A stretch of DNA of 64,000 bases from Myxococcota bacterium. Its GTDB lineage: Bacteria; Myxococcota_A; SURF-8. The stretch spans positions 384,001 to 448,000 of the forward strand of contig OZ223209.1 in assembly GCA_965140415.1 (NCBI GenBank), written 5' to 3'. The notes beneath the pieces are model-generated. The model was not told where the DNA came from. It saw nothing but the letters and a program-made list of their open reading frames with translations, and ran no database searches. The first letter of the stretch is position 1. The number at the start of each line of letters is the position of its first letter. The translations under genes were made by a program, and so were the position numbers. Shown in pieces: positions 1 to 64,000 of the stretch.

Positions 1-414
1 TTGCGTGATCGCTTCCATTTCTTCCTTCCTCATCATTCGGAGCAGACCGGACTCATCCAATCAAATGGAGTGCATCCCATTTCAGACCACACCTCTGAAA
101 ATAGAGAACCTATTCCTACGCTATTTTTGTCGTGGTGTCAAGATCCTATGCATACAATTGCAAATCTGCATCACCTTCGCTAATCACTGATTTTCTATAG
201 GGAAATAGAACAGAATGTCAGTTTTGAACTCGAATCGATTGTGGTAATCCGGGGATAGGAGAGAAAATTTGACACCGCGTAGAAATCGCGTGTAGCCTAT
301 CGAAGCCGGTACAGGTCGATCCAATACGGACTCATTGCAAACAAGGAATTGTGACGGAAGCAGTCTTGGATCTCGTTGCATCCAGACCTCGTTTCCTTCG
401 ACTATCGACCGGTT

Positions 415-1449
415 TCAGGCACCGTCATTGGCGGCGCTTGCCTGCTCGTTACCGGAACCGTTTTCGCCGTTTTCGTCCAGTTCCACCTGGCTGAGTTCAC
501 CCATGGTCATACCGAGTTTGGACAACAACACCAGTCCCAGAATTGTAATGGGAATGATTTGCGTAGCGTGAATCGCAACCGACCAGGCCAGTGCCGTCGT
601 GTTGGCGATGCCGAAAATAGCCAGCGTTTTTACGCAGGCGAACTGAAACACGCCGATATAGCTGGGACTGCTCGGAATCAGTGAAGACAGGTTCACCACG
701 ACCAAAGCTAATAACGCCGCCTGCAATGGAACGGAAATCCCGAATGCATACAGGTAGTTGATGTACACCATCACTTCGCAGATCCACACCAGGAAACTGA
801 TCAGGAAGGAAATAACAAAATCCTTGGGTTGATGCAGCAGGGAAAGCCCCAATACGAAACGATTTAAAATATGCAGAATCTTAGCGGAAATAGCAGCAGG
901 GAAAATCCCCACCAGCTTTTCGGTCAGATTCATGACCCGCTGCCGCTGATAGGCCAGCGCGAACAGGAAAAGCAAACCACCGACGAATAGCAGTGACGAC
1001 ACCCAGGCCATGTATCGCAGCCAGGCGCGATCGACATCGGCGGCGAACATCAACACCACCAGGATCATGACGATGGTCAAGCCGTCGAACAGGCGTTCCA
1101 ATACCACCGAGGCAAAGGCGGAACTGCGGCTCATGCCTTCGCTTTTTCCGGTGACGTAAGCGCGGACGATCTCTCCCAACCGTGCGGGTAGCAGATTGTT
1201 GGCCATGTAGCCGATTACGATATAGGAAAACAGCGCCGGCATACGGATGTTCTTGACCGAGCGCAACATGAAGCGCCAGCGCAGGGTACGAAAGAAGAAG
1301 GAAATCAGGTAAAAGAAAACACCCGGCAGGATGTACATGGGGCTAACGTGCTTGAAAGCCTGAACGAAATCGTTCAGGTTGAAATTCCAGACGGCCAGCG
1401 TCAGAAACAGGGCCGAAACGAGAATGGCGAGTATCGTACGTGCTTTCAT
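415..1449 (-). CDS. Lysylphosphatidylglycerol synthase TM-domain / flippase-like membrane protein (UPF0104 family)
   Basis: 344-aa polytopic membrane protein with family motifs RTLRWRFML, GYMANNLLPARLGEIVRAY, ASVVLERLFD and IPSSPSYIG. Confidence 0.85.
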   Translation of the reverse strand: MKARTILAILVSALFLTLAVWNFNLNDFVQAFKHVSPMYILPGVFFYLISFFFRTLRWRFMLRSVKNIRMPALFSYIVIGYMANNLLPARLGEIVRAYVTGKSEGMSRSSAFASVVLERLFDGLTIVMILVVLMFAADVDRAWLRYMAWVSSLLFVGGLLFLFALAYQRQRVMNLTEKLVGIFPAAISAKILHILNRFVLGLSLLHQPKDFVISFLISFLVWICEVMVYINYLYAFGISVPLQAALLALVVVNLSSLIPSSPSYIGVFQFACVKTLAIFGIANTTALAWSVAIHATQIIPITILGLVLLSKLGMTMGELSQVELDENGENGSGNEQASAANDGA

Positions 1450-1581
1450 TACAGCCTCACGGATTGAACTAGGCCGCCATAAATAACAATCCCCCTAAAA
1501 AAAGTCAATCATTCCTTTTTCAATGGATCGAAATGGGGTGAGTGTATCGCTCGGACAGACAGTGATACCTGATCTACTTGG

Positions 1582-3264
1582 TTACTCCTCGGATTCCCGC
1601 AACTCTTCGCACTCCACCTGTTCGCGCAGATATTCTTCGCGGCCTTCCAGAAAATCCTTCAAGCGACCGATATGAATCAGGAAATCCGAGCGACTGTCGT
1701 TCCTGTCGTTGGGATCGGCGCTGATGGATTCCCATAAGACCTCATCCAGCGCATCCGGCAGGCGGGGCAGACGTGTTTGCCAATAGTCGCTGTCGAGCAT
1801 TTCGCAGATATTCTGCCGAATCTGTTTGCCCAATTCGGGATCGAGTTGCGTGATGTGAATCAGCACGTTGGCCCAGCATTCCGGGTAGCCTTCATCCGGG
1901 CCGATGTCATCGTCGTCATCTACAAGTCCGTTCAGCCACCAATGATCGGAGCGCATGTGGTCTTCGTCGCAGATGTCTTCCGGTTCCGAATCGAAATAGC
2001 AGCCAAGCGTCAGATCCATATCCCAGGGGTAAAACTCCCAGGCGCTTTTTCCCGATTGGTTGGTCTGCCAGGAAAAGTAGAAGTTGTTCGTTGTAGAATC
2101 CGGGTCTTGAATCAGAATTTTTCCGGCCAGATAATTCATGTAGGCACTGACATGCAATAAGGGTCGGGTGCGTGTGGTCACCGTTTCATGGCGGGTTCGG
2201 TCCAATTGATCTGACTCCTCAAAATCCGGCCAGATTGCCGTTTCGATAAACTGAATCAAGTCGGAATAGTCTTCTTCATCTCCGGTTTTTTTGTGGTAAT
2301 ACGTGGGGTATTCGCTTTCATCCGGCATCGGGACAAAGGCTCCGCCTGGATAGTAAATCCCCATTTCATACATGGCGTTGTCCCGGTTGCGGCCATTGGT
2401 TTCCAGGAAGTTTCCGCCGATGCGCTCGATTTCGACCATCAAGCCGTAATAGTCCCCATTGACGTACAATTGCTTGTAGCGGACGCGCGGTGTCGGGATG
2501 CGAGTCAATGCCCGATAGGTATGATAGGACAGGAAACTGCGCATGAAAGTCGGGTCGTCCCAATCCGCTTTGTAATTGATTTTACGAGCGAATCCCGGAT
2601 GGTCCACATCTTCCGGGAACCGAATGCGGAAGCTGCTTTTGGGGAAAGACCGGGAAAAGCTACCCAGAATGCGGATTTGTTCGCCGTTATCATAACGAAC
2701 GCCATCTACAGTAAGGACACAGTCGTAAAAAGTTTCAATACCACTGGATGCACCATCCAACAGCGCCTGAAAGTCCGCCGGGTCCATCTCCAAATCCGCG
2801 CGTCCCACCAGCGCGGGCATACAGAAACTTTCAATGCAATGCTCCCCGCTGCGGCACTGCGCATCCGCAGAACAGGCTCCGCATTGTCCATTCGCCCGGC
2901 AACCTTCCAACTCCCGGCATTGCGCCGCTGTTGTACAAGCTCCACATCGATTTCCCAGAAATCCCTGTCCGGGCAGGCAGTCACGAGGACCGGTGGGCGT
3001 TAAAATGGGGTCGTCATCATAAAATGGTTCAACCGCCTCTGGCCATTCAACCTCTTGAATTTCTTTAATATCGGCATCTTCATCGCCATCGGTGTGGTTG
3101 TTGCGGTCACCATCGGTAGAATCATCCAGGTCGCCATCGCTACTTTCTGGTTGATCTGAATCACCGTTTGTATTCGTTTCGTCTGAATTGCACCCGGCAA
3201 ATAGGAACGCCGAAGCGAGCAGCAACAGTATACAAATCAGAGACAGCATATGCTTGAATGCCAT
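1582..3264 (-). CDS. CotH kinase family lipoprotein with acidic DGD linker and short Cys-rich repeats
   Basis: Lipobox FAGC; CotH motifs SRSFPKSSFRIRF, DPTFMR, YVNGDYYGL..IE, NNFYF, FYPWDMDLTLG. Start moved to ATG 3264 (AAGGA upstream). Confidence 0.85.
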   Translation of the reverse strand: MAFKHMLSLICILLLLASAFLFAGCNSDETNTNGDSDQPESSDGDLDDSTDGDRNNHTDGDEDADIKEIQEVEWPEAVEPFYDDDPILTPTGPRDCLPGQGFLGNRCGACTTAAQCRELEGCRANGQCGACSADAQCRSGEHCIESFCMPALVGRADLEMDPADFQALLDGASSGIETFYDCVLTVDGVRYDNGEQIRILGSFSRSFPKSSFRIRFPEDVDHPGFARKINYKADWDDPTFMRSFLSYHTYRALTRIPTPRVRYKQLYVNGDYYGLMVEIERIGGNFLETNGRNRDNAMYEMGIYYPGGAFVPMPDESEYPTYYHKKTGDEEDYSDLIQFIETAIWPDFEESDQLDRTRHETVTTRTRPLLHVSAYMNYLAGKILIQDPDSTTNNFYFSWQTNQSGKSAWEFYPWDMDLTLGCYFDSEPEDICDEDHMRSDHWWLNGLVDDDDDIGPDEGYPECWANVLIHITQLDPELGKQIRQNICEMLDSDYWQTRLPRLPDALDEVLWESISADPNDRNDSRSDFLIHIGRLKDFLEGREEYLREQVECEELRESEE

Positions 3265-3325
3265 GATGAAAGTCCTTACCTGCACATGGGGTTTGCATGG
3301 AATACCACGCTTTAGTTTGTTTGTC

Positions 3326-3355
3326 ATGCTACGAGCAGAACCGAGCAACTGTCAA
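3326..3355 (-). promoter_or_regulatory. Putative sigma70-type promoter for the CotH gene
   Basis: TTGACA-N18-TAGCAT on the minus strand, about 60 nt upstream of the start. Confidence 0.5.
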
Positions 3356-3468
3356 GCCGGTTGTCACATTCGTTTCGCTTTTCGGGATATCTGCACTTTT
3401 GCTTGCCCGCACCGAAGCGATTTGATAGCATGGCATGGTGGATTGAAAACTTTGCAAGGGGTCACGTC

Positions 3469-4416
3469 ATGAAATCCAACCGGGCCTTTCAGATCAAGGC
3501 GCTTTGCTTTTTAGTGGCTGTATTGTCCAGTACCTTTTTAATGGGCGATTTCTGCGAGGATGTTCTTTCGATTCCCATCGAAGTCGAATACGCCACCAGT
3601 CCCACCAACGACTCCGCCTCGGAGGACTACGATCCGATTTCATTGGAAGTTTCCTTTAAAGACATGGCTCCGGTAACGGTAGACGGTGATCTGGACGGTG
3701 ATCTGGAAATACCCGCCCTGGATGGCGATCTGGATATTGAAACCGGGTTGGAAGGCGACATCCCCACCGTCGATGACATTCTGGATGGCGGCTATGATTT
3801 ATCCGTGCAGCATCTGACCGTCGATCTGACCGACCCCGAAAACGGTGGTGTGCGGGATATCAACAATTACAAGGGAAACATTCTGGGCGTTTTCATCCGT
3901 TCGGTCGGTTACGAAATTCCTCAGAGCAACATCCCGGCGGATCTTCCACCACTGGAAATTTACCTTTCGATCAAAGCCCAGGACGAGGAAAACTCGGATA
4001 CTTCTTTCGATTGGGATAGCTGGGTAGCTTCGCTGGAAGATGGCCAGTCGCTGGATTACGACTGGCTGACCGATCCCGATGGCGGCAACGCCGTGCGCCT
4101 GGGTAGCACCGATCGCCTGATCTGGAATGCACCACTGGGAGCGGAAGTCAACGCAGACGGTAGCTTTACCGTCCCATTAAGGGATTTCCCGACCTCGCAT
4201 TATCTGATTTCGCCGATCGAAAACATCGATCAGGTTTCCGAAGTCATTATGGAGAACTTCCGTTTCGAAGTGCTGGTTGTTCCCGCACCGGACGAAAACG
4301 GCCAACGCTCGCGGGTTTATGTGGACGAGGCATATCGCGATCTGATCCCCGACGATCTTTCGGGAAAGATCGATCTGATTCTGCACCTGGCGGTGGTTGT
4401 AATCGCCAAGGCCTGA
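3469..4416 (+). CDS. Exported acidic hypothetical protein (possible lipoprotein) with DGD repeats
   Basis: Hydrophobic N-terminus ending LMGDFC; contains DGDLDGDLE and LDGDLD; start moved to ATG 3469 (AAGGGG upstream). Confidence 0.7.
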   Translation: MKSNRAFQIKALCFLVAVLSSTFLMGDFCEDVLSIPIEVEYATSPTNDSASEDYDPISLEVSFKDMAPVTVDGDLDGDLEIPALDGDLDIETGLEGDIPTVDDILDGGYDLSVQHLTVDLTDPENGGVRDINNYKGNILGVFIRSVGYEIPQSNIPADLPPLEIYLSIKAQDEENSDTSFDWDSWVASLEDGQSLDYDWLTDPDGGNAVRLGSTDRLIWNAPLGAEVNADGSFTVPLRDFPTSHYLISPIENIDQVSEVIMENFRFEVLVVPAPDENGQRSRVYVDEAYRDLIPDDLSGKIDLILHLAVVVIAKA

Positions 4417-4458
4417 TATCCGCCTGTTTCATCACCTCGATTAGTTTGGAGAGGTTTC

Positions 4459-5250
4459 ATGTCCCGGTTACAACTACCTGACATTCGTATTGATGCACGT
4501 TTCAGTCTGTTAGTGATGGCGCTGCTGTTATTGTTCGCCTGTTCCGATTCGCATGAGGATAAGCTACCACCGGTCAAAGAACCGAACGAGCAGGACGTGC
4601 TCAAGCTATTCCACATCAATGGCGATACGCCCAACGTGCTCTATACCTACATGGACGAGAAGGGGGCCTACCAGACGGTGGAAAAATCCGACGACGTACC
4701 CGATCCCTTCCGAAACGACGTACTTGTGGTGCCGCTGTCGGTGCCACCGGAAAAACGTCTGGCTGCCACCAAAGTGGCGGTGGCCGATTTGAATTCCAAA
4801 ACGAAAGACGGCTTCTTCCCCGTCGAACTGGAAGACCGCTCCCGCTACGAGAATGCCGTCAAGCTCAAGCGCAAGTGGCGCTTGTCGCAGGTCCGCGAAC
4901 CGATGCCGCAATATAATGCGGCACAATTGAAAGGGCAGGCGCCCGCAGCGCGCGACCGCGTAGTGCTCTATGGTGCAAGTTGGTGTGGTTACTGCCGCAA
5001 GGTCAAGCATCTGTTGGAGCAGAACAAGGTGCCCTTTGTGGAGCGCGATATCGAGAAAGACGATCAGGCTGCCAAAGAGATGATGGCCAGTTGCGCTGCC
5101 GACGGCGTGCAGTGTTCCGGCGTGCCGGTTGTCGATTGGATGGGGCAGTTGGTTTTAGGTTATGATGAAGCCACTTTGAAGCGCTTGATGCACGAACGGC
5201 CTCCCAAAGCCGCCGTACCCGCTGCACCGGCGACCCCGACAAAACCGTAA
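4459..5250 (+). CDS. Lipoprotein with C-terminal glutaredoxin/NrdH-like domain
   Basis: Lipobox LFAC; VVLYGASWCGYCRK active site and GVPVV cis-Pro motif; GGAGAGG RBS. Confidence 0.85.
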   Translation: MSRLQLPDIRIDARFSLLVMALLLLFACSDSHEDKLPPVKEPNEQDVLKLFHINGDTPNVLYTYMDEKGAYQTVEKSDDVPDPFRNDVLVVPLSVPPEKRLAATKVAVADLNSKTKDGFFPVELEDRSRYENAVKLKRKWRLSQVREPMPQYNAAQLKGQAPAARDRVVLYGASWCGYCRKVKHLLEQNKVPFVERDIEKDDQAAKEMMASCAADGVQCSGVPVVDWMGQLVLGYDEATLKRLMHERPPKAAVPAAPATPTKP

Positions 5251-5266
5251 TTGGAAAGTGTAACGA

Positions 5267-6547
5267 TCAACCCTCGGTTTCCACGTCTGCATCGACTTCT
5301 GCGGTTTCCGAGAGTTCCTCTTCCGTGTCGCTATCCGGCAACAGATCGCCGTCCGGGGCGGCATCCATGTCACCATCGGTACTCGGTAGCGCTTTGCCTC
5401 CAACACCGACGGACAGCTCCGGGTTGTTCAGATCGTCGCTGCTGATCGTGATTGTTTTGTAATAATCGCCAGCCGAAGTTGGAGTGAACGATACGGTCAA
5501 TAACGCCGAATCGTCCGACTGTATGATGGTTGGCATGGCGATCGGCTGCAATTGAAACACACCCGAAGGATCGATTAGTTGAGCCTTTAATATTGCCAGC
5601 GCTTTGCTTTGATCGTTCACGTTTTTTATCAACAAGGAACCCTGGCGAGTGGTTCCGGCTTCGACTTCCCCGAAATCGAGTTGAGCCGGTTCAACGGCAA
5701 TCACGCCGCCGCCTGCTCCGCGCCCCGTTAATTCAATCTGCCAATCCGCCGCATCGGTATCGTTACTGGCAACGATTACGGTTCCGGTCGCCTCCGCCTG
5801 CAAAGTCGGACGGAAGGTGACTTCAAACGAAAGTTCATAGCCGGGTTGTACGACGCTGCCATCTTTATCGGGCAGGCTGAAAGCCGCGTCGCTATCGACG
5901 GACAATTCCAGTGACTGCACCTGCAAGGGGCCGTCGCCGCTATTGTTGATGGTGAAGCTGCGCGTGGATTGCCCGTCGATGGCCACCAGCCCGAAAGCGA
6001 GCTTGGTATCGCCACCGATGTTCGGCTCGCCTGTTACTGTATCGCCATCCTGATCGCCGTCCTCTTCCTCTGCCGGCAATCCCGGACCGAATAACGAAAA
6101 GTGATCCGTCGTTGCACTGACGCTTAGCGCCGTTGTATCCACGTCTCCTTCCAGCGCGCTCCAGGTACTCTGGAAATCGGCAGCGGTATAAATGCGGATG
6201 GCGGCAGCATCCGTTTCTTCCGGCAAGCGGCTGTCATCGTAGTTCATGCTGATGGTAATAGGTTTGGCAAACGTCGTGTCTTCCGGTCCCAGCCGGTAGA
6301 AATCCCCAAGAGGCGTTACGCCGCGTGTCGGATCTTCTACCTTGACGACACTCAACTCCAGCGCCTCTTCGACCGCTCCGGCAGGCCATTGCAAGCTTAC
6401 TCCCAAGATTGTTACACTTCCGGCTTCGGGAGTGATCCACACGCCGGTTTCCGCCGGATCGTCGCCATCGCTGGAACAGGACATGCTACAACAAACCACA
6501 ACCGCGAGTAGCAGCAGACACAAGAGCATCGATCGTGCAGGGCGCAT
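5267..6547 (-). CDS. Lipoprotein with ZU5-like domain and two Ig-like (choice-of-anchor D/ASH-type) domains
   Basis: Signal peptide with Cys; ZU5-like segment (LGPEDTTFAKPITISMNY...TDHFSLF); two repeats of L.FG.V....I.N...L....V.F.PT; start moved to ATG 6547 (GAAGGAG). Confidence 0.7.
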   Translation of the reverse strand: MRPARSMLLCLLLLAVVVCCSMSCSSDGDDPAETGVWITPEAGSVTILGVSLQWPAGAVEEALELSVVKVEDPTRGVTPLGDFYRLGPEDTTFAKPITISMNYDDSRLPEETDAAAIRIYTAADFQSTWSALEGDVDTTALSVSATTDHFSLFGPGLPAEEEDGDQDGDTVTGEPNIGGDTKLAFGLVAIDGQSTRSFTINNSGDGPLQVQSLELSVDSDAAFSLPDKDGSVVQPGYELSFEVTFRPTLQAEATGTVIVASNDTDAADWQIELTGRGAGGGVIAVEPAQLDFGEVEAGTTRQGSLLIKNVNDQSKALAILKAQLIDPSGVFQLQPIAMPTIIQSDDSALLTVSFTPTSAGDYYKTITISSDDLNNPELSVGVGGKALPSTDGDMDAAPDGDLLPDSDTEEELSETAEVDADVETEG

Positions 6548-6681
6548 GGTGCGTTCTCCTTCTTCATGGCAGACAATAGTGCCTATCTGGACAGTCCGAG
6601 CCGTCAGATTATGACTCTTAACCTGATATAGTGTAGCGTATTCGCGTAGGTGCTGCAATCTCTTGAAGTCGGATTGTTTCG

Positions 6682-7347
6682 CTATTTTTGCGGGAGATTG
6701 GCACGCAGGGAAGCGATGGCCTGGGCGTAGTCATCTTTGCCGAAAATCGCCGAACCGGCCACGAACACATCCACTCCCGCCTCGGCAGCGGCAGCGATGG
6801 TATCCGGCGCGATGCCGCCGTCCATTTGAATGCGGCAGGACAGGCCACGCTCTTCGATCTGTTCGCGCAGACGTCGCGCTTTAGGCAACACGGAGGGGAT
6901 GAAGGATTGTCCACCGAATCCGGGATTGACGCTCATCAGTACGACCAGATCCAAGTCATCCAGCAGGTAGTCCAGTACATTGAGTGGTGTATGGGGATTC
7001 AGCGCCACTCCGGCCTTTTTTCCCAATGAGCGAATCAACTGTACGGTTCGATGCAAGTGCGGGCAGGCTTCGGCATGTACCGCGATCCAGTCTGCGCCTG
7101 CCTTCGCAAAATCAGGGATGTAGCGATCCGGCTGCTCGATCATCAGGTGCACGTCGAAGGGTTTATCCGTTACCGAGCGAATCGACTGCACGATCAGCGG
7201 ACCAAAAGTCAGATTCGGTACGAAGTGACCGTCCATCACATCGATATGCACCCAGTCGGCACCATCGGCCACCACTTGCTTTACTTCTTCGCCCAAGCGC
7301 GAGAAATCGGCGGACAAAATGGAAGGGGCGATCTTGAAATCGGGCAT
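6682..7347 (-). CDS. rpe: Ribulose-phosphate 3-epimerase
   Basis: [51 protein letters not shown]. Confidence 0.97.
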
Positions 7348-7612
7348 CCTAATTCTCCTGGCTCATCGTGGAAATTGCATTCTCGTCTGTATCACAATGT
7401 GGACCGCTTTGCAATGCCGGGCAAGTAGGAATGTGAGCCTAAACCCACCTTGCAAACCAGGAAAATGAAATTCGCCCTTGCGGATCGGAAAATCGACCTT
7501 ATGGTTTCTTCAGAGAACGGATGTCGAACCGTACCGAACTTCCGCTGATGCTACGGAAAAACCTCCAAGCGCAACAGTGATTTGACTTTTTGATTAGAAA
7601 GGTGAGTTTAGA

Positions 7613-8026
7613 ATGAGCAACAATCCCATGGAATTGACGATCAGCCTGCCCGGCGGAAAGCGCGTAGATGCGCAATATATGAATTTCGAAATCAAAACCG
7701 ACCAGTCCGTCAAAGTGGGCGGAGGTGGCACGGCTCCCGAGCCGTATACACTGTTTCTGGCTTCGTTAGGCACCTGCGCCGGTATTTACGTCGTGGGCTT
7801 TTGTCAGAGCCGAAATCTGGACTATGAAGGCATTACCATCAAGCAACGCCTGATTCCCGATGCGGAAGGCAAGAAAATCGGCGAGATCGCTTTGGACATC
7901 CAGGTGCCGCCCGAATTTCCCGAAAAATACTACGATGCCCTGGTGCGTTCCGCCAATCAGTGCGCCGTAAAGAAAACCATCGAGAATCCACCGAAGTTCA
8001 GCATTCAAACGGTTGTCAACAACTGA
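7613..8026 (+). CDS. OsmC family protein
   Basis: TDQ...GG.GTAPEPYTLFLASLGTCAG and second Cys in QCAVKKTI. Confidence 0.88.
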   Translation: MSNNPMELTISLPGGKRVDAQYMNFEIKTDQSVKVGGGGTAPEPYTLFLASLGTCAGIYVVGFCQSRNLDYEGITIKQRLIPDAEGKKIGEIALDIQVPPEFPEKYYDALVRSANQCAVKKTIENPPKFSIQTVVNN

Positions 8027-8050
8027 TTGCATAATCTGATCAACTTCTAC

Positions 8051-8093
8051 ACGCCCCTGGTTTCGGATGCTTCCGGAGTCAGGGGCGTTTTTT
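8051..8093 (+). terminator. Rho-independent terminator after the OsmC gene
   Basis: ACGCCCCTG...CAGGGGCGT stem followed by a T run. Confidence 0.8.
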
Positions 8094-8497
8094 GCTTCAA
8101 CAATTCTCTTTAAAGACCTCTAAAAAACCTGTTTCCGGCGGGTGCGTCTAAAAAAGACATATGAAGGCAAGTATCCTTGTTTAAAAATGCTACTTTGCTT
8201 GCAACAATTTTTATGACCCATAAGGTGCTGATAACAGTGAGAATTATTAAGATTGTGTCAGCACGATTTCACCTGGATTTACAATAATTCAAAATTAATC
8301 TATTGCCAACCGGTAGCATTTGGGTTATATAACAAATTAGGGGAATTGTAGACAGATCGAAGTTTTGGAAGCTAATCAAAGCCAGGGGGTGGGCACTTCG
8401 CTGTTTGACAATTAAACAGGGTATCAATTTCCCGCATCTGGGGCGGGGAAAGAAAACGAGGGGAAGAGAAAAGTATGTGCAGTAAAGGGGGTTCATC

Positions 8498-8767
8498 ATG
8501 AGTATGGAAGTCGGCAAAGTTAAATGGTTCAATGATGCTAAAGGGTTTGGCTTTATCAAAAGAGACACGGATGAAGATGTATTCGTACATTACACAGCCA
8601 TCGAGGGGACTGGATTTCGATCTCTTTATGAAGGCCAGGAAGTCGAATTTGAATTAACGCAAGGGCCCAAAGGTCTATTGGCCAAGAAGGTCATCAAACT
8701 GGAGCGCAAAAACGCTCTAGCCGGGGAAGACAACTTGGAATCTGGCGAAACAGCCGCTACAGCCTAA
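8498..8767 (+). CDS. Cold-shock domain protein
   Basis: [15 protein letters not shown] (RNP1), DVFVHYTAI (RNP2); extra ~20-aa C-terminal tail. Confidence 0.95.
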
Positions 8768-8796
8768 TCGAAATTTACTTTCCTTCCGCCCCACAT

Positions 8797-8826
8797 GGCC
8801 CGATGCTTTAGCATCGGGCCTTTTTT
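8797..8826 (+). terminator. Rho-independent terminator after the cold-shock gene
   Basis: GGCCCGATGCT-TT-AGCATCGGGCC followed by TTTTTT. Confidence 0.85.
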
Positions 8827-8937
8827 GTTTGGCGGCGATCCCGCTGCCGCTACATTTGCATTACGGAGCGAATCTGTTATGACTATCTGCTGGTGTATAC
8901 CTGTCTGTTATAACTATCCGAAGTGGGAGTGTGTAAT

Positions 8938-9732
8938 ATGAGTGAAACGTGGGATTGGACTTTGGCCGCCCGCCGTCATCCACAGGGACGGGAAATCCTG
9001 CGCCAGCTCGGGCGCGCCTCGATCGACTTCGAGTTGATCGAAGCCGGCGACCGCATCCTCGTTGCCTGCTCGGGTGGCAAGGACAGCTATACACTGTTGT
9101 GGGCGATGGAGCGGGTTCGACAGCGGGTACCCTTTACCTTCGAAATCGTGCCATTGAACATCGATATGGGTTTCGGTCAGTTCGAACAGGCGGTTATCGG
9201 CGACTATATCCGTAACCAGGGATTGGATGTGGAACTGGTGCAGGAAAACGCCGGAATGGTGATTGAAAAAAAGATCGGGCAGCAGGGAAACGCCTGCTGG
9301 CTTTGCGCGAGACTGCGCCGGGGAATCCTGTATACACAGGCCAAGCGCTTGAACTGCAACAAAATCGCGTTGGGACATCACGCCGATGACAGTATCGAAA
9401 CGTTGTTGATCAATCAGTTTTTCGCAGGACGCATCAAGGCCATGCCGCCTAAACTGCGTACCGATGACGGCAGCCTGCTGGTGATTCGTCCCTTGATTTA
9501 TTGCTATGAAGCCACGATTCGGCAATTTGCGGCGGATATGAAATTCCCGCTGGTCGGTTGCAACTGTGCCTATGGATCGGGTTTGGACGACGGGCAGCGG
9601 CTTGAAACGAAAAAGCTGATCGAAGAGCTTTCCCAGCGCATTCCGGATCTGCGCTCCCACCTATTAGCCAGTCTGACACATGTGGTCCCCGATCACCTGA
9701 TGGATCGTGATCTATTCGATTTCAAACTGTAG
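8938..9732 (+). CDS. ttcA: tRNA 2-thiocytidine biosynthesis protein TtcA family
   Basis: PP-loop SGGKDS, CWLCARLRRGILY, ALGHHADD, MPPKL, VIRPL; start set at ATG 8938. Confidence 0.85.
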   Translation: MSETWDWTLAARRHPQGREILRQLGRASIDFELIEAGDRILVACSGGKDSYTLLWAMERVRQRVPFTFEIVPLNIDMGFGQFEQAVIGDYIRNQGLDVELVQENAGMVIEKKIGQQGNACWLCARLRRGILYTQAKRLNCNKIALGHHADDSIETLLINQFFAGRIKAMPPKLRTDDGSLLVIRPLIYCYEATIRQFAADMKFPLVGCNCAYGSGLDDGQRLETKKLIEELSQRIPDLRSHLLASLTHVVPDHLMDRDLFDFKL

Positions 9733-9744
9733 CGCTTGGGGAGG

Positions 9745-10749
9745 TTAAGGGGTCGGCTTCTTTTTGGAAACTGTGTGGATCACGATTTCGGCCTGCACGA
9801 AATGATGATCGGAAATCCCTTTGGAATCCAGGCGCTGAATACGTTTAACCTGTGCAGAGCCATCGGCCAACACGCCATCGATTGTCACCAGCGGTTCCGG
9901 TAGCGGATAGGTTGGCGAACAAACAGGAGTTTGCTCCGGTATCAATCCCAGTAGCTTCGGCCAGAAATTTCCAGATATCTTCGAAGCGTTCCAACCGTGA
10001 ACCGCCATCAATTCCTGTGGCAGTGCCGCCGGGCTAGCTTGCGGTAAGGGCTGGTTGAAATCTCCACCGAGAATCCAACCGGATTTCGGTAAAACTTTTA
10101 CGATTCGTTCAAGCTGGATGCGCCGGTTCTCATCGCTGCGATAGTCAAGGTGGGTCACTCCCACCCACAGTGATTCACCGGACGGCAAGGGCCATTGTCC
10201 GGATAGCAGCACCCGCGATTCATTGACCGGCCAGCCTTCGTTTTCCGGCGGATTGGGTAGCAGTGCGCGTTGTATCTGCTGTAGCGGTTTTCGTGAAAGC
10301 AGGGCAATGCCATAGCGACAATCTTTCAATACCTGCGGCATCGCGGCGGTGGGTTGCCCCCAGCTATCCAGTGTCACCGCGCGATAGGCGTGCATACCGA
10401 GTCTCTCGGCCAAAAACGCCGCCTGATCGATACACCCGCTGCGGCGGGCATCGAAATCAACTTCCTGCAACAACAGCAGATCCGGTTTGACTTGCGCAAA
10501 CAGCGTTGCCGCCCGCTCCAGTTGGATGCGGATGTCATCTTCGGATTTTCCCTGCGGCGGCATTGTCTCTACGCCTGCCGCGACGTGCAGGTTGGCGCTG
10601 ACGACTGTCAAATGCAATGCGGAAGGTGAAGCGGTTTCGACATTCATTTCTTGTTGCGAGGGTGAAGCTGATTGAGGGGCTGCGGTCAAGTTTACCCACG
10701 CACCCCAAACCAACAATAAAACAGCCGGCACTAGCCAGTTCGACTTCAT
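9745..10749 (-). CDS. Exported endonuclease/exonuclease/phosphatase family protein
   Basis: Signal peptide; SANL, LLQEVD, YGIALLS, VTHLD, GGDFN, SDH motifs; start moved to ATG 10749. Confidence 0.85.
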   Translation of the reverse strand: MKSNWLVPAVLLLVWGAWVNLTAAPQSASPSQQEMNVETASPSALHLTVVSANLHVAAGVETMPPQGKSEDDIRIQLERAATLFAQVKPDLLLLQEVDFDARRSGCIDQAAFLAERLGMHAYRAVTLDSWGQPTAAMPQVLKDCRYGIALLSRKPLQQIQRALLPNPPENEGWPVNESRVLLSGQWPLPSGESLWVGVTHLDYRSDENRRIQLERIVKVLPKSGWILGGDFNQPLPQASPAALPQELMAVHGWNASKISGNFWPKLLGLIPEQTPVCSPTYPLPEPLVTIDGVLADGSAQVKRIQRLDSKGISDHHFVQAEIVIHTVSKKKPTP

Positions 10750-10790
10750 GTTGTTACGTTTCGTTTCGACGGTTTTTTGGCTTCGATCCG

Positions 10791-12218
10791 TCAATCCCAG
10801 GGATTCCAGGGAATGTTCTTCTTTTCCATTACTTCCCAATTACCATTCATGATGCCGTGTACCGACCATAGCTCGTCTTCAGGCTCTTTAATGCCGATAT
10901 AGGCCCGGTCATCCATCGGGAAAAACACCACCTGGACTTCCGCTTTCTTGCTGCATTTCAAGGTATGCAGCAATTTCAATTGGGAGTAACCACCATCCCG
11001 TTTGAATATCATCACGCCGCCGCTTTTGACCCGGGTCACGAGTTCCAACTCGCCTTTCGGATCGATGTCCGCCAACCAGGCATCTTTGAACTGGTTCGGA
11101 CTGATGGGCGGCTCTCCACCATAGGCGCGCGAGGCGTCGTAAAGCGGATGCAGTCTGGGATCGGTTCCGCTTTTGGCTACGAAACCGGTTCCATATTTAC
11201 CGAAAGAAAGACTCGGGCGAGGATTGTCGATGTCGAATACATATGTCTTTGACTTGGGATCTTGCGAGGCGATCAGTTTGCCGCCATCCGTGCTCCAGTG
11301 TCCGACATGCGTTACGGATTCAAAGGGAGCAACGACATACATTTCCATCACACCGGAAAGGTACATGCATACAAAGGCTCCGGTTGGATTGACAAAACAG
11401 GGTGGATGCTCCAATTCGGCCAGCGGCGGAATAACATATGGCTGGGTGCTGATCCTGAACTTGTTGGGTACCAACAGTCCAATTTTGTTGGGCATCGGCG
11501 GGTTTACGGTGGGATACAAATAAGGTTCGACAACCTCCATAACCAGTTGCATCGCCATTCCACGCTTTGCATCGACCTTGATCGGCTGCTCCAGATTATA
11601 GTATTTTCCACCCGTCATTTGGGTGTCGATGCCTAAGCTCCGAACCAGGATTTTTTTCAGTTCTCCGGTATGCTTGATGTCCGGCGCGGCATCTTTCTTG
11701 TCCAGTTTTTCCTGACCGGGTAATGGCTCCAGTTCCGGTACGCCATCCAGGCCAAAATTGACATACTCTACCGGTCCCAGATATAGCGTCACCCGCACTT
11801 TTTCCAGATTCTTCGGAGGAAATTTCTCCATTTTCGACGGTTCGGGAAGTTCACCAATGAAAAATCCCTGGATTTCATCGATATCCTTCTGTAGCAACGC
11901 GGCATAGGAAACCATTTTCAGCGACTGGTCGAAATCCTGGTATTCCTGACCGGCATTTTCCAGCACCGGCAAGGTGCCTTGTGTCTTTTCTCTCACGATC
12001 ACAAAACGATCGAAGTAATACACGCTTTGCAGATCCTGTTGTCTGGCAATCGGATAATTCCAGATATCTTCCGGCGAACCAAGATCGGGTTGTTCGGCTT
12101 GTGCAGCTGAGTTCTGCGGTTGCGACTTTTCAGCCGGTTTGTTATCCGCTTTTTCGCTACAGGCAAAAATCGCTAGGGAAAGCAATAAGATGATAAGGAC
12201 GCAAACCCATCGCTTCAT
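10791..12218 (-). CDS. Hypothetical lipoprotein
   Basis: MKRWVCVLIILLLSLAIFAC lipobox; GGGAGA RBS; no recognised domain. Confidence 0.75.
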   Translation of the reverse strand: MKRWVCVLIILLLSLAIFACSEKADNKPAEKSQPQNSAAQAEQPDLGSPEDIWNYPIARQQDLQSVYYFDRFVIVREKTQGTLPVLENAGQEYQDFDQSLKMVSYAALLQKDIDEIQGFFIGELPEPSKMEKFPPKNLEKVRVTLYLGPVEYVNFGLDGVPELEPLPGQEKLDKKDAAPDIKHTGELKKILVRSLGIDTQMTGGKYYNLEQPIKVDAKRGMAMQLVMEVVEPYLYPTVNPPMPNKIGLLVPNKFRISTQPYVIPPLAELEHPPCFVNPTGAFVCMYLSGVMEMYVVAPFESVTHVGHWSTDGGKLIASQDPKSKTYVFDIDNPRPSLSFGKYGTGFVAKSGTDPRLHPLYDASRAYGGEPPISPNQFKDAWLADIDPKGELELVTRVKSGGVMIFKRDGGYSQLKLLHTLKCSKKAEVQVVFFPMDDRAYIGIKEPEDELWSVHGIMNGNWEVMEKKNIPWNPWD

Positions 12219-12341
12219 GGTGGTTCTCCCCATCGTCACCGCTCCACCAAACGGAACGGTTCGTTAATAAAGCACCAACTGTACTGTTGTAGCACAGCCG
12301 GTCAGCCCTCGCAATGGGGAACGAATATCAGACCCCGAATA

Positions 12342-14480
12342 TCACGCTTGCAAACGTCGCCTGATCCAGGGGAGAGATAGAAGCAGGATCACCCACGGCA
12401 ATGCGGATGTTCCGGTTTGATGACAACCGGAACTGCTGCCGCCTCCATCGTCTCCGTCCACCTGGGGGGTGCCGGTCGAGTCGTCTTCGTCGCCATCAGT
12501 CCAGTTGATGTCCGGGGGAATGTATGGGTTGCTGTCTCCATCGGTGACAACGGTATCGCCATCGGTCAAGGAATCGCCGTCGGTTACTGTATCACCGTCG
12601 GTCGGATTGCCGTCACCGTCGGTAACGCCGCCGACGCAGACATTCTCTACGCATTGCGCCTGGTTGGCGCAATCGGAATCTTGGGTGCATTCGACACAAA
12701 CCGTTCCCTGGGAACACACCGGCGTATCGGCGGGGCAGTCGCCGCAGGAGCCGTTACAGCCGTTATCACCGCAGATTTTACCCGTACAATCCGGCTCGCA
12801 ACCGCAGATGCCGCCGACGCATTCTTCCCCGTTTTCGCAGCTGCCGCAGGAACCACCACAGCCATCCGAGCCGCAGTTTCGATTGGTGCAATCCGGGTTA
12901 CACACGCAGTGGCCATTCTCGCATTCTTCACTGACCGAACACAGGCCACAGGAGCCGCCGCAACCGTCGTCGCCGCAATCTCGTCCCAGGCAACTGGGTG
13001 TGCATTCACATTGCCCCGCGATGCAGGCCACGCCGTCATCGCACTGGCCGCAATAACCGCCGCAGCCGTCCGGCCCGCATTCCCGACCATCGCAATGCGG
13101 GGTGCATTGACAGATGCCGTTGGAACAGGGAATGCCGTTTAAACAACTGCCACAGGAGCCGCCGCAGCCATCATCACCGCATTCCTTGCCGTCGCAATCC
13201 GGGGTGCAATCGCAGACACCGTTTACGCAGTCGATGCCGGTAGGACAAGTTCCGCAGCTGCCGCCGCAACCGTTAGGACCGCAATTCTTTCCCTGGCAAT
13301 CCGGGGTGCATTGGCAGACACCCGGTGAAAGACAGCGTCCGCCATCGCCGCAGTTGCGCACCGGTAATTGGTAATCGTTGCAATCCCGATCCCACATGCC
13401 GCATTCGCAGTCGCAGTATTGTTCATCCCAGAATTTGTTTAAATCACAAGTCCAGTATTCCGTTTGATCCTGGGTGGCTTCCGCTTCGGAATCGACCCGC
13501 ATGGAGTCCGCGCCGCTACTATAGCGGCAAGAGCAGGAATAGTCGTACCAGCCATTGACCGAGTAGGAGTTGGCCGCTGCAATGCGATACGCACCGCTGC
13601 TGTAATAGTAACTCGGACCGCCGCTCATGCCGCTGATGAGGATATCGGCGAAACAGATGGTGTAGTCGTTCACTTCGTTGACGCTGGCGCTATCATGCAC
13701 CAGGTAATAGCCGGTGAAACCTTCCGCACCCGGATATCCAGCGGCGCGGATTGTACCGTAGTAATTGCTGCTACTGCCGCCATACATCGGGGAGTGCCAG
13801 CCGGTCAGCGCACCGATATTGTGGTTGACGGTCAACACCGCGTAATCGCCACGGAAATCTTCACTTTGTACCCACCAGGATGTCGTATGGACGCCGTCGG
13901 CTTTGACTTCCGTACCACCGAAAGGCGTGGAGTAACCGGCGGAAGAACTGGCCGGGTAGACTTCGATGCTCGACGCCCAGCCGTAGCTTTCCGAGTCGTG
14001 ACTGAACACACAATGTCCGGCGGTGAAAATTGTATGCTGGCCGATGACCGTGCCCGAGCAGCCCGCCATCACGTTATTGGGAAAGGTCATCACCAACTTC
14101 ACCACGGTACGGAACATGGTATCGTTCCAGGGTTTTTCTTCCAATACGGGCGAACGCCCGGCTTTGCTGTCTTTCGGCTCAAGCTGGACAACGTCCATTT
14201 CCGGGGGTTGTACAGCTTCGGATACGTCGAAATCGCGGAAGGTGGTTTCGCCGGTTCGAAGATCGTAGCGCACTTTTTGCAGCGGCTCGCTCGGCAAGGT
14301 GCTTGCATCGCGGAAGCGGGCGGCCTGCTCCGGTTCCAGCGTTATACCCATGGGGCGGATACAGTCTTCGCCTCGCCATTCGCAGGGTCCATAGCTGACT
14401 TTCGCCGATGCCGGAGCGACTACGAACAGCAAGAGCAGTAAAGATAGGACAGATACAACTGTGGCAGGGCGGGCAAACAT
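12342..14480 (-). CDS. Secreted trypsin/V8-like serine protease with Cys-rich repeats, DGD linker and MYXO-CTERM-like tail
   Basis: Triad motifs TAGHC, DYAVL, GMSGGP; six 8-Cys repeats; C-terminal GGGSSSGC + hydrophobic segment + RRR; start moved to ATG 14480 (AAGGAG). Confidence 0.85.
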   Translation of the reverse strand: MFARPATVVSVLSLLLLLFVVAPASAKVSYGPCEWRGEDCIRPMGITLEPEQAARFRDASTLPSEPLQKVRYDLRTGETTFRDFDVSEAVQPPEMDVVQLEPKDSKAGRSPVLEEKPWNDTMFRTVVKLVMTFPNNVMAGCSGTVIGQHTIFTAGHCVFSHDSESYGWASSIEVYPASSSAGYSTPFGGTEVKADGVHTTSWWVQSEDFRGDYAVLTVNHNIGALTGWHSPMYGGSSSNYYGTIRAAGYPGAEGFTGYYLVHDSASVNEVNDYTICFADILISGMSGGPSYYYSSGAYRIAAANSYSVNGWYDYSCSCRYSSGADSMRVDSEAEATQDQTEYWTCDLNKFWDEQYCDCECGMWDRDCNDYQLPVRNCGDGGRCLSPGVCQCTPDCQGKNCGPNGCGGSCGTCPTGIDCVNGVCDCTPDCDGKECGDDGCGGSCGSCLNGIPCSNGICQCTPHCDGRECGPDGCGGYCGQCDDGVACIAGQCECTPSCLGRDCGDDGCGGSCGLCSVSEECENGHCVCNPDCTNRNCGSDGCGGSCGSCENGEECVGGICGCEPDCTGKICGDNGCNGSCGDCPADTPVCSQGTVCVECTQDSDCANQAQCVENVCVGGVTDGDGNPTDGDTVTDGDSLTDGDTVVTDGDSNPYIPPDINWTDGDEDDSTGTPQVDGDDGGGSSSGCHQTGTSALPWVILLLSLPWIRRRLQA
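12696..13313 (-). repeat. Six tandem ~34-aa Cys-rich repeats (CxPxCxGxxCGxxGCGGSCGxC...C...C)
   Basis: Read directly from the translation; 102-nt period. Confidence 0.9.
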
Positions 14481-14752
14481 CGGATCTCCTTTCGCGGGGC
14501 AGCAAAGCAATGCGGCGAACTCATGCCATTTATTTGCTATCTGGCGAGCCCAAAAAAACGAACCACCGAGGCATGGATCTGTTGAAACCACGAAATAAAA
14601 CGTGACATCAAATCCAACAAAGCAGTGTAGCAGTATTAATTCCAACGTCAAGGCTTTGTTCCATTAATGGAAAACAAAATGCTTGCAAAAATGGACCCTT
14701 ACGTTTACATTCTCCAACCTTGAGGGAATTTATGTGTTTTGGAGGTAACCCG

Positions 14753-17626
14753 ATGTTTAAAGCGATCGGCGACAAATTGTTCGGAACCCGCCATGAACGT
14801 GAAATAAAACGGTTGCAGCCGTACGTGGACCAGATCAACAGCCTGGAAGACGATATCAAGAAACTGACCGACGACGGTATCCGGGCCCGTATGGCCGAAT
14901 TTCGCGAGAAAATCGCCATCGCTACGAAAGATGCCGGTGACCACGCACAATTACGCAAGATCGAAGAGGATATTCTGGCCGAACTGTTGCCGGAAACCTT
15001 TGCTTTGGTAAGAGAAGCCGCCTGGCGCAGTCTGGGAATGAGGCACTACGACGTGCAACTGGTCGGTGGCATGGCTCTGCATGGTGGTCGCATTGCCGAA
15101 ATGAAAACCGGTGAAGGTAAAACCCTGGTGGCGACTTTGCCCATGAGCCTGAACGCCTTGACCGGTCGCGGCGCACACCTGGTTACGGTCAACGATTATC
15201 TGGCAAAACGCGACTCCGAATGGATGGGGCGCGTCTATAAATTCCTCGGTTTTTCCGTAGGGTTGGTTGTCCATGGATTAAGCACCACAGCGCGCCGTGA
15301 GGCTTATGGAAGCGATATCATTTACGGCACCAATAACGAGTTCGGCTTCGATTATCTCCGTGATAACATGAAGTTCCGTTTGGCAGATTACGCCCAGCGC
15401 GACCTGCACTACGCCATCGTCGATGAGGTGGACTCCATTCTGATCGACGAAGCCCGTACTCCGCTGATTATTTCCGGTCAGGCAGAAGACAGCACCGACA
15501 AGTACTATCAGGTCAATACCGTCATCACCAAGCTGGTCAAGCTGGCACAGACCGAAGGCAAAAAGCGCGCCCAGGTGGCCGAGCGCAACATCGAGGAAGT
15601 GGTAGAGGAAGAAGGCTTACGCGCTATCGCCAGCACCATCAAGGGGCGCCGCAAGCGCAAGGATCTGGCCGGAGATTACTACTATTTCACCATCGACGAA
15701 AAGGGCCGCAACATCGTGCTTTCCGATGAAGGCGTCACCTGGGTAGAGGAAAACTTCAACGTCAATAACCTCTACGAACCGCAGAACATCGAGCTGTTGC
15801 ACCACGTCAATCAGGCGCTGCGCGCGCACATGATGTACAAGCGCGAGCAAGAGTACATCGTCAAAGACGGCCAGGTGGTAATCGTCGATGAATTTACAGG
15901 ACGTTTAATGCCGGGGCGGCGCTGGTCCGACGGTATGCACCAGGCGGTGGAAGCCAAGGAAGGCGTTAAAATTCAGAACGAAAACCAGACTTTAGCCTCG
16001 ATCACCTTCCAGAACTATTTCCGTATGTACGACAAACTGGCCGGTATGACCGGTACGGCGGAAACGGAAGCGGAGGAATTCAAGCAGATTTACGGCCTGG
16101 ACGTACTCACGATTCCCACCAATCTGCCCATGGTGCGCCAGGATCATCCCGATGTGGTTTTCCGCACGGTGAAAGAAAAATACGATGCGGTTGTCGAGGA
16201 AATCAAAGGCGTGTACGAAAAAGGCCAGCCGGTGCTGGTCGGTACGATCAGTATCGACAACTCCGAAAAGCTCTCTAAAATGCTCAAGCGCAAAGGCGTT
16301 AAGCACAACGTGTTGAACGCCAAGTTCCACGATAAGGAAGCCGAAATCGTCGCCCAGGCCGGACGCAAAGGTGCAGTGACCATCGCCACCAATATGGCCG
16401 GTCGCGGTACGGATATCGTGCTGGGCGGTAACCCGGAATTTCTGGCCTGGGAGGAAGTGACGCGCGAGGCGGAACTGGACGTGTTCAAGCAGGCGCTGGA
16501 GAAATACACCGAACAGTGCAAACAGGAAAAGAAATTTGTGTTGGAAAACGGTGGCTTATACATTCTAGGCACCGAGCGTCATGAATCGCGGCGCATCGAT
16601 AACCAGCTTCGTGGTCGTTCCGGTCGTCAAGGCGATCCGGGCGATTCGCGCTTTTTCCTGTCATTGGAAGACGACCTGATGCGCATCTTCGGCGGCGAGC
16701 GCATCAAGGCGATCATGGATCGCATCGGGGTGGAGGAAGGCCAGGTCATCGAACACGGCATGATCAGCCGGGCCATCGAAAAAGCACAGAAGCGGGTGGA
16801 AGGTCACAACTTCGACATTCGTAAAAACCTGCTCGAATATGACACCGTCATGAACGAACAGCGGCGTACCATCTACCGCATGCGGCGTGAAATCCTGGAA
16901 GGAAAAGAGCAGGAAGATCGCGTCCTTACCGCATTCGAGGATGTGGTCATCAGCCTGGTAAGCGAAGTCTGCCAGGGCCCCGCGCCGGAATGGGAAATGG
17001 ACCGGCTGATGGACGGCGTCAAGGGCATGTTCAACCTGGACCTGGATCTGCATTTCGATGCCCAGGACAAGGAAAACCTGCCCGATGTGGAACAGATCCA
17101 GGAGAAAGTCTATTATGCCGCCGAAACGGCCTACAAGCAGAAGGTAAGCAGCCTGGGCGAGCTTTTCGGCGATGGCGGCGAGAACTGGCGTCAGATGGAG
17201 CGTGAGCTGCATTTGCAGATTCTAGACAAGCTCTGGCGGGATCATCTGCTGCAAATGGATCACCTGAAGGAAGGCGTCAGCCTGCGCGGCTATGGCCAGA
17301 AAGATCCGAAGCAGGAGTACAAAAAAGAAGGCTTCGCGATGTTCGAAGCCTTGTTGGACCGCATTTCGCGGGAATTCGTGCAATATATCGCCCGTATTCA
17401 GATTCAGACCGAAGACGAACTGACCGAAATGCGCAAGAAGCAGGAAGAAGAACACGAACGGCGGCAGATGAACTTCGAGCGCGGACGCGCCAAAGAGCAG
17501 GGCAAAGCGCCCACCGTGCAGCGTGCCGTCGCCAAAATCGGTCGAAACGATCCCTGTCCCTGCGGCAGCGGCAAAAAATTCAAGAAATGCCATTGGGGTG
17601 AACCCGGCTACGAACAATACATGTAA
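14753..17626 (+). CDS. secA: Preprotein translocase ATPase SecA
   Basis: [51 protein letters not shown]-terminal [26 protein letters not shown] before ATG 14753. Confidence 0.98.
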
Positions 17627-17653
17627 GCCCATGGTGGATGAAAGCAGCCTGTG

Positions 17654-18763
17654 ATGAAAGTTCTGATGATCACCAAGCCGCTGGTTCCCCCCTGGGATGA
17701 CAGCGCGAAAAACCTGGCGAGGGATATCCTGCTGCACTGCCCGGAAGTGCGCTTTCACGCACTGACCAGCGGAGAGTTCAGCTTCGAGCAAAAGCACATC
17801 CGCGAAGAGCGCCTGTATTCGGATGCCGGTGCCTACCAACCGCCATTGTGGAACAACATCAAGGTCTTTTTCAGATTATTGAAGCCCGACGATATGGACC
17901 TGTACCATTTCTTCTTTGCGCCCAACCGCAAAACCTCCACCATGGCCAAGTTGGCGCTGAACATGCAACCGCACATACACACCGTGCAGACCGTCTGTTC
18001 GGCCCCGCAGAGCTTCGACGGCATTCAAAAACTTTGTTTCGCCGATCACACGATAACCGTCTCCAAGGATACGCGCGACAAGCTGATCGCCGCCGGGGTG
18101 AATAACGTGCGCTGCATTTATCCGGCGGTGGCTGATGAAGATATCCCGACAGAGCAGGAAAAGCTGGCCAATCGACGCGCTTTCAAACTGCCGGAACGGG
18201 GAGTCATCGCCTTGTTTGCGGGCGATCTGGATTTCTCCAACGCGGCGGAAACGCTGCTTGAAGCGTTGCCCGAAGCATTGAAAGAACCGGATCTGACGGT
18301 GGTCTTCTGCAATCGCGTCAAGACTCCCGCCGCAGAGGGCATCCGCGAAAGGATCAAACAGCGCGTAAACGACATGAATCTGCAAGAGCGTGTACTTTTT
18401 ATTCCGGCGCAGAAAGATTTACGCCCGTTATTGCGCGCCATCGACATCATGCTGATGCATCCGGACACGCTGTATGCAAAAATGGATCTTCCGCTGGTGC
18501 TGTTGGAGTCGATGTCCCACGGTACTCCGCCGATCGTCAGTTCCCTGCCGATGCTTCAGGAAGCACTACAGAGCACCGACGCGGGACTGACCGTCCAGGC
18601 GGGCGATGCCGCCGGACTGGCACAGGCGCTGCGCAGCCTGACTGCCGATCCCGAATTGCGCAAACGTATCGGACAAACCGCGCGCGAAGTCGTGCGTGCT
18701 GAATTTTCTATGGAAACACTGGGCGCCCATTATCGGGAGCTGTACCGCGAAATCGGTTCCTGA
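17654..18763 (+). CDS. Glycosyltransferase family 4 (GT-B)
   Basis: MKVLMIT N-terminus; PLVLLESMSHGTPPIVS; LRKRIGQTAREVVRAEFS. Confidence 0.88.
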   Translation: MKVLMITKPLVPPWDDSAKNLARDILLHCPEVRFHALTSGEFSFEQKHIREERLYSDAGAYQPPLWNNIKVFFRLLKPDDMDLYHFFFAPNRKTSTMAKLALNMQPHIHTVQTVCSAPQSFDGIQKLCFADHTITVSKDTRDKLIAAGVNNVRCIYPAVADEDIPTEQEKLANRRAFKLPERGVIALFAGDLDFSNAAETLLEALPEALKEPDLTVVFCNRVKTPAAEGIRERIKQRVNDMNLQERVLFIPAQKDLRPLLRAIDIMLMHPDTLYAKMDLPLVLLESMSHGTPPIVSSLPMLQEALQSTDAGLTVQAGDAAGLAQALRSLTADPELRKRIGQTAREVVRAEFSMETLGAHYRELYREIGS

Positions 18764-18785
18764 CGAACCGCCGCAAGGAGTGATG

Positions 18786-19499
18786 ATGCACGAGGAAACC
18801 CAGAAATATTACGATGAATTTGCGAAAGTCTACGAAGCCCACCGCCACGAAGGCTATCATTTGATGCTGGACGAATTGGAAGTCGAAGTGCTGCGCCCCT
18901 TCGCCACCGGCAAGAGCGTGCTGGAAGCGGGTTGTGGCACCGGCCTGATTCTGGAGCGTATCGCAAAGATCGCCAGCGAAGCGCAGGGCGTGGACCTTTC
19001 GCCGGGTATGCTAGAACTGGCCAAGCGACGCGGCCTGAACTGCCAGGTCTCCGATTTAAGCACGCTGCCCTTCGAAGACAACACCTTCGACTGCGTTTAC
19101 TCTTTCAAGGTGCTTGCACACGTTCCCGATATCCGCAACGCGCTGTGGGAACTGGCGCGCGTCACCAAGCCGGGCGGTCACATGGTGCTGGAATTCTACA
19201 ATCCCTACAGCCTGCGGGGACTCGTCAAGCGCTTGAAACCGGCTACGACCATCACGGAGCAAACCGACGACGAACAGGTTTACACCCGCTACGACAGTTT
19301 GAACACGATCCGCACTTATTTGCCGGTGGATGTCGAACTGGAAGACACGCGCGGGATTCGCATTCTGACCCCGGTCGCAGCCGCTCATCGCGTGCCGGTA
19401 CTGAAAACCCTGTTGCGCCAGGGTGAGGAAAAACTGTTGAATTCTCCCTTGAAGAATCTGGCGGGTTTCCTGGTGGTTATCCTGCGGAAAAAGGGCTGA
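18786..19499 (+). CDS. Class I SAM-dependent methyltransferase
   Basis: VLEAGCGTG, GVDLSPGML, LPFEDNTFD, RVTKPGG; AAGGAG RBS. Confidence 0.9.
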   Translation: MHEETQKYYDEFAKVYEAHRHEGYHLMLDELEVEVLRPFATGKSVLEAGCGTGLILERIAKIASEAQGVDLSPGMLELAKRRGLNCQVSDLSTLPFEDNTFDCVYSFKVLAHVPDIRNALWELARVTKPGGHMVLEFYNPYSLRGLVKRLKPATTITEQTDDEQVYTRYDSLNTIRTYLPVDVELEDTRGIRILTPVAAAHRVPVLKTLLRQGEEKLLNSPLKNLAGFLVVILRKKG

Positions 19500-19517
19500 G
19501 GAAAACGGAAAAGGTTT

Positions 19518-19559
19518 CCGGCAGGATGGCAGCCGGAACTGCCATCTTGACCGGTTTTT
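19518..19559 (+). terminator. Terminator after the secA-GT-MTase run
   Basis: CAGGATGGCAG-N6-CTGCCATCTTG stem extended by CCGG/CCGG, then TTTTT. Confidence 0.7.
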
Positions 19560-19690
19560 ATTTTGATTTCAGTGCTTGCACTATTCTGTCACCCCCGCGT
19601 GAGCGAGGGGACAGCCTGTTGATATCACTTTAAAATTCAACCTTCACGAAAACGACATCGAATCGCGCATCTTGAAACATCTGTATGCGC

Positions 19691-20332
19691 TTACTCCGCC
19701 GCGCAGGAGAATGCACCGGTGACATGGAAATTGTCGGCGCTGTCTTGCGGATCGTAAAGCAGGCAATCGAAGCTGCCGTTGTTGTCATCCACAACCGTGA
19801 TCGTACAAGGTGTGGTGGCCCAGTATTCCACGGTGGTATCGGTCTGGATGTCGTTAAGCGACCACTGAACGACGGCCTTGTCCAGTCCGGTGTACGTGCC
19901 TGCGCCATCATAAGTTTTGGCAGTCAGTTTGATTGTCGTGTAGCTGTTGTCCGGATCGTACATTTCCACGCGCAGTTCCGAATCCACCACGTGACAACCG
20001 GAAGTCGGCACCGCCGTGAATTGACCGTACACGTAACTGCCCGCCAAATCACCGTTTTCGACATCGAAGCACAGTTCATCCGCCTGCGGCGTGCATAGCT
20101 GCGCCACGGCATCGCCATCTACAGTCTGATCGCCATCAGCGGTATCGCCGTCCACTACCACATCGCCATCGGCAGTATCGCCATCCACGATCGTCTGATC
20201 GCCATCGGCGGTGTCACCATCAGTGGTGTCACCATCGGTGGTCGTATCGTCATCATCGCCGCCGCAACCTGCAACAAACAGCGCGAACACCAAAATTACC
20301 GCTAACAGCCAAAACGTTTTCTTTTCCATCAT
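19691..20332 (-). CDS. Lipoprotein with DGD-repeat linker and small beta-rich C-terminal domain
   Basis: Lipobox VAGC; eight DGD motifs; AAGGAG RBS. Confidence 0.8.
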   Translation of the reverse strand: MMEKKTFWLLAVILVFALFVAGCGGDDDDTTTDGDTTDGDTADGDQTIVDGDTADGDVVVDGDTADGDQTVDGDAVAQLCTPQADELCFDVENGDLAGSYVYGQFTAVPTSGCHVVDSELRVEMYDPDNSYTTIKLTAKTYDGAGTYTGLDKAVVQWSLNDIQTDTTVEYWATTPCTITVVDDNNGSFDCLLYDPQDSADNFHVTGAFSCAAE

Positions 20333-20455
20333 GATCGGCACTCCTTCTTATTCGGTCAGCGTAAAAGGTCTCTTTTAGAAACGGCGGTATTGTCCCCGAG
20401 AGAAGCCGGAATGTCAACTATTGAAGGTTGTGAATTCGTGGTGGGCATAAACAGA

Positions 20456-20484
20456 GACGAGGCGGGCTGAATGCCCGCCTCGTC
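20456..20484 (-). terminator. Putative terminator after the giant lipoprotein gene
   Basis: GACGAGGCGGGC-N5-GCCCGCCTCGTC perfect 12-bp stem, TCTGTTT after it on the minus strand; a second hairpin lies at 20496-20519. Confidence 0.65.
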
Positions 20485-20524
20485 GTGTCGATCTCAATGG
20501 TGGAGCGATCTCCACCGTTCAATC

Positions 20525-23500
20525 TTATTCAGGACAGCTACGAGGCGTATCGCCTTCCGTTGCTTCCGTCGTACACGAATACTGGCTGTAGGTGCTCGAC
20601 CAGCCGCACAGCGGATAGTCGCCCTCGCAGGTGAATTCATGCACCAGGCCTGCCTGGCAGCGACGCAAACCGGTATCGCCAACACAGCAGCCTTCCTCTT
20701 CGGTGATGCCGTAGCATTCATCGGCTGGATTCCCTTCTACCGTCAAGGTGAATTCCTTGCTCGTGTAGCTGCTGGGAAGTTCGCCATCAACCACCAGATG
20801 GTAGGTGCCGGTGGCCGGAGCGGTGAACTCGAATGCATCGAAGGTGGTTCCATAATACTGATCCACACCAGCCAGACAAACCATGCAGTTTTCGCCGATG
20901 TACGCACCCAGATCCAGCGAATCGTCGGTGGTATCCACGCGAACGCGGATGGTATCGCCTTCCGTCAGATCCAGTTCGAACATCAGATCTTCACCAGTGG
21001 TCACCCAACCGGTGCAGTCTTCACCGAAGTCGAAGCTGGCTTCGTTCACTTCGTGCGTGCCGGTGTAAGGCAGGTCGGCGAAAGCGCCCAGGTCCACATC
21101 CGCAGTCGGACAGGCCGGAACAGCCTGACAACTGCCACCCTGAACCGAGCGCGTCTGCATCTGCAAGGTATCCCCGGCGTTCACGTTCATTTCGAACCAG
21201 TCGGCATCGTCGGTGCCGATGTAACCCGTGGCCAGAGCGGGAATGACGATTGCATTGGCTTCGCCCATGGCGTTATTGGGTTCGGTTTCGCTGATGGCAT
21301 TGTATCCGTTGCGCACCGGAGTCTCTTCTGAAACGAGCTGGTAGTATCCGGTGGAAGTGGAGCTGTAGCCGTACACTTTAAGGTAATACGTGCCGTCTAC
21401 ATCGAAAGTGTGAGAGATCAGTGAATACAAGCCTTCACCGCCGTCGTCGTTGTAGGCGATATATTCAGCGCCGTCCGACGCCCACAGTTCCAGTTTGGTA
21501 TCCACCGTGTCATCGGTCATCGAAGTGTCGCAGTACAACCCGCTCTGACATTCGAAGTTTTCGCTGCACGCGCCGTCTTCGGGAACCGTGCCGAACTGAC
21601 CGTCATCGACGCAGCGATTGATGTCACCCTGATTGCTCAAGGTGGCGCAGGTGTAGTTTGCCGGGCAGGAATCACTGTCGCCACGAGCAGGAGCACCGAA
21701 GGTGCAGTCTTGATTGCACTTGCCTTCGTAGCAGACTTCACTGTCACATTCCAGATCCGTTTCGCACAGCGAACCGAAAGGTTTGTTCGCTTCGGCACAG
21801 GTAAAGGTCAGCGTGTAATCGCTGACGGCACCACTGTAGCCATCTACCACGATGAAGTAGCTGACTCCAGCATCGGCGTTGAACTGAATCTGCTCATCAC
21901 TCGTTCCGGTCGAACGGGTGATGCAGGTATTGGGATCGCAACTGCTGAGCAGGAAGAGATCCAGATCGGCGCTTAGCCCCGTCAGATCGACCGTGATCAA
22001 CTTGTCCGTATCCGATACGAAATTGTACAGCACTTCCGGTGCGGATTCCGTAAGCGTCGTGCAGGAATACAGGTCGTAGTTGGAACTGCCGTTGGTTTGG
22101 TTGTTGTGGGTGAAGCTGTCGTCACAGGTGGCATCGAAATCGGTGGTGCAGCAATCGACGTTCAGACGGCAGTCGTAATCATCGCAATCGGTGTTGCCGT
22201 CTTCGTCGTTATCGATGTCGTCGCCACAGTTTTCTTCGCCGCCTCCGATCAGGTCGCAGCTTCCAGCTTCTGCGTTGCATGTGGCGTTGCCGTCCACACA
22301 CTCTTCGGCAAGGCGCATGATGTCGCAGGAATCGGTGTTGTACAGATCGTTGTCCTGACAGACCTGCGGAGCCGCATCGGGTGCGCAGATATAGGTGCCG
22401 TATCCGATGTCTATACAGGTGCTATCCGGCGGACAAACGCCGCTCGTACTGCAATCGACGGTGCAGAACCAATAGTCCGAACCCGTGTACGCCACACACA
22501 CGCCGCTGTCTCCGCAGGAGTCGGTGACGTCCGGGTCGCAGGTGTCGCACTGTACGCTGCCTCCGCAGTTGTCGTCGAACTGGCAATCCACATCATCGCA
22601 ATCGGTGTTGCCGTCTTCGTCGTTGTCGAGATCGTCTCCGCACATTCCGACTTCACCACCGCCGATCAGATCGCACACACCATCAACATCATTGCATTCT
22701 TCATTGGTGGCGTCGCAGTCGGCATACAGTAACGAAATGCCGCAGGTGTCGACGGAGTAAACATCTTCCTCCGTGCAGGAGTAGCTGTCCAGAGTCGGTA
22801 CGCACCAGGAGACATCGCCGACCGAGGTGCAGTCCATGCCGTCTCCACAGGTTTCACCACCAGTGCAGTCCAGCACGCAGAACCAGTTGTCATCGTCTGT
22901 GTAGTGAATGCACTCGTAACCGGTGTCGCAGGGCTGGTAGTTTTCCGGGTCGCAGGTTTCACACTGCACTCCGCCGCCGCCGGTGCATTCCGATTCGGTA
23001 TAGGTGAACTGGTAATTGTTGATTTCGTTGTTGTTGCCGTATTCATCGACCTTGACGTAATAGGTGCCAGCCGGCAGGCAACCGACGCGGATGCGTGAGA
23101 ACAGGCCGGTATCATCGTCGTTGTAACCAATCTCGTTATCACTGGAATCATAAAGCCACATGCGCGTATCGCCGCTGGCTCCGGAGGTCTGCATTTCAAC
23201 CGTGGTCTCGGCAGTCAAGGTGAAGGTCCACCAGTCTACATCGGTAGCCGGGCAGATCGAGTGATCCTCGGATACGCCATTAACCGGTGTCGTGGCTGCG
23301 GTGGATTCGTTATCCGATTCATAGGCATCGTTTTCACAGGGAGGAACATCCTCGTCGCCGTCGATATCGCCATCGATATCGCCGTCGGTGGCGCAGTCTG
23401 CACTGTCATCGAAGTGATCGTCCGGATAGACGATGGCGCAGAAATCGTCGCAGTAGTTATCACCCTGCCAAGCACAGGGGTCCGCCGCCGCACAAGAACA

Positions 23501-24946
23501 GTTGTCGTAATAGGTGCCGCAAACATAGCTGTCGCAACTATCATAGTTGCAGGCGCAACCTTCAATGGCATCTACACACATACCCGAGTCATATCCCGCA
23601 CCCGTACAAAGCGCATTGCAGTCGCCGTTGCCGTAGCAATCCGCGTTGTCGCCGTCTACGTCGCCATCCACATCACCGTCGGTGGTGCAGTCCGCGCTGT
23701 CGTCGAAGTAATCATCCGGGTAAGCGAGGGCACAGAAGTCATCGCAGTAGTTGTCGCCTTGCCAGGAGCAGGGGTCCGCCGCCGAACAGGAGCAGTTGTC
23801 GTAGTAGGTGCCGCACACGTAAGAATCGCAGCTATCGTAGCTGCAAACACAGCTTTCGGTGGTGTCGTTGCAAATGCCGGAATCGTAGCCTGCATTGATG
23901 CAGCCCGAATTGCAATCGCCGTAACCATAGCAATCGGCGTTGTCACCGTCGACCACATCGCCATCGACCACATCGCCATCGATCACATCACCATCGATCA
24001 TGTCGCCGTCGATCATGTCGCCATCGATCATGTCGCCGTCGACATAGTCTCCATCGATGAGATCGCCATCCGGGTTGCAGGCTTCCTGGCTGAAGACCAG
24101 GGTGCAATAGCCGGGGCAGGTGGCGGTTACGCTGCCGTCTTCGTTGGTTGAAATGGTGCAGATTTCCAGAATAGGCATTTCGTCGATTTCGCAGCCTTCG
24201 ATATGAACTTCGGCATCGTCCTGACCTTCCAACACGACGGTAATGGTGAATCCACATTCGACATCCGTGTCTTCTTCGACCACGGCATACTGCGCGACCA
24301 ACTGATCGCACGCTGGCCCGGTTTCCGAAGCGATGCAGTAGGTGCCCGGGAAGTCCGCACAATCGGCACAAGGATCATCACCGTCAATCATGTCGCCATC
24401 GGGCATGTCACCATCAGGCATGTCGCCATCGGGCATATCACCATCGGGCATGTCGCCATCGGGCATGTCGCCATCGGGCATGTCACCATCGGGCATGTCA
24501 CCATCGGGCATGTCACCATCGGTCATGTCGCCATCGGGCATGTCGCCATCGGGCATGTCGCCATCGGGCATGTCGCCATCGGGCATGTCGCCATCGGGCA
24601 TGTCGCCATCGGGCATGTCACCATCGGGCATGTCGCCATCGGGCATGTCACCGTCGGGCATATCGCCATCGACCTTGTCACCGTCAACCGAGTCGCCATC
24701 GATGGTGTCACCATCCGTGGTGTCGCCGTCGACGGTGTCACCGTCTACCGTGTCACCGTCCACCGTGTCACCGTCCACCGTGTCACCATCTACCGTATCG
24801 CCGTCCGTTTGATCGGCATCGGTTTCGGTATCGCCATCAGTCGTGTCACCGTCAATGCCATCATCACTATCGCCCCCGCACCCCATCGTGCCCAGCGACA
24901 ACAGCAACACCAATAGCAACAGCATCCAAAATTGCGTGGTCCGCAT
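20525..24946 (-). CDS. Giant 1473-aa Cys/Asp-rich surface lipoprotein with DGD arrays, duplicated Cys-rich modules and PPC-like domains
   Basis: Lipobox TMGC; AAGGAGG RBS; PPC-like motifs (D.DWWTF...NDD...GTYYVKV); CxDxxDNDxDGxxDCxDxDC motif twice. Confidence 0.85.
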   Translation of the reverse strand: MRTTQFWMLLLLVLLLSLGTMGCGGDSDDGIDGDTTDGDTETDADQTDGDTVDGDTVDGDTVDGDTVDGDTVDGDTTDGDTIDGDSVDGDKVDGDMPDGDMPDGDMPDGDMPDGDMPDGDMPDGDMPDGDMPDGDMPDGDMTDGDMPDGDMPDGDMPDGDMPDGDMPDGDMPDGDMPDGDMPDGDMIDGDDPCADCADFPGTYCIASETGPACDQLVAQYAVVEEDTDVECGFTITVVLEGQDDAEVHIEGCEIDEMPILEICTISTNEDGSVTATCPGYCTLVFSQEACNPDGDLIDGDYVDGDMIDGDMIDGDMIDGDVIDGDVVDGDVVDGDNADCYGYGDCNSGCINAGYDSGICNDTTESCVCSYDSCDSYVCGTYYDNCSCSAADPCSWQGDNYCDDFCALAYPDDYFDDSADCTTDGDVDGDVDGDNADCYGNGDCNALCTGAGYDSGMCVDAIEGCACNYDSCDSYVCGTYYDNCSCAAADPCAWQGDNYCDDFCAIVYPDDHFDDSADCATDGDIDGDIDGDEDVPPCENDAYESDNESTAATTPVNGVSEDHSICPATDVDWWTFTLTAETTVEMQTSGASGDTRMWLYDSSDNEIGYNDDDTGLFSRIRVGCLPAGTYYVKVDEYGNNNEINNYQFTYTESECTGGGGVQCETCDPENYQPCDTGYECIHYTDDDNWFCVLDCTGGETCGDGMDCTSVGDVSWCVPTLDSYSCTEEDVYSVDTCGISLLYADCDATNEECNDVDGVCDLIGGGEVGMCGDDLDNDEDGNTDCDDVDCQFDDNCGGSVQCDTCDPDVTDSCGDSGVCVAYTGSDYWFCTVDCSTSGVCPPDSTCIDIGYGTYICAPDAAPQVCQDNDLYNTDSCDIMRLAEECVDGNATCNAEAGSCDLIGGGEENCGDDIDNDEDGNTDCDDYDCRLNVDCCTTDFDATCDDSFTHNNQTNGSSNYDLYSCTTLTESAPEVLYNFVSDTDKLITVDLTGLSADLDLFLLSSCDPNTCITRSTGTSDEQIQFNADAGVSYFIVVDGYSGAVSDYTLTFTCAEANKPFGSLCETDLECDSEVCYEGKCNQDCTFGAPARGDSDSCPANYTCATLSNQGDINRCVDDGQFGTVPEDGACSENFECQSGLYCDTSMTDDTVDTKLELWASDGAEYIAYNDDGGEGLYSLISHTFDVDGTYYLKVYGYSSTSTGYYQLVSEETPVRNGYNAISETEPNNAMGEANAIVIPALATGYIGTDDADWFEMNVNAGDTLQMQTRSVQGGSCQAVPACPTADVDLGAFADLPYTGTHEVNEASFDFGEDCTGWVTTGEDLMFELDLTEGDTIRVRVDTTDDSLDLGAYIGENCMVCLAGVDQYYGTTFDAFEFTAPATGTYHLVVDGELPSSYTSKEFTLTVEGNPADECYGITEEEGCCVGDTGLRRCQAGLVHEFTCEGDYPLCGWSSTYSQYSCTTEATEGDTPRSCPE
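23936..24070 (-). repeat. 15-bp tandem repeat, 9 units, encoding DGDxx
   Basis: DGDLI DGDYV DGDMI x3 DGDVI DGDVV x2 DGDNA. Confidence 0.9.
24371..24805 (-). repeat. 15-bp tandem repeat, 29 units, encoding DGDxx (17 x DGDMP)
   Basis: Plus-strand unit GGGCATGTC(G/A)CCATC counted across 24386-24670 (19 DGDMx units), flanked by DGDTV-type units. Confidence 0.95.
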
Positions 24947-25079
24947 TGGTCCCCTCCTTTACATATTCTTCTCTTGAGTTAATAGGTTCCCCATTGTCAT
25001 CCCATTTCCCACATAAGCGAACAAACCGGAAATGTCTAAACTTCCGGCTCGTTCTATCTGTAATTCATTAGACGTACTC

Positions 25080-25107
25080 ATGCTAGCACGCCGGGCGGGC
25101 ATGTCAA
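25080..25107 (-). promoter_or_regulatory. Putative sigma70-type promoter for the giant lipoprotein
   Basis: TTGACA-N16-TAGCAT with TG extended -10 on the minus strand. Confidence 0.5.
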
Positions 25108-25175
25108 GCGAATTGAATCATGAAGGACTTACACAAGGAAGTGAATGCGCAATAATAACGGTCAGATAAGGTTTG

Positions 25176-26579
25176 TCAGCGCCAAGACGAGTGCCGCTGT
25201 TCGAGTTGCTCGTCGAGCATCTTCTGAATCCGGTTACGCACTTCGTTGGAAAGACGATTCACCACTACTCGGTCGGTAGCGGCTTCTGGACCGAACTGAT
25301 TGATGAAGATCGGCTCGCCGAAAACGATGGTCCACTTCGACGGTAAAGGCAACAATCCAAACGGTCCAAGCCACGGGAATTGAGGCGTAATCGGCAAGAA
25401 CGGCAATCCCAGACTCTTTGCCAGACCACCCAGATTGGCCATAACTGGATGCGTTTCTTCCGAACCGACCACCACCATTGGAATCACTGGAGAATCGGTT
25501 ACCAGACAGAGTTTGACGAAACCTCCGCGTCCAAAGCGCTGCAAACGATAGCGATTACGGTAGGGTTTGACAACTCCCTTGATTCCCTCGGGAAATACGC
25601 AGGTCAGTTCGTCTTCCAACAACAGGCGCTGTGCATTTTCCTGACAGGCGCGCACCATGCCGAAGCGGTTGAGAATCGGTCCCAGAATCGGAGCGTAATA
25701 GAAGTAATCCTCGATCAACGGCCAGACGTTACGCTTGCATTCCCAGCGCACCGCATTGCGAATCATCAAACTGTCGAAAGGAAGAATGCCCGCATGGTTG
25801 GACACCAGCACAGCACGTCCCTGCTGCGGAATGTTCTCCGCTCCCAGTACCGTGACGCGATAGTAAAAACGATACAGGAATTGAATCAGGGGTTGAATGT
25901 GCTTGGAATATCCCGGATCGAATCCATATTCCTGACCCAATTCAAAACCTTCCGGGCGCAACAGTTTCAGCAGGTCCGGATCGCCGCCCCCGATAGCCAT
26001 CGACGGACGCATCTTGGGAGTTGCATCCTTTTTCTGAGCGACGGTTTTTTTCCTGGCTACAGCTTTTTTCGGCGCGGGAGTTTGTTTTACCTGTTTCGGT
26101 GTATCCGCTATTGCGGTTTTCGTTTTCGCAGTCTTCTTCGAAGCTGGTTTTACAGCAGCGGCAGTTTTAGAAGCGGTACCGGTTGATTTAGCGCTTTGCT
26201 TTGCTGCCTTTTTAGCGGGAGTGCTTTTTGCTGCTGCTTTCGTAGGAGCCTTTTTAGTTGTGGTTTTCTTCATTGCCGTTTTCTTTGCGGCAGCCGGTTT
26301 GGAAGCCGTTTTGCTGGCTGTCGGTTTTTTAGCCGCAGTCTTTTTGGGAGCCGCCTTCTTCGGGGTTGCCTTCTTTACCGGTTTCTTACTGGTTTTAGAA
26401 TCCCCATCCGGTTGTTTTGCAGCTTTGGCCGGTTTCGTTGGCTTTTTCTTTTTCTCGGCTTTCGACGCAGCTGGTTTCTTGGCGGATTCCTTCTTTTCGT
26501 CGCCTGCGGATTTCTTTTGAGAGCCGGTTTGACTCTCGATCTGCTGGAAGGGATCGCTACCCAATACCGATTTTGCCAT
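25176..26579 (-). CDS. Lysophospholipid/PlsC-type acyltransferase with long Lys/Ala-rich (histone H1-like) N-terminal extension
   Basis: NHAGILPFD (HX4D), VFPEG, FGRGGF, GSEE motifs; residues ~15-190 are K/A/P/T low-complexity. Confidence 0.88.
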   Translation of the reverse strand: MAKSVLGSDPFQQIESQTGSQKKSAGDEKKESAKKPAASKAEKKKKPTKPAKAAKQPDGDSKTSKKPVKKATPKKAAPKKTAAKKPTASKTASKPAAAKKTAMKKTTTKKAPTKAAAKSTPAKKAAKQSAKSTGTASKTAAAVKPASKKTAKTKTAIADTPKQVKQTPAPKKAVARKKTVAQKKDATPKMRPSMAIGGGDPDLLKLLRPEGFELGQEYGFDPGYSKHIQPLIQFLYRFYYRVTVLGAENIPQQGRAVLVSNHAGILPFDSLMIRNAVRWECKRNVWPLIEDYFYYAPILGPILNRFGMVRACQENAQRLLLEDELTCVFPEGIKGVVKPYRNRYRLQRFGRGGFVKLCLVTDSPVIPMVVVGSEETHPVMANLGGLAKSLGLPFLPITPQFPWLGPFGLLPLPSKWTIVFGEPIFINQFGPEAATDRVVVNRLSNEVRNRIQKMLDEQLEQRHSSWR

Positions 26580-26599
26580 CTGCTGCTTCTCCTTTATCT

Positions 26600-27589
26600 T
26601 CAGGCGGCTTTGTTACGGCGCGTTTGTTGCAGACTATTGAGTGCTTCGAAACAGGTATACTTAGGAACGAAACCGAATTCCAATGCGGCCTTGGTTCCAT
26701 CCGCCACCCATGGATACTTGATGTGGTTGATATACTCACTTGGAACATCGTAGAGCTTCAGATTCCACAGCAACGAACTGGTCGCGCGTAAAATCGAATC
26801 CGGCGCGGTCAGGCACTGTCCCCCGGCGCGCTGCACGGCTTCGGAATAGCGCACGACGCCTTTTCCCACGATGTTGTAAATACCCTCCACATCATTCAGA
26901 ATCACCTGTTCGTAGGCATCCATCAGATCGTTTTCATGAATGAACTGCATCATGGGATCGTAACCCAATACGCGCGGAGCGCGGGCGGAGGTCAACACGT
27001 TGCTCATGTAGTTGGAGGCGGTCGGACCCAAGGCGGTGCAATCGCGCAGGATCGCCACCTTGCATTCTTCATGGTGGCGCGCATACTGTCGCATCTGCCG
27101 TTCCAACTCGATTTTGTCGGAGATGAAACTGTCTTTGGCCTGCTCGTCCACCGGATGCTGCTCGGTCAGGAAATTCGGGTTGCCTCGTTTTGCACCATAG
27201 ACCGCCGTGGTGCTTCGTGCAACGATACGGCGTACTCTGGCTTCCGAACAGGCGTCGAGCACGTGCATGGTGCCGATGGCTTCCAGTTCGTGCGCCAGCA
27301 GGCGATTACGAGCGACGGTATACGCAACGATCAGATGTACGAAGGTGGAAACACCCTCGGATTGGAACAGGTTGATCAGCACTTGCTGAGAGGCCGGGCT
27401 GGTCAGATCGACCTTGTGGTAGATGAGCTTGGGATGCTCGATTTTCGGTTCATTGACATCTACCGCGACCACCCGCGAAATACCCGGTTGATCGAGCAAA
27501 CGTTTGAGCAGTCCGACGCCCAGGTAATTGGATGCACCGGTCATTGCCAGTACCTCACCCGTTTCTACCGCTTTTTGTGAGCTGTTCAT
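26600..27589 (-). CDS. NAD-dependent epimerase/dehydratase (extended SDR)
   Basis: TGASNYLG Rossmann motif, STTAVYGA...NP.FLTE, GYDPMMQFIHEND; start moved to ATG 27589 (GGAGGAG). Confidence 0.85.
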   Translation of the reverse strand: MNSSQKAVETGEVLAMTGASNYLGVGLLKRLLDQPGISRVVAVDVNEPKIEHPKLIYHKVDLTSPASQQVLINLFQSEGVSTFVHLIVAYTVARNRLLAHELEAIGTMHVLDACSEARVRRIVARSTTAVYGAKRGNPNFLTEQHPVDEQAKDSFISDKIELERQMRQYARHHEECKVAILRDCTALGPTASNYMSNVLTSARAPRVLGYDPMMQFIHENDLMDAYEQVILNDVEGIYNIVGKGVVRYSEAVQRAGGQCLTAPDSILRATSSLLWNLKLYDVPSEYINHIKYPWVADGTKAALEFGFVPKYTCFEALNSLQQTRRNKAA

Positions 27590-27791
27590 GCTCTCCTCCC
27601 TGTGGCGTGCGTCCTTCCAGATTTCCGGCTGCGGCTCATTCGGCAGAGTCGCTTCCCCGATTGGCGCGGAAACCAGAGCCTCTCCGTTTCCCGCAGGATG
27701 ATGAGCGAAGCGCCGCTCATCCCTGCCGAGCCCCAGGCATCGCAACCCCCACCTAAAAAACGATCTCCACATCCAGCCGCTCGGATTTTTC

Positions 27792-29228
27792 TTACTGCTG
27801 GAATAATTCGTTGGTGCAGTCGGCCACGCAGTACTTGCCCGCGAACTGCCCGTCCTCCATCTTCATGCAGGAGTAGCCGCGCGGACACATCACCGTGCCC
27901 TGGTCCACGCCGTCGTCGGTATTGACGGTGCAATCCCACTTGATCAGGCAGAAGTAACCCAGCGATACATCTTCGTCTTTCAGCTCGAAGCAGGCACCGT
28001 CCGCTCCGCATTCCTGGTTCTGGTTATTCGTGTCGGTGCAGGGGTCACAGAATTTCTGCACGCCAAAAGGATTGGAGCATTCGCCGTCTGCTTCGTGCTT
28101 GGGATTGAAGCAGCAGCCGCGCTCTTCCGGCGACAGATCGCGACCTTCAGTGGTGCACATCTGCGCCAACGCGCATTGATAGGTGCCGTCGCAGCCGATG
28201 CGTTCCACGCACTCATACTCGGTTTTACCATCGGGAATCAGACATTCGTTGTAGGCGGAGCAGTCCGCATCCACTTCACAACCCGGAATACAGGAGAAGG
28301 TGCTGACGTCGCACAGGTGTTCCAGCGGGCAATCATCCTTGCTGACACAGTCGCCTTCCAGGCATTTGCCGTTGTAACAGACCTCGCCGCCCAGACAGTC
28401 CTTGTTGATCAGGCAACCTATCTGGCAGTAGCCGTTGCGGCTATCGGAAGGATCGTCATAGCAGACCATCCCCGCCGGACAGGCGGAACCGCTGCCGCAA
28501 CCTTCGAAGCATTTTCCGGTCAAGGTGTTGCAAACCAAAGGTTCCGCGCAGTTTTCATTTGTGCAGCAATTGTCACCGACCTGACCGTTTGCGATACCGG
28601 AGGAAAAGACACACTGGTTGGTGTTCAACTCCGCAATCGGGAGGCAATCGTAATCGGTCGGGCAAGGATCGCTGGCCGAGCAGTAACGCCCGCAGACATT
28701 GCCGTATGAATCGGGCAGACAATAATCGTCGTCGTGACCGCATTCCCGGTGATTGTCGCAGGGTTCACAGGGTGCCAGGCGGCGACGGCAGATGCCGTTT
28801 TCCTCGTCGCAGTAGTCGTTCCCGTAACAATCGCCATCGTCGTAGCAATCCGGCTCGGGACCGGTGTCCTTGTCGCCGTCGACCGGTGTGATAACTACCC
28901 CGCCGTTGTCGCCGTCAGCCTGATCGCCATCCGCCGCATCCGTGTCGCCATCGTTGGAATTATCGCCGTCGGTAGAGTTGAGCACGCAGGTATGATTGCC
29001 GAGATTGCAGATCTCTCCTAGCTGACAATCTTGATCGGTTTTGCAGGCCACGGCCTCGCATTGTCCGTTCGAGCAGATCCTCTTGTCACCGCAGTCGTCG
29101 TCCGTGGTGCAGGATGTATCGTTATTGCCCTCGTCTTCATCCGATCCGCAACCGGCGGCGAATGCAACCAATAGTGATAAAACCAACATTAAGAGAAGAG
29201 CGCCGTTGCTTCGATCCAAGCGTGTCAT
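27792..29228 (-). CDS. Cys-rich lipoprotein (CxxDxDC...C repeats) with DGD linker
   Basis: Lipobox AAGC; many C..D.DC..G..C..G.C units; AAGGAGG RBS before ATG 29228. Confidence 0.8.
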   Translation of the reverse strand: MTRLDRSNGALLLMLVLSLLVAFAAGCGSDEDEGNNDTSCTTDDDCGDKRICSNGQCEAVACKTDQDCQLGEICNLGNHTCVLNSTDGDNSNDGDTDAADGDQADGDNGGVVITPVDGDKDTGPEPDCYDDGDCYGNDYCDEENGICRRRLAPCEPCDNHRECGHDDDYCLPDSYGNVCGRYCSASDPCPTDYDCLPIAELNTNQCVFSSGIANGQVGDNCCTNENCAEPLVCNTLTGKCFEGCGSGSACPAGMVCYDDPSDSRNGYCQIGCLINKDCLGGEVCYNGKCLEGDCVSKDDCPLEHLCDVSTFSCIPGCEVDADCSAYNECLIPDGKTEYECVERIGCDGTYQCALAQMCTTEGRDLSPEERGCCFNPKHEADGECSNPFGVQKFCDPCTDTNNQNQECGADGACFELKDEDVSLGYFCLIKWDCTVNTDDGVDQGTVMCPRGYSCMKMEDGQFAGKYCVADCTNELFQQ

Positions 29229-29266
29229 CAGATCCTCCTTATTACTTCCCACGAAGAAGCAAATGG

Positions 29267-30634
29267 TTATTTGCTTGTAACATCTACTGCCGTTTTCTTA
29301 CGCTGCACTTGCTTTCTAGGTGCACGTTTCAACCCTTTACCGGATTTTTTAAGCGGCTGCGTCGGATTTTGCAGCATTTTTCTCAATTCGTTTTGCGCCA
29401 GTTCTTTCTTGTCGGAAAACTCGATCGTTCCGAAACGATTCAAGGTGTGGAAATCACCGACCAATGTCGGCGACCACATGGCGGCGATGGTGCCGCGCTT
29501 GGCCGGACGTTCCATGCGATACAGGTTCAACCGCCATTTGTCACCCGGCTTGGGCGGCATATTGGGAGCATCTTTCATGGCCGCCAGGGGAATTGCCATT
29601 TCCACAATCCAGCCCTGATCCTTGTCCGTACGCTGGTTGACGGTACCCTTTACCTGCACCGCCGATTTCAGCCCGGCGTCCCAGGAGATGTCCATGCCCT
29701 TGCGCCGTTTCGGGAAATAGGCGTCGTACACGGCATTGACCGGGTTGACCTGCATCTCGTAGTAGGTGGAGCCACTGCCGTCTGCATCGATCATGACTTC
29801 GGTGGTTTCTTCACGATACAGGGGATCGTCTTTCTTGTTGTAGTTGGTCCAGATGTCACTGTCGGAACAATCAAAGGCGATATACAGATTCGTGTCGTCC
29901 CACAGCATTTTGGCGCTGGTGGTCGGCTTGACCGGACCTTCTCCGCTCAGGTTGCCGAAATCGCCGGTGGAACGGGCGCGTGACCATGCGGCTTCGTCGA
30001 GTTTACCATCGATCGTGATGGCCTGATCGGCGCGCAAAACAACCAGATCGCGCTGAATGGAGGGCGGGTCGTCCAGCGGCAATACCGCCAGCTTGGCGCG
30101 GCCTTCGCCGTCGGCTTTGTCCCGGCTCTCTTTGGCGATGGGCATACGTTTGTCGCCTTTGTAGAAACCGCCCCACAGGACGCCTTCGTTATAGGGGAAT
30201 CCGGCTGGCATGTGGCTTTTGAACGTGTCGCGAATGATATCGCCCTTGCGCCACTGCGAGGTTTTGTATTTGCCGTCTGCAACGTGGTGATCCATTTTAC
30301 CCCGGAACAGCGGACCTTTGCTCGGTTCGAAATGCCCGAAGAACTGGTAATCACCCGGAATGGTATCCAACGCCTGCATGAAGAAAGTGATGGTGTAATC
30401 CTGGTTGTGCTTGAGCGGCTTGGGGCTGTAATTCAAGCCCAGAATGCGGATTTTGTCGTCGAGATTGACGTTGATCTCCACATCGTATTTCTTGGGGGCA
30501 CTGGCAAGCAGGAAGGGTTTGTCCGCAATGGCTTTGCCTGCTGTGGCAGTATTTTTAGGTTGCTCGCAACCTGCGACAAACAGGACTAGCATGACAAACG
30601 ACATACAATATGCTACACCACGCAAACCTCTCAT
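29267..30634 (-). CDS. Lipoprotein with carbohydrate-binding family 9-like (CBM9/DOMON-like) domain
   Basis: Lipobox VAGC; IDGKLDEAAW, KMLWDDTNLYIAF, YYEMQVNP, WIVEMAIP, WRLNLYR, WSPT...FH. Confidence 0.85.
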   Translation of the reverse strand: MRGLRGVAYCMSFVMLVLFVAGCEQPKNTATAGKAIADKPFLLASAPKKYDVEINVNLDDKIRILGLNYSPKPLKHNQDYTITFFMQALDTIPGDYQFFGHFEPSKGPLFRGKMDHHVADGKYKTSQWRKGDIIRDTFKSHMPAGFPYNEGVLWGGFYKGDKRMPIAKESRDKADGEGRAKLAVLPLDDPPSIQRDLVVLRADQAITIDGKLDEAAWSRARSTGDFGNLSGEGPVKPTTSAKMLWDDTNLYIAFDCSDSDIWTNYNKKDDPLYREETTEVMIDADGSGSTYYEMQVNPVNAVYDAYFPKRRKGMDISWDAGLKSAVQVKGTVNQRTDKDQGWIVEMAIPLAAMKDAPNMPPKPGDKWRLNLYRMERPAKRGTIAAMWSPTLVGDFHTLNRFGTIEFSDKKELAQNELRKMLQNPTQPLKKSGKGLKRAPRKQVQRKKTAVDVTSK

Positions 30635-30736
30635 ACCCGGCTACCTCCATAAGTGGGTGAATTTCGATAAAACATGTTGAAATCGTTTATAATTCAACCG
30701 GAAAAGCATACCGCAGGGCAGGAAAGCACGTCAAGC

Positions 30737-30769
30737 AAAATCCCCGCCACTTGAAATAAGCAGCGGGGA
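30737..30769 (-). terminator. Terminator after the YqeY gene (possibly bidirectional)
   Basis: TCCCCGC...GCGGGGA stem with AAAA on the left and a T run on the right. Confidence 0.65.
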
Positions 30770-30826
30770 CTCTCTTTTTTTAGTGAAAACCCAGGTTAAT
30801 CTGTTCAAAAAGAGGCGTGCTATGAC

Positions 30827-31285
30827 TCAGCCTGCCAGAAGGCGTGTGGCGATCTCTTTGACCAATGCGGCATCCACCTGACCTTTGTACTCTTTCATAA
30901 CGGCACCCATCAGGCGTCCGATCTGGTTGGCTCCGGCGATACCCTGCTTTTCGATCAGATCGGCCACCAGTTTTTCGGTTTGCGCTTCGCCGAGCATTTT
31001 GGGCAGGAACTGCTCCAGGTACTCGATTTCAAAGCGGATCTGATCCAGCTTTTCCTTGCCGCGCTCACCGGCCTGTTCGAATTGCGGCAGCGCTTTCTGC
31101 TGCTGCTTGACGTAGGTGCCGATCACTTCCTGCGCCATTTCGTCGGTCAAGGGACCGGCAACGCCTTTTTCGGACAGTTTCAGTTGAAAACGCGACTTGA
31201 CCATGCGCAACACAGCAAGTTGCTGCGCGTCCTTTTTCTTCATCGCCTCTTTAAGGCGGGTGTTGAATGTCTCAAGAATTCCCAT
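30827..31285 (-). CDS. GatB/YqeY domain protein
   Basis: LKEAMKKKD...LRMVKS, EIEYLEQFLPKML, IGRLMGAVMK..KGQVD; start moved to ATG 31285. Confidence 0.9.
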   Translation of the reverse strand: MGILETFNTRLKEAMKKKDAQQLAVLRMVKSRFQLKLSEKGVAGPLTDEMAQEVIGTYVKQQQKALPQFEQAGERGKEKLDQIRFEIEYLEQFLPKMLGEAQTEKLVADLIEKQGIAGANQIGRLMGAVMKEYKGQVDAALVKEIATRLLAG

Positions 31286-31302
31286 CGTTTTCCCCTTTTC
31301 GA

Positions 31303-31890
31303 CTACAGATCGCCGTCGGTGGTTGCCGTGTCGCCATCCGTCGTGGTGTCGTCGCAACCGCCTGCGGACAGAAATACGTCCAAGCTGGTGAAGCTCTGGC
31401 TGTAGCTGCCGGCACCCATCAGCACGTTGTAGCCGTACATGGCCGAGTGTGCCGCGTAATCCTGATCGTAGAAGAAAAAGCGGGTGGAAGACGCGCCGTT
31501 GACGTTGCCGTCGGCTTCCTCATTATACGTTTCGTTACCGTCTTTATCGAGATAGCTGTACACCAGCACCTCGGTGCGCTGCGTGACGCCATCGCCGAGC
31601 AGATCCCACTTTACGTCGGAGGCGGGCAGGGTTTCCAGTGTCAGGAAAAAGTTGGGCGAAGAGGTGTCGATGGCGGTAGAGGCAATCTCGCGTAATTCAT
31701 TGTCCGCCGTGCTTGCCATGGCGCCCACGCGCAGGTTTTCGGCATTTCCCGTTACCTGACAACCACCGATGCGGCCATTAAAGCTGCGTGCGATCAACGG
31801 ATTCTCGTCGTCGTCATCGCCGCCGCAGGCAACGCACAGACCCAGCATCATTCCCATCACAGCCAACATGGCTACCCATCGCTTACTCAT
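31303..31890 (-). CDS. Hypothetical lipoprotein with C-terminal DGD tail
   Basis: Lipobox CVAC then GGDDDDE; ends TDGDTATTDGDL; AAGGAG RBS. Confidence 0.78.
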   Translation of the reverse strand: MSKRWVAMLAVMGMMLGLCVACGGDDDDENPLIARSFNGRIGGCQVTGNAENLRVGAMASTADNELREIASTAIDTSSPNFFLTLETLPASDVKWDLLGDGVTQRTEVLVYSYLDKDGNETYNEEADGNVNGASSTRFFFYDQDYAAHSAMYGYNVLMGAGSYSQSFTSLDVFLSAGGCDDTTTDGDTATTDGDL

Positions 31891-31919
31891 CACGCTTCTC
31901 CTTCTTAGGATATCTCCGT

Positions 31920-32696
31920 TTAGCGAATCACTTTTTGATAAAACTCTTCGGCCAGCGCACCGACCATCACGGCTCCGCGTCCGCTGGCATCGTATTCCCA
32001 GATCGTCTGGCCGAAGCTCTGCGCCTCGTCCAGCCGGACATTGTAACCCAGAATGGTTTTGGAAATCTGCTGCGGGAAATACTGGGCCAGTTTCGCCACG
32101 ATTTCGTTGGCAAGGCGGGTGTTGCGATACAATGTTGGAATCACCATACCCAGTTTCGGCGTTTCGCCGCCGTTTCGTTCCCGCACGGTCTGGATCGAAT
32201 GCACGACTTCCGCGCAGCCGTCCATGGCCAGATAGGTCAGCGCCACCGGCACCACCACGAATTCGGAAGCCGCCAGAATGTTCGTCGTCACCAGCCCCGC
32301 CGAAGGGGGCGAATCGATGAAGACGTAGTTGTAATCGGTCGTCGAGGCCAGTTTGGCGATGACCTGTTTCAAGCGCTGTTCGCGATCCTTTTTCACCGCC
32401 AGCTTTTCCGGCAGATTCGAAATGGATTTATTGGAACAGATGATATCCAGCCGCTCGTAACGGGTGGTGACGATCGCCTCAGCCGGGTTGAAGCCGGGTG
32501 TCGTCAGCACGTCGACGATGGAGTGCGGCACATCGCGCACCGGAATTCCCAGCGATTTACCTGCGTGACCCTGGCTGTCCATGTCGATCACGAGGGTTTT
32601 CTTGCGCTTTTTCTGCGCGATATAGGAGGCGAAATTGACCGTTAACGTGGTCTTGCAGGTGCCTCCCTTTTCATTGATGAAGGAAACGACCTTCAC
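31920..32696 (-). CDS. ParA/Soj family ATPase (orphan, no adjacent ParB)
   Basis: NEKGGTCKTT deviant Walker A, LVIDMDSQG, FIDSPPS, NVRLDEAQSFGQTIWEY. Confidence 0.92.
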   Translation of the reverse strand: MKVVSFINEKGGTCKTTLTVNFASYIAQKKRKKTLVIDMDSQGHAGKSLGIPVRDVPHSIVDVLTTPGFNPAEAIVTTRYERLDIICSNKSISNLPEKLAVKKDREQRLKQVIAKLASTTDYNYVFIDSPPSAGLVTTNILAASEFVVVPVALTYLAMDGCAEVVHSIQTVRERNGGETPKLGMVIPTLYRNTRLANEIVAKLAQYFPQQISKTILGYNVRLDEAQSFGQTIWEYDASGRGAVMVGALAEEFYQKVIR

Positions 32697-33064
32697 GCCG
32701 AAATCTCCTTGCTTTTAGCGCCCTTGGCGCTGGATGCGCGTTTTTTTGCTGTCGTTTTAGGAACTTGAAGCGCATCCAGTTTGGTTTCCATACGTTCCAT
32801 AATTTCCTCTACTGAAAACAGCCGATCTTCCAGCGCGTGCAGTTCTTCCTGCAATTTGGCGACATCGCCCTTGGTGGGAATGTTCACCTGCTCCAAAGCG
32901 GCTGTAACGGATTTCTGAATGATATCACGAAATTCCAGAGATGCCAGCATCATTTTCTGAAAAGTCATCATGAAACGTTCGTTGTTCATGATCGCAGTTA
33001 ATGCCTCGGAAATGCGGTCACTGTACATGCCGCGCAGGTCGTCGAAAAAACGGGATTTTGTCAT
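32693..33064 (-). CDS. Small coiled-coil protein resembling phasin (PhaF/PhaI) or PhaE/PhaR C-terminal region, with basic tail
   Basis: NIPTKGDVAKLQEELHALEDRL motif; tail KTTAKKRASSAKGAKSK; stop overlaps ParA start (GTGA). Confidence 0.65.
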   Translation of the reverse strand: MTKSRFFDDLRGMYSDRISEALTAIMNNERFMMTFQKMMLASLEFRDIIQKSVTAALEQVNIPTKGDVAKLQEELHALEDRLFSVEEIMERMETKLDALQVPKTTAKKRASSAKGAKSKEISA

Positions 33065-33327
33065 TGTCGTTACACCACTTTCACTTGGGTGACCCGGTGC
33101 CGTCGCCGGATTCCTCACCCTAACTAGTCGTTACTGAAATTGCAGCAGCCTCTGCCGTTACGGCGCTGGGAAGTATGGCATAACCTCGACTTTCAGACAA
33201 GGGAAAAGCTATACGGGATCACGATCCGTTTCGAGCGAATCGACTCCTTTCCTGTGACCATCCATCACCCGTTTCCGCCTCGATTCCGAACTGTCTTTTC
33301 TGTGGCTACAGCAGAGTCTGAAAGATA

Positions 33328-33356
33328 TTGACAGCCTAGGGTTGCTCTCCTATAGT
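33328..33356 (+). promoter_or_regulatory. Sigma70-type promoter for the RDD-smc-ftsY-ltaE run
   Basis: TTGACA-N17-TATAGT, 60 nt upstream of the RDD start. Confidence 0.7.
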
Positions 33357-33416
33357 GACCTATCCAATTTTAGCCGGGGCGCGCGAGTCGTGTGCCGGAC
33401 GTGTGCAGGATGACGG

Positions 33417-33974
33417 ATGACAGAGCAGGAAAAACAACCGGAACCGGACGAGAACATCGAACCGGAGCAGAACCAGCCTCAACAAGCGGATAACGAGGCT
33501 AGCCAGCCGATTGCGCAGCTACTGGAAGAAGATCCGCAGGTGGCGGATCTGGTCTACCGTGTGTTGGCGCGTGCCATCGATTCAGTGGTGTTCACCATGT
33601 TTTGCGGAGTGGTGTATCCGGCTGGAATTTTTGCGGGTTTGCTGTATTTACTCATCGCCGATGGTCTGATGGAAGGCCGTTCGCTGGGCAAGCGCATTAT
33701 TCGCTTGCGGGTCGTATCCGATATCGACGGTTCCCCCATCGGCTTTCGCCGCGCGATGATCCGCAACAGCCCTTTCGTGCTGGTCTCTTTTTTCGCTGTC
33801 ATCCCGATCATCGGTTGGATTCTGTTGTTTACGGTCGGAATGCTGATTCTGGGTGCGGAACTCTATTTCGCCATCACCGATACACGCGGTCAGCGCATCG
33901 GAGATATTCTGGCGGGAACGCTGGTTGTAGACGACCGACCAACGCAGAATCATAAGCCGGATTACGAAATCTAG
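33417..33974 (+). CDS. RDD family membrane protein
   Basis: RVLARAID, GRSLGKRIIRLRVV, RAMIRN, QRIGDILAGTLVV. Confidence 0.9.
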   Translation: MTEQEKQPEPDENIEPEQNQPQQADNEASQPIAQLLEEDPQVADLVYRVLARAIDSVVFTMFCGVVYPAGIFAGLLYLLIADGLMEGRSLGKRIIRLRVVSDIDGSPIGFRRAMIRNSPFVLVSFFAVIPIIGWILLFTVGMLILGAELYFAITDTRGQRIGDILAGTLVVDDRPTQNHKPDYEI

Positions 33975-34025
33975 GAGCGAGCGGCATCGCTCCATCCATT
34001 ACCGAGTGATTGGAACTGAATCTCA

Positions 34026-37000
34026 ATGCGAATCAAACGTCTGGACATCGTTGGGTTCAAATCTTTTCCCAACAAAACCACCCTGCTGTTCGACAAGCCC
34101 ATTGTGGGTGTAGTCGGTCCCAACGGCTGCGGAAAATCCAATATCGTGGATGCCATTCGCTGGGTCATGGGCGAGCAGGGAATGAAGGCTTTACGTGGCC
34201 GCAATCGCGAGGATGTCATTTTCGCCGGTTCGGAAAGCCGCGCTCCCAGCGGAGTGGCGGAAGTCACCTTGACTTTCGATAACAGCGACCGCTTGGCCCC
34301 GCCGCAGTACGTCGATTACGCCGAGATCGCCATCACGCGTAAACTCTACCGAAACGGCGACAGTGACTACCTGATCAACAACACCGAATGCCGCCTGAAA
34401 GACATTACCGATATTTTTCTTGGAACCGGTGTCGGCAACAAAGCCTATTCCATTATAGAACAGGGTCGTATTTCCTTAATCGTTTCGGCCAAACCGGAAG
34501 ATCGTCGCTTTATGATCGAAGAAGCGGCGGGCATCACCAAGTACAATACACGCAAACGCGAAGCCGAGCGCAAAATGGCCGCCACGCGGCAGAACCTGCT
34601 GCGCGTCAATGACATCATAACCGAACTGAAAAAGCAGCTCGGTTCGTTATCCAGGCAGGCGAAAAAAGCCGAACGCTACCGCGAATATAAAGCACAGTAT
34701 AAACAACTGGATCTGCGTTTCAGCGCTCATGACTATGCCGAAATCGTGCGGCAGGGCCAGGTGATTATTGACCGCATCGCAGAACTGGAGCAGGGCATCA
34801 CCGATAATGCCAACAAGCTATTGGCCCTGGAAGGCGAAGTCAATGCGCGTAACCTGCAACTGGCCGAGTGGGAACAGAAAGTCACTACTGAGCAGGAAGA
34901 AGCCATTCGTCTGGATCAGCAGATCAGTTTATCCGAGCGCGATCTGCAAAGTTACAGCGAGGAAATCGAACGCATTTCCGCACGCAAGCTGGAATTCGAA
35001 CGCGAAGCGGAAGACCTGATTCAACAACTGGACACCCAGAAACGTCTGGTCGAGCAGTTGGAAGGAGAACAGCGCCGGGCCGTGGAGCAGGCGCAACTTT
35101 TCGAAGGCGAACTGGCCGACGTTCAGGAGCGCAGCCGCGCCGTACTGGATGATCTGGGGCAGAAACAAAACGATGCCGAACGCTTAAAGCGTACGATCAA
35201 CGAATCCATTTTAAATGCCGACCGGGCGCGGCATCGGCTGGAAACCATTCGCCAGCGCGCCAATGAGAACGTCGAACGCACCGAACGCAATCGACGCGAA
35301 AAACTCGAACTGGAAACCCAGCACGACGAGCAGGAAGCCCAGCGCGAAGTATTCCTGAACGATCTTGGTGGCTTGCGACAAATGAAGCTGCGACTGGATA
35401 CCGAACGCACCGAAACCACGGATCGGTTGTCCGCCGAGCATGAAGCCTATCTCGACGTGGAAGAACGCCTGACCAATGAACGCGACTCGTTCACGGCGGT
35501 GCGCTCGCGTCTGGATTCTCTACAGGAACTGGACCGCAGCCTGGAAGGTTTCGGCGAGGGTGTCAAGGCGGTGATCGGTGCGTCTGAGGGACGCTTTGAC
35601 GACGGCGAACTGGTTGACGTGCTGGCGCGTCTGGTGGAAGTGGACGTCGAGCACGAAAAAGCATTGAGCGCGGCATTGGGCGAACGTTTACAGTGGCTCG
35701 TGGTGCGTGACCGACAGGCCGGTCATAAAGGACTCTCTTTATTGGAAGAGTTGCAGGCCGGGCGCGCGGGCTTTATCCCTTCTCAAGGGATGCTGCCGCA
35801 ACATGACGATGCGCCTGAAAACTGCCGCAGCCTGCTGGAAGTCGTGCGCGTCAAGCCGGAAGGCGGCGACAGCATGGAGCGGCTGCTGTCTGGTGTGATG
35901 CTGGTGCCGGATATGGCCACGGCGGAAAGCGAATGGGAACGCTGCAACGGGCGCTATTCCTTCGTCACGCCGGAAGGTGTATTGCTTGATTCCAGCGGCG
36001 CAATTTACGGTGGCGGTGGAGAAAGCATTTCGCAGGCGTTGTTGAAACGGCAACGCGAAATGCAGCAATTGTCTAGCCAGAAAACAGAACTAGCGGCATC
36101 TTGCGAACAACTGGCGCTATTGCGCGACGAGCACCTGCAACGCATCCGCTCGCTGGAACGCCAGGTCGAATCCACCCGCCAGGAAGGTCACCGGCAGGAA
36201 ATCAAGATCCTGGAGCAGGAAAAAGACCTGCGCCATTTGGAAGACGGTATCGATCAGCTTCGGCGGCGGTTGGAATCGCTGGAACGCGAATTTCACGCTT
36301 ACCAAAGCGAAATGGGTGAGTTACAGGAACAGCGTCGCGAACAGGAAGCGAAACTCGAACAGGAAACGGACACGCAACAGCGCTCGGAACGGCAGTTGCA
36401 AAGCGCGCAGATCGAATTGGCTGAATTGTCCGAGCGGCGCGAACTGATTTCCCGCGAATTGACCGATAAACAGGTGCAACTGGCCGAAGCCTCGCAGAAA
36501 CGGCGACATCTGGAGAGCGAATTGAAGATGAGCCGCCAGCGGGAAGTCGATCTGGCCGGGCGGCGGGAGAAAATCACTTTCGATCGCGAACAGGGCGACA
36601 GCCGCAATGAGCAACTCACGCGCCTGATCGAAGTCTCGCGTGAAAAGCGCGAAACGACCATTCAACAGCGCGAACAGATGGAAGCCAACCTGCGTAAGCA
36701 ACGCGAGGAACTCAGCCACGAGCAGGAAGCCTTGCGCGACATGGCCGAGCAGGTACGCGCCGCACGGCACAAGCAGGAAGAACTGAACGGGCAGTTGTCC
36801 GAGTCCAAGCTGACGCGCAACGAATTATCCTTTAAATCCAAGCACCTTGAAGAACGCATCCAGGAACGATATGGCCTGGATCTGGGCAAGGACTATTTCG
36901 AATACATCACCGAGGAAGAACCGGGCGAAAAAGAACGCGACGAAATGGAGCGCATCAAGGGACACATCGAGCGCATCGGCGATGTGAACCTGGGTGCGAT

Positions 37001-37568
37001 TTCGGAGTACGACCAGGTCAGCGAACGCTATCAATTCCTGCTGGATCAGGAGGAAGATCTCAAGCGCTCGCTGGATATGCTGGAAAACGCCATCAAGAAA
37101 ATCAACCGCACCACGCGCAAGCGCTTCAAGGAAACCTTCGAAGAAGTCAACCGGCGTTTCTCCGAATTGTATCCGCAGCTTTTCGGCGGCGGCGAGGCGC
37201 GCCTGGAAATTCTGGACCCGCAGGACATGCTGCATACCGGTCTGGAAATCGTCGCGCGACCTCCGGGTAAAAAGTTACAGGCGGTAAGCCTGCTCTCCGG
37301 TGGTGAAAAGGCGTTAACAGCGGTCAGCCTGATTTTTGCGATCTTTTTGTATCGCCCCACGCCATTCTGTCTGCTCGATGAGGTCGATGCGCCGTTGGAT
37401 GACATCAACATCAGCCGTTTCAACTCGACGGTCAAGCGCATCTCCAAGTTGAGCCAGTTCATCCTGATCACACACAACAAGAAAACCATGGAAATCACCA
37501 ACACGCTTTACGGCGTGACGATGGAAGAACCGGGTATTTCCAAAATTGTTTCCGTAAATTTGACCTAA
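34026..37568 (+). CDS. smc: Chromosome segregation protein SMC
   Basis: GPNGCGKSN Walker A, long coiled coils with hinge, LSGGEK signature, LLDEVDAPLD. Confidence 0.98.
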   Translation: MRIKRLDIVGFKSFPNKTTLLFDKPIVGVVGPNGCGKSNIVDAIRWVMGEQGMKALRGRNREDVIFAGSESRAPSGVAEVTLTFDNSDRLAPPQYVDYAEIAITRKLYRNGDSDYLINNTECRLKDITDIFLGTGVGNKAYSIIEQGRISLIVSAKPEDRRFMIEEAAGITKYNTRKREAERKMAATRQNLLRVNDIITELKKQLGSLSRQAKKAERYREYKAQYKQLDLRFSAHDYAEIVRQGQVIIDRIAELEQGITDNANKLLALEGEVNARNLQLAEWEQKVTTEQEEAIRLDQQISLSERDLQSYSEEIERISARKLEFEREAEDLIQQLDTQKRLVEQLEGEQRRAVEQAQLFEGELADVQERSRAVLDDLGQKQNDAERLKRTINESILNADRARHRLETIRQRANENVERTERNRREKLELETQHDEQEAQREVFLNDLGGLRQMKLRLDTERTETTDRLSAEHEAYLDVEERLTNERDSFTAVRSRLDSLQELDRSLEGFGEGVKAVIGASEGRFDDGELVDVLARLVEVDVEHEKALSAALGERLQWLVVRDRQAGHKGLSLLEELQAGRAGFIPSQGMLPQHDDAPENCRSLLEVVRVKPEGGDSMERLLSGVMLVPDMATAESEWERCNGRYSFVTPEGVLLDSSGAIYGGGGESISQALLKRQREMQQLSSQKTELAASCEQLALLRDEHLQRIRSLERQVESTRQEGHRQEIKILEQEKDLRHLEDGIDQLRRRLESLEREFHAYQSEMGELQEQRREQEAKLEQETDTQQRSERQLQSAQIELAELSERRELISRELTDKQVQLAEASQKRRHLESELKMSRQREVDLAGRREKITFDREQGDSRNEQLTRLIEVSREKRETTIQQREQMEANLRKQREELSHEQEALRDMAEQVRAARHKQEELNGQLSESKLTRNELSFKSKHLEERIQERYGLDLGKDYFEYITEEEPGEKERDEMERIKGHIERIGDVNLGAISEYDQVSERYQFLLDQEEDLKRSLDMLENAIKKINRTTRKRFKETFEEVNRRFSELYPQLFGGGEARLEILDPQDMLHTGLEIVARPPGKKLQAVSLLSGGEKALTAVSLIFAIFLYRPTPFCLLDEVDAPLDDINISRFNSTVKRISKLSQFILITHNKKTMEITNTLYGVTMEEPGISKIVSVNLT

Positions 37569-37582
37569 GGAATTAGCGAACG

Positions 37583-39061
37583 ATGGAATCGATAGACCTG
37601 CAAGCCCTGACCGAAGTTATTTTGGGCAACGACCTTTATTTTTACAGCCTCATCGGCGCGGGCGTGCTCGTACTGGTGTTGATCACCTGGCGCTTGATCC
37701 GTTCCGGTTCTTCGAAACTGGAAGAAGAAATCGATGAGGATACGGAAGCCACGCCGCAGGAGCGTATCGTCGATCAGGTAATGGGCGATGTTGCCAGCCG
37801 ACCCGCAGGCGGTGAACGCATCGAAGAACCGCTGATCCAGCACGAGCCCGCCGACAGCGGGGAAGAACGTCAGGCGCTCGACACCGACACCGTGCAGGTT
37901 CTGGCCAAGATTTCCACCGATTCGCAGTTGCCGGTCGACTACGACGTTCAACCGGTAGGGACGCCTTCCCAGGAAAAAATGCTGGAGCGCGGCAAAGCGC
38001 AGGAAATACTGGAAGAGGAAGCGGAAGCAGAAGAAACCGCCCCCGTTGCCGAAGCCGAGCCAGAGGCTGAACCTGCTCCCGAACCGGAGCCGGAACCTGA
38101 GCCGGAACCGGAACCTGAACCCAAGCCCGAACCGAAAAAGAAAGAAGAAAAGCCCAAACCCGAGCCTAAAACGCTGGAGGAGGGGCTGGCCAAAACCAAG
38201 GGCGGCTTTATCAGCAAATTGAATCGTCTGGTATTGGGCAAAAAGCAGATCGACGAAAACGTCTTTGAAGAACTGGAAGAAATCTTATACGAAGCGGATA
38301 TCGGCCCCACCGCTACGCGCCTGTTCCAGGCTGTGACCGAGCAGGCCAAGCGCAAGGAACTGAAAGATCCCGCTCGCATCAAAGAACTGCTTAAAGAGGA
38401 AATCTCGCAGATTCTGCAAAAAGCGGAAGCTCCTTACGAACCGACTGGTCCGGCTCCTCATGTTTTACTGATGGTAGGTGTCAACGGTGTGGGAAAAACC
38501 ACGACCATCGGAAAGCTGGCCAAGAAATTCTGCGACGAAGGCAAGAGCGTGGTGCTGGCTGCGGGCGATACCTTCCGGGCGGCGGCAGCGGAACAACTGA
38601 CGATCTGGAGCGAGCGCAGCGGCGCGGAGATCATCTCCGGCGAAGAAGGCGCCAATCCTTCCGGCCTGTTGTATTCGGCGGTGCAGTCGGCCAAGTCGCG
38701 CAATGCCGATTTCTTGATCGCGGATACCGCCGGACGGTTGCACACCAAGTACAACCTGATGGAAGAACTGCGCAAAATGAAGAATGTGGCGGCCAAAGCA
38801 CTGGAACGCGAACCCGATGAGATCTGGCTGGTGATCGACGCCAACACCGGTCAGAACGCGGTGAATCAGGCTGCCAAATTCCACGAATCGCTGGGCTTGA
38901 CCGGCATCATTCTGACCAAGCTGGACGGCACCGCCAAAGGCGGCGTGGTCATCGGCATCACCGATCAACTGGGTCTGCCCATCCGTTACATCGGTATCGG
39001 TGAGGGAGCCGAGGATCTGCGACCCTTCAAGGCCGCGGAGTTCGTGGACGCACTGTTCTAA
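37583..39061 (+). CDS. ftsY: Signal recognition particle receptor FtsY
   Basis: GVNGVGKTTTIGKLA, DTFRAAA, DTAGR, TKLDGTAKGG; N-terminal TM helix, acidic region and (PE)n linker. Confidence 0.97.
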   Translation: MESIDLQALTEVILGNDLYFYSLIGAGVLVLVLITWRLIRSGSSKLEEEIDEDTEATPQERIVDQVMGDVASRPAGGERIEEPLIQHEPADSGEERQALDTDTVQVLAKISTDSQLPVDYDVQPVGTPSQEKMLERGKAQEILEEEAEAEETAPVAEAEPEAEPAPEPEPEPEPEPEPEPKPEPKKKEEKPKPEPKTLEEGLAKTKGGFISKLNRLVLGKKQIDENVFEELEEILYEADIGPTATRLFQAVTEQAKRKELKDPARIKELLKEEISQILQKAEAPYEPTGPAPHVLLMVGVNGVGKTTTIGKLAKKFCDEGKSVVLAAGDTFRAAAAEQLTIWSERSGAEIISGEEGANPSGLLYSAVQSAKSRNADFLIADTAGRLHTKYNLMEELRKMKNVAAKALEREPDEIWLVIDANTGQNAVNQAAKFHESLGLTGIILTKLDGTAKGGVVIGITDQLGLPIRYIGIGEGAEDLRPFKAAEFVDALF

Positions 39062-39103
39062 AAAAAAACGGACCCATCCATTCCGATTGAACGAGGCATC
39101 ATC

Positions 39104-40138
39104 ATGTCCGCCGCACCCATCGATTTACGCTCCGATACGGTTACTCTTCCGACACAGGCCATGCGGGAAGCCATGTTTAGCTGCGAGGTCGGCGACGACG
39201 TACTGGGCGAAGACCCGACGATCAACCGCCTGGAGCGCAGCTTCGCAAACCTGCTTGGCAAAGAAGCCGCACTGTTCGTTCCCAGCGGAACTTTCGCCAA
39301 CCAATGCGCCGTTATGACGCATACCGAATCCGGCAACGAGATTATCCTGTCGGAAGACTGCCACATTTTGCAACACGAGGCGGGGGCTTCGGCGCTGTTG
39401 TCGCGCGTGCAATTGCGCACGGTTTCTCCAGCAAACGGCAGCCACCTCACGGCAAAGGAAATCCTGCCGCGCATTCGTATCGGGGATGACATCCACTATC
39501 CGCGCACGAGCCTGATTTGTATCGAGCAGGCCACCGCCTGGGGCAGCCTGTATCCCATCGACGAAATGAAGGCGATTGCGGAATTGGCGAAAACGCACGA
39601 CCTGCGGGTGCATATCGACGGCGCGCGGCTGTTCAACGCCGCCAGCGCCTTGAACGTAGAAGCTCGTGAACTGGCCGCCTACGGCGATTCGGTCAGCGTG
39701 TGTCTTTCCAAAGGTTTGTGCGCCCCGGTCGGCTCGTTGTTGGCGGGAACGGCGGAGTTTATCGCCCAGGCCAGGCGAAACCGCAAAATCATGGGCGGCG
39801 GCATGCGACAGGCCGGTTTTCTGGCGGCGGCGGGCGAAATCGCGCTGGATCAGATGCGCCTGCGCCTGGAAGATGACCACCTCCATGCACGCCTGTTGGC
39901 GGAGGCCATCCAAGCCCTGCCGGGGTTGACGCTTACCCGTCCCTGCCAGATCAACATGGTGTTCTTCAAGAACGAAACCGGGCGCATCGATGATGCACAG
40001 GCCTTGCAAGCGTTATACGAAAAGGGCATCTGGACCTATCCACCGGAAGGCGGCGAATTCCGGCTCGTCACGCACCACGGCGTTGAACGAGACGACATCG
40101 AGCGCGCCGTCCAGGCCATTCAAACCATATTCGCTTAG
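39104..40138 (+). CDS. ltaE: Low-specificity L-threonine aldolase
   Basis: DLRSDTVT, VGDDVLGEDPT, HIDGARLFNA, CLSKGLCAPVGS, GGGMRQAG. Confidence 0.93.
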   Translation: MSAAPIDLRSDTVTLPTQAMREAMFSCEVGDDVLGEDPTINRLERSFANLLGKEAALFVPSGTFANQCAVMTHTESGNEIILSEDCHILQHEAGASALLSRVQLRTVSPANGSHLTAKEILPRIRIGDDIHYPRTSLICIEQATAWGSLYPIDEMKAIAELAKTHDLRVHIDGARLFNAASALNVEARELAAYGDSVSVCLSKGLCAPVGSLLAGTAEFIAQARRNRKIMGGGMRQAGFLAAAGEIALDQMRLRLEDDHLHARLLAEAIQALPGLTLTRPCQINMVFFKNETGRIDDAQALQALYEKGIWTYPPEGGEFRLVTHHGVERDDIERAVQAIQTIFA

Positions 40139-40146
40139 AGCTTCTC

Positions 40147-42156
40147 TTATTCGGCTTCCCACCAGATCGGCGAAGACCAGGCCCGTTCCTGATGTGTTTT
40201 CGGAATGGCGCTGTCCGAGCAGCCTTCCGGCAACTCGTCCGCGTTTTCCGGGTTGCAGTCGTAGGCGACCCAGCGACAGCTTGGATTCTCGATGACACGC
40301 GCGTAGTACAAGGCATCCTGGCTCGGATCGAAATCGGGATCGCTCCAGATGGCACACAACTGCTGCTCGCCTTCACCGGTGCGCTCGCAGCTCTGCTCGT
40401 CCACAGCGGCTTCTTCCTGATCGCTTTGGGCCACGTCGAAAACCTGTTGCTGCGGTTTGCCGTCGGAGTCGATCCACACCTTGATAATTTGCGCCCGTTG
40501 TAACGGAGTCCCCGGATTTTCGAAGCTTCCTTCATCCGCTTCCGCATAAATCATGAACACCGGTTCATCGCCCTCTTCTTCAGGTGAAGAAAGATCCGAG
40601 CCCATCGGAACACCCTTTTCGTAGCCTTCTGCAACCAGTTGCTCCGGGTCCAGACACAAGTTTTCCGAGTAGCCATAACCACCGAAAAAGCGCAGACGAA
40701 TGCGCGGGCCACTGGTGGTGTAGATTTCCCGGCGCTGCATCGCATCGAAAATGGCGTCCCGGCTTTTCTCCTGCGCCCAGACCGCCGCCAGTCCACCCGG
40801 ATTGTACATGCGCGGATTATGGGTAAACGTCCCTTCGCCCAGCCGCTTGGCCGCCGTGTCATCCACCATACCTACATGACCCAAAAAGCCGACTTCTGAC
40901 ACCATTCCCGGCGTTCCGTTGTGATTGTCCGTGCTGCCGATAACGCCGCTCTTATACGGATTCACGCCCAGGCGTTGACGTTCCTGCAAGCCGAAAGCCC
41001 AGACGTTGCGGATGTAATCCAATTTGGACAAGCACCCGAAGCCGTTGACGCCACCCCAGCCGGGCGTGTCGCCGCAGTCATCGAATTCGCTTTCACGGAT
41101 CTTTTCGAAGTCGCAATAGGGATCTTCCGGGATGCCCTCGAACCCGTTTTTACATTCCATATCGCCTTTGTGCTGCATCCCTTCCAGAACCGGTTCCATT
41201 TGCAAGCGCAGTTGCGCCTGATCGCGCTGGCTTTGCAGGCTTTCATCTTCGGAATAATACGGCGTATACAAGTTGCCGTTAGACCAGTTGGAGTTATGGG
41301 GAAGAACCATCACGTCGCAGCCGTTGTCATTGTCCAGGCAGTTGCTTTGCAAATGCTTCCACAGATCCGTTGCGATCGGATACTCGTAATACGCCGGTGG
41401 CAGATCCGTGAACAATGCATTTCGGAACATGACGACGCGATGCCAGTTGACCACCCCTGCCGAGCCGGTGTACTCGTAGCCGGGAAAGGTAACGAACTCG
41501 CAACTAGCCGTGCGATCATAGGCGCGTTCAGCGGACTCGCGCACCATCTGCCAGGCCATCTCGGCGTACTGCCGACATAAAGCCAGATCGTCGCCGCAGA
41601 TTTCTTCCATCCGCTTCGGCTCGTCCGTGGCCAAGCGCACTCCCCATTGTGTCACACGGCTTTGTCCGCCTTCGCGATAGTCTTTGCAGGCTTCGTTAGT
41701 ATAGGCGGGAGAATCTTCCAGGGTACAAAGCAGATGCTCGCCGAAATATTCGATGTGATCGGAAAGACCGACGAAATCAAGCGGGCGGTCGATTTGAGCC
41801 TGACGCGTTCCTTTTCCCGTTCCATCCAAAGGCGGCAGCCACACGCTCTCTCCTTTTGCAAAGGCATAGGCTTCATCCATCGAAGTACGCACGTCATAGC
41901 CAAAGGCGTCCCAGGACAATGACGAGTGGGCGTGCCAGTCTCCGAAATAGAGATTGCGCAAGGGGTTGAAATCATTGCAGGCTTCTCGCTCTTCGGTATA
42001 TTCGAACAGGCGCTGCTCGGCTAACGAATCCGTATCGCCATCGGTTTCATATTCTGAATCCGCATCCCCGAACCACTCGTTTTCGTCGCCATCGGAGCAG
42101 GCAAGCGTTAACATGAGGATCGAGCATAAAGTCACTAACCAACCGTACACGTTCAT
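40147..42156 (-). CDS. DUF3604 family lipoprotein (PHP-like metallo-hydrolase fold)
   Basis: Lipobox TLAC; FGDWHAHSSLSWDA, PLDFVGLSDH, PHNSNWSNG, GSTDNH, YYARVIENPSCRW, QERAWSSPIW. Confidence 0.85.
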   Translation of the reverse strand: MNVYGWLVTLCSILMLTLACSDGDENEWFGDADSEYETDGDTDSLAEQRLFEYTEEREACNDFNPLRNLYFGDWHAHSSLSWDAFGYDVRTSMDEAYAFAKGESVWLPPLDGTGKGTRQAQIDRPLDFVGLSDHIEYFGEHLLCTLEDSPAYTNEACKDYREGGQSRVTQWGVRLATDEPKRMEEICGDDLALCRQYAEMAWQMVRESAERAYDRTASCEFVTFPGYEYTGSAGVVNWHRVVMFRNALFTDLPPAYYEYPIATDLWKHLQSNCLDNDNGCDVMVLPHNSNWSNGNLYTPYYSEDESLQSQRDQAQLRLQMEPVLEGMQHKGDMECKNGFEGIPEDPYCDFEKIRESEFDDCGDTPGWGGVNGFGCLSKLDYIRNVWAFGLQERQRLGVNPYKSGVIGSTDNHNGTPGMVSEVGFLGHVGMVDDTAAKRLGEGTFTHNPRMYNPGGLAAVWAQEKSRDAIFDAMQRREIYTTSGPRIRLRFFGGYGYSENLCLDPEQLVAEGYEKGVPMGSDLSSPEEEGDEPVFMIYAEADEGSFENPGTPLQRAQIIKVWIDSDGKPQQQVFDVAQSDQEEAAVDEQSCERTGEGEQQLCAIWSDPDFDPSQDALYYARVIENPSCRWVAYDCNPENADELPEGCSDSAIPKTHQERAWSSPIWWEAE

Positions 42157-42325
42157 TTGAAATCCTTTGGTGAAAATTCCTCGGCACAACTGACATGTCA
42201 TTCTATTTCCGGTTGCGCGTAATGCAAGGAGATTTTGGAGTTGGGGCGGGATTACTCGGGTAATATAGAGGTAGCAATTTCCAGAAATGAAGACCTGTTA
42301 GGCTCGATTGATCCTGCCTAAACTC

Positions 42326-42353
42326 TTGACAAACCGGGGCCTAGGGGTACTGT
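42326..42353 (+). promoter_or_regulatory. Putative sigma70-type promoter for the ammonia-lyase operon
   Basis: TTGACA-N16-TACTGT. Confidence 0.45.
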
Positions 42354-42404
42354 TAAGCAAGTTGAAAATATGGAAATACCGGAAGGTTAGATAGCGTGCG
42401 AGAG

Positions 42405-43943
42405 ATGAGTGAAAAATCGGAAAACAGGGTGGAAATTCAGATCGACGACCAACCGTTGACTATGAGTCAGATTCAGCAGATCGCCGCCAATAAGGCGCGT
42501 GTGACGATTGGGAGCGACCCGGAATATGTACAGAAAATGCAGAATTCACAACGCATTCTGTTACAGGTATTGCAAAGCGGCAAACCCGTATACGGCGTCA
42601 GCACCGGCTATGGGCGTAGCTGCGGCAATCGCTTCGAACCGGAATTGACCGACCAGTTGGGTTACAACCTGATTCAATATCACGGTGCGGGCGTGGGTGA
42701 AGCGCTGGATCGCGAATCGGTGCGGGCGGCGATTGCCTGTCGTATCACTTGTCTGGCGCTGGGGCGCTCCGGTGTTTCATTGGACTTATTGAAGCGACTG
42801 GCGGATCTGTTGAACCGGGACATCGTGCCGGTGATGCCGCAACTCGGTTCGGTAGGCGCTTCTGGCGATTTAACGCCGATGTCCTATATCGCCGCTTGCC
42901 TGCTGGGTGAGCGAGAGGTTTTCTATCGCGGAAAACGCATGAGCGCGAAAGAGGCGTTCAAAGCGGAAGGCTTAAGCCCCTATCGTTTCCAGCCCAAGGA
43001 ACCGTTGGGCGTATTGAACGGCACCTCGGTTATGACCGGTATCGCTGCGGTGGCTTTGCGCAAAGTCCGGCATCTTTTAGAAGCGGCAGTGGCTGCCAGC
43101 GCACTGACCAGCCACGCCTTGGCCGGTCACGACGAGCATTTCCATCCGGTTGTCACCGATTCCAAACCGCATCCGGGACAGATCTGGGTGGGGCAGAAAC
43201 TGCGAGAGTTGTTGCAGTTCACCGAAAAGCCGCTGGAATCGGATGCGGCCAGCGACTTGCAGGATCCGTACTCAGTGCGTTGCCCGCCGCAGATTCTTGG
43301 CGTATTGGCCGATGCGCTGGAGTGGATCGAAAGCTGGGTACAGCGGGAAATCAACAGTTCCAACGACAATCCCCTGACCGATCCGGATAGCGAAGATGTG
43401 CTGCGTGGCGGCAATTTCTACGGTGGGCATATCGCGTTTGCCATGGATGCCCTGAAACCGGCGCTGGCGCAGATGGCCGACATGCTCGACCGGCAACTGG
43501 CGCTTTTGGTCGATCCGCGTTTCAATCGCGGCCTGCCCGAAAACCTGGTCATGGAAAACGGCTCGGCTCCTGGAATACACCATGCTTTCAAGGGCTTACA
43601 GATTACGGCGTCGGCACTGGTAGCGGAAGCGCAGAAAAACACCATGCCCGCCGCAGTGTTCAGTCGCTCCACCGAATCGCACAACCAGGATATCGTCAGC
43701 ATGGGAACCATCGCGGCCCGCGACGTGCAACGGCAGTTGCATCTGGTCAGCCGCGCCAATGCCATTCATCTGATGGCCGCCGTGCAGGCCTGCGAAATTC
43801 GCGGCGGCTTGCAGGCGCGTCCGCAGTTGCAGCGTATCGTGCAACAGGTTCGTGAAATCGTTTCGGAAATGCACGAAGATCGCCCGATGGACGCCGAGGT
43901 GGAACGTCTGGCCGAAGCGCTGCTCAATGGGGAGGTGAGTTAG
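42405..43943 (+). CDS. Aromatic amino acid ammonia-lyase (HAL/PAL/TAL family, MIO-dependent)
   Basis: VYGVSTGYG, GSVGASGDLTP (ASG), LNGT, QDPYSVRC.PQ, NDNP, GGNFYG, ESHNQDIVSMG. Confidence 0.93.
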   Translation: MSEKSENRVEIQIDDQPLTMSQIQQIAANKARVTIGSDPEYVQKMQNSQRILLQVLQSGKPVYGVSTGYGRSCGNRFEPELTDQLGYNLIQYHGAGVGEALDRESVRAAIACRITCLALGRSGVSLDLLKRLADLLNRDIVPVMPQLGSVGASGDLTPMSYIAACLLGEREVFYRGKRMSAKEAFKAEGLSPYRFQPKEPLGVLNGTSVMTGIAAVALRKVRHLLEAAVAASALTSHALAGHDEHFHPVVTDSKPHPGQIWVGQKLRELLQFTEKPLESDAASDLQDPYSVRCPPQILGVLADALEWIESWVQREINSSNDNPLTDPDSEDVLRGGNFYGGHIAFAMDALKPALAQMADMLDRQLALLVDPRFNRGLPENLVMENGSAPGIHHAFKGLQITASALVAEAQKNTMPAAVFSRSTESHNQDIVSMGTIAARDVQRQLHLVSRANAIHLMAAVQACEIRGGLQARPQLQRIVQQVREIVSEMHEDRPMDAEVERLAEALLNGEVS

Positions 43944-44366
43944 ATGAGTGCTACGCCGGTTTTGGAGCACAGCATCCGTTACACCGTTCCCTTTCACGAT
44001 CTCGATCCGATGGGCGTTGTCTGGCATGGGAATTACCTGAAATATTTCGAACATGCGCGCGAGGCGCTCTTCGATCAAAACCAGGTCAATTTGTTCGAGG
44101 TCTACCGGGATACGGCCTATGCGTTTCCTATCGTGCGCAGTGAAATCAAGCACATTCATCCCCTGCGCTACCGCGATGAAATCACTTGCATTGCCCGCTT
44201 GACCGATGCCAACCGTATGCTGGTCGTCGAATTCGAAATCCGGTTAACAGAAACCAACGAACTCTGCACACGCGGAAAAACCAAACAGGTTGCGGTGCGT
44301 TACCCGGATATGACCCTGGAGCAGGCGATTCCCGCTCACATCCGAGAGGCCTTGGGTGCCGGATGA
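43944..44366 (+). CDS. Acyl-CoA/ACP thioesterase (4HBT/YbgC hot-dog family)
   Basis: VPFHDLDPMGVVWHGNYLKYFEHARE; abuts the lyase stop. Confidence 0.9.
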   Translation: MSATPVLEHSIRYTVPFHDLDPMGVVWHGNYLKYFEHAREALFDQNQVNLFEVYRDTAYAFPIVRSEIKHIHPLRYRDEITCIARLTDANRMLVVEFEIRLTETNELCTRGKTKQVAVRYPDMTLEQAIPAHIREALGAG

Positions 44367-46087
44367 TCACGCAGCAAGATTTCGATCAGGCATTACAGAC
44401 GGGGGCGGTGCGGGTCACGGCCTGGGCGGATCTGCTCGACGGCATCAACGTGTTTCCCGTCGCCGATGGCGACACGGGCCGCAACCTTGTTTACAGCCTT
44501 TCTCCGCTTATTCAAGCCGATAGCCGCGACGAGCGCCTGATCGAGCGCCTGTTGATGTTGGCGCGTGGAAACTCGGGCAATATCGCAGTGCAGTTCCTGC
44601 GCGGAGTGTTGCAGGCCGAATACCTCTCGAATCTGCCCGCTGCCGTAAAACAGGGACGCGATCTGGCCTGGCAGGCATTGCCCGATCCGCGTGAAGGGAC
44701 CATGCTGAGTTTGCTGGATGAACTGGCGCTGGCATTGCAGGATCATTACGGCGAAGATGCCTGGGTCGAATCCGTGTTGGAGCGACTCGTGCAGGCGGTG
44801 CGGCGTACTACCCAGCAATTGCAGGATTTGCAGCAGGCAGGCGTCGTCGATTCGGGTGCATTGGGGCTGTTCCTGTTTTTCGATGGTTTTTTACAGCGTC
44901 TCAGCGGTATCGAGCAGCAACCGGCGGCGGTTGCCAAACTTTTCGACGGGCAATTGCGGTTGAACGCGGATCTTGAATTTGCACGGCACAACGGCAACTG
45001 CATCGACGCACTCATCAAGCGAAACGGTGAAACAGGCGAAAAGCTCAAGGATCTTGAAGCTTTTGGAGAGAGCATCGTTGCATTGGAGCATGGAGAATTC
45101 GTCAAGCTGCACCTGCACGGCGAGAATGAAGCGCTGATCAAACAGCGGCTGGCCGAACTGGGTGAGGTGCTGCGCTATAAAAGCGACGACTTGAACGAGC
45201 AGACAAGCCGCTTTGTCGGTGCGCGTAAAACGCAGGCGGTGCATGTAATGACCGATGCCGCCGGAAGCATGACGCGCGAGCAGGCCACGGAACTGAATCT
45301 AACGTTATTAGACAGCTACATCACGGTGGGCGATCACTGCCTGCCGGAAAGCTATATCGATCGGGATGACTTGTACCGGCGTATGCTGGCAGGAGAAAGC
45401 GCATCCACCGCGCAGGCCAGCCAATTCGAGCGCCAGCAGTTTTACCGCAAGGTCTGCGACCTGTATCCGAAGGTGCTTTATCTGGCGGTCGGTTCGGTGT
45501 TTACCGGCAATGTCGATGCCGCACAACAGTGGAAAAGCGAAGCGGACCCGGAAGATCGTTTGTCGGTGCTCGATAGCGGTGCGGCTTCTGGAAAGCTGGG
45601 CTTGTCGGCCCTGGCCGTTGCCCGTTACGCCCAGCAGGAAACGCAGCCGGAGAAGGTAGTTACCTATGCCAGGCAGGTCATCGAAACCTGTGAAGAATAT
45701 CTCTTTATCGAGACGCTGCGTTATCTGGCGCGTGGTGGGCGATTAAGCAAAACCAGCGCCTTTTTCGGAAACATGTTGGGTTTAAAGCCGGTTGTCAGCC
45801 CCTATCCCGATGGCGCTCGCAAGCTGGCGATGCTGCGTAACCGCAAGGATCAACTGGCATTTTTACAAAAACGCCTAGATCAGAGCCTGCCGAATGAATC
45901 CACTTCGCCGATTCTGCTGCAATACACCGACAACCGAAGCTGGGTGGAAACCGAACTGCTCGATTGGGTACGGCAGCAGCGATCAGCGGCGGAGATCGTT
46001 GTAACGCCCTTATCATTGACGACCGGAGTGCATGCCGGGCCGGGAGCCTGGTCGGTTGCCTTCTTACCGTCGGTGCCATCGAAATAA
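44363..46087 (+). CDS. Dak2 (FakA-like) plus DegV (FakB-like) fusion, fatty-acid kinase-like
   Basis: INVFPVADGDTGRNL, ARGNSG, GVVDSGALG, VKLHLH; then DegV motifs MTDAA, STAQAS, YLARGGRLS, GVHAGPGA; ATGA overlap with thioesterase. Confidence 0.85.
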   Translation: MITQQDFDQALQTGAVRVTAWADLLDGINVFPVADGDTGRNLVYSLSPLIQADSRDERLIERLLMLARGNSGNIAVQFLRGVLQAEYLSNLPAAVKQGRDLAWQALPDPREGTMLSLLDELALALQDHYGEDAWVESVLERLVQAVRRTTQQLQDLQQAGVVDSGALGLFLFFDGFLQRLSGIEQQPAAVAKLFDGQLRLNADLEFARHNGNCIDALIKRNGETGEKLKDLEAFGESIVALEHGEFVKLHLHGENEALIKQRLAELGEVLRYKSDDLNEQTSRFVGARKTQAVHVMTDAAGSMTREQATELNLTLLDSYITVGDHCLPESYIDRDDLYRRMLAGESASTAQASQFERQQFYRKVCDLYPKVLYLAVGSVFTGNVDAAQQWKSEADPEDRLSVLDSGAASGKLGLSALAVARYAQQETQPEKVVTYARQVIETCEEYLFIETLRYLARGGRLSKTSAFFGNMLGLKPVVSPYPDGARKLAMLRNRKDQLAFLQKRLDQSLPNESTSPILLQYTDNRSWVETELLDWVRQQRSAAEIVVTPLSLTTGVHAGPGAWSVAFLPSVPSK

Positions 46088-46245
46088 ACGAATTTCATAT
46101 ATTTTTACCGGTTTTATATCATTCAGCAAATACGCAACAAATAGAGCTTTATCGCCAAGCGGTTATAGGGTATTTTTGAATGTGATGCGCCTGTTTGCAC
46201 GTGGTGGGCATTGTGTCGCGTTACGTAGAAGAAATGGTGACTTGT

Positions 46246-46713
46246 ATGCCGGACTGGTTACGCCATCCGTGGCGAACATTCATGAAAAAACTGGCCAAAA
46301 GACTGATGAACAGTCCTTTCGGTCAAACGGCACTGCAACATGCGCCGATCGATTTGAGCGTGTTCAAGCAGCGCCCCGGTCCGCTGTTGATCACCGGTCT
46401 GATCTTACTGGCAGCCAGTTATATCGTCGGCTGGCCCATGATCGCCGCCTGCTCCTTCGTTGCCATTCACTTCGAAGATCCGCTGATTTTCGCAATCGGA
46501 GGCCCGGCTTTATATGGCCTGAGTTGGTTGGTGTTCAGTGTGGCCTTGATCTTCATCGGCAAGGAAAGCTACCAGCATCTTCACGTGTTAACGGAATATC
46601 TTGTCGTGCGTTTGATTGAAAAGCATGGCGAGCCCGATCAGTTGAACAGTTCCCCTAACGATTCATCTTCTTCGACCCAGGATGCCTCGACCGCGTCCAG
46701 CGACAGCGAATAA
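46246..46713 (+). CDS. Hypothetical membrane protein
   Basis: Two to three hydrophobic helices; start uncertain (46246 or 46282). Confidence 0.6.
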   Translation: MPDWLRHPWRTFMKKLAKRLMNSPFGQTALQHAPIDLSVFKQRPGPLLITGLILLAASYIVGWPMIAACSFVAIHFEDPLIFAIGGPALYGLSWLVFSVALIFIGKESYQHLHVLTEYLVVRLIEKHGEPDQLNSSPNDSSSSTQDASTASSDSE

Positions 46714-47321
46714 TCCGAGCTTCCCCAAACCTGCAAGAACACGTCCGAAGGCCGCCCTTTTTCGTCGAAATGAAGCACGGCCTGTTTCTGCAAGGTCTTG
46801 CTATTATCATAGCGTCGCAGCGTGAGTGGCCCGTCCTGCGCCTGGCTGGTTTCCACAAAGCCGTTGAAATCCTGATAGACACAGCGCTGCACCAGATCGG
46901 CGGATTTCGAGTGATGCAGCAGTTTCCCCGTTGGCGGCAACAACAGCAGGCGCACGTCGTTTAACAGATTCATGGCAAACGCCGCCCGATCCAGCGGCGG
47001 TAGAGCGCGATGCACCACGGTGTCCTGTAGAGTAGCGGTGGCGTCAAAGAGTAGCAGTCCCTCGGCACTTAATAACATGCTGCGCAGGCGTTGCCCGGCT
47101 GGGTCCGCCAAACTCACACCCAATAACGACGGCGCTTCGCCAACGGAAAATTTTGTATCGATGCGATGCACGACGCGAAAGGGGCGCGTTTGAAAAGGAG
47201 CGGCGCAGGCTGCGATCTGCTCGTCCGAAATCGGAGTCTCCGTCCATTGCGCCAGCTTGGGACGAGCGCAGGCCGAAAGCAGCAACATAAGTAAAATGAG
47301 TAGAAAAATACGTTTCATCAT
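46638..47321 (-). CDS. Lipoprotein, DUF3261-like
   Basis: Lipobox LSAC; LLSAEGLLLFD and LLNDVRLLLLPP resemble DUF3261-type proteins; adjacent to a LolA-like gene. Confidence 0.55.
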   Translation of the reverse strand: MMKRIFLLILLMLLLSACARPKLAQWTETPISDEQIAACAAPFQTRPFRVVHRIDTKFSVGEAPSLLGVSLADPAGQRLRSMLLSAEGLLLFDATATLQDTVVHRALPPLDRAAFAMNLLNDVRLLLLPPTGKLLHHSKSADLVQRCVYQDFNGFVETSQAQDGPLTLRRYDNSKTLQKQAVLHFDEKGRPSDVFLQVWGSSDYSLSLDAVEASWVEEDESLGELFN

Positions 47322-47944
47322 TACGGGTAACGCTTGAAGGTCGCGTCCGAAAGCTTGGGATTGACTTTGGGAGCGGTGAATATCAACACGGTGCGCGCCT
47401 GTTCGCTTTCAATAATTTCAATGCGTTCGATGACGCCCGGTTGCTTGGCCAGCGTAAGTCGCACGCGAGCGATCATCTTGGCAAGGCCGTCCTCTTTGGG
47501 CGTCAGTTCGATACAGGGCGGATCGTCCTTGATCAACGTGGCCTTAAAGGTGGTGTCGTTCTCAAACGAGCCGCTCATCCACTGCGCGATACGCTCCATC
47601 ACGATGCGCAGCGCTTCCAGCCGCTGGCCGCTTTCCTGAACGATTTTCCCATTCTGCTCGGCGTAGCGGGTGATGTTGCCCTGATACATCAGCAAGGCAT
47701 TGCGGATCGGCGAGTGATACTCCCAGCGCAGATTGTCCGGGGCGCGGTAATAAAAGCTGCCCTTGCTGATTAGCGGTTTCGTTAGAATTTTCAGATGCTT
47801 TTCTTGTGTGAAGGGCGATTGCAACGACTGCACCGCTTCCATGGCCTGCCCGATCTGCCACCAGTCGTTCGTCCAGCCGAGTTGCAACAGGCTGCAACTC
47901 GCTACCAAAAGAAACACCATGATGCCGCGAGCACGTCCGCTCAT
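47321..47944 (-). CDS. LolA-like outer-membrane lipoprotein carrier protein
   Basis: Signal peptide; FTQEKHLKILTKPLISKGSFYYRAPDNLRWEY; start moved to ATG 47944 (ATGA overlap with fabG). Confidence 0.85.
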   Translation of the reverse strand: MSGRARGIMVFLLVASCSLLQLGWTNDWWQIGQAMEAVQSLQSPFTQEKHLKILTKPLISKGSFYYRAPDNLRWEYHSPIRNALLMYQGNITRYAEQNGKIVQESGQRLEALRIVMERIAQWMSGSFENDTTFKATLIKDDPPCIELTPKEDGLAKMIARVRLTLAKQPGVIERIEIIESEQARTVLIFTAPKVNPKLSDATFKRYP

Positions 47945-48684
47945 GACATCCCGCCATTGACCGCCAGTACCTGGCCCGTGATGTAGCTGGCCTGCGCGGA
48001 GCACAAGAAAGCAACGGCGGCGGCGACTTCCTCCGGGCGTCCGATGCGTTCCATGGGGATGATCTGCTTGATCATCTCCACCGGTGCTTCCTGGATCATG
48101 TCGGTGTCGATCAGCCCCGGCGCAACCACGTTGACGCGAATGCCGACTTTGGCGGTTTCCTTGGCCAGCGCTTTACTGGCGCCGATCAATCCGGCTTTGG
48201 CGGCGGAGTAGTTCACCTGACCCCGGTTGCCTGTCAGACCGGATACGGAGGAAATGGAAACGATTGCGCCACTACGCTGGCGCATCATGTGCCGGATCAG
48301 CGGTTTGGTTAGGTTGTAAAAACCGGAAAGTGTGGTATCCAGTACCCGCTGCCAGTTCTCCTCGCTCATCAACGCGAACAGACCGTCTGCGGTGATGCCC
48401 GCATTATTGACCAGCACACCGATGGGCGCATGTTCTTTGCAGGCTTGATCGATGGCGGCATGGGCGGCTTCGCGGTCCGTCACATCGAAAGGCAATAATA
48501 CGCCCTGTGCGCCGGCCTGCTCGACCAGTGCCAGCGTTTCTTTAGCGGCGTCCTCATTCGATCGGTAATTGATCAGCACCTTGTGCCCCGCCTCTGCCAA
48601 AGCAACGCAGATCGCCCGGCCAATGCCGCGACTGCCGCCGGTCACCAGGGCGGTACAAGGTTCGTTCGTTGTGGGTTTCGTCAT
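47941..48684 (-). CDS. fabG: 3-oxoacyl-ACP reductase (SDR)
   Basis: TGGSRGIG, LVNNAGITAD, NRGQVNYSAAKAG (YxxxK), VAPGLIDTDM, YITGQVLAVNGG. Confidence 0.9.
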   Translation of the reverse strand: MTKPTTNEPCTALVTGGSRGIGRAICVALAEAGHKVLINYRSNEDAAKETLALVEQAGAQGVLLPFDVTDREAAHAAIDQACKEHAPIGVLVNNAGITADGLFALMSEENWQRVLDTTLSGFYNLTKPLIRHMMRQRSGAIVSISSVSGLTGNRGQVNYSAAKAGLIGASKALAKETAKVGIRVNVVAPGLIDTDMIQEAPVEMIKQIIPMERIGRPEEVAAAVAFLCSAQASYITGQVLAVNGGMS

Positions 48685-48909
48685 GGCTTTCTCTTGATAT
48701 TATCCGTGTTTTCATGCTTTTACGATTTACGTGAAACACGTTATACCACCGCCATAGCATCAGGGCAAGTCTACCGTTTTGCAGCGTTTATAAGTGTGTT
48801 GTCCAAGTTTGCAAAAGCCTTCGAAAAGCGTTGAACCGAGATTGGCTGCATGCTATAGTTATGGTTCGGAAGTTGAGCGAAGAGCGCCAACCAAACCGAG
48901 GGTAAAGCC

Positions 48910-49278
48910 ATGCGGAAAAGGGAGCTGCAACAATTCGAGGGTCTCCTCACACAAAAGATCGATCGGTTGATCGACAAGGCCGTGGGAATGATGGGTGGAG
49001 ACGGCGCAATGCCAGTACGCGCCGCCGATCCAAGTGACCGCGCTTCGTTGGAAGCCGAGAGCAACTTCTCCCTGCGTGTACGCGACCGCGAACGAAAGCT
49101 GATCCTCAAAGCCCGCCGGGCGCTGGACCGCATCAAAGACGGCAGTTACGGTTATTGCGACAATTGTGGCGAACCGATCAACAAAAGCCGTTTGCGTGCA
49201 CGTCCGGAGGCCAGCCTGTGCATCGAATGCAAGCGGGAAATGGAGGAGCGGGAGCGCAGGGCGAAGATGTTCCGCTAG
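48910..49278 (+). CDS. dksA: RNA polymerase-binding protein DksA
   Basis: DPSDRA tip motif; YGYCDNCGEPI...RLRARP...LCIECK zinc finger. Confidence 0.92.
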   Translation: MRKRELQQFEGLLTQKIDRLIDKAVGMMGGDGAMPVRAADPSDRASLEAESNFSLRVRDRERKLILKARRALDRIKDGSYGYCDNCGEPINKSRLRARPEASLCIECKREMEERERRAKMFR

Positions 49279-49380
49279 GATCGTGAAGAGGAAGCCTGTC
49301 CGGGGATGGGGAGCATATCAACGAATCGATTTGCTGTATCGTTGTAAGATGATTGGGATTCATGTGAAGGATATGGTCTG

Positions 49381-49995
49381 ATGAAGCGACAGATACGTGT
49401 AACACTCGCGGCGCTTGTAGCCGCTTCCTTTTTATTAATGGGTCATTACGCACCATTGCCGCTGGTGTTTCATGAACTGTATGGGAGCCTGTCGGGTTGG
49501 GGAAAGCTTACGGTGACGGGGCTTCGCTACGAAGCCGAGCAGCCAAAAGGCGAGTCATTCAGCCTGAGTGTATCACGTCCCGACAGCTTTAAATTACAGC
49601 TCGATTCCAAACCGACCACAGCCAATGCCGCCGAGCGCCGTTTTATCCAGCTTTTATTATCAGCCAACAGCAAAACTGCGTTGCTGGATAAACTCAAAAG
49701 CTGGGATGTCGATGTAAAAACCCTGGAACTGGGAATGATCGACCGGACGATCTGCTATATCCTAGGTGCGAAGCAGGACCAGTCGCATCGTCCCCAACTC
49801 TGGATCGACAAGTTCAGCCATCAGCCGGTTCGCCTGCTGTTGTTCGCCGCCGAAAACGGAAAAACGCAAAGCCTGGAAATCCGCATGCAGAACTGGGATA
49901 ATCCGGCGTCCAACGGGCGTTTTCCGCAAACCGTTTCCTTTTCTCAAAACGGACAACCGGTAAGCCGCTGGACCCTGCTGTCCATGGGCGATTGA
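49381..49995 (+). CDS. Exported hypothetical protein
   Basis: N-terminal signal-like segment; PQLWIDK....P.RL is reminiscent of LolA-like folds (weak). Confidence 0.65.
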   Translation: MKRQIRVTLAALVAASFLLMGHYAPLPLVFHELYGSLSGWGKLTVTGLRYEAEQPKGESFSLSVSRPDSFKLQLDSKPTTANAAERRFIQLLLSANSKTALLDKLKSWDVDVKTLELGMIDRTICYILGAKQDQSHRPQLWIDKFSHQPVRLLLFAAENGKTQSLEIRMQNWDNPASNGRFPQTVSFSQNGQPVSRWTLLSMGD

Positions 49996-50001
49996 TTCCC
50001 C

Positions 50002-52479
50002 ATGCCGCCGTCGTCTTACGCCACGGTCATTCTTCCCTTACCGCTGGACCGCTTGTTTACTTATGCCGTTCCCGATTCGCTGGCAGACGGGCTACAGCCC
50101 GGTATGCGCGTGGAGGCTCCCTTTCAAAAGCGCTGGCTGGTGGGCATCGTGCAAAGCATTACCCAAAAAGCGCCGGATTTCGACGTCAAACCATTGGGCG
50201 CGGTGCTGGATGGTAAACCCTTGTTCGACGAAGCCCTGCTCGATTTCTTGATCTGGCTGTCGCGCTATTACATGGTGGCTCCAGGCGAAGTACTTATGCT
50301 GGCATTGCCGCCCGGCATGCTGGCGGGGGAACGTTTGCTTGTGGCGCTGACAGGCAGAGGGCGCGCCTTGTTGCAGGGGTTGCCGCTGCCACCTGGAGAA
50401 AACGCGCCGCTGCCGTCGGAATCGAAAAACTGGATGAAGAAGCTGGCGCTATTGCCATTGACCGGTGAGGTGATGTTCTCCGCCTTTCAGAAGAAAGCGC
50501 GGCCCTTATCCAGATCCATGCTGCGCCAGTGGGAAACGGCGGAACTGGTGAAAGTCAGTATCAGCCAGCCCGGTTCGGGGTTGCGGGAAAAGCGTGTAAC
50601 GATTCTTCGGACTGCGCTGGATGAACCGGATGGTCTGTGCGCCTTGGCGCGCGCTCCAAAGCAGGCGGAGATTTATTCGCGCCTGTGTCGCTGCGGAGCC
50701 ATGGAACGTTCGGCCTTCGTTAAGGGCGACGCGGCTTGTGCGCGTGCGGTGTCCGAATTGATCAAGCGCGGCCTGATCGATTGCGAAGAGAAGATGGTGT
50801 ATCGATCTCCATTGGAGAATCACGTCTTGCCTGAGGATGAAGACCGGGGACAATTTGCGGACTTGTGGCCGGATCAGCAAAAGGCGCTGGATGTTATCGA
50901 AAAGGCGCTCGTAAAGAAGGAGCATGAAGTCTTTCTGCTTTACGGTACGCCGGGTTCGGGAAAGACGGAAGTCTATCTGCGGGCGGCCCGACAAAGCCTG
51001 GCCCAGGGAAAAAGTGTACTGCTTCTGGTGCCGGAGATTTCATTGACGCCGCAACTGGCGACGCGCGTGCAGCGGCGTTTCGGTGGCAAGGTGGCGCTAT
51101 TGCATTCGGCGCTTTCCGCCGGGGAGCGTTACGATGAATGGCGGCGCATCCTGAGCGGCGAAGCCCGGCTGGTGGTCGGGGCGCGTTCGGCCTTGTTTGC
51201 GCCGTTGTGCGATCTGGGTCTGATCATCGTCGATGAGGAGCAGGACCCTTCGTATAAAAGCGAAGAGAGGGTGTTGTATCAGGCGCGTGACGGCGCGGTG
51301 ATGCGCGCCAAGCAGGCGGGAATCCCGGTGCTGCTCGGTTCGGCTACGCCCAGCGTGGAAAGCATCGCCAACGCCAAGGCCGAGCGCTACAGCATGTTGC
51401 GTCTGGCGCGACCGGAAGAAATCCGAAAACCGAAGATGCACCTGATCGACATGGGCCTGCACCGCACCAGCAAGCGTTCGCTGCTCAGTTCCGAACTGGT
51501 GCTGGCGATCGAACAGCGCCTGGCGAAACACGAGCAGGTGATCCTGTTTTTAAACCGGCGCGGTTATGCGCCGTTTCTGTTGTGCAGCGCCTGCAAGCGC
51601 ACGGTGGATTGTCGCCATTGCTCGGTGACAATGCCCTATCATCGCACGGTGGGCAAGTTGCTCTGCCATCATTGCGACGTGCGTATGACGGTGCCGGAAC
51701 GCTGCCCGCATTGTGGCCGCGATACGTTGGAGCTGCACGGAGTCGGTACGCAGCGCGTTGAAGACGAACTGGAACTGACTTTTCCCACCGCGCGGATTGC
51801 GCGCATGGATCGCGATGTCAGCAGTAAAAAGGGTGCTCTGCGCGAATTGCTGGACGCTTTCGGCGCGGGAGACATCGATATTCTAATCGGAACCCAGCTC
51901 GTCACCAAAGGGCACGATTTTCCAAACGTTACTCTGGTCGGGGTACTGAGCGCCGATGCCGCCCTGCACATTCCCGATTTCCGCGCCTCCGAACGTGCTT
52001 TCCAACTGCTCTATCAGGTTGCCGGGCGCGCCGGACGACGCGAGCGGGAAGGCGAGGTCATCGTGCAGACTTTCCAGCCGGATCACCCGGTACTGCGCTA
52101 TCTGAAGCGACTGGACCCCGAAGGCTTTTATAAAGAGGAGCTACGAGCCCGAAAGGATCTGTACCCGCCGTTTAAAAAGCTGGCGTTATTGCGCTTTGAG
52201 CATGAAGACCAGCAGCGTGTGTTGGGCGCGGCACAGGCCTTCGGCGAAGCCTGCCGAAAGGATCTGGAACGCACGGATGCCTTTCCAACGGTGCTGCTTC
52301 TCGGTCCCAGCCCCGCTCCGCTGTTACGCATTCGCGAACGTTACCGCTATAGACTGCTGTTCAAAGCCGACAACCGGGCGCAGTTGCACCGCTTCGTGAA
52401 ATTTGCATTGCAACGGCACGGTGCGCTGCTGTCATCGATTCGTTGTCTGGTGGACATCGATCCCGGCTCGATGGGCTAG
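50002..52479 (+). CDS. priA: Primosomal protein N' (replication restart helicase)
   Basis: GTPGSGKTEVY, LVPEISLTPQ, IIVDEEQD, GSATPS, LNRRGY, four CxxC pairs, GTQLVTKGHDFP, QVAGRAGR. Confidence 0.96.
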   Translation: MPPSSYATVILPLPLDRLFTYAVPDSLADGLQPGMRVEAPFQKRWLVGIVQSITQKAPDFDVKPLGAVLDGKPLFDEALLDFLIWLSRYYMVAPGEVLMLALPPGMLAGERLLVALTGRGRALLQGLPLPPGENAPLPSESKNWMKKLALLPLTGEVMFSAFQKKARPLSRSMLRQWETAELVKVSISQPGSGLREKRVTILRTALDEPDGLCALARAPKQAEIYSRLCRCGAMERSAFVKGDAACARAVSELIKRGLIDCEEKMVYRSPLENHVLPEDEDRGQFADLWPDQQKALDVIEKALVKKEHEVFLLYGTPGSGKTEVYLRAARQSLAQGKSVLLLVPEISLTPQLATRVQRRFGGKVALLHSALSAGERYDEWRRILSGEARLVVGARSALFAPLCDLGLIIVDEEQDPSYKSEERVLYQARDGAVMRAKQAGIPVLLGSATPSVESIANAKAERYSMLRLARPEEIRKPKMHLIDMGLHRTSKRSLLSSELVLAIEQRLAKHEQVILFLNRRGYAPFLLCSACKRTVDCRHCSVTMPYHRTVGKLLCHHCDVRMTVPERCPHCGRDTLELHGVGTQRVEDELELTFPTARIARMDRDVSSKKGALRELLDAFGAGDIDILIGTQLVTKGHDFPNVTLVGVLSADAALHIPDFRASERAFQLLYQVAGRAGRREREGEVIVQTFQPDHPVLRYLKRLDPEGFYKEELRARKDLYPPFKKLALLRFEHEDQQRVLGAAQAFGEACRKDLERTDAFPTVLLLGPSPAPLLRIRERYRYRLLFKADNRAQLHRFVKFALQRHGALLSSIRCLVDIDPGSMG

Positions 52480-55400
52480 GGGCGTTTCTTCCGACTATGA
52501 ACCTGGTGCGCAAAGGCTTCCAGACGATTGATGTTATGGGTGGACTGCAACCCCTCATACACCAGCGTACACATCGACAGATCCGGCATCTGCTGCCGGA
52601 TGGAAGGCGTCAGCGCCGCCGTGACGGTGCCGAGCATGCAGTTGTGACACATGGTGTTGATTACCCCGGAAGCTCCGGCCTGCTCGAATTCCTCGATGCG
52701 GCTCAGATTCAATGAAAGGGCTTTATCGATCCAGAAGCTGGTGTGACGGCTGGCAGCGTTGTACACTTGCGGAAACTGGCGCTCCTGCGGCGTGCGGATC
52801 GAATCTGGGAAATAGCGATCCACCAGAGAGCGCAGCCAGAATAGCGCCGGGATCAAAGCGCGTGCGCCGTTTCCGGACACGCTGCGGCTCTGTCGCAACA
52901 ATTCCCGATGCAACTGCTCCATACCTAAAAACGCCACATCGACCAGCGAACAACTGGTCCAGACTTCAAATCCCAGTTCGTCCAGGCGGTCGTACAGGTG
53001 GTTGTTGGCGTGTTCGTTGATGCGCGTGTACACGTCGCCCACAATGCCGATGCGGGGGCGCTGGCCGTTGTGATCGCGTAATTTCACGGCTTGAAACGCC
53101 CGCACGGATTCTTTTAACGACGCCCAGAAACGACCGCCGGCCAGACCGTCCTCGATGCGTTTCAGGTTCTCCTGGTGCACCCGTTGCAACTCGCCGGGAG
53201 TCTGTTCGTAAGGTTCGTTTTCCACTTTCCACTTGTAGAGTCGGTCGATGGCGTACAGCCCCAATGTCAGGCGGATAATATAGGGATGACCCAGCCCGCT
53301 CATGGTGGGAGGATCGGCGATGTTCATCAGCGTCACGCCCTGTAAACCGTTGCGATCCAGAATCAGACGCAGCATCAGCAGGTATTGCGGCAGCAGGCAG
53401 GGACCGAAATAACTGGGTGTGTAGTAGCTGGCACCGTTCAAATCGAAATCCGGCTGTGCCGCGGCTTTAAGCAGATCTCCCACGAAAGAGATAAAGGGGT
53501 GGCATTCGCGCCCGTAGGCATGTCGCAGGCCCAGTTGCCAGCTCTCGTCATCGGTTGGCGGCAACAGCACCGCCTTGCAGTTGGAAGCGCGCAACGCGCC
53601 GATGAAAGCGTGGGCGTGATCGCTGAAATGCGGCACGTAATAGGTGTACTGTTGCAGCGGGCGGTCGGCGTGGCAGGGTTCCGGCCCCAGTTCCAGTTGC
53701 GTGCGTTTACCCGGATTGTTGCGCAGGGTATGCGCGAAAGCCTCCAGTCGCGTCACCAGCCCGGCTTCGGCCTGATGCTCGTCGAATTCCAGCACGATGT
53801 GCGGCGTGTCGAACAGTTCGTGTTCCAGATACTGATCGACAAAGGCATCCGGTCCGCAGCCGAAGTTGGTGACCAGCACGGCGGAAAGGCGCGGATTGCG
53901 TTTGAGAACGCGCGCGGTCTTGATGGCCTGGCGTCCGTAGATCCAGCGCACGCGATGCCAGAAACCGGGTAGCTGCTCCTCGGCCAGCGGCAGAAAATCA
54001 TTGGGAATCGGTTCGATACCCAAACTCTGCAATCGTCTGGCCAGATTCAAATTGACGTAGCGATCCGTCGTGTTGTAGGGACGCCCGATCAGCACTGCAC
54101 CAAGTCCGTTTTCCGAGTCCAGCCGCTTCAGCAAAGCCTCTCCGGCTTTCAGGCAGGCGTCTTCGAAGCTGCGCTGTTCATGAACCGCCGCCTTATAGGC
54201 GCGCTCGATGTCCTTGCGGTCAGCCTGTAATGTGTTGGCCGCGCGTTTTTTCCAGTATTTCAATTCCTGTTCGAAAGGCGTTTCCAAGGAAAGCACGTCC
54301 ATTCCGGTCGTAGCGGCGATGACCGAAGGCGCGGCCTGGGTGTAGGCACAGGCGTAACGCAGGTGCTCGTCGCCCGGCGGCGTGGCCAGCCGCAAGTGCG
54401 GAATGAAAATCTGATCGACGTTCTTCTCGCGCAGGCGCTGTACCTGCCCGAATAAAACCTTGATCGGATAGCAGAATTCCGCAGGAACGTGTGTCAGGCC
54501 CCATTCCACGCTTTCACGATTGCTTGCGCCGCTGCACACGACACCGTATCCCAACTCGGAAAAGAAGGTGGACCAGAAGGGCAGATGCTCGGTCATGCTC
54601 AGCGCAAAGGGGAAGCCGATCGTGCCGCGCGGGCCTTGTGCCGCGTGGCGGCTATGGGTTTCGAACAGCAGACGTTCGCGCGTGGCGAAGGCGTCCTGTG
54701 CGGGCAGGGGCTTGTCGCTACCGTTTTCGTAGCGACCGCAGACACTGCCGAAGCTGGCCTGCCGTCCGCCGGGGAAGCTGACTTTCTGTACCTCACATAG
54801 ATTTTCACAACCGCGACAGGTAAAGCTGGTGATCTGCGAGGGTTCGACAAGTTGCGCGAAACTCCATGCAGCCTCACGAGGTTTCGTTTCGTAGCGTTCA
54901 CGCGCCACGAGCGCCGCACCCAACGCCCCTGAAATTTCCGGATGCGGATGCGCCTTGACGCTGCGGCCTAAAAGTTTTTCGAAAACCGCATGTACCGCCC
55001 GGTTTTTTGCAACGCCGCCCTGAAACAGAATCCGTTCACCCAGCGGACGCGAACCGACGACCTTTTCCAGGAAATTTTCCCCGATGGCGTAAGCCAGCCC
55101 GGCGCACAGATCCGGCTTGCTCGCTCCCCGTTGCAGATGATGCACCAGATCCGAATCCATAAAGACCGTGCAACGGCTGCCCAGTCGCACCGGTTCATCC
55201 GATTCGAAGGCCAAACGGGCGAAATCCTTTTTGATGTCCACTTTCAGCCGCCCGGCCTGCTCCTCCAAAAAGGCTCCGGTTCCAGCAGCACAGGCGCGAT
55301 TCATCTGAAAGCGCGACACCTGCCCGTTCGACAGATGGATATACTTGGAGTCCTGGCCGCCGATTTCGATAATGGTGTCCGTTTCGGGGGCGAATTGCGC

Positions 55401-56630
55401 CGCCGAACGCGCCTGGGCGCTGATTTCATCCAGGGCCAGATCGGCGTCGATCAGTTCCCGCGCCAGATGCCGCCCGCTGCCGGTCGTCGCCAACGCGCGA
55501 ATGTCCAGTTTGTCGGGCAGTTGCGCTTCGATCTGCGCCATGGCCTTGGCCACCGCCTGCACCGGACGTCCTGCCGTGGGCAGATAGCAGGAGGCGATCA
55601 GTTTACCGTTTGGATCGATGACCGCCGCCTTGGTGCTCACCGAGCCGACATCCACACCCAGAAAGCCGAAAGTCGAAACCGAGGTTGCGGCAGGTTCGCT
55701 TTCCTTTTCGATTGAAGGCTCTTTCAGCGGCGCGCGGGCTTCCATGTCTTCCTTGTGGTTTGCCTGCGCTTGTTCCAGGGCTGTGTGCAACTGCGAGAGG
55801 CACACCGGTTCGGCGCAAGGCTGCTCCCTGGCGATCAGGGCCGCACCCAATGCACCCATCACAAGGTAAGGCTCCGGGCGGATGAAGTCACGCTCGGATA
55901 AACCTAAAAGCTGCTGAAACGCGCGCTGCACTCCATTGTTAGCCGCCACACCGCCTTGAAACAACACCGGCGCTGCGGGTGGTTTCCCGTGGCAGAGACT
56001 CACCAGGTAATTTCTGGCCAGCGCAAAGCACAAACCGCTGGTAATTTCTTCCGTCGGCGTCGCGCGTTGTTGCAGATGGATCATGTCGGTTTTGGCAAAC
56101 ACCGAACAGCGCCCGGCGACGCGCGCAGCCCGTTCGGTCTTGGCAGCCAGTTCGCCGAAAGTTACGATATCCAGACCCAATCGCTCCGCCTGCTGATCCA
56201 GAAACGCTCCCGTTCCGGCTGCGCACAGTTCGTTGAAGGCGTGGTCTTCGATGACCGGACCGCCTTCGCGTTGCTCGATCTGAATGAATTTGGAATCCTG
56301 TCCGCCGATTTCAATTATGCTCTTGACCTCGGGATGCAAGGTCCAGGCGGCGGTGGCGTGCGCCACGATTTCATTGACGGCGCCGGCTTGCAGCGCTTCT
56401 TTGAGCAGGCTTTTTCCCGACCCGGTCACGACACAACCGGACAGGCTCGGATCGTCCAACTCGCGTTGCAGATCCTGCAACAGTTCAAGCGCCGCTTGCA
56501 GCGGATGCCCTTGCGTACGGCGATAATGTTGGGCGAGAATCCTGTTGTGTTCGTCCAACACAACGGCTTTGATACTGACGGACCCCAGATCGAGCCCCAA
56601 CCACAACGATGCAGAATACTCAGAAGACAT
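52476..56630 (-). CDS. Large acyl-CoA dehydratase activase-like fusion (two BadF/HgdC-type ATPase domains plus DUF2229-like regions)
   Basis: Two copies of GxDxGSVS.K, EIGGQDSK, N..CAAGTGAFL..QA, RC.VF..D, FQGGVA.N; C-terminal CYPIK, FGCGPD, GRECHP, CHNCM; start moved to ATG 56630. Confidence 0.88.
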   Translation of the reverse strand: MSSEYSASLWLGLDLGSVSIKAVVLDEHNRILAQHYRRTQGHPLQAALELLQDLQRELDDPSLSGCVVTGSGKSLLKEALQAGAVNEIVAHATAAWTLHPEVKSIIEIGGQDSKFIQIEQREGGPVIEDHAFNELCAAGTGAFLDQQAERLGLDIVTFGELAAKTERAARVAGRCSVFAKTDMIHLQQRATPTEEITSGLCFALARNYLVSLCHGKPPAAPVLFQGGVAANNGVQRAFQQLLGLSERDFIRPEPYLVMGALGAALIAREQPCAEPVCLSQLHTALEQAQANHKEDMEARAPLKEPSIEKESEPAATSVSTFGFLGVDVGSVSTKAAVIDPNGKLIASCYLPTAGRPVQAVAKAMAQIEAQLPDKLDIRALATTGSGRHLARELIDADLALDEISAQARSAAQFAPETDTIIEIGGQDSKYIHLSNGQVSRFQMNRACAAGTGAFLEEQAGRLKVDIKKDFARLAFESDEPVRLGSRCTVFMDSDLVHHLQRGASKPDLCAGLAYAIGENFLEKVVGSRPLGERILFQGGVAKNRAVHAVFEKLLGRSVKAHPHPEISGALGAALVARERYETKPREAAWSFAQLVEPSQITSFTCRGCENLCEVQKVSFPGGRQASFGSVCGRYENGSDKPLPAQDAFATRERLLFETHSRHAAQGPRGTIGFPFALSMTEHLPFWSTFFSELGYGVVCSGASNRESVEWGLTHVPAEFCYPIKVLFGQVQRLREKNVDQIFIPHLRLATPPGDEHLRYACAYTQAAPSVIAATTGMDVLSLETPFEQELKYWKKRAANTLQADRKDIERAYKAAVHEQRSFEDACLKAGEALLKRLDSENGLGAVLIGRPYNTTDRYVNLNLARRLQSLGIEPIPNDFLPLAEEQLPGFWHRVRWIYGRQAIKTARVLKRNPRLSAVLVTNFGCGPDAFVDQYLEHELFDTPHIVLEFDEHQAEAGLVTRLEAFAHTLRNNPGKRTQLELGPEPCHADRPLQQYTYYVPHFSDHAHAFIGALRASNCKAVLLPPTDDESWQLGLRHAYGRECHPFISFVGDLLKAAAQPDFDLNGASYYTPSYFGPCLLPQYLLMLRLILDRNGLQGVTLMNIADPPTMSGLGHPYIIRLTLGLYAIDRLYKWKVENEPYEQTPGELQRVHQENLKRIEDGLAGGRFWASLKESVRAFQAVKLRDHNGQRPRIGIVGDVYTRINEHANNHLYDRLDELGFEVWTSCSLVDVAFLGMEQLHRELLRQSRSVSGNGARALIPALFWLRSLVDRYFPDSIRTPQERQFPQVYNAASRHTSFWIDKALSLNLSRIEEFEQAGASGVINTMCHNCMLGTVTAALTPSIRQQMPDLSMCTLVYEGLQSTHNINRLEAFAHQVHSRKKRP

Positions 56631-56756
56631 ACCAGCGTCATCCTTTCCGCAAGAAAAAGAAAACGTAGCATTGGAGGTTATTGCGTCGATGCGGATTCCC
56701 GCCGCCCCGGTATGATCCAAGGGCGGCGAAAACCGACGCAGGATTAGAAGCGTTCC

Positions 56757-58154
56757 TTAATCTTCGGGCAGCACCAACAACTTGTTGCCCTCGTCGATGG
56801 CCCAGCATTTGCCGTCGCCGCGCGCGGCGCGTTCGGCTACCCAGGCCGCCGGATCGGCAACCGGCTGGAAACCGCCGGGCAGGATCTTTTCATCGGGCAA
56901 GGTGCAGTGCAGATAGAGCTTGACCTTCTGCTCCAACTGCAATTTCAGCACTCGGTCCGTTTTCCATAGGTAAAGCTGGAAATTCTTTTCGACCCATTCG
57001 TTCCATTCAGACAGCGGACGCGGCAGCCATTTGACCAGGTTGTCCCAGAACAGCTTTTTGGCTTTCAGATCGGGAGCCAGGCCGCTGACTTCCTCCGTCA
57101 GGTCCGGGCGTCCCAGGCAGGGAGCCAGGATCAGGGCTTCTCCGCCATTCTGGATGGCGAACTTCAACGCAATATCAAAGCAGTTCTGCACGCCGTACAA
57201 TGCGTTACAGGCGGGCGGTCCACCAGGAGAGATCACCACGTACTTGGCGCGTGGCAAAACGTTGGCGGCCAGTTCGTCGGCGGCTGTAGTCATGTGGCGA
57301 CAGACGGTGTCGGCGTCGCCCGCTTCCAGCCAGTCGATGCTCTTGGTGGTGCTGATCATATCGAGCAGGAAAACCGGCAACGGGGCGACCTTCTTCAATT
57401 CGCCGTTTTCGATGATGTGCTGCTCGCCGATCAAGCGCACCAGGCGATTGTCGTAGGAAAAGGGATTTTCCCGGCGCGTTTCATCTTCGTGGTAATAGAT
57501 GCGCCCGGCTCCGGCCAGTTGATGCTGCAAGGCCTGCTTGTGGGTGGCGGCAATGGTGCGGCGCGAAGCCAGTCCCGGCGAGATCTGCTTGTCCACCACG
57601 CTGAAGCCGTTCATGTAATGATGCTTCGATTCGTGGCCGTACACGCGCACTTCGGTTTTGAGCCATTCATCCCACAATTCGGCGGGAGAACCCAAATCGG
57701 TGTCACCCAGATAGCTGTGTTCTCCGCTGTCGCAGTTGTTGGCCAGCACCCGGTAATTTTTCAATCCCATCTGCTTGGCCATGGCGTCGATGGACGGGAT
57801 GAAATTCTTGCCATAGATGCCCGCATCGTGCGAACCGGTCGCCAGGAAAATGTCGATGGACTTGGGCTTTCCGCTCTGAATCTCCAACAACATGCGTTCA
57901 GCGATCAGTTCCTGTAACCCGGCGCGGAATTCGTCGGAAATAACCAGTCCAACACGTTTGTCCGCTACCATGTCTTTCAGTCGCGGCGAGCCGGTCGGGT
58001 TGGCCAGTGCTTCGTCGATCTTGACGGTCATTTGATCGCGGTTCAGGATGTTCTGGCTGGGTTTGGGCTGTACCAGATCGCCCATCAGGAAATCTTCGGG
58101 AAAGGGTACCTCAAGAGTCTTTTCACCATACGTGAAAGATAGCGTCTTGCTCAT
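56757..58154 (-). CDS. Lactate racemase LarA/DUF2088 family protein (divergent)
   Basis: ALANPTGSPRL, ISDEFR, ATGSH, HHYMNGFS..DK...PG, SPGGPP; start moved to ATG 58154. Confidence 0.75.
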   Translation of the reverse strand: MSKTLSFTYGEKTLEVPFPEDFLMGDLVQPKPSQNILNRDQMTVKIDEALANPTGSPRLKDMVADKRVGLVISDEFRAGLQELIAERMLLEIQSGKPKSIDIFLATGSHDAGIYGKNFIPSIDAMAKQMGLKNYRVLANNCDSGEHSYLGDTDLGSPAELWDEWLKTEVRVYGHESKHHYMNGFSVVDKQISPGLASRRTIAATHKQALQHQLAGAGRIYYHEDETRRENPFSYDNRLVRLIGEQHIIENGELKKVAPLPVFLLDMISTTKSIDWLEAGDADTVCRHMTTAADELAANVLPRAKYVVISPGGPPACNALYGVQNCFDIALKFAIQNGGEALILAPCLGRPDLTEEVSGLAPDLKAKKLFWDNLVKWLPRPLSEWNEWVEKNFQLYLWKTDRVLKLQLEQKVKLYLHCTLPDEKILPGGFQPVADPAAWVAERAARGDGKCWAIDEGNKLLVLPED

Positions 58155-58491
58155 TGCTCTGCTCCGAATAAAGGTTGAATGGCAATTGCAGATATTACAC
58201 CTTGTGTAAGATGTAGCAGCTAGCCACGATGGCGTCAAGGAAGAATGTACACGCAAGAGGGCAATTCTTTGGATTTATTGCGACCTGAAACAGCCTGACT
58301 GTATTGCAGGAATATACACATTCGCTCTCATGAAAGACAATTGGGGAGAATTTGCGAAGTTGGTGCGGAAATCATGAATAAAAGCGGCAAAAAAATGCTT
58401 GCCGACCGTTGAAATGCTTGACAAACCGAAACAAACCTTGTAATAGACAATCCTCCATGGCAAACGGTCATGGACAACATAGCGGAGTTGG

Positions 58492-58567
58492 AGGCTTGTA
58501 GCTCAATTGGCAGAGCAGCGGACTCTTAATCCGAAGGTTGAGGGTTCGATTCCCTCCAGGCCTACCA
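58492..58567 (+). tRNA. tRNA-Lys (anticodon CTT)
   Basis: 76-nt cloverleaf: acceptor AGGCTTG/CAGGCCT, D arm GCTC/GAGC, anticodon loop CTCTTAA, T arm GAGGG-TTCGATT-CCCTC, encoded CCA. Confidence 0.96.
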
Positions 58568-58615
58568 GATTCGGCTGCCGCCCCACGGGGCGGCAGTCGC
58601 GTATGGACCAACAGG

Positions 58616-58700
58616 GCGAGAATGGCGGAATTGGCAGACGCGCTGGACTTAGGATCCAGTGGGGTGACCCGTGTGGGTTCGAGTCCCACTTCTCGCACCA
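58616..58700 (+). tRNA. tRNA-Leu (anticodon TAG)
   Basis: 85-nt cloverleaf: acceptor GCGAGAA/TTCTCGC, anticodon arm CTGGA-CTTAGGA-TCCAG, long variable arm, GTGGG-TTCGAGT-CCCAC, CCA. Confidence 0.96.
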
Positions 58701-58746
58701 TTATCGTATAGGGTTTTATAAACCCGCAAAAGCAAATGAGGTCGTC

Positions 58747-60147
58747 GTGTCGGAATTCCAGATTGATATCACCGAAATCAGTGAAGTCGAACGTGATGTG
58801 CGTGTCATCGTGCCGCAAGCGTTCATCGATCAGCGTTACGAAAGCCTGTTGGACGAATTGGCCGACGGCGCTCAGGTAAAGGGATTCCGCAAAGGCAAGG
58901 TGCCACGCAAGGTCGTTGCCAAGATGTACAACAAGCGCATCTTGCAGGACATCGAGCAGGAAGTGGTGCAGGAAGGGTATCGTCAGGCGATCGAAGACAA
59001 CAAAATGCCTGCCGTAGCGCTGCCTTCCTTCAAGCGCGAAGATCTGAAAAAAGGGACGGACTACAGCTTCTCCTTTATGGTGGAAGTTCGCCCCGAAATT
59101 AAAGAAGTCATTTTCGAAGGCGTGGAAGTCGAGCGCGAGCGTGTCGAAGTCAGCGATGAGCGACTCGATCAGGAACTGGAGCGTCGCCGCCAGGATAAGG
59201 CCAGCATGAAATCGATCGAAGGCCGCGACGTCACCGAAGACGGCGACTGGGTTTCGATGGACTATGAAGCCTTTAAAGACGGTGAAGCCATGCCGGGCAG
59301 CAAAAAGGAAAAAGATGTGCTGCAACTGGGCGGCAACCAGTTGATCCCCGGTTTCGAGCAGAACGTGATCGGCAAGAAAATCGGTGAGGAATTCGAATTT
59401 ACCCTGCCTTTCCCGGAAGACTTCCGCGTTCCCGAACTGGCGGGCACCGAGCTTTCCTTTCAGGCCACCGTGCATGAAATCATGGAACGCATCGTGCCGG
59501 AACTGGACGATGAATTCGCCAAGGACATGGGCGACTACGACGATTTAAACCAGTATCGCATTGCGGTGCGGGAAGAACTGGAAAAGAACGAAGAAGAGCG
59601 TGTCACACGTGCTTTCCATAACGAACTGTGGAAAAAACTAAGTGAAACCAATAAAATGGCTCTTCCTCCGAGCCTCGTGAAAGAGGAAGCCGAGAATCTG
59701 TTCAACAGCAATCTGCAACAGATGGTGCAACAGGGACTCGATCCGAAGGTGTTGGGCCTGGACGAATCCATCATGCGCGAGCGTGCCAAAGAGGAAGCTG
59801 AATTCAATCTGATCAGCGCCATTTTGCAGGAAAAACTGGCGGCTGACATGGGTGTAACCGTCAGTGACGAAGAGGTGGACGAGCACCTGGCCGAAATGGC
59901 CGCGCGTTTCGGTTTGCCGGTTGAACAGTTGAAAGCCTATTATTCGGCCAACGAAAACCTGGAAGGCATCCGCTTCGGTCTGCGTCAAACGCGCCTGGCT
60001 GAAATGCTGACGGACAAGGTCAACGTCGTTGAAGTCGATCCCAAGCCGATGAATGTTCCCGGTGCCATCACCCCGGCCAATGCCGAAGAAAAAGCATCCG
60101 CAGAAACCGAGGCTGAAGAGACGAACGAAACCAAGAGCGAGGAATAA
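58747..60147 (+). CDS. tig: Trigger factor
   Basis: GFRKGKVP ribosome-binding motif, FKBP-like LIPGFEQ, PELDDEFAK; GTG 58747 after GAGG (the ORF-track N-terminus overlaps the tRNAs). Confidence 0.95.
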   Translation: MSEFQIDITEISEVERDVRVIVPQAFIDQRYESLLDELADGAQVKGFRKGKVPRKVVAKMYNKRILQDIEQEVVQEGYRQAIEDNKMPAVALPSFKREDLKKGTDYSFSFMVEVRPEIKEVIFEGVEVERERVEVSDERLDQELERRRQDKASMKSIEGRDVTEDGDWVSMDYEAFKDGEAMPGSKKEKDVLQLGGNQLIPGFEQNVIGKKIGEEFEFTLPFPEDFRVPELAGTELSFQATVHEIMERIVPELDDEFAKDMGDYDDLNQYRIAVREELEKNEEERVTRAFHNELWKKLSETNKMALPPSLVKEEAENLFNSNLQQMVQQGLDPKVLGLDESIMRERAKEEAEFNLISAILQEKLAADMGVTVSDEEVDEHLAEMAARFGLPVEQLKAYYSANENLEGIRFGLRQTRLAEMLTDKVNVVEVDPKPMNVPGAITPANAEEKASAETEAEETNETKSEE

Positions 60148-60189
60148 AACTCGCCGCCACCATAAAGGTGGTTGATCGGGAGGAACGCC

Positions 60190-60870
60190 ATGCTACCTAT
60201 GAGATTGATTTCGAAAGGTAAAACCGCCGCTTCTCTCAGCTTGATCGTCACCCTGTGCCTGCTTCTCTGCCTGCTCTCCGCCTGCGGCGATGACGACAAC
60301 GGCGATGTCGCTGCCGATGGCGATTTCGATGGTGATGGCGAGCAGAATGCCACCTTGACCCCGCCCGATTGCGACATGCGCCGCAGCCTGACCAATGCCG
60401 ACGTGCCGGTGGAATGCCTGGCCTGGTGTAACAAGGTTGAATTGGTCGGTGGCTTGGATACCACATCGGAAGACTGCCTGCGCGACTGCCGCGCGATGAC
60501 CTACGAGCTTTTACCCGACAGCATGTTGCGCATCGAAAACTGCATCGTCGTTACCAGCAAGCAATCCTTCGAAGACGCCCAGGACCGGGGTGATCTGTCC
60601 GCCAACCTGCAACAATATTGCATGGCGCTGGAAGTGAGCAATTTGCCGTTACCGCCCGAGCGGCAGGACGTCTGCGAAGACTTATACGAAACCATGACCG
60701 CCTGCAACGATGACACCGCCTCGATTCACCGCATCAGTTGCCTGGAAAAACAGGCTCCGCTGATGACCGAAGATGCCTTTATGCGCTACAGCTATTGTGC
60801 TGAAAAAGCCTGTGAAAGCAACTGGGTGGACTGCTTGCAGGAGCAGGTCTGTTATTTCTTCAATGATTAA
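60190..60870 (+). CDS. Hypothetical Cys-rich lipoprotein
   Basis: Lipobox LSAC then GDDDNGDVAADGDFDGDG; GGAGG RBS. Confidence 0.75.
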   Translation: MLPMRLISKGKTAASLSLIVTLCLLLCLLSACGDDDNGDVAADGDFDGDGEQNATLTPPDCDMRRSLTNADVPVECLAWCNKVELVGGLDTTSEDCLRDCRAMTYELLPDSMLRIENCIVVTSKQSFEDAQDRGDLSANLQQYCMALEVSNLPLPPERQDVCEDLYETMTACNDDTASIHRISCLEKQAPLMTEDAFMRYSYCAEKACESNWVDCLQEQVCYFFND

Positions 60871-61059
60871 GCTCTTTTCCCAGCGCCTCATCGCACGGGT
60901 TCTACACGAACCGGGTACCGAAAAGAAAACTGTTTCCAGTCAAGATACAGCATGCGAAACCGGCAAGCGCCTGTTGCCGGACGCCCCCATTCGCCTGCAC
61001 TTTTCTCTCTGTTTCGAAGCCGCCTGTCCTGAAGAGGATGACCACCAGGAGCCGCAGTC

Positions 61060-62442
61060 ATGACGATGCTATTGGATGATACCATCGCCGCCATCGCCAC
61101 CCCGCACGGGGCGGGAGGCATCGGCGTCATTCGACTGTCGGGTCCGAAAGCGTTTGATATTCCCAAACAATTGTTCGAAACTCCCCAAACGGAACAGCTG
61201 ACACCGCGCTGTATGCAACTGGGATACTGGCTTAAAGAAGTAAACGGTGAGCGGCTCGATCAGGTGCTGGTTGTCCATTTCGTGGGGCCTCATTCCTATA
61301 CCGGTGAAAATGTGGTGGAAATTCAAGCCCATGGCGGACGCTTGAACCTGGAGCAGATCCTCGATTCCGTCCTGAAACTGGGTATCCGTCCGGCCAGGCC
61401 CGGAGAATTCACCCTGCGTGCTTTTTTGCATGGGCGCGTGGATCTGACGCGCGCCGAGGCCGTACAGGAACTGATCGGTTCCCAAACCGAGGCCGCCCTG
61501 CGCGCCAGCCGACGGCACCTACAAGGCGATATCGCCCACTTATGCGGGCAGGTGCGCGAGCAACTGGTTGAAATTCTTGCACATATCGAAGCGCTGATCG
61601 ATTTCCCGGACGAGGAACTACCCGCCGATGCGGGGGATGAATACGAGCGGATTTTGCAGCAGGTAACGGAAACGCTGACAAACGCGGCGAACAGCTATGC
61701 TCGTGGGCGTTTGCTGCATGAGGGCGCGGAAACGATGATCGTGGGGCGCGTCAATGTCGGCAAAAGTTCCTTATTGAACCGTTTGCTGCGCACCGAGCGC
61801 GCCATCGTAACCGATACGCCCGGTACGACGCGCGATTTGATCGAGGCGACGGTGGATCTGGGTGGGGTGCCGCTGCGTTTCATCGATTCGGCGGGTTTGC
61901 GGGAAGGCAAGGACGACGTAGAGCGCATCGGCATTGAACGCGCCTGGCAGCGGCTGGAAAACACGGATTTCGTGTTGTGGGTGCTGGATCAGTCGCGTAG
62001 CTTGCACGAAGAGGAGTTGCAGCTTGCGCAACGTCTGAGCGGGCATCGCGGCGTGTTGGTTATCAACAAATGCGATTTACCCGGTAAGTTGGATCACGAG
62101 AAGTTGTCTGCTTTCGTACCCGATTGGCCGCGCGTGCGCTTAAGTGCGAAGACCGGTGAGAACATTGAAGAACTTGAGCGTTCCATTCAGGTTTTACTCG
62201 CCGATGGCGATGAGACCACTGATGAAATCGTGCTGACTTCCGCGCGTCATGCCCAGGCCTTCCGGCTTAGCGTAGAGGCTTTGCAACGCGCTCGCACGGG
62301 ATTGAGTGGTGAGATACTGCCGCCGGAATTGATCGCCGCCGATCTGCGCGAGGCGCTGGATACCCTGGCCGAGGTTGTCGGCCTCACCACCCCCGAGGAA
62401 GTGCTGCAACGCATTTTCTCGACCTTCTGTATCGGAAAATAG
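61060..62442 (+). CDS. mnmE: tRNA modification GTPase MnmE (TrmE)
   Basis: DTIAAIATP, GEFTLRAFLHGRVDL, GRVNVGKSS, PGTTRD, DSAG, NKCD, C-terminal FCIGK. Confidence 0.97.
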   Translation: MTMLLDDTIAAIATPHGAGGIGVIRLSGPKAFDIPKQLFETPQTEQLTPRCMQLGYWLKEVNGERLDQVLVVHFVGPHSYTGENVVEIQAHGGRLNLEQILDSVLKLGIRPARPGEFTLRAFLHGRVDLTRAEAVQELIGSQTEAALRASRRHLQGDIAHLCGQVREQLVEILAHIEALIDFPDEELPADAGDEYERILQQVTETLTNAANSYARGRLLHEGAETMIVGRVNVGKSSLLNRLLRTERAIVTDTPGTTRDLIEATVDLGGVPLRFIDSAGLREGKDDVERIGIERAWQRLENTDFVLWVLDQSRSLHEEELQLAQRLSGHRGVLVINKCDLPGKLDHEKLSAFVPDWPRVRLSAKTGENIEELERSIQVLLADGDETTDEIVLTSARHAQAFRLSVEALQRARTGLSGEILPPELIAADLREALDTLAEVVGLTTPEEVLQRIFSTFCIGK

Positions 62443-62744
62443 CAGGCGCTACAATTCATTTTCAGAAATAGGTCAGGAGATTTCACCCGACATGGCATGA
62501 AATTATCGGATCATATGACCTGAGTTCCTGCTTTGACGGGAATGACAAAACAAATACAGACAACATCTTAAAAACGCCCTGTACGAAGTAATTGCAGACT
62601 TGATCTTCAGCTTTGCTTCCGTTACAATCCCAGCCGCAACAAGGTCGAGCGACTCCCCAGCGTATCCCGTTCAGCTTGTTATGGAGCCGTAGGAACCGAA
62701 CACTGTCCCGTTGCCGTAGATCCACTATCCGGGGAGAATAGACA

Positions 62745-63677
62745 ATGTCCGATAAATCTCGTAGTTCCGAAACGATTACCATTCAGATGTCCCGTCCCGC
62801 CTCCACTGCGTCTGTGTATACCCGAGGCTTGTGGGTTGCCATGTTCCGTCGCCAGGGTGACTTGAGCGATGAGCAGGTTGCAGCCATTCCTTCGTTCACG
62901 GTGGAGATGAACGGCATTACCCCAGATCCCAAGCGTGTGGCGCTGTTCCGGGAAGTTTGCGCAATCGGAGAAGACAACGGCGAATTACCCGCCCTGTTTC
63001 CGGAAACGATGTTCCTTTCGATGATGGCGCGTCTGTTTTCCAACAAACGTTTTCCTTTAAGCCCGTTGGGTTTGATTCACATGAAGCAGTCGGCCATCGT
63101 ACATGAACCGATTGCGACCGGCACGCCTTTGGATCTGCGCGTACATCTGGCGGAACTGGTGAAAACCGAGCGAGGCATTCACATCAATTGCGCGATGGAA
63201 GTCCGCCAGGGCGAAACGCTGTGCTGGGAAGGCATGGCGAATTTCCTGTCTCGCAGCTCAGATACGCGCTCCGGTAAAACCCGCAAGCAGGAAACCAAAA
63301 AGACGCCGCCGCCCGAAGCGCGCAGCACCCTGGAATTAGCAGGCGATCTGGGACGGCGCTTTGCCGCCGGTTCGGGGGACTACAACCCGCATCATCTCTA
63401 TCCCTTTACGGCCAAACTGCTGGGTTACAAACGCCCGATCGCTCATGGTATGTGGACGCTCTCCCGCGCGCTGTCCGAAGTTATGCAGCAACACGCCTTC
63501 GAACGTCCTTTCAAGATCGAAGGCGAATTCAAGCGACCGATCTTTCTGCCTGGGAAAATCAACCTGAGCTTCTCTGAAGATTCGGAAGCGGGTGAAGGAG
63601 CTTTCCGCTTCGGCGCGCATGATCCCAAAAGCGGCGCGCCTCATTTGCTGGGCAGTGTCGCTCCCTATCGCGGATAA
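62745..63677 (+). CDS. MaoC-family double hot-dog (R)-specific enoyl-CoA hydratase/dehydratase
   Basis: SGDYNPHH and IAHGMW hydratase motif, FKRPIFLP, FPLSPLGLIH. Confidence 0.85.
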   Translation: MSDKSRSSETITIQMSRPASTASVYTRGLWVAMFRRQGDLSDEQVAAIPSFTVEMNGITPDPKRVALFREVCAIGEDNGELPALFPETMFLSMMARLFSNKRFPLSPLGLIHMKQSAIVHEPIATGTPLDLRVHLAELVKTERGIHINCAMEVRQGETLCWEGMANFLSRSSDTRSGKTRKQETKKTPPPEARSTLELAGDLGRRFAAGSGDYNPHHLYPFTAKLLGYKRPIAHGMWTLSRALSEVMQQHAFERPFKIEGEFKRPIFLPGKINLSFSEDSEAGEGAFRFGAHDPKSGAPHLLGSVAPYRG

Positions 63678-63704
63678 AGCCATAGAGCTTTTTGATTTCC
63701 GTAG

Positions 63705-63726
63705 CGGCGGAGCGTAAACTCCGCCG
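63705..63726. terminator. Hairpin between convergent genes, possible terminator
   Basis: CGGCGGAG-N6-CTCCGCCG; no strong T run. Confidence 0.4.
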
Positions 63727-63733
63727 TGTTCGG

Positions 63734-64000
63734 TTACGAGTTGCGTTCCGGTAAATTATCCAACAACTCGCGCACTTTCAAGGCGAGTTGACTTGGTGTG
63801 TAGGGTTTTTCAAGGAAGTGAATGCCACGATCCAGTACGCCATGCTGGCCGATCGTGTCCTGAGTGTAACCGGATGTAAACAATACCGGCAATTCCGGGC
63901 GCAGGGCACACAGGGCATCCGCCAACTCGCGACCATTCTTTTTCGGCATGATGACATCCGTCAACAGCAGATCGATAGGACCATCATAGTCCTTTGCTAC
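63734..64000 (-). CDS. C-terminal receiver domain, probably of a hybrid sensor kinase (partial, runs off the window)
   Basis: IDLLLTDVIMP..NGRELA, VLFTSGY, FLEKPYTP; frame is open to the window edge. Confidence 0.85.
   Translation of the reverse strand, partial: VAKDYDGPIDLLLTDVIMPKKNGRELADALCALRPELPVLFTSGYTQDTIGQHGVLDRGIHFLEKPYTPSQLALKVRELLDNLPERNS

Follow-up and report, generated by a model that had tools for sequence, protein, structure and literature searches.

Gram-negative lipoproteins possess disordered N-terminal tethers (10.1101/2021.01.05.425367), and LolE of E. coli engages a triplet at +12 to +16 through a sequence-independent contact (PMC12846838). Bacteroidota have the LES, CS(D/E)2 or K(D/E)2, whose variant CSEE behaves like the wild type (PMC6222051), and an LptZ route (PMC13692018). 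The serine-aspartate (SD) repeats of staphylococcal adhesins undergo glycosylation by SdgA and SdgB (PMC3794999), and Dx[DN]xDG is a consensus of calcium-binding loops (PMC3123361). MYXO-CTERM proteins are exported by the type II system (T2SS), with an adjacent disordered region mentioned (PMC11980579), and glycosylation is presumed for the linkers that precede CGP- and PEP-CTERM (10.1101/2023.06.07.544157).

In this study, we analyzed a stretch of 64,000 nucleotides from a Myxococcota bacterium (the window), in which unrelated proteins carry clustered Asp-Gly-Asp (DGD) motifs. The DGD tethers resemble Gram-negative lipoprotein linkers, which are also unstructured after the lipid Cys and in which a three-residue stretch about 12 to 16 residues out contacts a membrane machine. 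However, length and disorder rather than sequence count in those linkers, whereas one exact tripeptide is selected in DGD tethers, and a sequence-independent function is contradicted by pN/pS values of 0.002–0.018 on DGD. Unlike Lol-type linkers, DGD appears again in linkers inside the proteins and ahead of C-terminal anchors, and the periplasmic lipoproteins expected to travel by Lol lack it. The LES is likewise an acidic motif near the lipid Cys, present on hydrolase-type and absent from periplasm-facing lipoproteins, and the acidic positions +3 to +6 that it has on surface-type lipoproteins recur in DGD-bearing proteins (Asp in 26–38%, vs. 7–12% in DGD-free lipoproteins), in a patch separate from DGD. 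In contrast, the LES occurs once, at +3/+4, and accepts D>E, whereas DGD starts from +9, is repeated, needs Gly and not E (EGD in 2 of 867 neighboring units), and is found in another phylum and also on CTERM proteins; identity with the Bacteroidota LES was rejected on the +9 onset and the D>E intolerance. The SD repeats, a model for per-copy modification, also form acidic stalks between anchor and functional domains and are common to different surface proteins, but they have a Ser acceptor, a strict dipeptide period and a single adhesin family in Gram-positive bacteria, whereas DGD stalks have no obligatory Ser/Thr, variable spacing, about 450 unrelated bearers and no identified transferase. 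The MYXO-CTERM/myxosortase/T2SS pathway is present in the source genome and DGD lies in the region beside the CTERM Cys, but the signal as defined does not include DGD; the accessible parts of the two reports name no motif for this region (PMC11980579; 10.1101/2023.06.07.544157), which other units fill in other Myxococcota. No description of DGD linkers in these bacteria was met in a literature search of partial coverage, which does not establish absence from print.

DGD motifs in the window and genome-wide

The features in the window are as follows.
3082..3138, minus strand: tether of the CotH lipoprotein (ORF 1582-3348, lipid Cys at nt 3192), three DGD at +19, +27 and +35; the variant NGD occupies the +10 slot
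3682..3729, plus strand: three DGD within an acidic internal segment; exported protein of ORF 3361-4416 (3361/3469), without canonical lipobox and of uncertain anchor, one of the few exceptions outside the anchored class
5345..5377, minus strand: acidic C-terminal tail, with two DGD, of an Ig-domain lipoprotein (ORF 5267-6658, ASH/choice_anch_D, 5 DGD in all)
6041..6061, minus strand: two DGD in an inter-domain linker of the same lipoprotein (residues 200 and 204)
6461..6469, minus strand: the same lipoprotein again, one DGD at +4 and not in the customary +9 to +13 slot
12342..12425, minus strand: MYXO-CTERM-like tail of a protease-like protein (ORF 12342-14651), with Cys, hydrophobic helix and Arg-rich end
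12450..12620, minus strand: stalk of the protease-like protein, seven DGD before the tail, the final one beginning 11 residues ahead of the tail Cys
20111..20236, minus strand: tether of a 216-aa lipoprotein (ORF 19691-20341, Cys at nt 20266), eight DGD, the first at +11
24377..24853, minus strand: N-terminal stalk of a giant lipoprotein (ORF 20525-24946, 1473 aa, PPC domains, 46 DGD, Cys at nt 24880), 31 DGD, the first at +10, mostly of period 5, with many MPDGD units and no Ser/Thr in these
23942..24070, minus strand: second linker of the giant lipoprotein (residues 293-335), nine DGD, period 5
23648..23680, minus strand: its third linker (residues 423-433), three DGD, period 4
23354..23386, minus strand: its fourth linker (residues 521-531), three DGD, period 4
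28830..28970, minus strand: lipoprotein ORF 27792-29252, five linker DGD after an N-terminal Cys-rich module and one within a Cys-rich repeat
31309..31338, minus strand: lipoprotein ORF 31303-31893, two DGD at its very C-terminal end
42034..42093, minus strand: tether of the DUF3604 lipoprotein (ORF 40147-42201), DGD at +3 and +20; FGD fills the +11 slot
60316..60336, plus strand: two DGD at +12 and +16 of lipoprotein ORF 60172-60870 (60172/60190; Cys at nt 60283)

All ten proteins for which an earlier note had reported DGD carry it, and its counts were exact except for the 27792 protein (6 DGD instead of 5); the placement that it described, after the lipid anchor, between domains and at the C-terminus, was borne out, DGD also standing ahead of C-terminal anchors. 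Pfam confirmed the CotH and DUF3604 labels, whereas the protein called ZU5 matched ASH/HYDIN Ig and choice_anch_D models, with no ZU5 match at E<=0.001. The protease-like protein, which we take to contain trypsin-like motifs, had no Pfam or NCBIfam match, and its tail, recognized as a sequence pattern, was absent from the TIGR03901 matches at E<=0.1, of which G000 has 25 others.

The ten proteins hold 84 DGD in total, whereas 500 shuffles confined to 30-residue blocks averaged 16.1 and never exceeded 27; these proteins had, however, been chosen for DGD count, so that the genome-wide count is the unbiased test. In the remaining 36 called genes of the window there were 3 DGD, every one single (shuffle mean 2.6). 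Among 4152 genes called with our own hexamer gene caller, 3301 DGD were observed in the lipoprotein class, against 631 in local shuffles, and 197 in the cytoplasmic class, against 172. Local shuffles thus ruled out an artefact of composition, and synonymous variation together with the presence of the trait in six other genomes ruled out an artefact of assembly.

Clustered DGD occurred in 355 of 709 predicted lipoproteins and MYXO-CTERM-type proteins, compared with 2 of 2132 cytoplasmic and 3 of 373 anchor-less exported proteins, and the density per 1000 aa was 9.06 in lipoproteins vs. 0.42 in anchor-less exported proteins. Lipid-anchored proteins with at least two DGD amounted to 451 of the 4152 called genes, or about 11%. 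The acidic linkers of anchor-less exported proteins are rich in E, P, A and T and mostly lack DGD; at least two DGD were found in 5 of 33, of which at least 2 are probably misclassified anchored proteins. Periplasmic machinery lipoproteins (LptE, PilP, LpoB, OmpA-family, PPIases) were without clustered DGD. The idea of a surface-protein tag therefore held as to its lineage-wide range and its absence from cytoplasmic proteins, but not for exported proteins generally, and the label has to be narrowed to lipid-anchored, surface-type proteins, for which we infer surface exposure from domain types only. CTERM-type calls had DGD within 80 residues of the Cys in 39 of 46 cases and none there in 7, and 11–30% of strongly acidic lipoproteins have fewer than two DGD; the motif is hence not obligatory, which counts against a modifying enzyme as its reader.

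Selection on DGD copies and position of the first copy

The spacing of DGD peaks at 5 (1277) and 6 (892), followed by 7 (233) and 4 (121), and 3337 of 3976 DGDs sit in clusters. Spacings of 4–7 are mixed within single arrays, and 964 of 1048 period-5 and 550 of 591 period-6 cases have an exact DGD as their middle unit. AlphaFold2 models of the 19691 lipoprotein and of the first 270 mature residues of the giant protein showed arrays without secondary structure (pLDDT 30–55); both were single-sequence models with low confidence in the folded parts too, and hence a weak test of disorder. With mixed spacing and no predicted array structure, the units look autonomous rather than pieces of a regular fold. 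An ESM Atlas search gave a best score of 0.86 for a match without Pfam family, which serves as a lead only.

Every DGD copy is under purifying selection. In 867 adjacent repeat pairs from 134 genes, chosen by DNA likeness to the DGD unit, the DGD codons had about 25 non-synonymous vs. 935 synonymous differences (pN/pS 0.003, 0.018 and 0.002) and the spacer codons 724 vs. 718 (pN/pS 0.42); among 18 broken neighboring units there were only 2 EGD and 2 NGD. Other dialects offered too few pairs (0–18) for this test, and the 18 pairs of G001, with 4 non-synonymous motif changes, gave a weaker signal than G000. The pN/pS values of the DGD codons, 20- to 180-fold below the adjacent spacers, largely refute a near-neutral low-complexity dialect, in which acidic linkers would have grown by slippage and inter-gene copying with no sequence-specific role. 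Units do differ between lineages and are swappable in orthologues, some arrays are recent tandem expansions, and linkers of different genes share 28 30-mers against 2.5 after recoding, but these are just 28 of 12,838; codons are mixed, adjacent 9-mers are identical in 452 of 2890 cases (10% expected at random) and adjacent units in 524 of 2345, and the position of the first DGD is fixed. We therefore regard such a dialect as very improbable, and DNA-level copying as the main cause of the arrays was rejected.

The first DGD starts at +9 to +13 from the lipidated Cys in 246 cases, vs. 16 at +2 to +8, where all starts are at chance level (17 observed, about 20 expected); starts at +9, +10, +11 and +12 numbered 48, 69, 66 and 45, with 5–10 expected at each. 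In CTERM proteins, the last DGD begins at least 10 residues ahead of the Cys in 41 of 43. The fixed position would suit an export or sorting tag, in which the first DGD (ancestrally GD) at +9 to +13, together with an LES-like acidic patch just upstream, keeps the lipoprotein off Lol or recruits the T2SS, and arrays are secondary copies adding avidity. The clean split between periplasmic machinery lipoproteins and hydrolase or adhesin types fits this reading, as does the rise of DGD in the slot from 4% to 75% with the acidity of +2 to +7; the slot overlaps the triplet engaged by LolE (PMC12846838), MYXO-CTERM proteins use the T2SS (PMC11980579), and the genome has both a T2SS cluster and LolC/E-like genes. 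However, one tag would suffice, yet most DGDs are clustered and strongly selected, the slot holds neither DGD nor GD in 89 of 397 DGD-bearing lipoproteins, LolE reportedly makes its contact independently of sequence (PMC12846838), and CTERM proteins are not known Lol substrates. Such a tag appears unlikely.

A second reading is an unmodified polyanionic stalk, in which each D-G-D putatively binds Ca2+/Mg2+ through Asx-turn-like geometry, making the stalk stiffer or linking it to LPS and neighbors, and withstanding the cell's own proteases. This geometry would explain the per-copy selection and why D>E and G>X are lost; where the slot GD is preceded by a residue other than D, this is most often N (15 of 72), and the spacers avoid K, R, Cys and aromatics (each <1%). 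Acidic disordered motifs bind Ca2+ at about 100 uM (PMC8391695), and D-G-D is the middle of DxDGDG loops (consensus in PMC3123361), which are likewise rich in Asp and Gly and common in extracellular proteins. Those loops, however, comprise six residues in folded contexts, whereas DGD units lie in unstructured linkers, and the kinship to DxDxDG loops suggested earlier found no support, as DxDGDG accounts for 31 of 3976 DGDs and DGDx[DNS]G for 179; Gly directly follows DGD in 5%. In the same genome, exported proteins without anchor have acidic linkers that are mostly DGD-free, which also speaks against cation binding; binding alone would leave the sharp +9 onset, the lone Gly-Asp of order-mates and the lineage-own units without explanation. 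We consider it somewhat unlikely.

Relatives and lineage-specific units

Period-5 DGD triples numbered 8–971 in genomes of the family, 57 in G008 and no more than 6 in any of 291 outside genomes; the arrays are lineage-wide. In order-mates without arrays, a single Gly-Asp is kept in the slot. GH92 lipoproteins of six genomes had Gly-Asp with G at +10 to +16 in 13 of 13, their linkers being otherwise dissimilar. GD at +9 to +16 was found in 9 of 22 acidic lipoproteins of G009 and 4 of 10 of G007 (2 and 0 in an equal downstream window), and in 1 of 37 non-acidic lipoproteins, five order genomes being sampled. The order-wide invariant is Gly-Asp, not Asp-Gly, and the anchor-near slot is older than the arrays. 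The fixed first position, the per-copy selection, the order-wide single Gly-Asp and the unit replacement in relatives go beyond the earlier note.

In other lineages the same slots hold (GE)n, DAG or DDD. Triple DAG arrays were present in 33 of 51 phylum genomes outside the order and in none of its 10, and (EG)n in genus g4 and family f13, with 3 matches in G040 and 0 in 37 others. Orthologues of the 19691 protein kept DGD with other spacers or had (GE)n swapped in (2 of 6 genomes), and DUF3604 homologues from named outside genomes had DGD in the tether in 0 of 30. Units that differ by lineage fit a reader of changing specificity, but the genus whose 19691 orthologues use (GE)n also retains DGD arrays, which counts against a modifying enzyme. 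A Myxococcota-wide code is quite possible, if short of probable, in which the acidic units DGD, GE, DAG and DDD on the stalks of surface proteins with lipid anchors would be sequons for an undescribed membrane enzyme that modifies Asp/Glu side chains at fixed height, or linear handles through which a single T2SS would recognize hundreds of folded substrates unrelated to one another, with unit and reader co-evolving and occasionally swapped.

Proposed modification and candidate readers

A fixed unit on unrelated anchored proteins suggests that an undescribed envelope protein reads DGD. Considering the above results, we tentatively favor the possibility that DGD is a site modified copy by copy by a putative membrane-bound enzyme. 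DGD would be the fixed unit of a disordered acidic stalk that keeps lipoproteins and MYXO-CTERM proteins at a distance from the membrane, with every unit serving as a recognition site. The enzyme would face the periplasm and act while the protein, anchored in the inner membrane, awaits type II export, modifying each copy, probably on Asp because many units are without Ser/Thr. With an active site above the membrane, only copies at least about nine residues away would count; one anchor-near site would be ancestral in the order, and arrays would give a densely decorated stalk, as in the SD repeats. Ser/Thr lies within two residues of 2369 of 3976 DGDs; for the other 40% the chemistry would need an Asp acceptor, which weighs against a modifying enzyme, and we know of no precedent for such an acceptor. 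The O-glycosylation sequon of Bacteroidota is D-S/T-A/I/L/V/M/T, and it was rejected for DGD sites, only 484 of 3976 being followed by it. It may be added that, in large populations, weak physical selection could likewise purge D>E and G>X, an observation on the side against the modifying enzyme.

For an uncultured lineage, DGD is at least a practical marker that tells surface-type and periplasmic lipoproteins apart. Should a protein read it, this would be a new kind of bacterial modification of acidic residues or a short linear clue to T2SS choice, the latter bearing on the long-open question of how the type II route picks hundreds of unrelated lipoproteins; the lineage-specific units offer natural swap experiments in cultured myxobacteria.

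No reader of DGD was found among the candidates searched. Asp beta-hydroxylase (PF05118) as a SmaO-like writer (PMC12186529) was rejected, as it is missing from all 10 order genomes (3 of 41 overall), and STT3 was found in 0 of 5 genomes. TTL was found in none of G000, G003, G005 and G008, with one weak partial match in G019, and the RimK family is present in 3 of 5 genomes, in a range that does not match DGD. PIMT could install isoAsp/aspartimide at Asp-Gly; one full-length copy was found in each of G000, G001, G006 and G007 and no full-length match in the DGD-rich G008, and an extra or dedicated PIMT tracking DGD was rejected on the single copy, the lack of a full-length match in G008 and the Gly-Asp invariant. 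One ArnT-like GT-C followed by sequence was not found in G007 or G008 at E<=1e-40. The neighborhoods of myxosortase, T2SS, secretin and lolC, inspected by eye, had no obvious dedicated partner, and modeling GspC (residues 40-308) and the 55-residue 19691 tether as a complex gave no answer (score 0.00) and weighs neither way. PMT_2/ArnT-like membrane transferases number 10 in G000 and 4–11 in four other genomes, none tied to DGD. As to the export machinery, a myxosortase is present (NF040914, 127 bits), as are LolC/E-like genes and a T2SS gene cluster with GspC-delta, GspD and GspN above and GspK and GspM below the cut-offs.

Proteins carrying the Asp-Gly-Asp unit

The Asp-Gly-Asp (DGD) motifs listed in the earlier note were present in all ten window ORFs, although the lipoprotein 27792, credited there with five, holds six in all, one within a Cys-rich repeat. 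The ten ORFs contained 84 DGDs; over 500 local shuffles the mean was 16.1 and the maximum 27. Three DGDs, each single, occurred in the remaining 36 called window genes. The genome containing the window is 5.98 Mb, and 4152 genes were called with a purpose-built hexamer model; protein classes, set by lipobox, hydrophobicity and C-terminal patterns, are approximate. Because misplaced proteins (e.g., one each of GidA, GT4 and S49) sit in the lipoprotein class, its contrast with other proteins is diluted, not inflated.

DGD reached 9.06 per 1000 residues in lipoproteins (at least two in 397/663) and 8.69 in proteins with a MYXO-CTERM-type C-terminal anchor (CTERM; at least two in 39/46), compared with 2.99 in doubtful lipoproteins, 1.05 in signal-peptide-only, 0.27 in cytoplasmic and 0.18 in membrane proteins. 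In agreement with the earlier note, cytoplasmic proteins were near chance (197 vs. 172–183). DGD clusters occurred in 355 of 709 anchored proteins and in 2 of 2132 cytoplasmic ones, both of which look like mis-started lipoproteins. The proposed marking of exported proteins was borne out for anchored proteins and not for anchor-less ones: only 3 of 373 signal-peptide-only proteins carried a cluster once possible anchors were taken out; acidic linkers of this class were rich in E/P/A/T instead of DGD.

Domains were scanned in 100 of 102 lipoprotein calls on 20 tiles picked for many DGD-free ones (the remaining two being window proteins scanned earlier), and in 40 of 45 anchored calls on evenly spaced tiles, with four others already within the first scan. 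Zero DGD was found in envelope machinery (LptE, PilP, PilQ secretin, LpoB, LPP20, OmpA/DUF4398, LolA-like, two PPIases, two M23 peptidases, SBP+SLT, redoxin, cytochrome c and TPR proteins); a lone DGD occurred in one Band_7 protein. At least two were carried by GH92, GHL10, GH31/36-like, lipase, arylsulfotransferase, FGE-like, Lcl_C, Kazal, PPC, IgGFc-binding, Ig, Kelch, RHS, beta-helix, PQQ-type propeller and molybdopterin oxidoreductase proteins. These domain types, with MYXO-CTERM biology (PMC11980579), suggest that DGD proteins are surface exposed. A strict rule is contradicted by surface-looking proteins free of DGD (GH8, one 5'-nucleotidase, two FGE-like, Big_5, VIT/VWA) and by 7 of 46 CTERM calls without DGD near the tail.

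A 9626-aa exported protein (G000:C1:4896164-4925281, minus strand, in the source genome) has four scattered DGDs only. Window 46638-48004 (minus strand) encodes two tandem 227-aa predicted lipoproteins, both DGD-free, the second matching LolA (E 1.3e-13), which is unusual as a lipoprotein. L115:15729-17423 and L121:3805-5628 encode AMMECR1 proteins, one fused to Memo; both carry a lipoprotein signal, which would not be expected in these families.

Position of the unit and selection on each copy

The unit reads x-D-G-D-x, preceded by V, T, P, I, A or S and followed by T, V, L, S or I; spacing is mainly 5 or 6, and K, R, C and aromatics are avoided in the spacers. Among DxD motifs of the tether, the linker after the lipidated Cys, strong enrichment was confined to DGD (1308 vs. 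184), with DAD at 104/71, DSD at 162/111 and DLD at 120/55; the near-variants DGE and EGD stood at 56/52 and 35/51. The arrays lacked structure in AlphaFold2 models, which is weak evidence of disorder.

The first DGD started at +9 to +13 from the Cys in 246 lipoproteins vs. +2 to +8 in 16, and counts equaled the positional expectation upstream of +9 and were 6- to 9-fold higher from there on. Among the 397 DGD-bearing lipoproteins, 258 carry DGD and 50 carry xGD in this slot, 47 open with a Cys-rich module and 42 show neither. At the other end, the last DGD of CTERM proteins started at least 10 residues ahead of the Cys in 41/43, and 10–13 ahead in 14. Just three of the ten window proteins (19691, 20525 and 60172, all lipoproteins) have DGD in the slot; CotH has NGD and the DUF3604 protein FGD there.

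In a family of at least eight lipoproteins, a conserved module centered on ELADRLT sits immediately behind the Cys, replacing the +10 DGD; some bear DGD arrays further in, and comparable N-termini are present in two comparison genomes, G005 and G009. Other DGD-bearing exported proteins have an early Cys behind an atypical lipobox (e.g., MGDFC, MLQC, ANSC), possibly reflecting relaxed Lgt specificity.

G000:C1 near 292547, 460019, 466945, 2201729, 3534391, 3751161, 4059493, 5638216; also tiles L276, L175: ELADRLT-type lipoproteins
Window 3361-4416 (plus strand); G000:C1 69397, 1997140, 2482582: atypical-lipobox DGD proteins

Neighboring repeats were matched through DNA similarity to a DGD unit (1–4 mismatches), whatever the neighbor encoded. 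The resulting 867 pairs, drawn from 134 genes, gave pN/pS values of 0.003, 0.018 and 0.002 at D, G and D, respectively, vs. 0.42 in spacers, with 18 broken neighbor units; stricter pairing without deduplication gave a matching result. Linkers of different genes had 28 of 12838 30-mers in common (2.5 expected), confined to nine gene pairs. Therefore selection at the protein level maintains each DGD copy, beyond what slippage would give. Neutral drift as the origin, very improbable in our estimate, is nearly excluded. The DGD repeat unit of lipid-anchored surface-type proteins is real, under strong selection and anchored in its position.

An unmodified Ca2+-binding stalk would explain the exactness of the copies but not their position and lineage specificity, and we consider it somewhat unlikely. 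An export tag would account for the periplasm/surface split and for the slot, a stretch shared in part with the +12 to +16 contact of LolE (PMC12846838); selection deep inside arrays is left unexplained by such a tag, which we regard as unlikely.

Taxonomic range and alternative units

Triple DGD arrays (3–9 bases between units) ranged from 115 to 1831 across all six genomes of the family. Elsewhere in the ten-genome order, G008 (a different family) had 568, G006 had 9, and G007 and G009 had none; 31 genomes outside the order reached 23 at the most. Strict period-5 triples did not exceed 6 in any of 291 outside genomes. All four families of the order have the slot Gly-Asp. In order-mates with few arrays, acidic lipoproteins still had GD at +9 to +16: 19/24 in G006 (8 in each of two control windows, with 6 of the 13 tiles sited on known DGD matches), 9/22 in G009 (2 and 2) and 4/10 in G007 (0 and 0), compared with 1/37 non-acidic lipoproteins. 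In the small samples of G001 (5/10 vs. 3 and 4) and G008 (6/15 vs. 4 and 7) the signal was indistinct because tethers are GD-rich along their whole length.

GH92 lipoproteins had Gly-Asp, with G at +10 to +16, in 13/13 across six genomes, and DUF3604 proteins had a DGD tether in all three order copies vs. 0/30 outside homologues. Orthologues of the 216-aa lipoprotein 19691 had 4–8 DGDs with differing spacers in four genomes; in both genomes of genus g4 (G003, G005) of the same family, (GE)n stood in place of DGD. There (GE)n occupies DGD slots, also before a CTERM tail, and continues into GD units; DGD arrays coexist.

Tiles L241, L243, L273, L275 (G003, G005); G019: (GE)n tracts

Among 41 genomes, abundant (EG)n arrays were limited to g4 and family f13. 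Triple DAG arrays occurred in 0/10 order genomes vs. 33/51 others, at lower counts (1–57) and with some control matches, and G031 (L196, family f21) has xDDD[ST]x arrays of period 6 laid out like DGD arrays. Since relatives use these other units, DGD is one lineage's form of an acidic stalk unit, and such units seem to be common in the phylum. The phylum is taken as Myxococcota given a myxosortase NF040914 match above cut-off and TIGR03901 matches in 49 of 61 phylum genomes. In G008 (L142, L146), poly-Asp and DGD tracts are mixed.

Known systems and a possible mechanism

The DGD unit is a form of known acidic tethers. Its stalk resembles in working the disordered lipoprotein tether (10.1101/2021.01.05.425367) and the SD-repeat stalk (PMC3794999), but differs from each on a defining test. 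A patch like the Bacteroidota lipoprotein export signal accompanies DGD, which departs from that signal on a defining test (PMC6222051 and PMC13692018). The suggested kinship to DxDxDG loops was not borne out, DGD failing a defining test of the Dx[DN]xDG loop (PMC3123361). Literature searches, with partial coverage, found no published description of the motif.

Five facts need explaining: restriction to anchored proteins, a minimum anchor distance at both ends, copies that are all exact, spacers that are free and units that differ by lineage. All five would be accounted for by a membrane-bound enzyme modifying each unit, with Asp as acceptor, and we advance this tentatively as a possible explanation. 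Oligosaccharyltransferase has a minimum distance of 12–14 residues. This reading is weakened because it requires an Asp acceptor and because no writer enzyme was found among the candidates searched (PIMT, AspH, TTL, RimK, STT3 and one ArnT-like GT-C). Ten PMT_2/ArnT-like transferases in the genome are candidate writers. A protein reader of either kind, modifying enzyme or export, is rather probable. The (GE)n of g4 offers a natural test of enzyme gain.

Two GspD-type secretins beyond PilQ exceeded the TIGR02517 cut-off (L222:13056-15791 and L224:11820-13991), the latter outside the T2SS cluster and adjoining an mreB-like gene. In G008 the lolC/E-like gene (G008:C1:744325-745712) is seen as two short frames of 152 and 338 aa, possibly through a frameshift or assembly error.

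Follow-up and report, generated by a model that had tools for sequence, protein, structure and literature searches.

What does a ParA-type ATPase that has no ParB beside it do among genes resembling those of storage granules? The question is raised by a minus-strand run of genes at 25176..33064 of a 64,000-nucleotide stretch of a Myxococcota contig (OZ223209.1; hereafter the window). An earlier note, made from the letters alone, had proposed that ParA, a small phasin-like protein, an SDR-family protein and an acyltransferase with an H1-like tail form one module that makes lipid or polyester bodies and spaces them on the nucleoid. Our own reading, to which we give a probability of about 0.55, is that neutral-lipid bodies loaded with the acyltransferase are positioned on the nucleoid by a McdAB-like ParA/MinD system, and we infer its cargo, the product of its enzyme and the stimulation of its ATPase. 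In short, a ParA that is encoded among storage-granule genes and predicted to grip the tip of an enzyme may place fat droplets.

The run starts with a small gene (32693..33064) encoding a 123-aa phasin/PhaE-like three-helix protein; the TGA of this gene overlaps the GTG start of parA (31920..32696; AAA_31, E=2.8e-41), the gene of an orphan ParA/Soj-type ATPase. Upstream lies a promoter-like site at 33172..33200 on the minus strand (TTGTCT and CATACT with 17 nt between them, and a TG immediately before the -10); relatives L059-L061 have this -35/-10 pattern 5' of their small gene too, and the site in the window is a putative promoter for the small gene and parA. No PhaR operator was seen 5' of the small gene, the words enriched there being -35 boxes and the beginning of the adjacent gene. 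Then follow, all on the minus strand, a lipoprotein-like gene (31303..31893; no Pfam or NCBIfam match), a YqeY-like gene (30827..31285; PF09424, E=4.6e-29), a CBM9-domain lipoprotein-like gene (29267..30634; PF06452, E=1.7e-16), a Cys-rich lipoprotein-like gene (27792..29252; weak DUF7107 match only), an extended-SDR-fold gene (26600..27589; Epimerase PF01370, E=3.9e-19; ATG with a ribosome-binding site at 27589) and the acyltransferase gene (25176..26579; PF01553, E=2.3e-14). This layout, with the strand, the stop-start overlap, the peptide and K/A tail of the small protein and the four genes between the two halves, agrees with what the earlier note described.

The run is split in two by a terminator-like 14-bp hairpin (30739..30771), which closes the first block, and a second promoter-like site from the promoter scan (30734..30705), which lies between the two blocks; the CBM9 gene opens the second block. 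As for the terminator claimed between the halves, its fold stands out (z=-2.88; 1 of 200 shuffles was as good), and it is absent from the terminator-scan listing. Nine same-order relatives were compared, and in none is the parA half found less than 10 kb from the acyltransferase half: the 8-kb run consists of two blocks that are each conserved on their own and that, among ten genomes of the order, adjoin only here. We therefore rejected the run as one operon (internal hairpin and promoter-like site; halves apart in relatives), and since the halves are close together in none of the nine relatives, their closeness in the window is not itself evidence. The four intervening genes were likewise rejected as parts of the system, being specific to the order. 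The lipoprotein-like gene, probably a passenger, is found 3' of parA in 9/9 same-order relatives and directly after parA only within this order (it was not found at other loci); the YqeY-like gene is near parA in seven of the nine; and the CBM9 and Cys-rich genes, also taken as passengers, precede the SDR-acyltransferase pair in 5/7 relatives examined.

Evidence for the module comes from other lineages of the phylum, in a genome sample that apparently covers Myxococcia thinly. The small gene is directly upstream of parA in 74/79 loci, phaR is found in 65/80 parA loci, and a Get3/BagAB-like ATPase gene in 61/80 (a pair in 55), the Get3-like genes being transcribed away from parA. On two contigs (L075 and L091) the small gene, SDR, parA and acyltransferase genes are contiguous in one run, and parA abuts the acyltransferase gene in 15 further genomes (G012, G022, G027, G032, G037 and 10/10 new carriers), which bears out the idea of one module. 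The linkage exceeds chance and is conserved across lineages. Because phaR and Get3-like genes are the neighbors, the context points to storage inclusions, and to that extent the storage bodies of the earlier note stand.

In the ParA tree, the protein falls in its own clade, apart from chromosomal ParA; this distinct Myxococcota subfamily also occurs in M. xanthus (e.g. WP_140876956.1). The deviant Walker A motif with its signature Lys, the catalytic Asp pair and the switch II Asp are all present, with K10, K15, T16, D38, D40 and D128 invariant in 42/42 rows and C at position 14 in 35 of them. Residue 221 is K/R in 35/42 rows and aligns with the DNA-binding R238 of M. xanthus ParA (mapped via the 8RAY alignment with an inferred offset), so the protein would be expected to bind DNA, and so the nucleoid, non-specifically. 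As claimed before, it is an orphan: no parB adjoins its gene, and the canonical parA-parB pair of the genome is at genome positions 152262-153997. The ParB pocket (L150, L152, L155, L187, L192) is degenerate in the subfamily except for one Leu.

The acyltransferase has a PlsC-like fold (model pLDDT 95; best match PlsC 5KYM, E=5e-7, TM 0.56) and the PF01553 His-Asp dyad, with H58 nearly invariant and D65 invariant in 83 rows, at HX6D and not HX4D spacing. The DAGAT profile matches it at E=0.002 (19.9 bits, below the cut-off of 22) and matches 11/83 family members at E<=0.001. A 200-residue N-terminal extension includes a disordered K/A/T/P-rich linker (25995..26534). It is H1-like here (K makes up 30% and A 23% of residues 16-195, for a net charge of +48) and acidic or neutral in many homologs, the 120 closest spanning net charges from +46 to -29. 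DNA tethering by this tail, a core feature of the earlier note's proposal, was rejected as a conserved role on these charges. Its SDR-fold partner, a constant neighbor, is possibly non-catalytic judging from its residues: it has F-I-S-D-K in place of the catalytic YxxxK, and none of the aligned partner SDRs has the motif.

These features of the enzyme bear on a rather unlikely alternative, that ParA does bind the acyltransferase peptide but places the enzyme at the inner membrane, to remodel phospholipids or supply lipid to the division site. The closest solved fold is that of a phospholipid enzyme, annotators name the homologs 1-acylglycerol-3-phosphate acyltransferases, lipoprotein genes flank both blocks here, and the order is without a known storage-lipid synthase (WS/DGAT, PF03007, in 0/10 of its genomes; the same search matches 14/41 panel genomes). 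However, the phasin-like and phaR genes beside parA in most loci are of granule type, and in other lineages SDR-acyltransferase pairs lie beside phaR at 11 loci, mostly with Get3-like genes, which favors lipid bodies as the cargo.

The small protein is likely an inclusion coat protein, to judge from profile matches and predicted helices (3-26, 29-59 and 65-100, with only moderate hydrophobic moments of at most 0.38). It matches TIGR02132 (PhaR of B. megaterium) at E=3.6e-8 (33.6 bits; curated cut-off 148.4), the Phasin profile at E=9.6e-5 (22.9 bits; cut-off 28.8) and the PhaE profile at 15 bits (cut-off 155), and its atlas match is PHA_synth_III_E (0.92). All profile matches being below the curated cut-offs, the protein resembles the Phasin/PhaE/PhaR families without belonging to them, so that 'phasin-like' holds as a likeness and not as a family assignment. 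The Phasin profile matches 19/23 members of its family at E<=0.01; these relatives were gathered by neighborhood search, as a word-index search found only the protein itself.

Could this protein instead be the McdB-like activator of ParA, with the basic tail of the acyltransferase tethering the bodies to DNA? Its translational coupling to parA, its near-constant place directly upstream and its small coiled-coil size, like that of McdB, speak for such a role. We consider it improbable, because 14 genomes in which parA adjoins the acyltransferase gene show no copy next to parA (one that has diverged might escape detection), genome G010 has the small gene with the SDR and acyltransferase genes and no subfamily ParA, and the family has no conserved N-terminal peptide, while the tail charge of the acyltransferase is not conserved either. 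The 14 genomes also argue against the small protein as a necessary adaptor, as formerly suggested.

The likely partner of ParA, judging from co-occurrence and complex modelling, is neither the small protein nor the H1-like tail but the N-terminal peptide of the acyltransferase, LGx(D/N)P(F/L) (residues 4-11; 26547..26570, minus strand). In 20 motif-selected rows its L, G and P are invariant and D and F are at least 90% conserved, and 61 of the 120 closest homologs have it starting at index 4-10. It occurs in 27/30 genomes with the subfamily ParA (13/15, 9/10 and 5/5; the copy in carrier G112 is degenerate) and in 6/69 without (0/24, 2/18 and 4/27), counts that are not independent because the genomes are related, and weak acyltransferase copies were only partly read. 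The peptide is found on two different acyltransferase clades and tracks ParA rather than enzyme phylogeny: of the acyltransferase copies in G022, G027 and G037, the one adjoining parA has it and the one of the window's own clade does not. In one order with the subfamily ParA in 0/61 genomes, 5/29 acyltransferases read have the peptide and 24 do not.

A model of the ParA dimer with the peptide scored 0.67, and the best of three controls 0.00 (116/157 solved and 2/215 mismatched pairs reach the pass mark, rates that are only roughly valid here). The runs share at least 86% of their contacts, with a low partner pLDDT of 51-52, and since peptide complexes of ParA/MinD proteins are already solved, the pass may reflect likeness to them. 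Only peptide residues 4-11 and 13-14 touch ParA in the model, in a predicted pocket made of 155-166 and 194-206 of one subunit and 224-229 of the other, where residue 202 contacts D9 of the peptide. Residue 202 is K/R in 27/33 subfamily rows and E in 8/9 other ParAs. The predicted pocket differs from the validated ParB pocket, and the peptide is without a conserved basic residue like R13 of ParB (PMC12462528).

We find it quite improbable that the peptide serves another partner (the catalytic domain, the SDR or another ATPase) while ParA carries something unrelated and has just the lipid-storage neighborhood in common. Similar stretches do exist, LG(Y/F/H)DP(L/M) within the partner SDRs, including those of genomes that lack the subfamily ParA, and a GxDPFG consensus where the catalytic domain opens; moreover, no subfamily ParA was found in six genomes that have a variant peptide, five with LGDNPF and one with LGDDPF. 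In G094 and G139, a search for a divergent subfamily ParA found none, the best matches falling in other ParA clades. Against this stand the co-occurrence, the switch of the peptide between clades with parA adjacency, its absence from most enzymes of the ParA-less order, the charge swap at residue 202 and the passing model, which all favor binding of the peptide by ParA.

That the cargo is a PHA (polyester) granule is very unlikely and was rejected for the main cargo, despite the resemblance to Phasin, PhaE and PhaR and the PhaC-like genes (262-328 bits; cut-off 365) of two of five further carriers (G043 and G045), because the source genome (single contig, 93.7% complete; a control genome matched) has no PhaC_N or class III PhaC and PhaC-like matches at E<=1e-20 occur in 0/15 ParA carriers of the panel vs 14/26 non-carriers; this leaves the polyester part of the earlier proposal unsupported.

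Positioning of lipid bodies by ParA could then work as follows. ATP-bound ParA dimers would coat the nucleoid, the catalytic and DNA-binding residues being present. The acyltransferase and its SDR-fold partner would sit on lipid bodies, or at the membrane sites where these arise; the bodies would be coated by the phasin-like protein along with PhaR, through its phasin-like C-terminus, and the Get3/BagAB-like ATPase pair may load hydrophobic proteins, as their conserved neighborhood suggests. The LGxDPF peptide, on its long flexible linker, is predicted to dock in the pocket formed by both ParA subunits. By analogy, docking would stimulate ATP hydrolysis and clear ParA locally, and the bodies would climb the ParA gradient and space out like McdB-bound carboxysomes. 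As the enzyme would double as the ParB/McdB-like activator, no dedicated adaptor gene would be needed; in the source order, the basic linker may add passive DNA tethering.

Several known systems are similar in part. Like McdAB of S. elongatus and H. neapolitanus, the system would have a ParB-less ParA-type ATPase, a proposed nucleoid rider, cleared by the N-terminal region of a cargo-bound partner (PMC13052382 and PMC11407121). Here, however, the predicted partner is a peptide of a metabolic enzyme, often encoded far away, the cargo would be a lipid inclusion and not a protein shell, and in sequence ParA matches chromosomal Soj better (8RAY, 188 bits) than McdA (6NOO, 62 bits). With ParABS of M. 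xanthus it shares the ATPase motifs and the DNA-binding Arg position, and the peptide starts L-G near the N-terminus like the genome's own ParB (LGRGLAALI), but no ParB is adjacent, the ParB pocket is degenerate and the peptide is predicted at another, C-terminal dimer site. A pocket from the C-terminal regions of both subunits is described for MinD-MinE and, roughly, ParF-ParG (PMC12462528; compared by description), whereas our ParA is Soj-like and keeps the DNA-binding residue. PomXYZ and PadC of M. xanthus are orphan ParA-family positioning systems of the same phylum, from which this separate clade differs by its lipid-storage neighbors.

PhaM, PhaF, PhaH and AlgP share the storage-granule context and, in the source order, the histone-like K/A tail, and PhaM-PhaC the enzyme-linked placement. 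None of them is a ParA homolog, and whether they depend on ATP is given as unknown in a 2025 review (PMC13052382), which in treating storage-granule spacing asks if a McdAB-like system exists; the present system would instead centre on an ATPase and has neither PhaC nor a conserved basic tail. Our literature search found no report on this ParA clade, and in a 2024 review of ParA/MinD cargos the words 'lipid' and 'granule' do not occur (PMC11407121).

The genetic model M. xanthus carries the subfamily ParA together with patterned lipid bodies, which lie at the poles and centre of the cell (PMC3950526), an arrangement that passive nucleoid exclusion could also produce. The synthase of these bodies is unknown (PMC3950526, PMC4048283), and TAG persists after deletion of the single DGAT (PMC4048283). 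The named genes, the eight-residue peptide and the residue pair ParA K202-peptide D9 make the questions of granule spacing and of the synthase testable. Tentatively, and with more doubt than we attach to the positioning itself, the droplet-making enzyme might be at once the ParA activator and the missing non-WS/DGAT TAG synthase of myxobacteria, with the PHA toolkit (phasin-like coat and PhaR) re-used without PhaC and joined by a Get3/BagAB-like loader. A comparable enzyme is DIESL/TMEM68, which makes TAG without DGAT1/2 and forms lipid inclusions in E. coli (PMC10482677); like it and DGAT2-type enzymes, our acyltransferase has a PlsC-like fold and weak DAGAT profile matches, but the DIESL site is H130-D136 (HX5D) and the site here HX6D, compared by spacing only.

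The genes lie where the earlier note had placed them in the window, all on the minus strand. The small gene for the 123-aa phasin-like protein (32693-33064) overlaps the orphan parA (31920-32696) by GTGA, and the acyltransferase gene (25176-26579) is found 20 bases downstream of the gene for its SDR-fold partner (start most likely at 27589); a hairpin (30739-30771) and a minus-strand promoter-like site (30734-30705) split the run. The host genome (a single contig of 5.98 Mb, 93.7% complete) has its chromosomal parA-parB pair at another site, away from the orphan parA, and elsewhere contains phaR, two Get3-like pairs and two additional phasin-like genes. Several lipoprotein-like genes with Asp-Gly-Asp repeat linkers directly after the signal peptide are seen at 19691-24946 and 27792-31893, the 1473-aa PPC-domain protein with its many DGDMP repeats being one example (similar genes are common throughout the host genome). 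On the plus strand, an RDD-family gene, smc and ftsY (33417-39061) read away from the small gene; in the relatives inspected, none of them was seen next to parA.

In all nine relatives of the same order, parA is preceded by the small gene and followed by a lipoprotein gene, with a YqeY gene downstream in 7 of the 9. Of 7 relatives examined for the second block, 5 have CBM9 and Cys-rich genes ahead of the SDR-acyltransferase pair. Three relatives (G001, G008 and G006) have the blocks separated by 133 kb, 237 kb and 1.25 Mb, respectively, and otherwise they are on separate contigs, so their 8-kb closeness is peculiar to the host genome among ten of its order. The association proposed in the earlier note nevertheless holds as linkage across lineages.

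Of the best 80 of 178 confirmed parA loci, 79 have enough flank, and in 74 of these a phasin-like gene is immediately upstream of parA. Across all 80, phaR occurs in 65, a Get3/BagAB-like gene in 61 (paired in 55, and transcribed away from parA), and the acyltransferase gene in only 3. Two loci (L075 and L091, the latter labelled Candidatus Poribacteria) have the phasin-like, SDR, parA and acyltransferase genes in a single run. parA adjoins the acyltransferase gene in five further genomes (G012, G022, G027, G032 and G037) and in 10/10 additional carriers of the ParA subfamily from a 161-genome sample, 23 of which had the subfamily; lineages with this adjacency have a separate SDR-acyltransferase pair next to phaR, mostly with Get3-like genes. 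These differing arrangements indicate one gene set reshuffled across lineages. We conclude that the module of ParA, phasin-like, SDR and acyltransferase genes is real and conserved, and probably of the ParA/MinD cargo-positioning kind.

Tandem Get3/BagA-BagB-like ATPase pairs accompany phaR and SDR-acyltransferase genes (L129:3439-5468; genome 354372-356527 and 1650078-1652169), and a lipid-storage role is suggested for this bacterial Get3 class. In genomes without PhaC, the PhaR DNA-binding domain is fused to a C-terminal segment (L168:1102-1701, L129:6862-7620) resembling the P..D..L..L coiled coil of the small protein (probability 33%).

The window acyltransferase carries LGSDPF at residues 6-11. 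Among its 120 closest homologs, 61 have LGx(D/N)P(F/L), with its first residue at index 4-10 in every case, and the net charge of the following linker ranges from +46 to -29. Judged from these sequences, the peptide is the conserved element and the H1-like character of the linker is local, which removes the basic tail from the earlier proposal as a general feature. The peptide is found in 27 of 30 genomes with the ParA subfamily (13/15, 9/10 and 5/5), the misses being G002 (no acyltransferase match), G005 (79% complete) and G112 (LVRDPF instead); the 5/5 includes G044, with the peptide in a shifted frame. The G044 acyltransferase gene (L140:271-2280) is seemingly frameshifted between peptide and catalytic domain, probably by long-read error. 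Among genomes without the subfamily whose enzyme N-termini were read, 6 of 69 have the peptide: 0/24 (copies under about 98 bits left out), 2/18 (copies at E<=1e-54 only) and 4/27 (best 30 of 56 matches, minus the unpublished G222 and two already counted). The genomes are kin and the counts not independent, so we give no p-value. The peptide is spread over two acyltransferase clades; G022, G027 and G037 have it on the parA-adjacent copy and lack it on the copy of the window enzyme's clade, and G010 has the small-SDR-acyltransferase run with neither subfamily ParA nor peptide. One order has the ParA subfamily in 0/61 genomes and the acyltransferase in 55/61 (0/60 and 54/60 excluding G222); against co-occurrence, 5 of 29 enzymes read there keep LGDNPF. 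Such loci come from five genomes (L261, L263, L264, L265, L268), and most main-family acyltransferases of this order bear a conserved acidic linker in place of the peptide.

The window ParA groups in its own clade, with about 20 clusters (50% identity) at the top of the profile search and a member in M. xanthus (408 bits, 45% identity to the window protein). Catalytic residues are invariant in 42/42 rows. Residue 221, K/R in 35/42, corresponds to M. xanthus R238 in the 8RAY alignment (numbering offset inferred from five matching leucines), on which DNA binding by M. xanthus ParA depends (PMC12462528). Our full-text search, with most subscription papers outside its reach, found no literature on the subfamily or the peptide, nor on lipid bodies placed by a ParA.

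We modelled a ParA dimer with ATP, Mg and acyltransferase residues 1-38. The complex scored 0.67 vs 0.00 for the best of three controls, passing a mark reached by 116/157 solved and 2/215 mismatched pairs, counts only roughly valid for a job with its own alignments and ligands; the pass may also partly reflect likeness, because peptide-bound ParA/MinD complexes are already solved. The runs agree in no less than 86% of contacts, with a partner pLDDT of 51-52, and only peptide residues 4-11 and 13-14 make contact. The predicted pocket is formed by residues 155-166 and 194-206 of one subunit together with 224-229 of the other, consistent with binding that depends on the dimer. M. xanthus ParA binds ParB in a different pocket, degenerate in the subfamily; by description, the predicted one resembles the C-terminal dimer site of MinE and, roughly, ParG (PMC12462528). 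Residue 202, predicted to contact peptide D9, is K/R in 27/33 subfamily rows, E in 8/9 other ParAs and acidic in 98/129 lower-ranked profile matches. ParA is likely to bind the acyltransferase peptide. Another ParA (genome 80-1114, minus strand) has a Cys-rich repeat region at its N-terminus; its relatives in G094 and G154 are followed by a small gene in at least one locus (L249).

As for the cargo, no PhaC was found in the host genome, and PhaC-like matches occur in 0/15 carriers vs 14/26 non-carriers (strong ones fall below the cut-off in 2/5 additional carriers). WS/DGAT is found in 0/10 genomes of the order, 3/15 carriers and 11/26 non-carriers. The acyltransferase has a PlsC-like fold, an HX6D dyad and weak DAGAT matches, and may be of the Rv0502 type; its partner SDR lacks YxxxK. 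Rv0502 is listed among PlsC homologs and is conserved across mycobacteria (PMC10593935). Human DIESL shows TAG synthesis to be possible with a PlsC-like fold (PMC10482677), but its dyad spacing is HX5D rather than HX6D. M. xanthus lipid bodies favour polar and central locations (PMC3950526) and remain after loss of the only DGAT of this species (PMC4048283). Taken together, neutral lipid is the best inference for the cargo. The full model, in which ParA would position acyltransferase-loaded neutral-lipid bodies on the nucleoid in a McdAB-like manner, we put at a probability of roughly 0.55. A second acyltransferase-SDR pair (L038:7829-9904; genome 1815828-1817903) has neither extension nor peptide; pairs like it are present in most of the phylum, their SDRs likewise without YxxxK.
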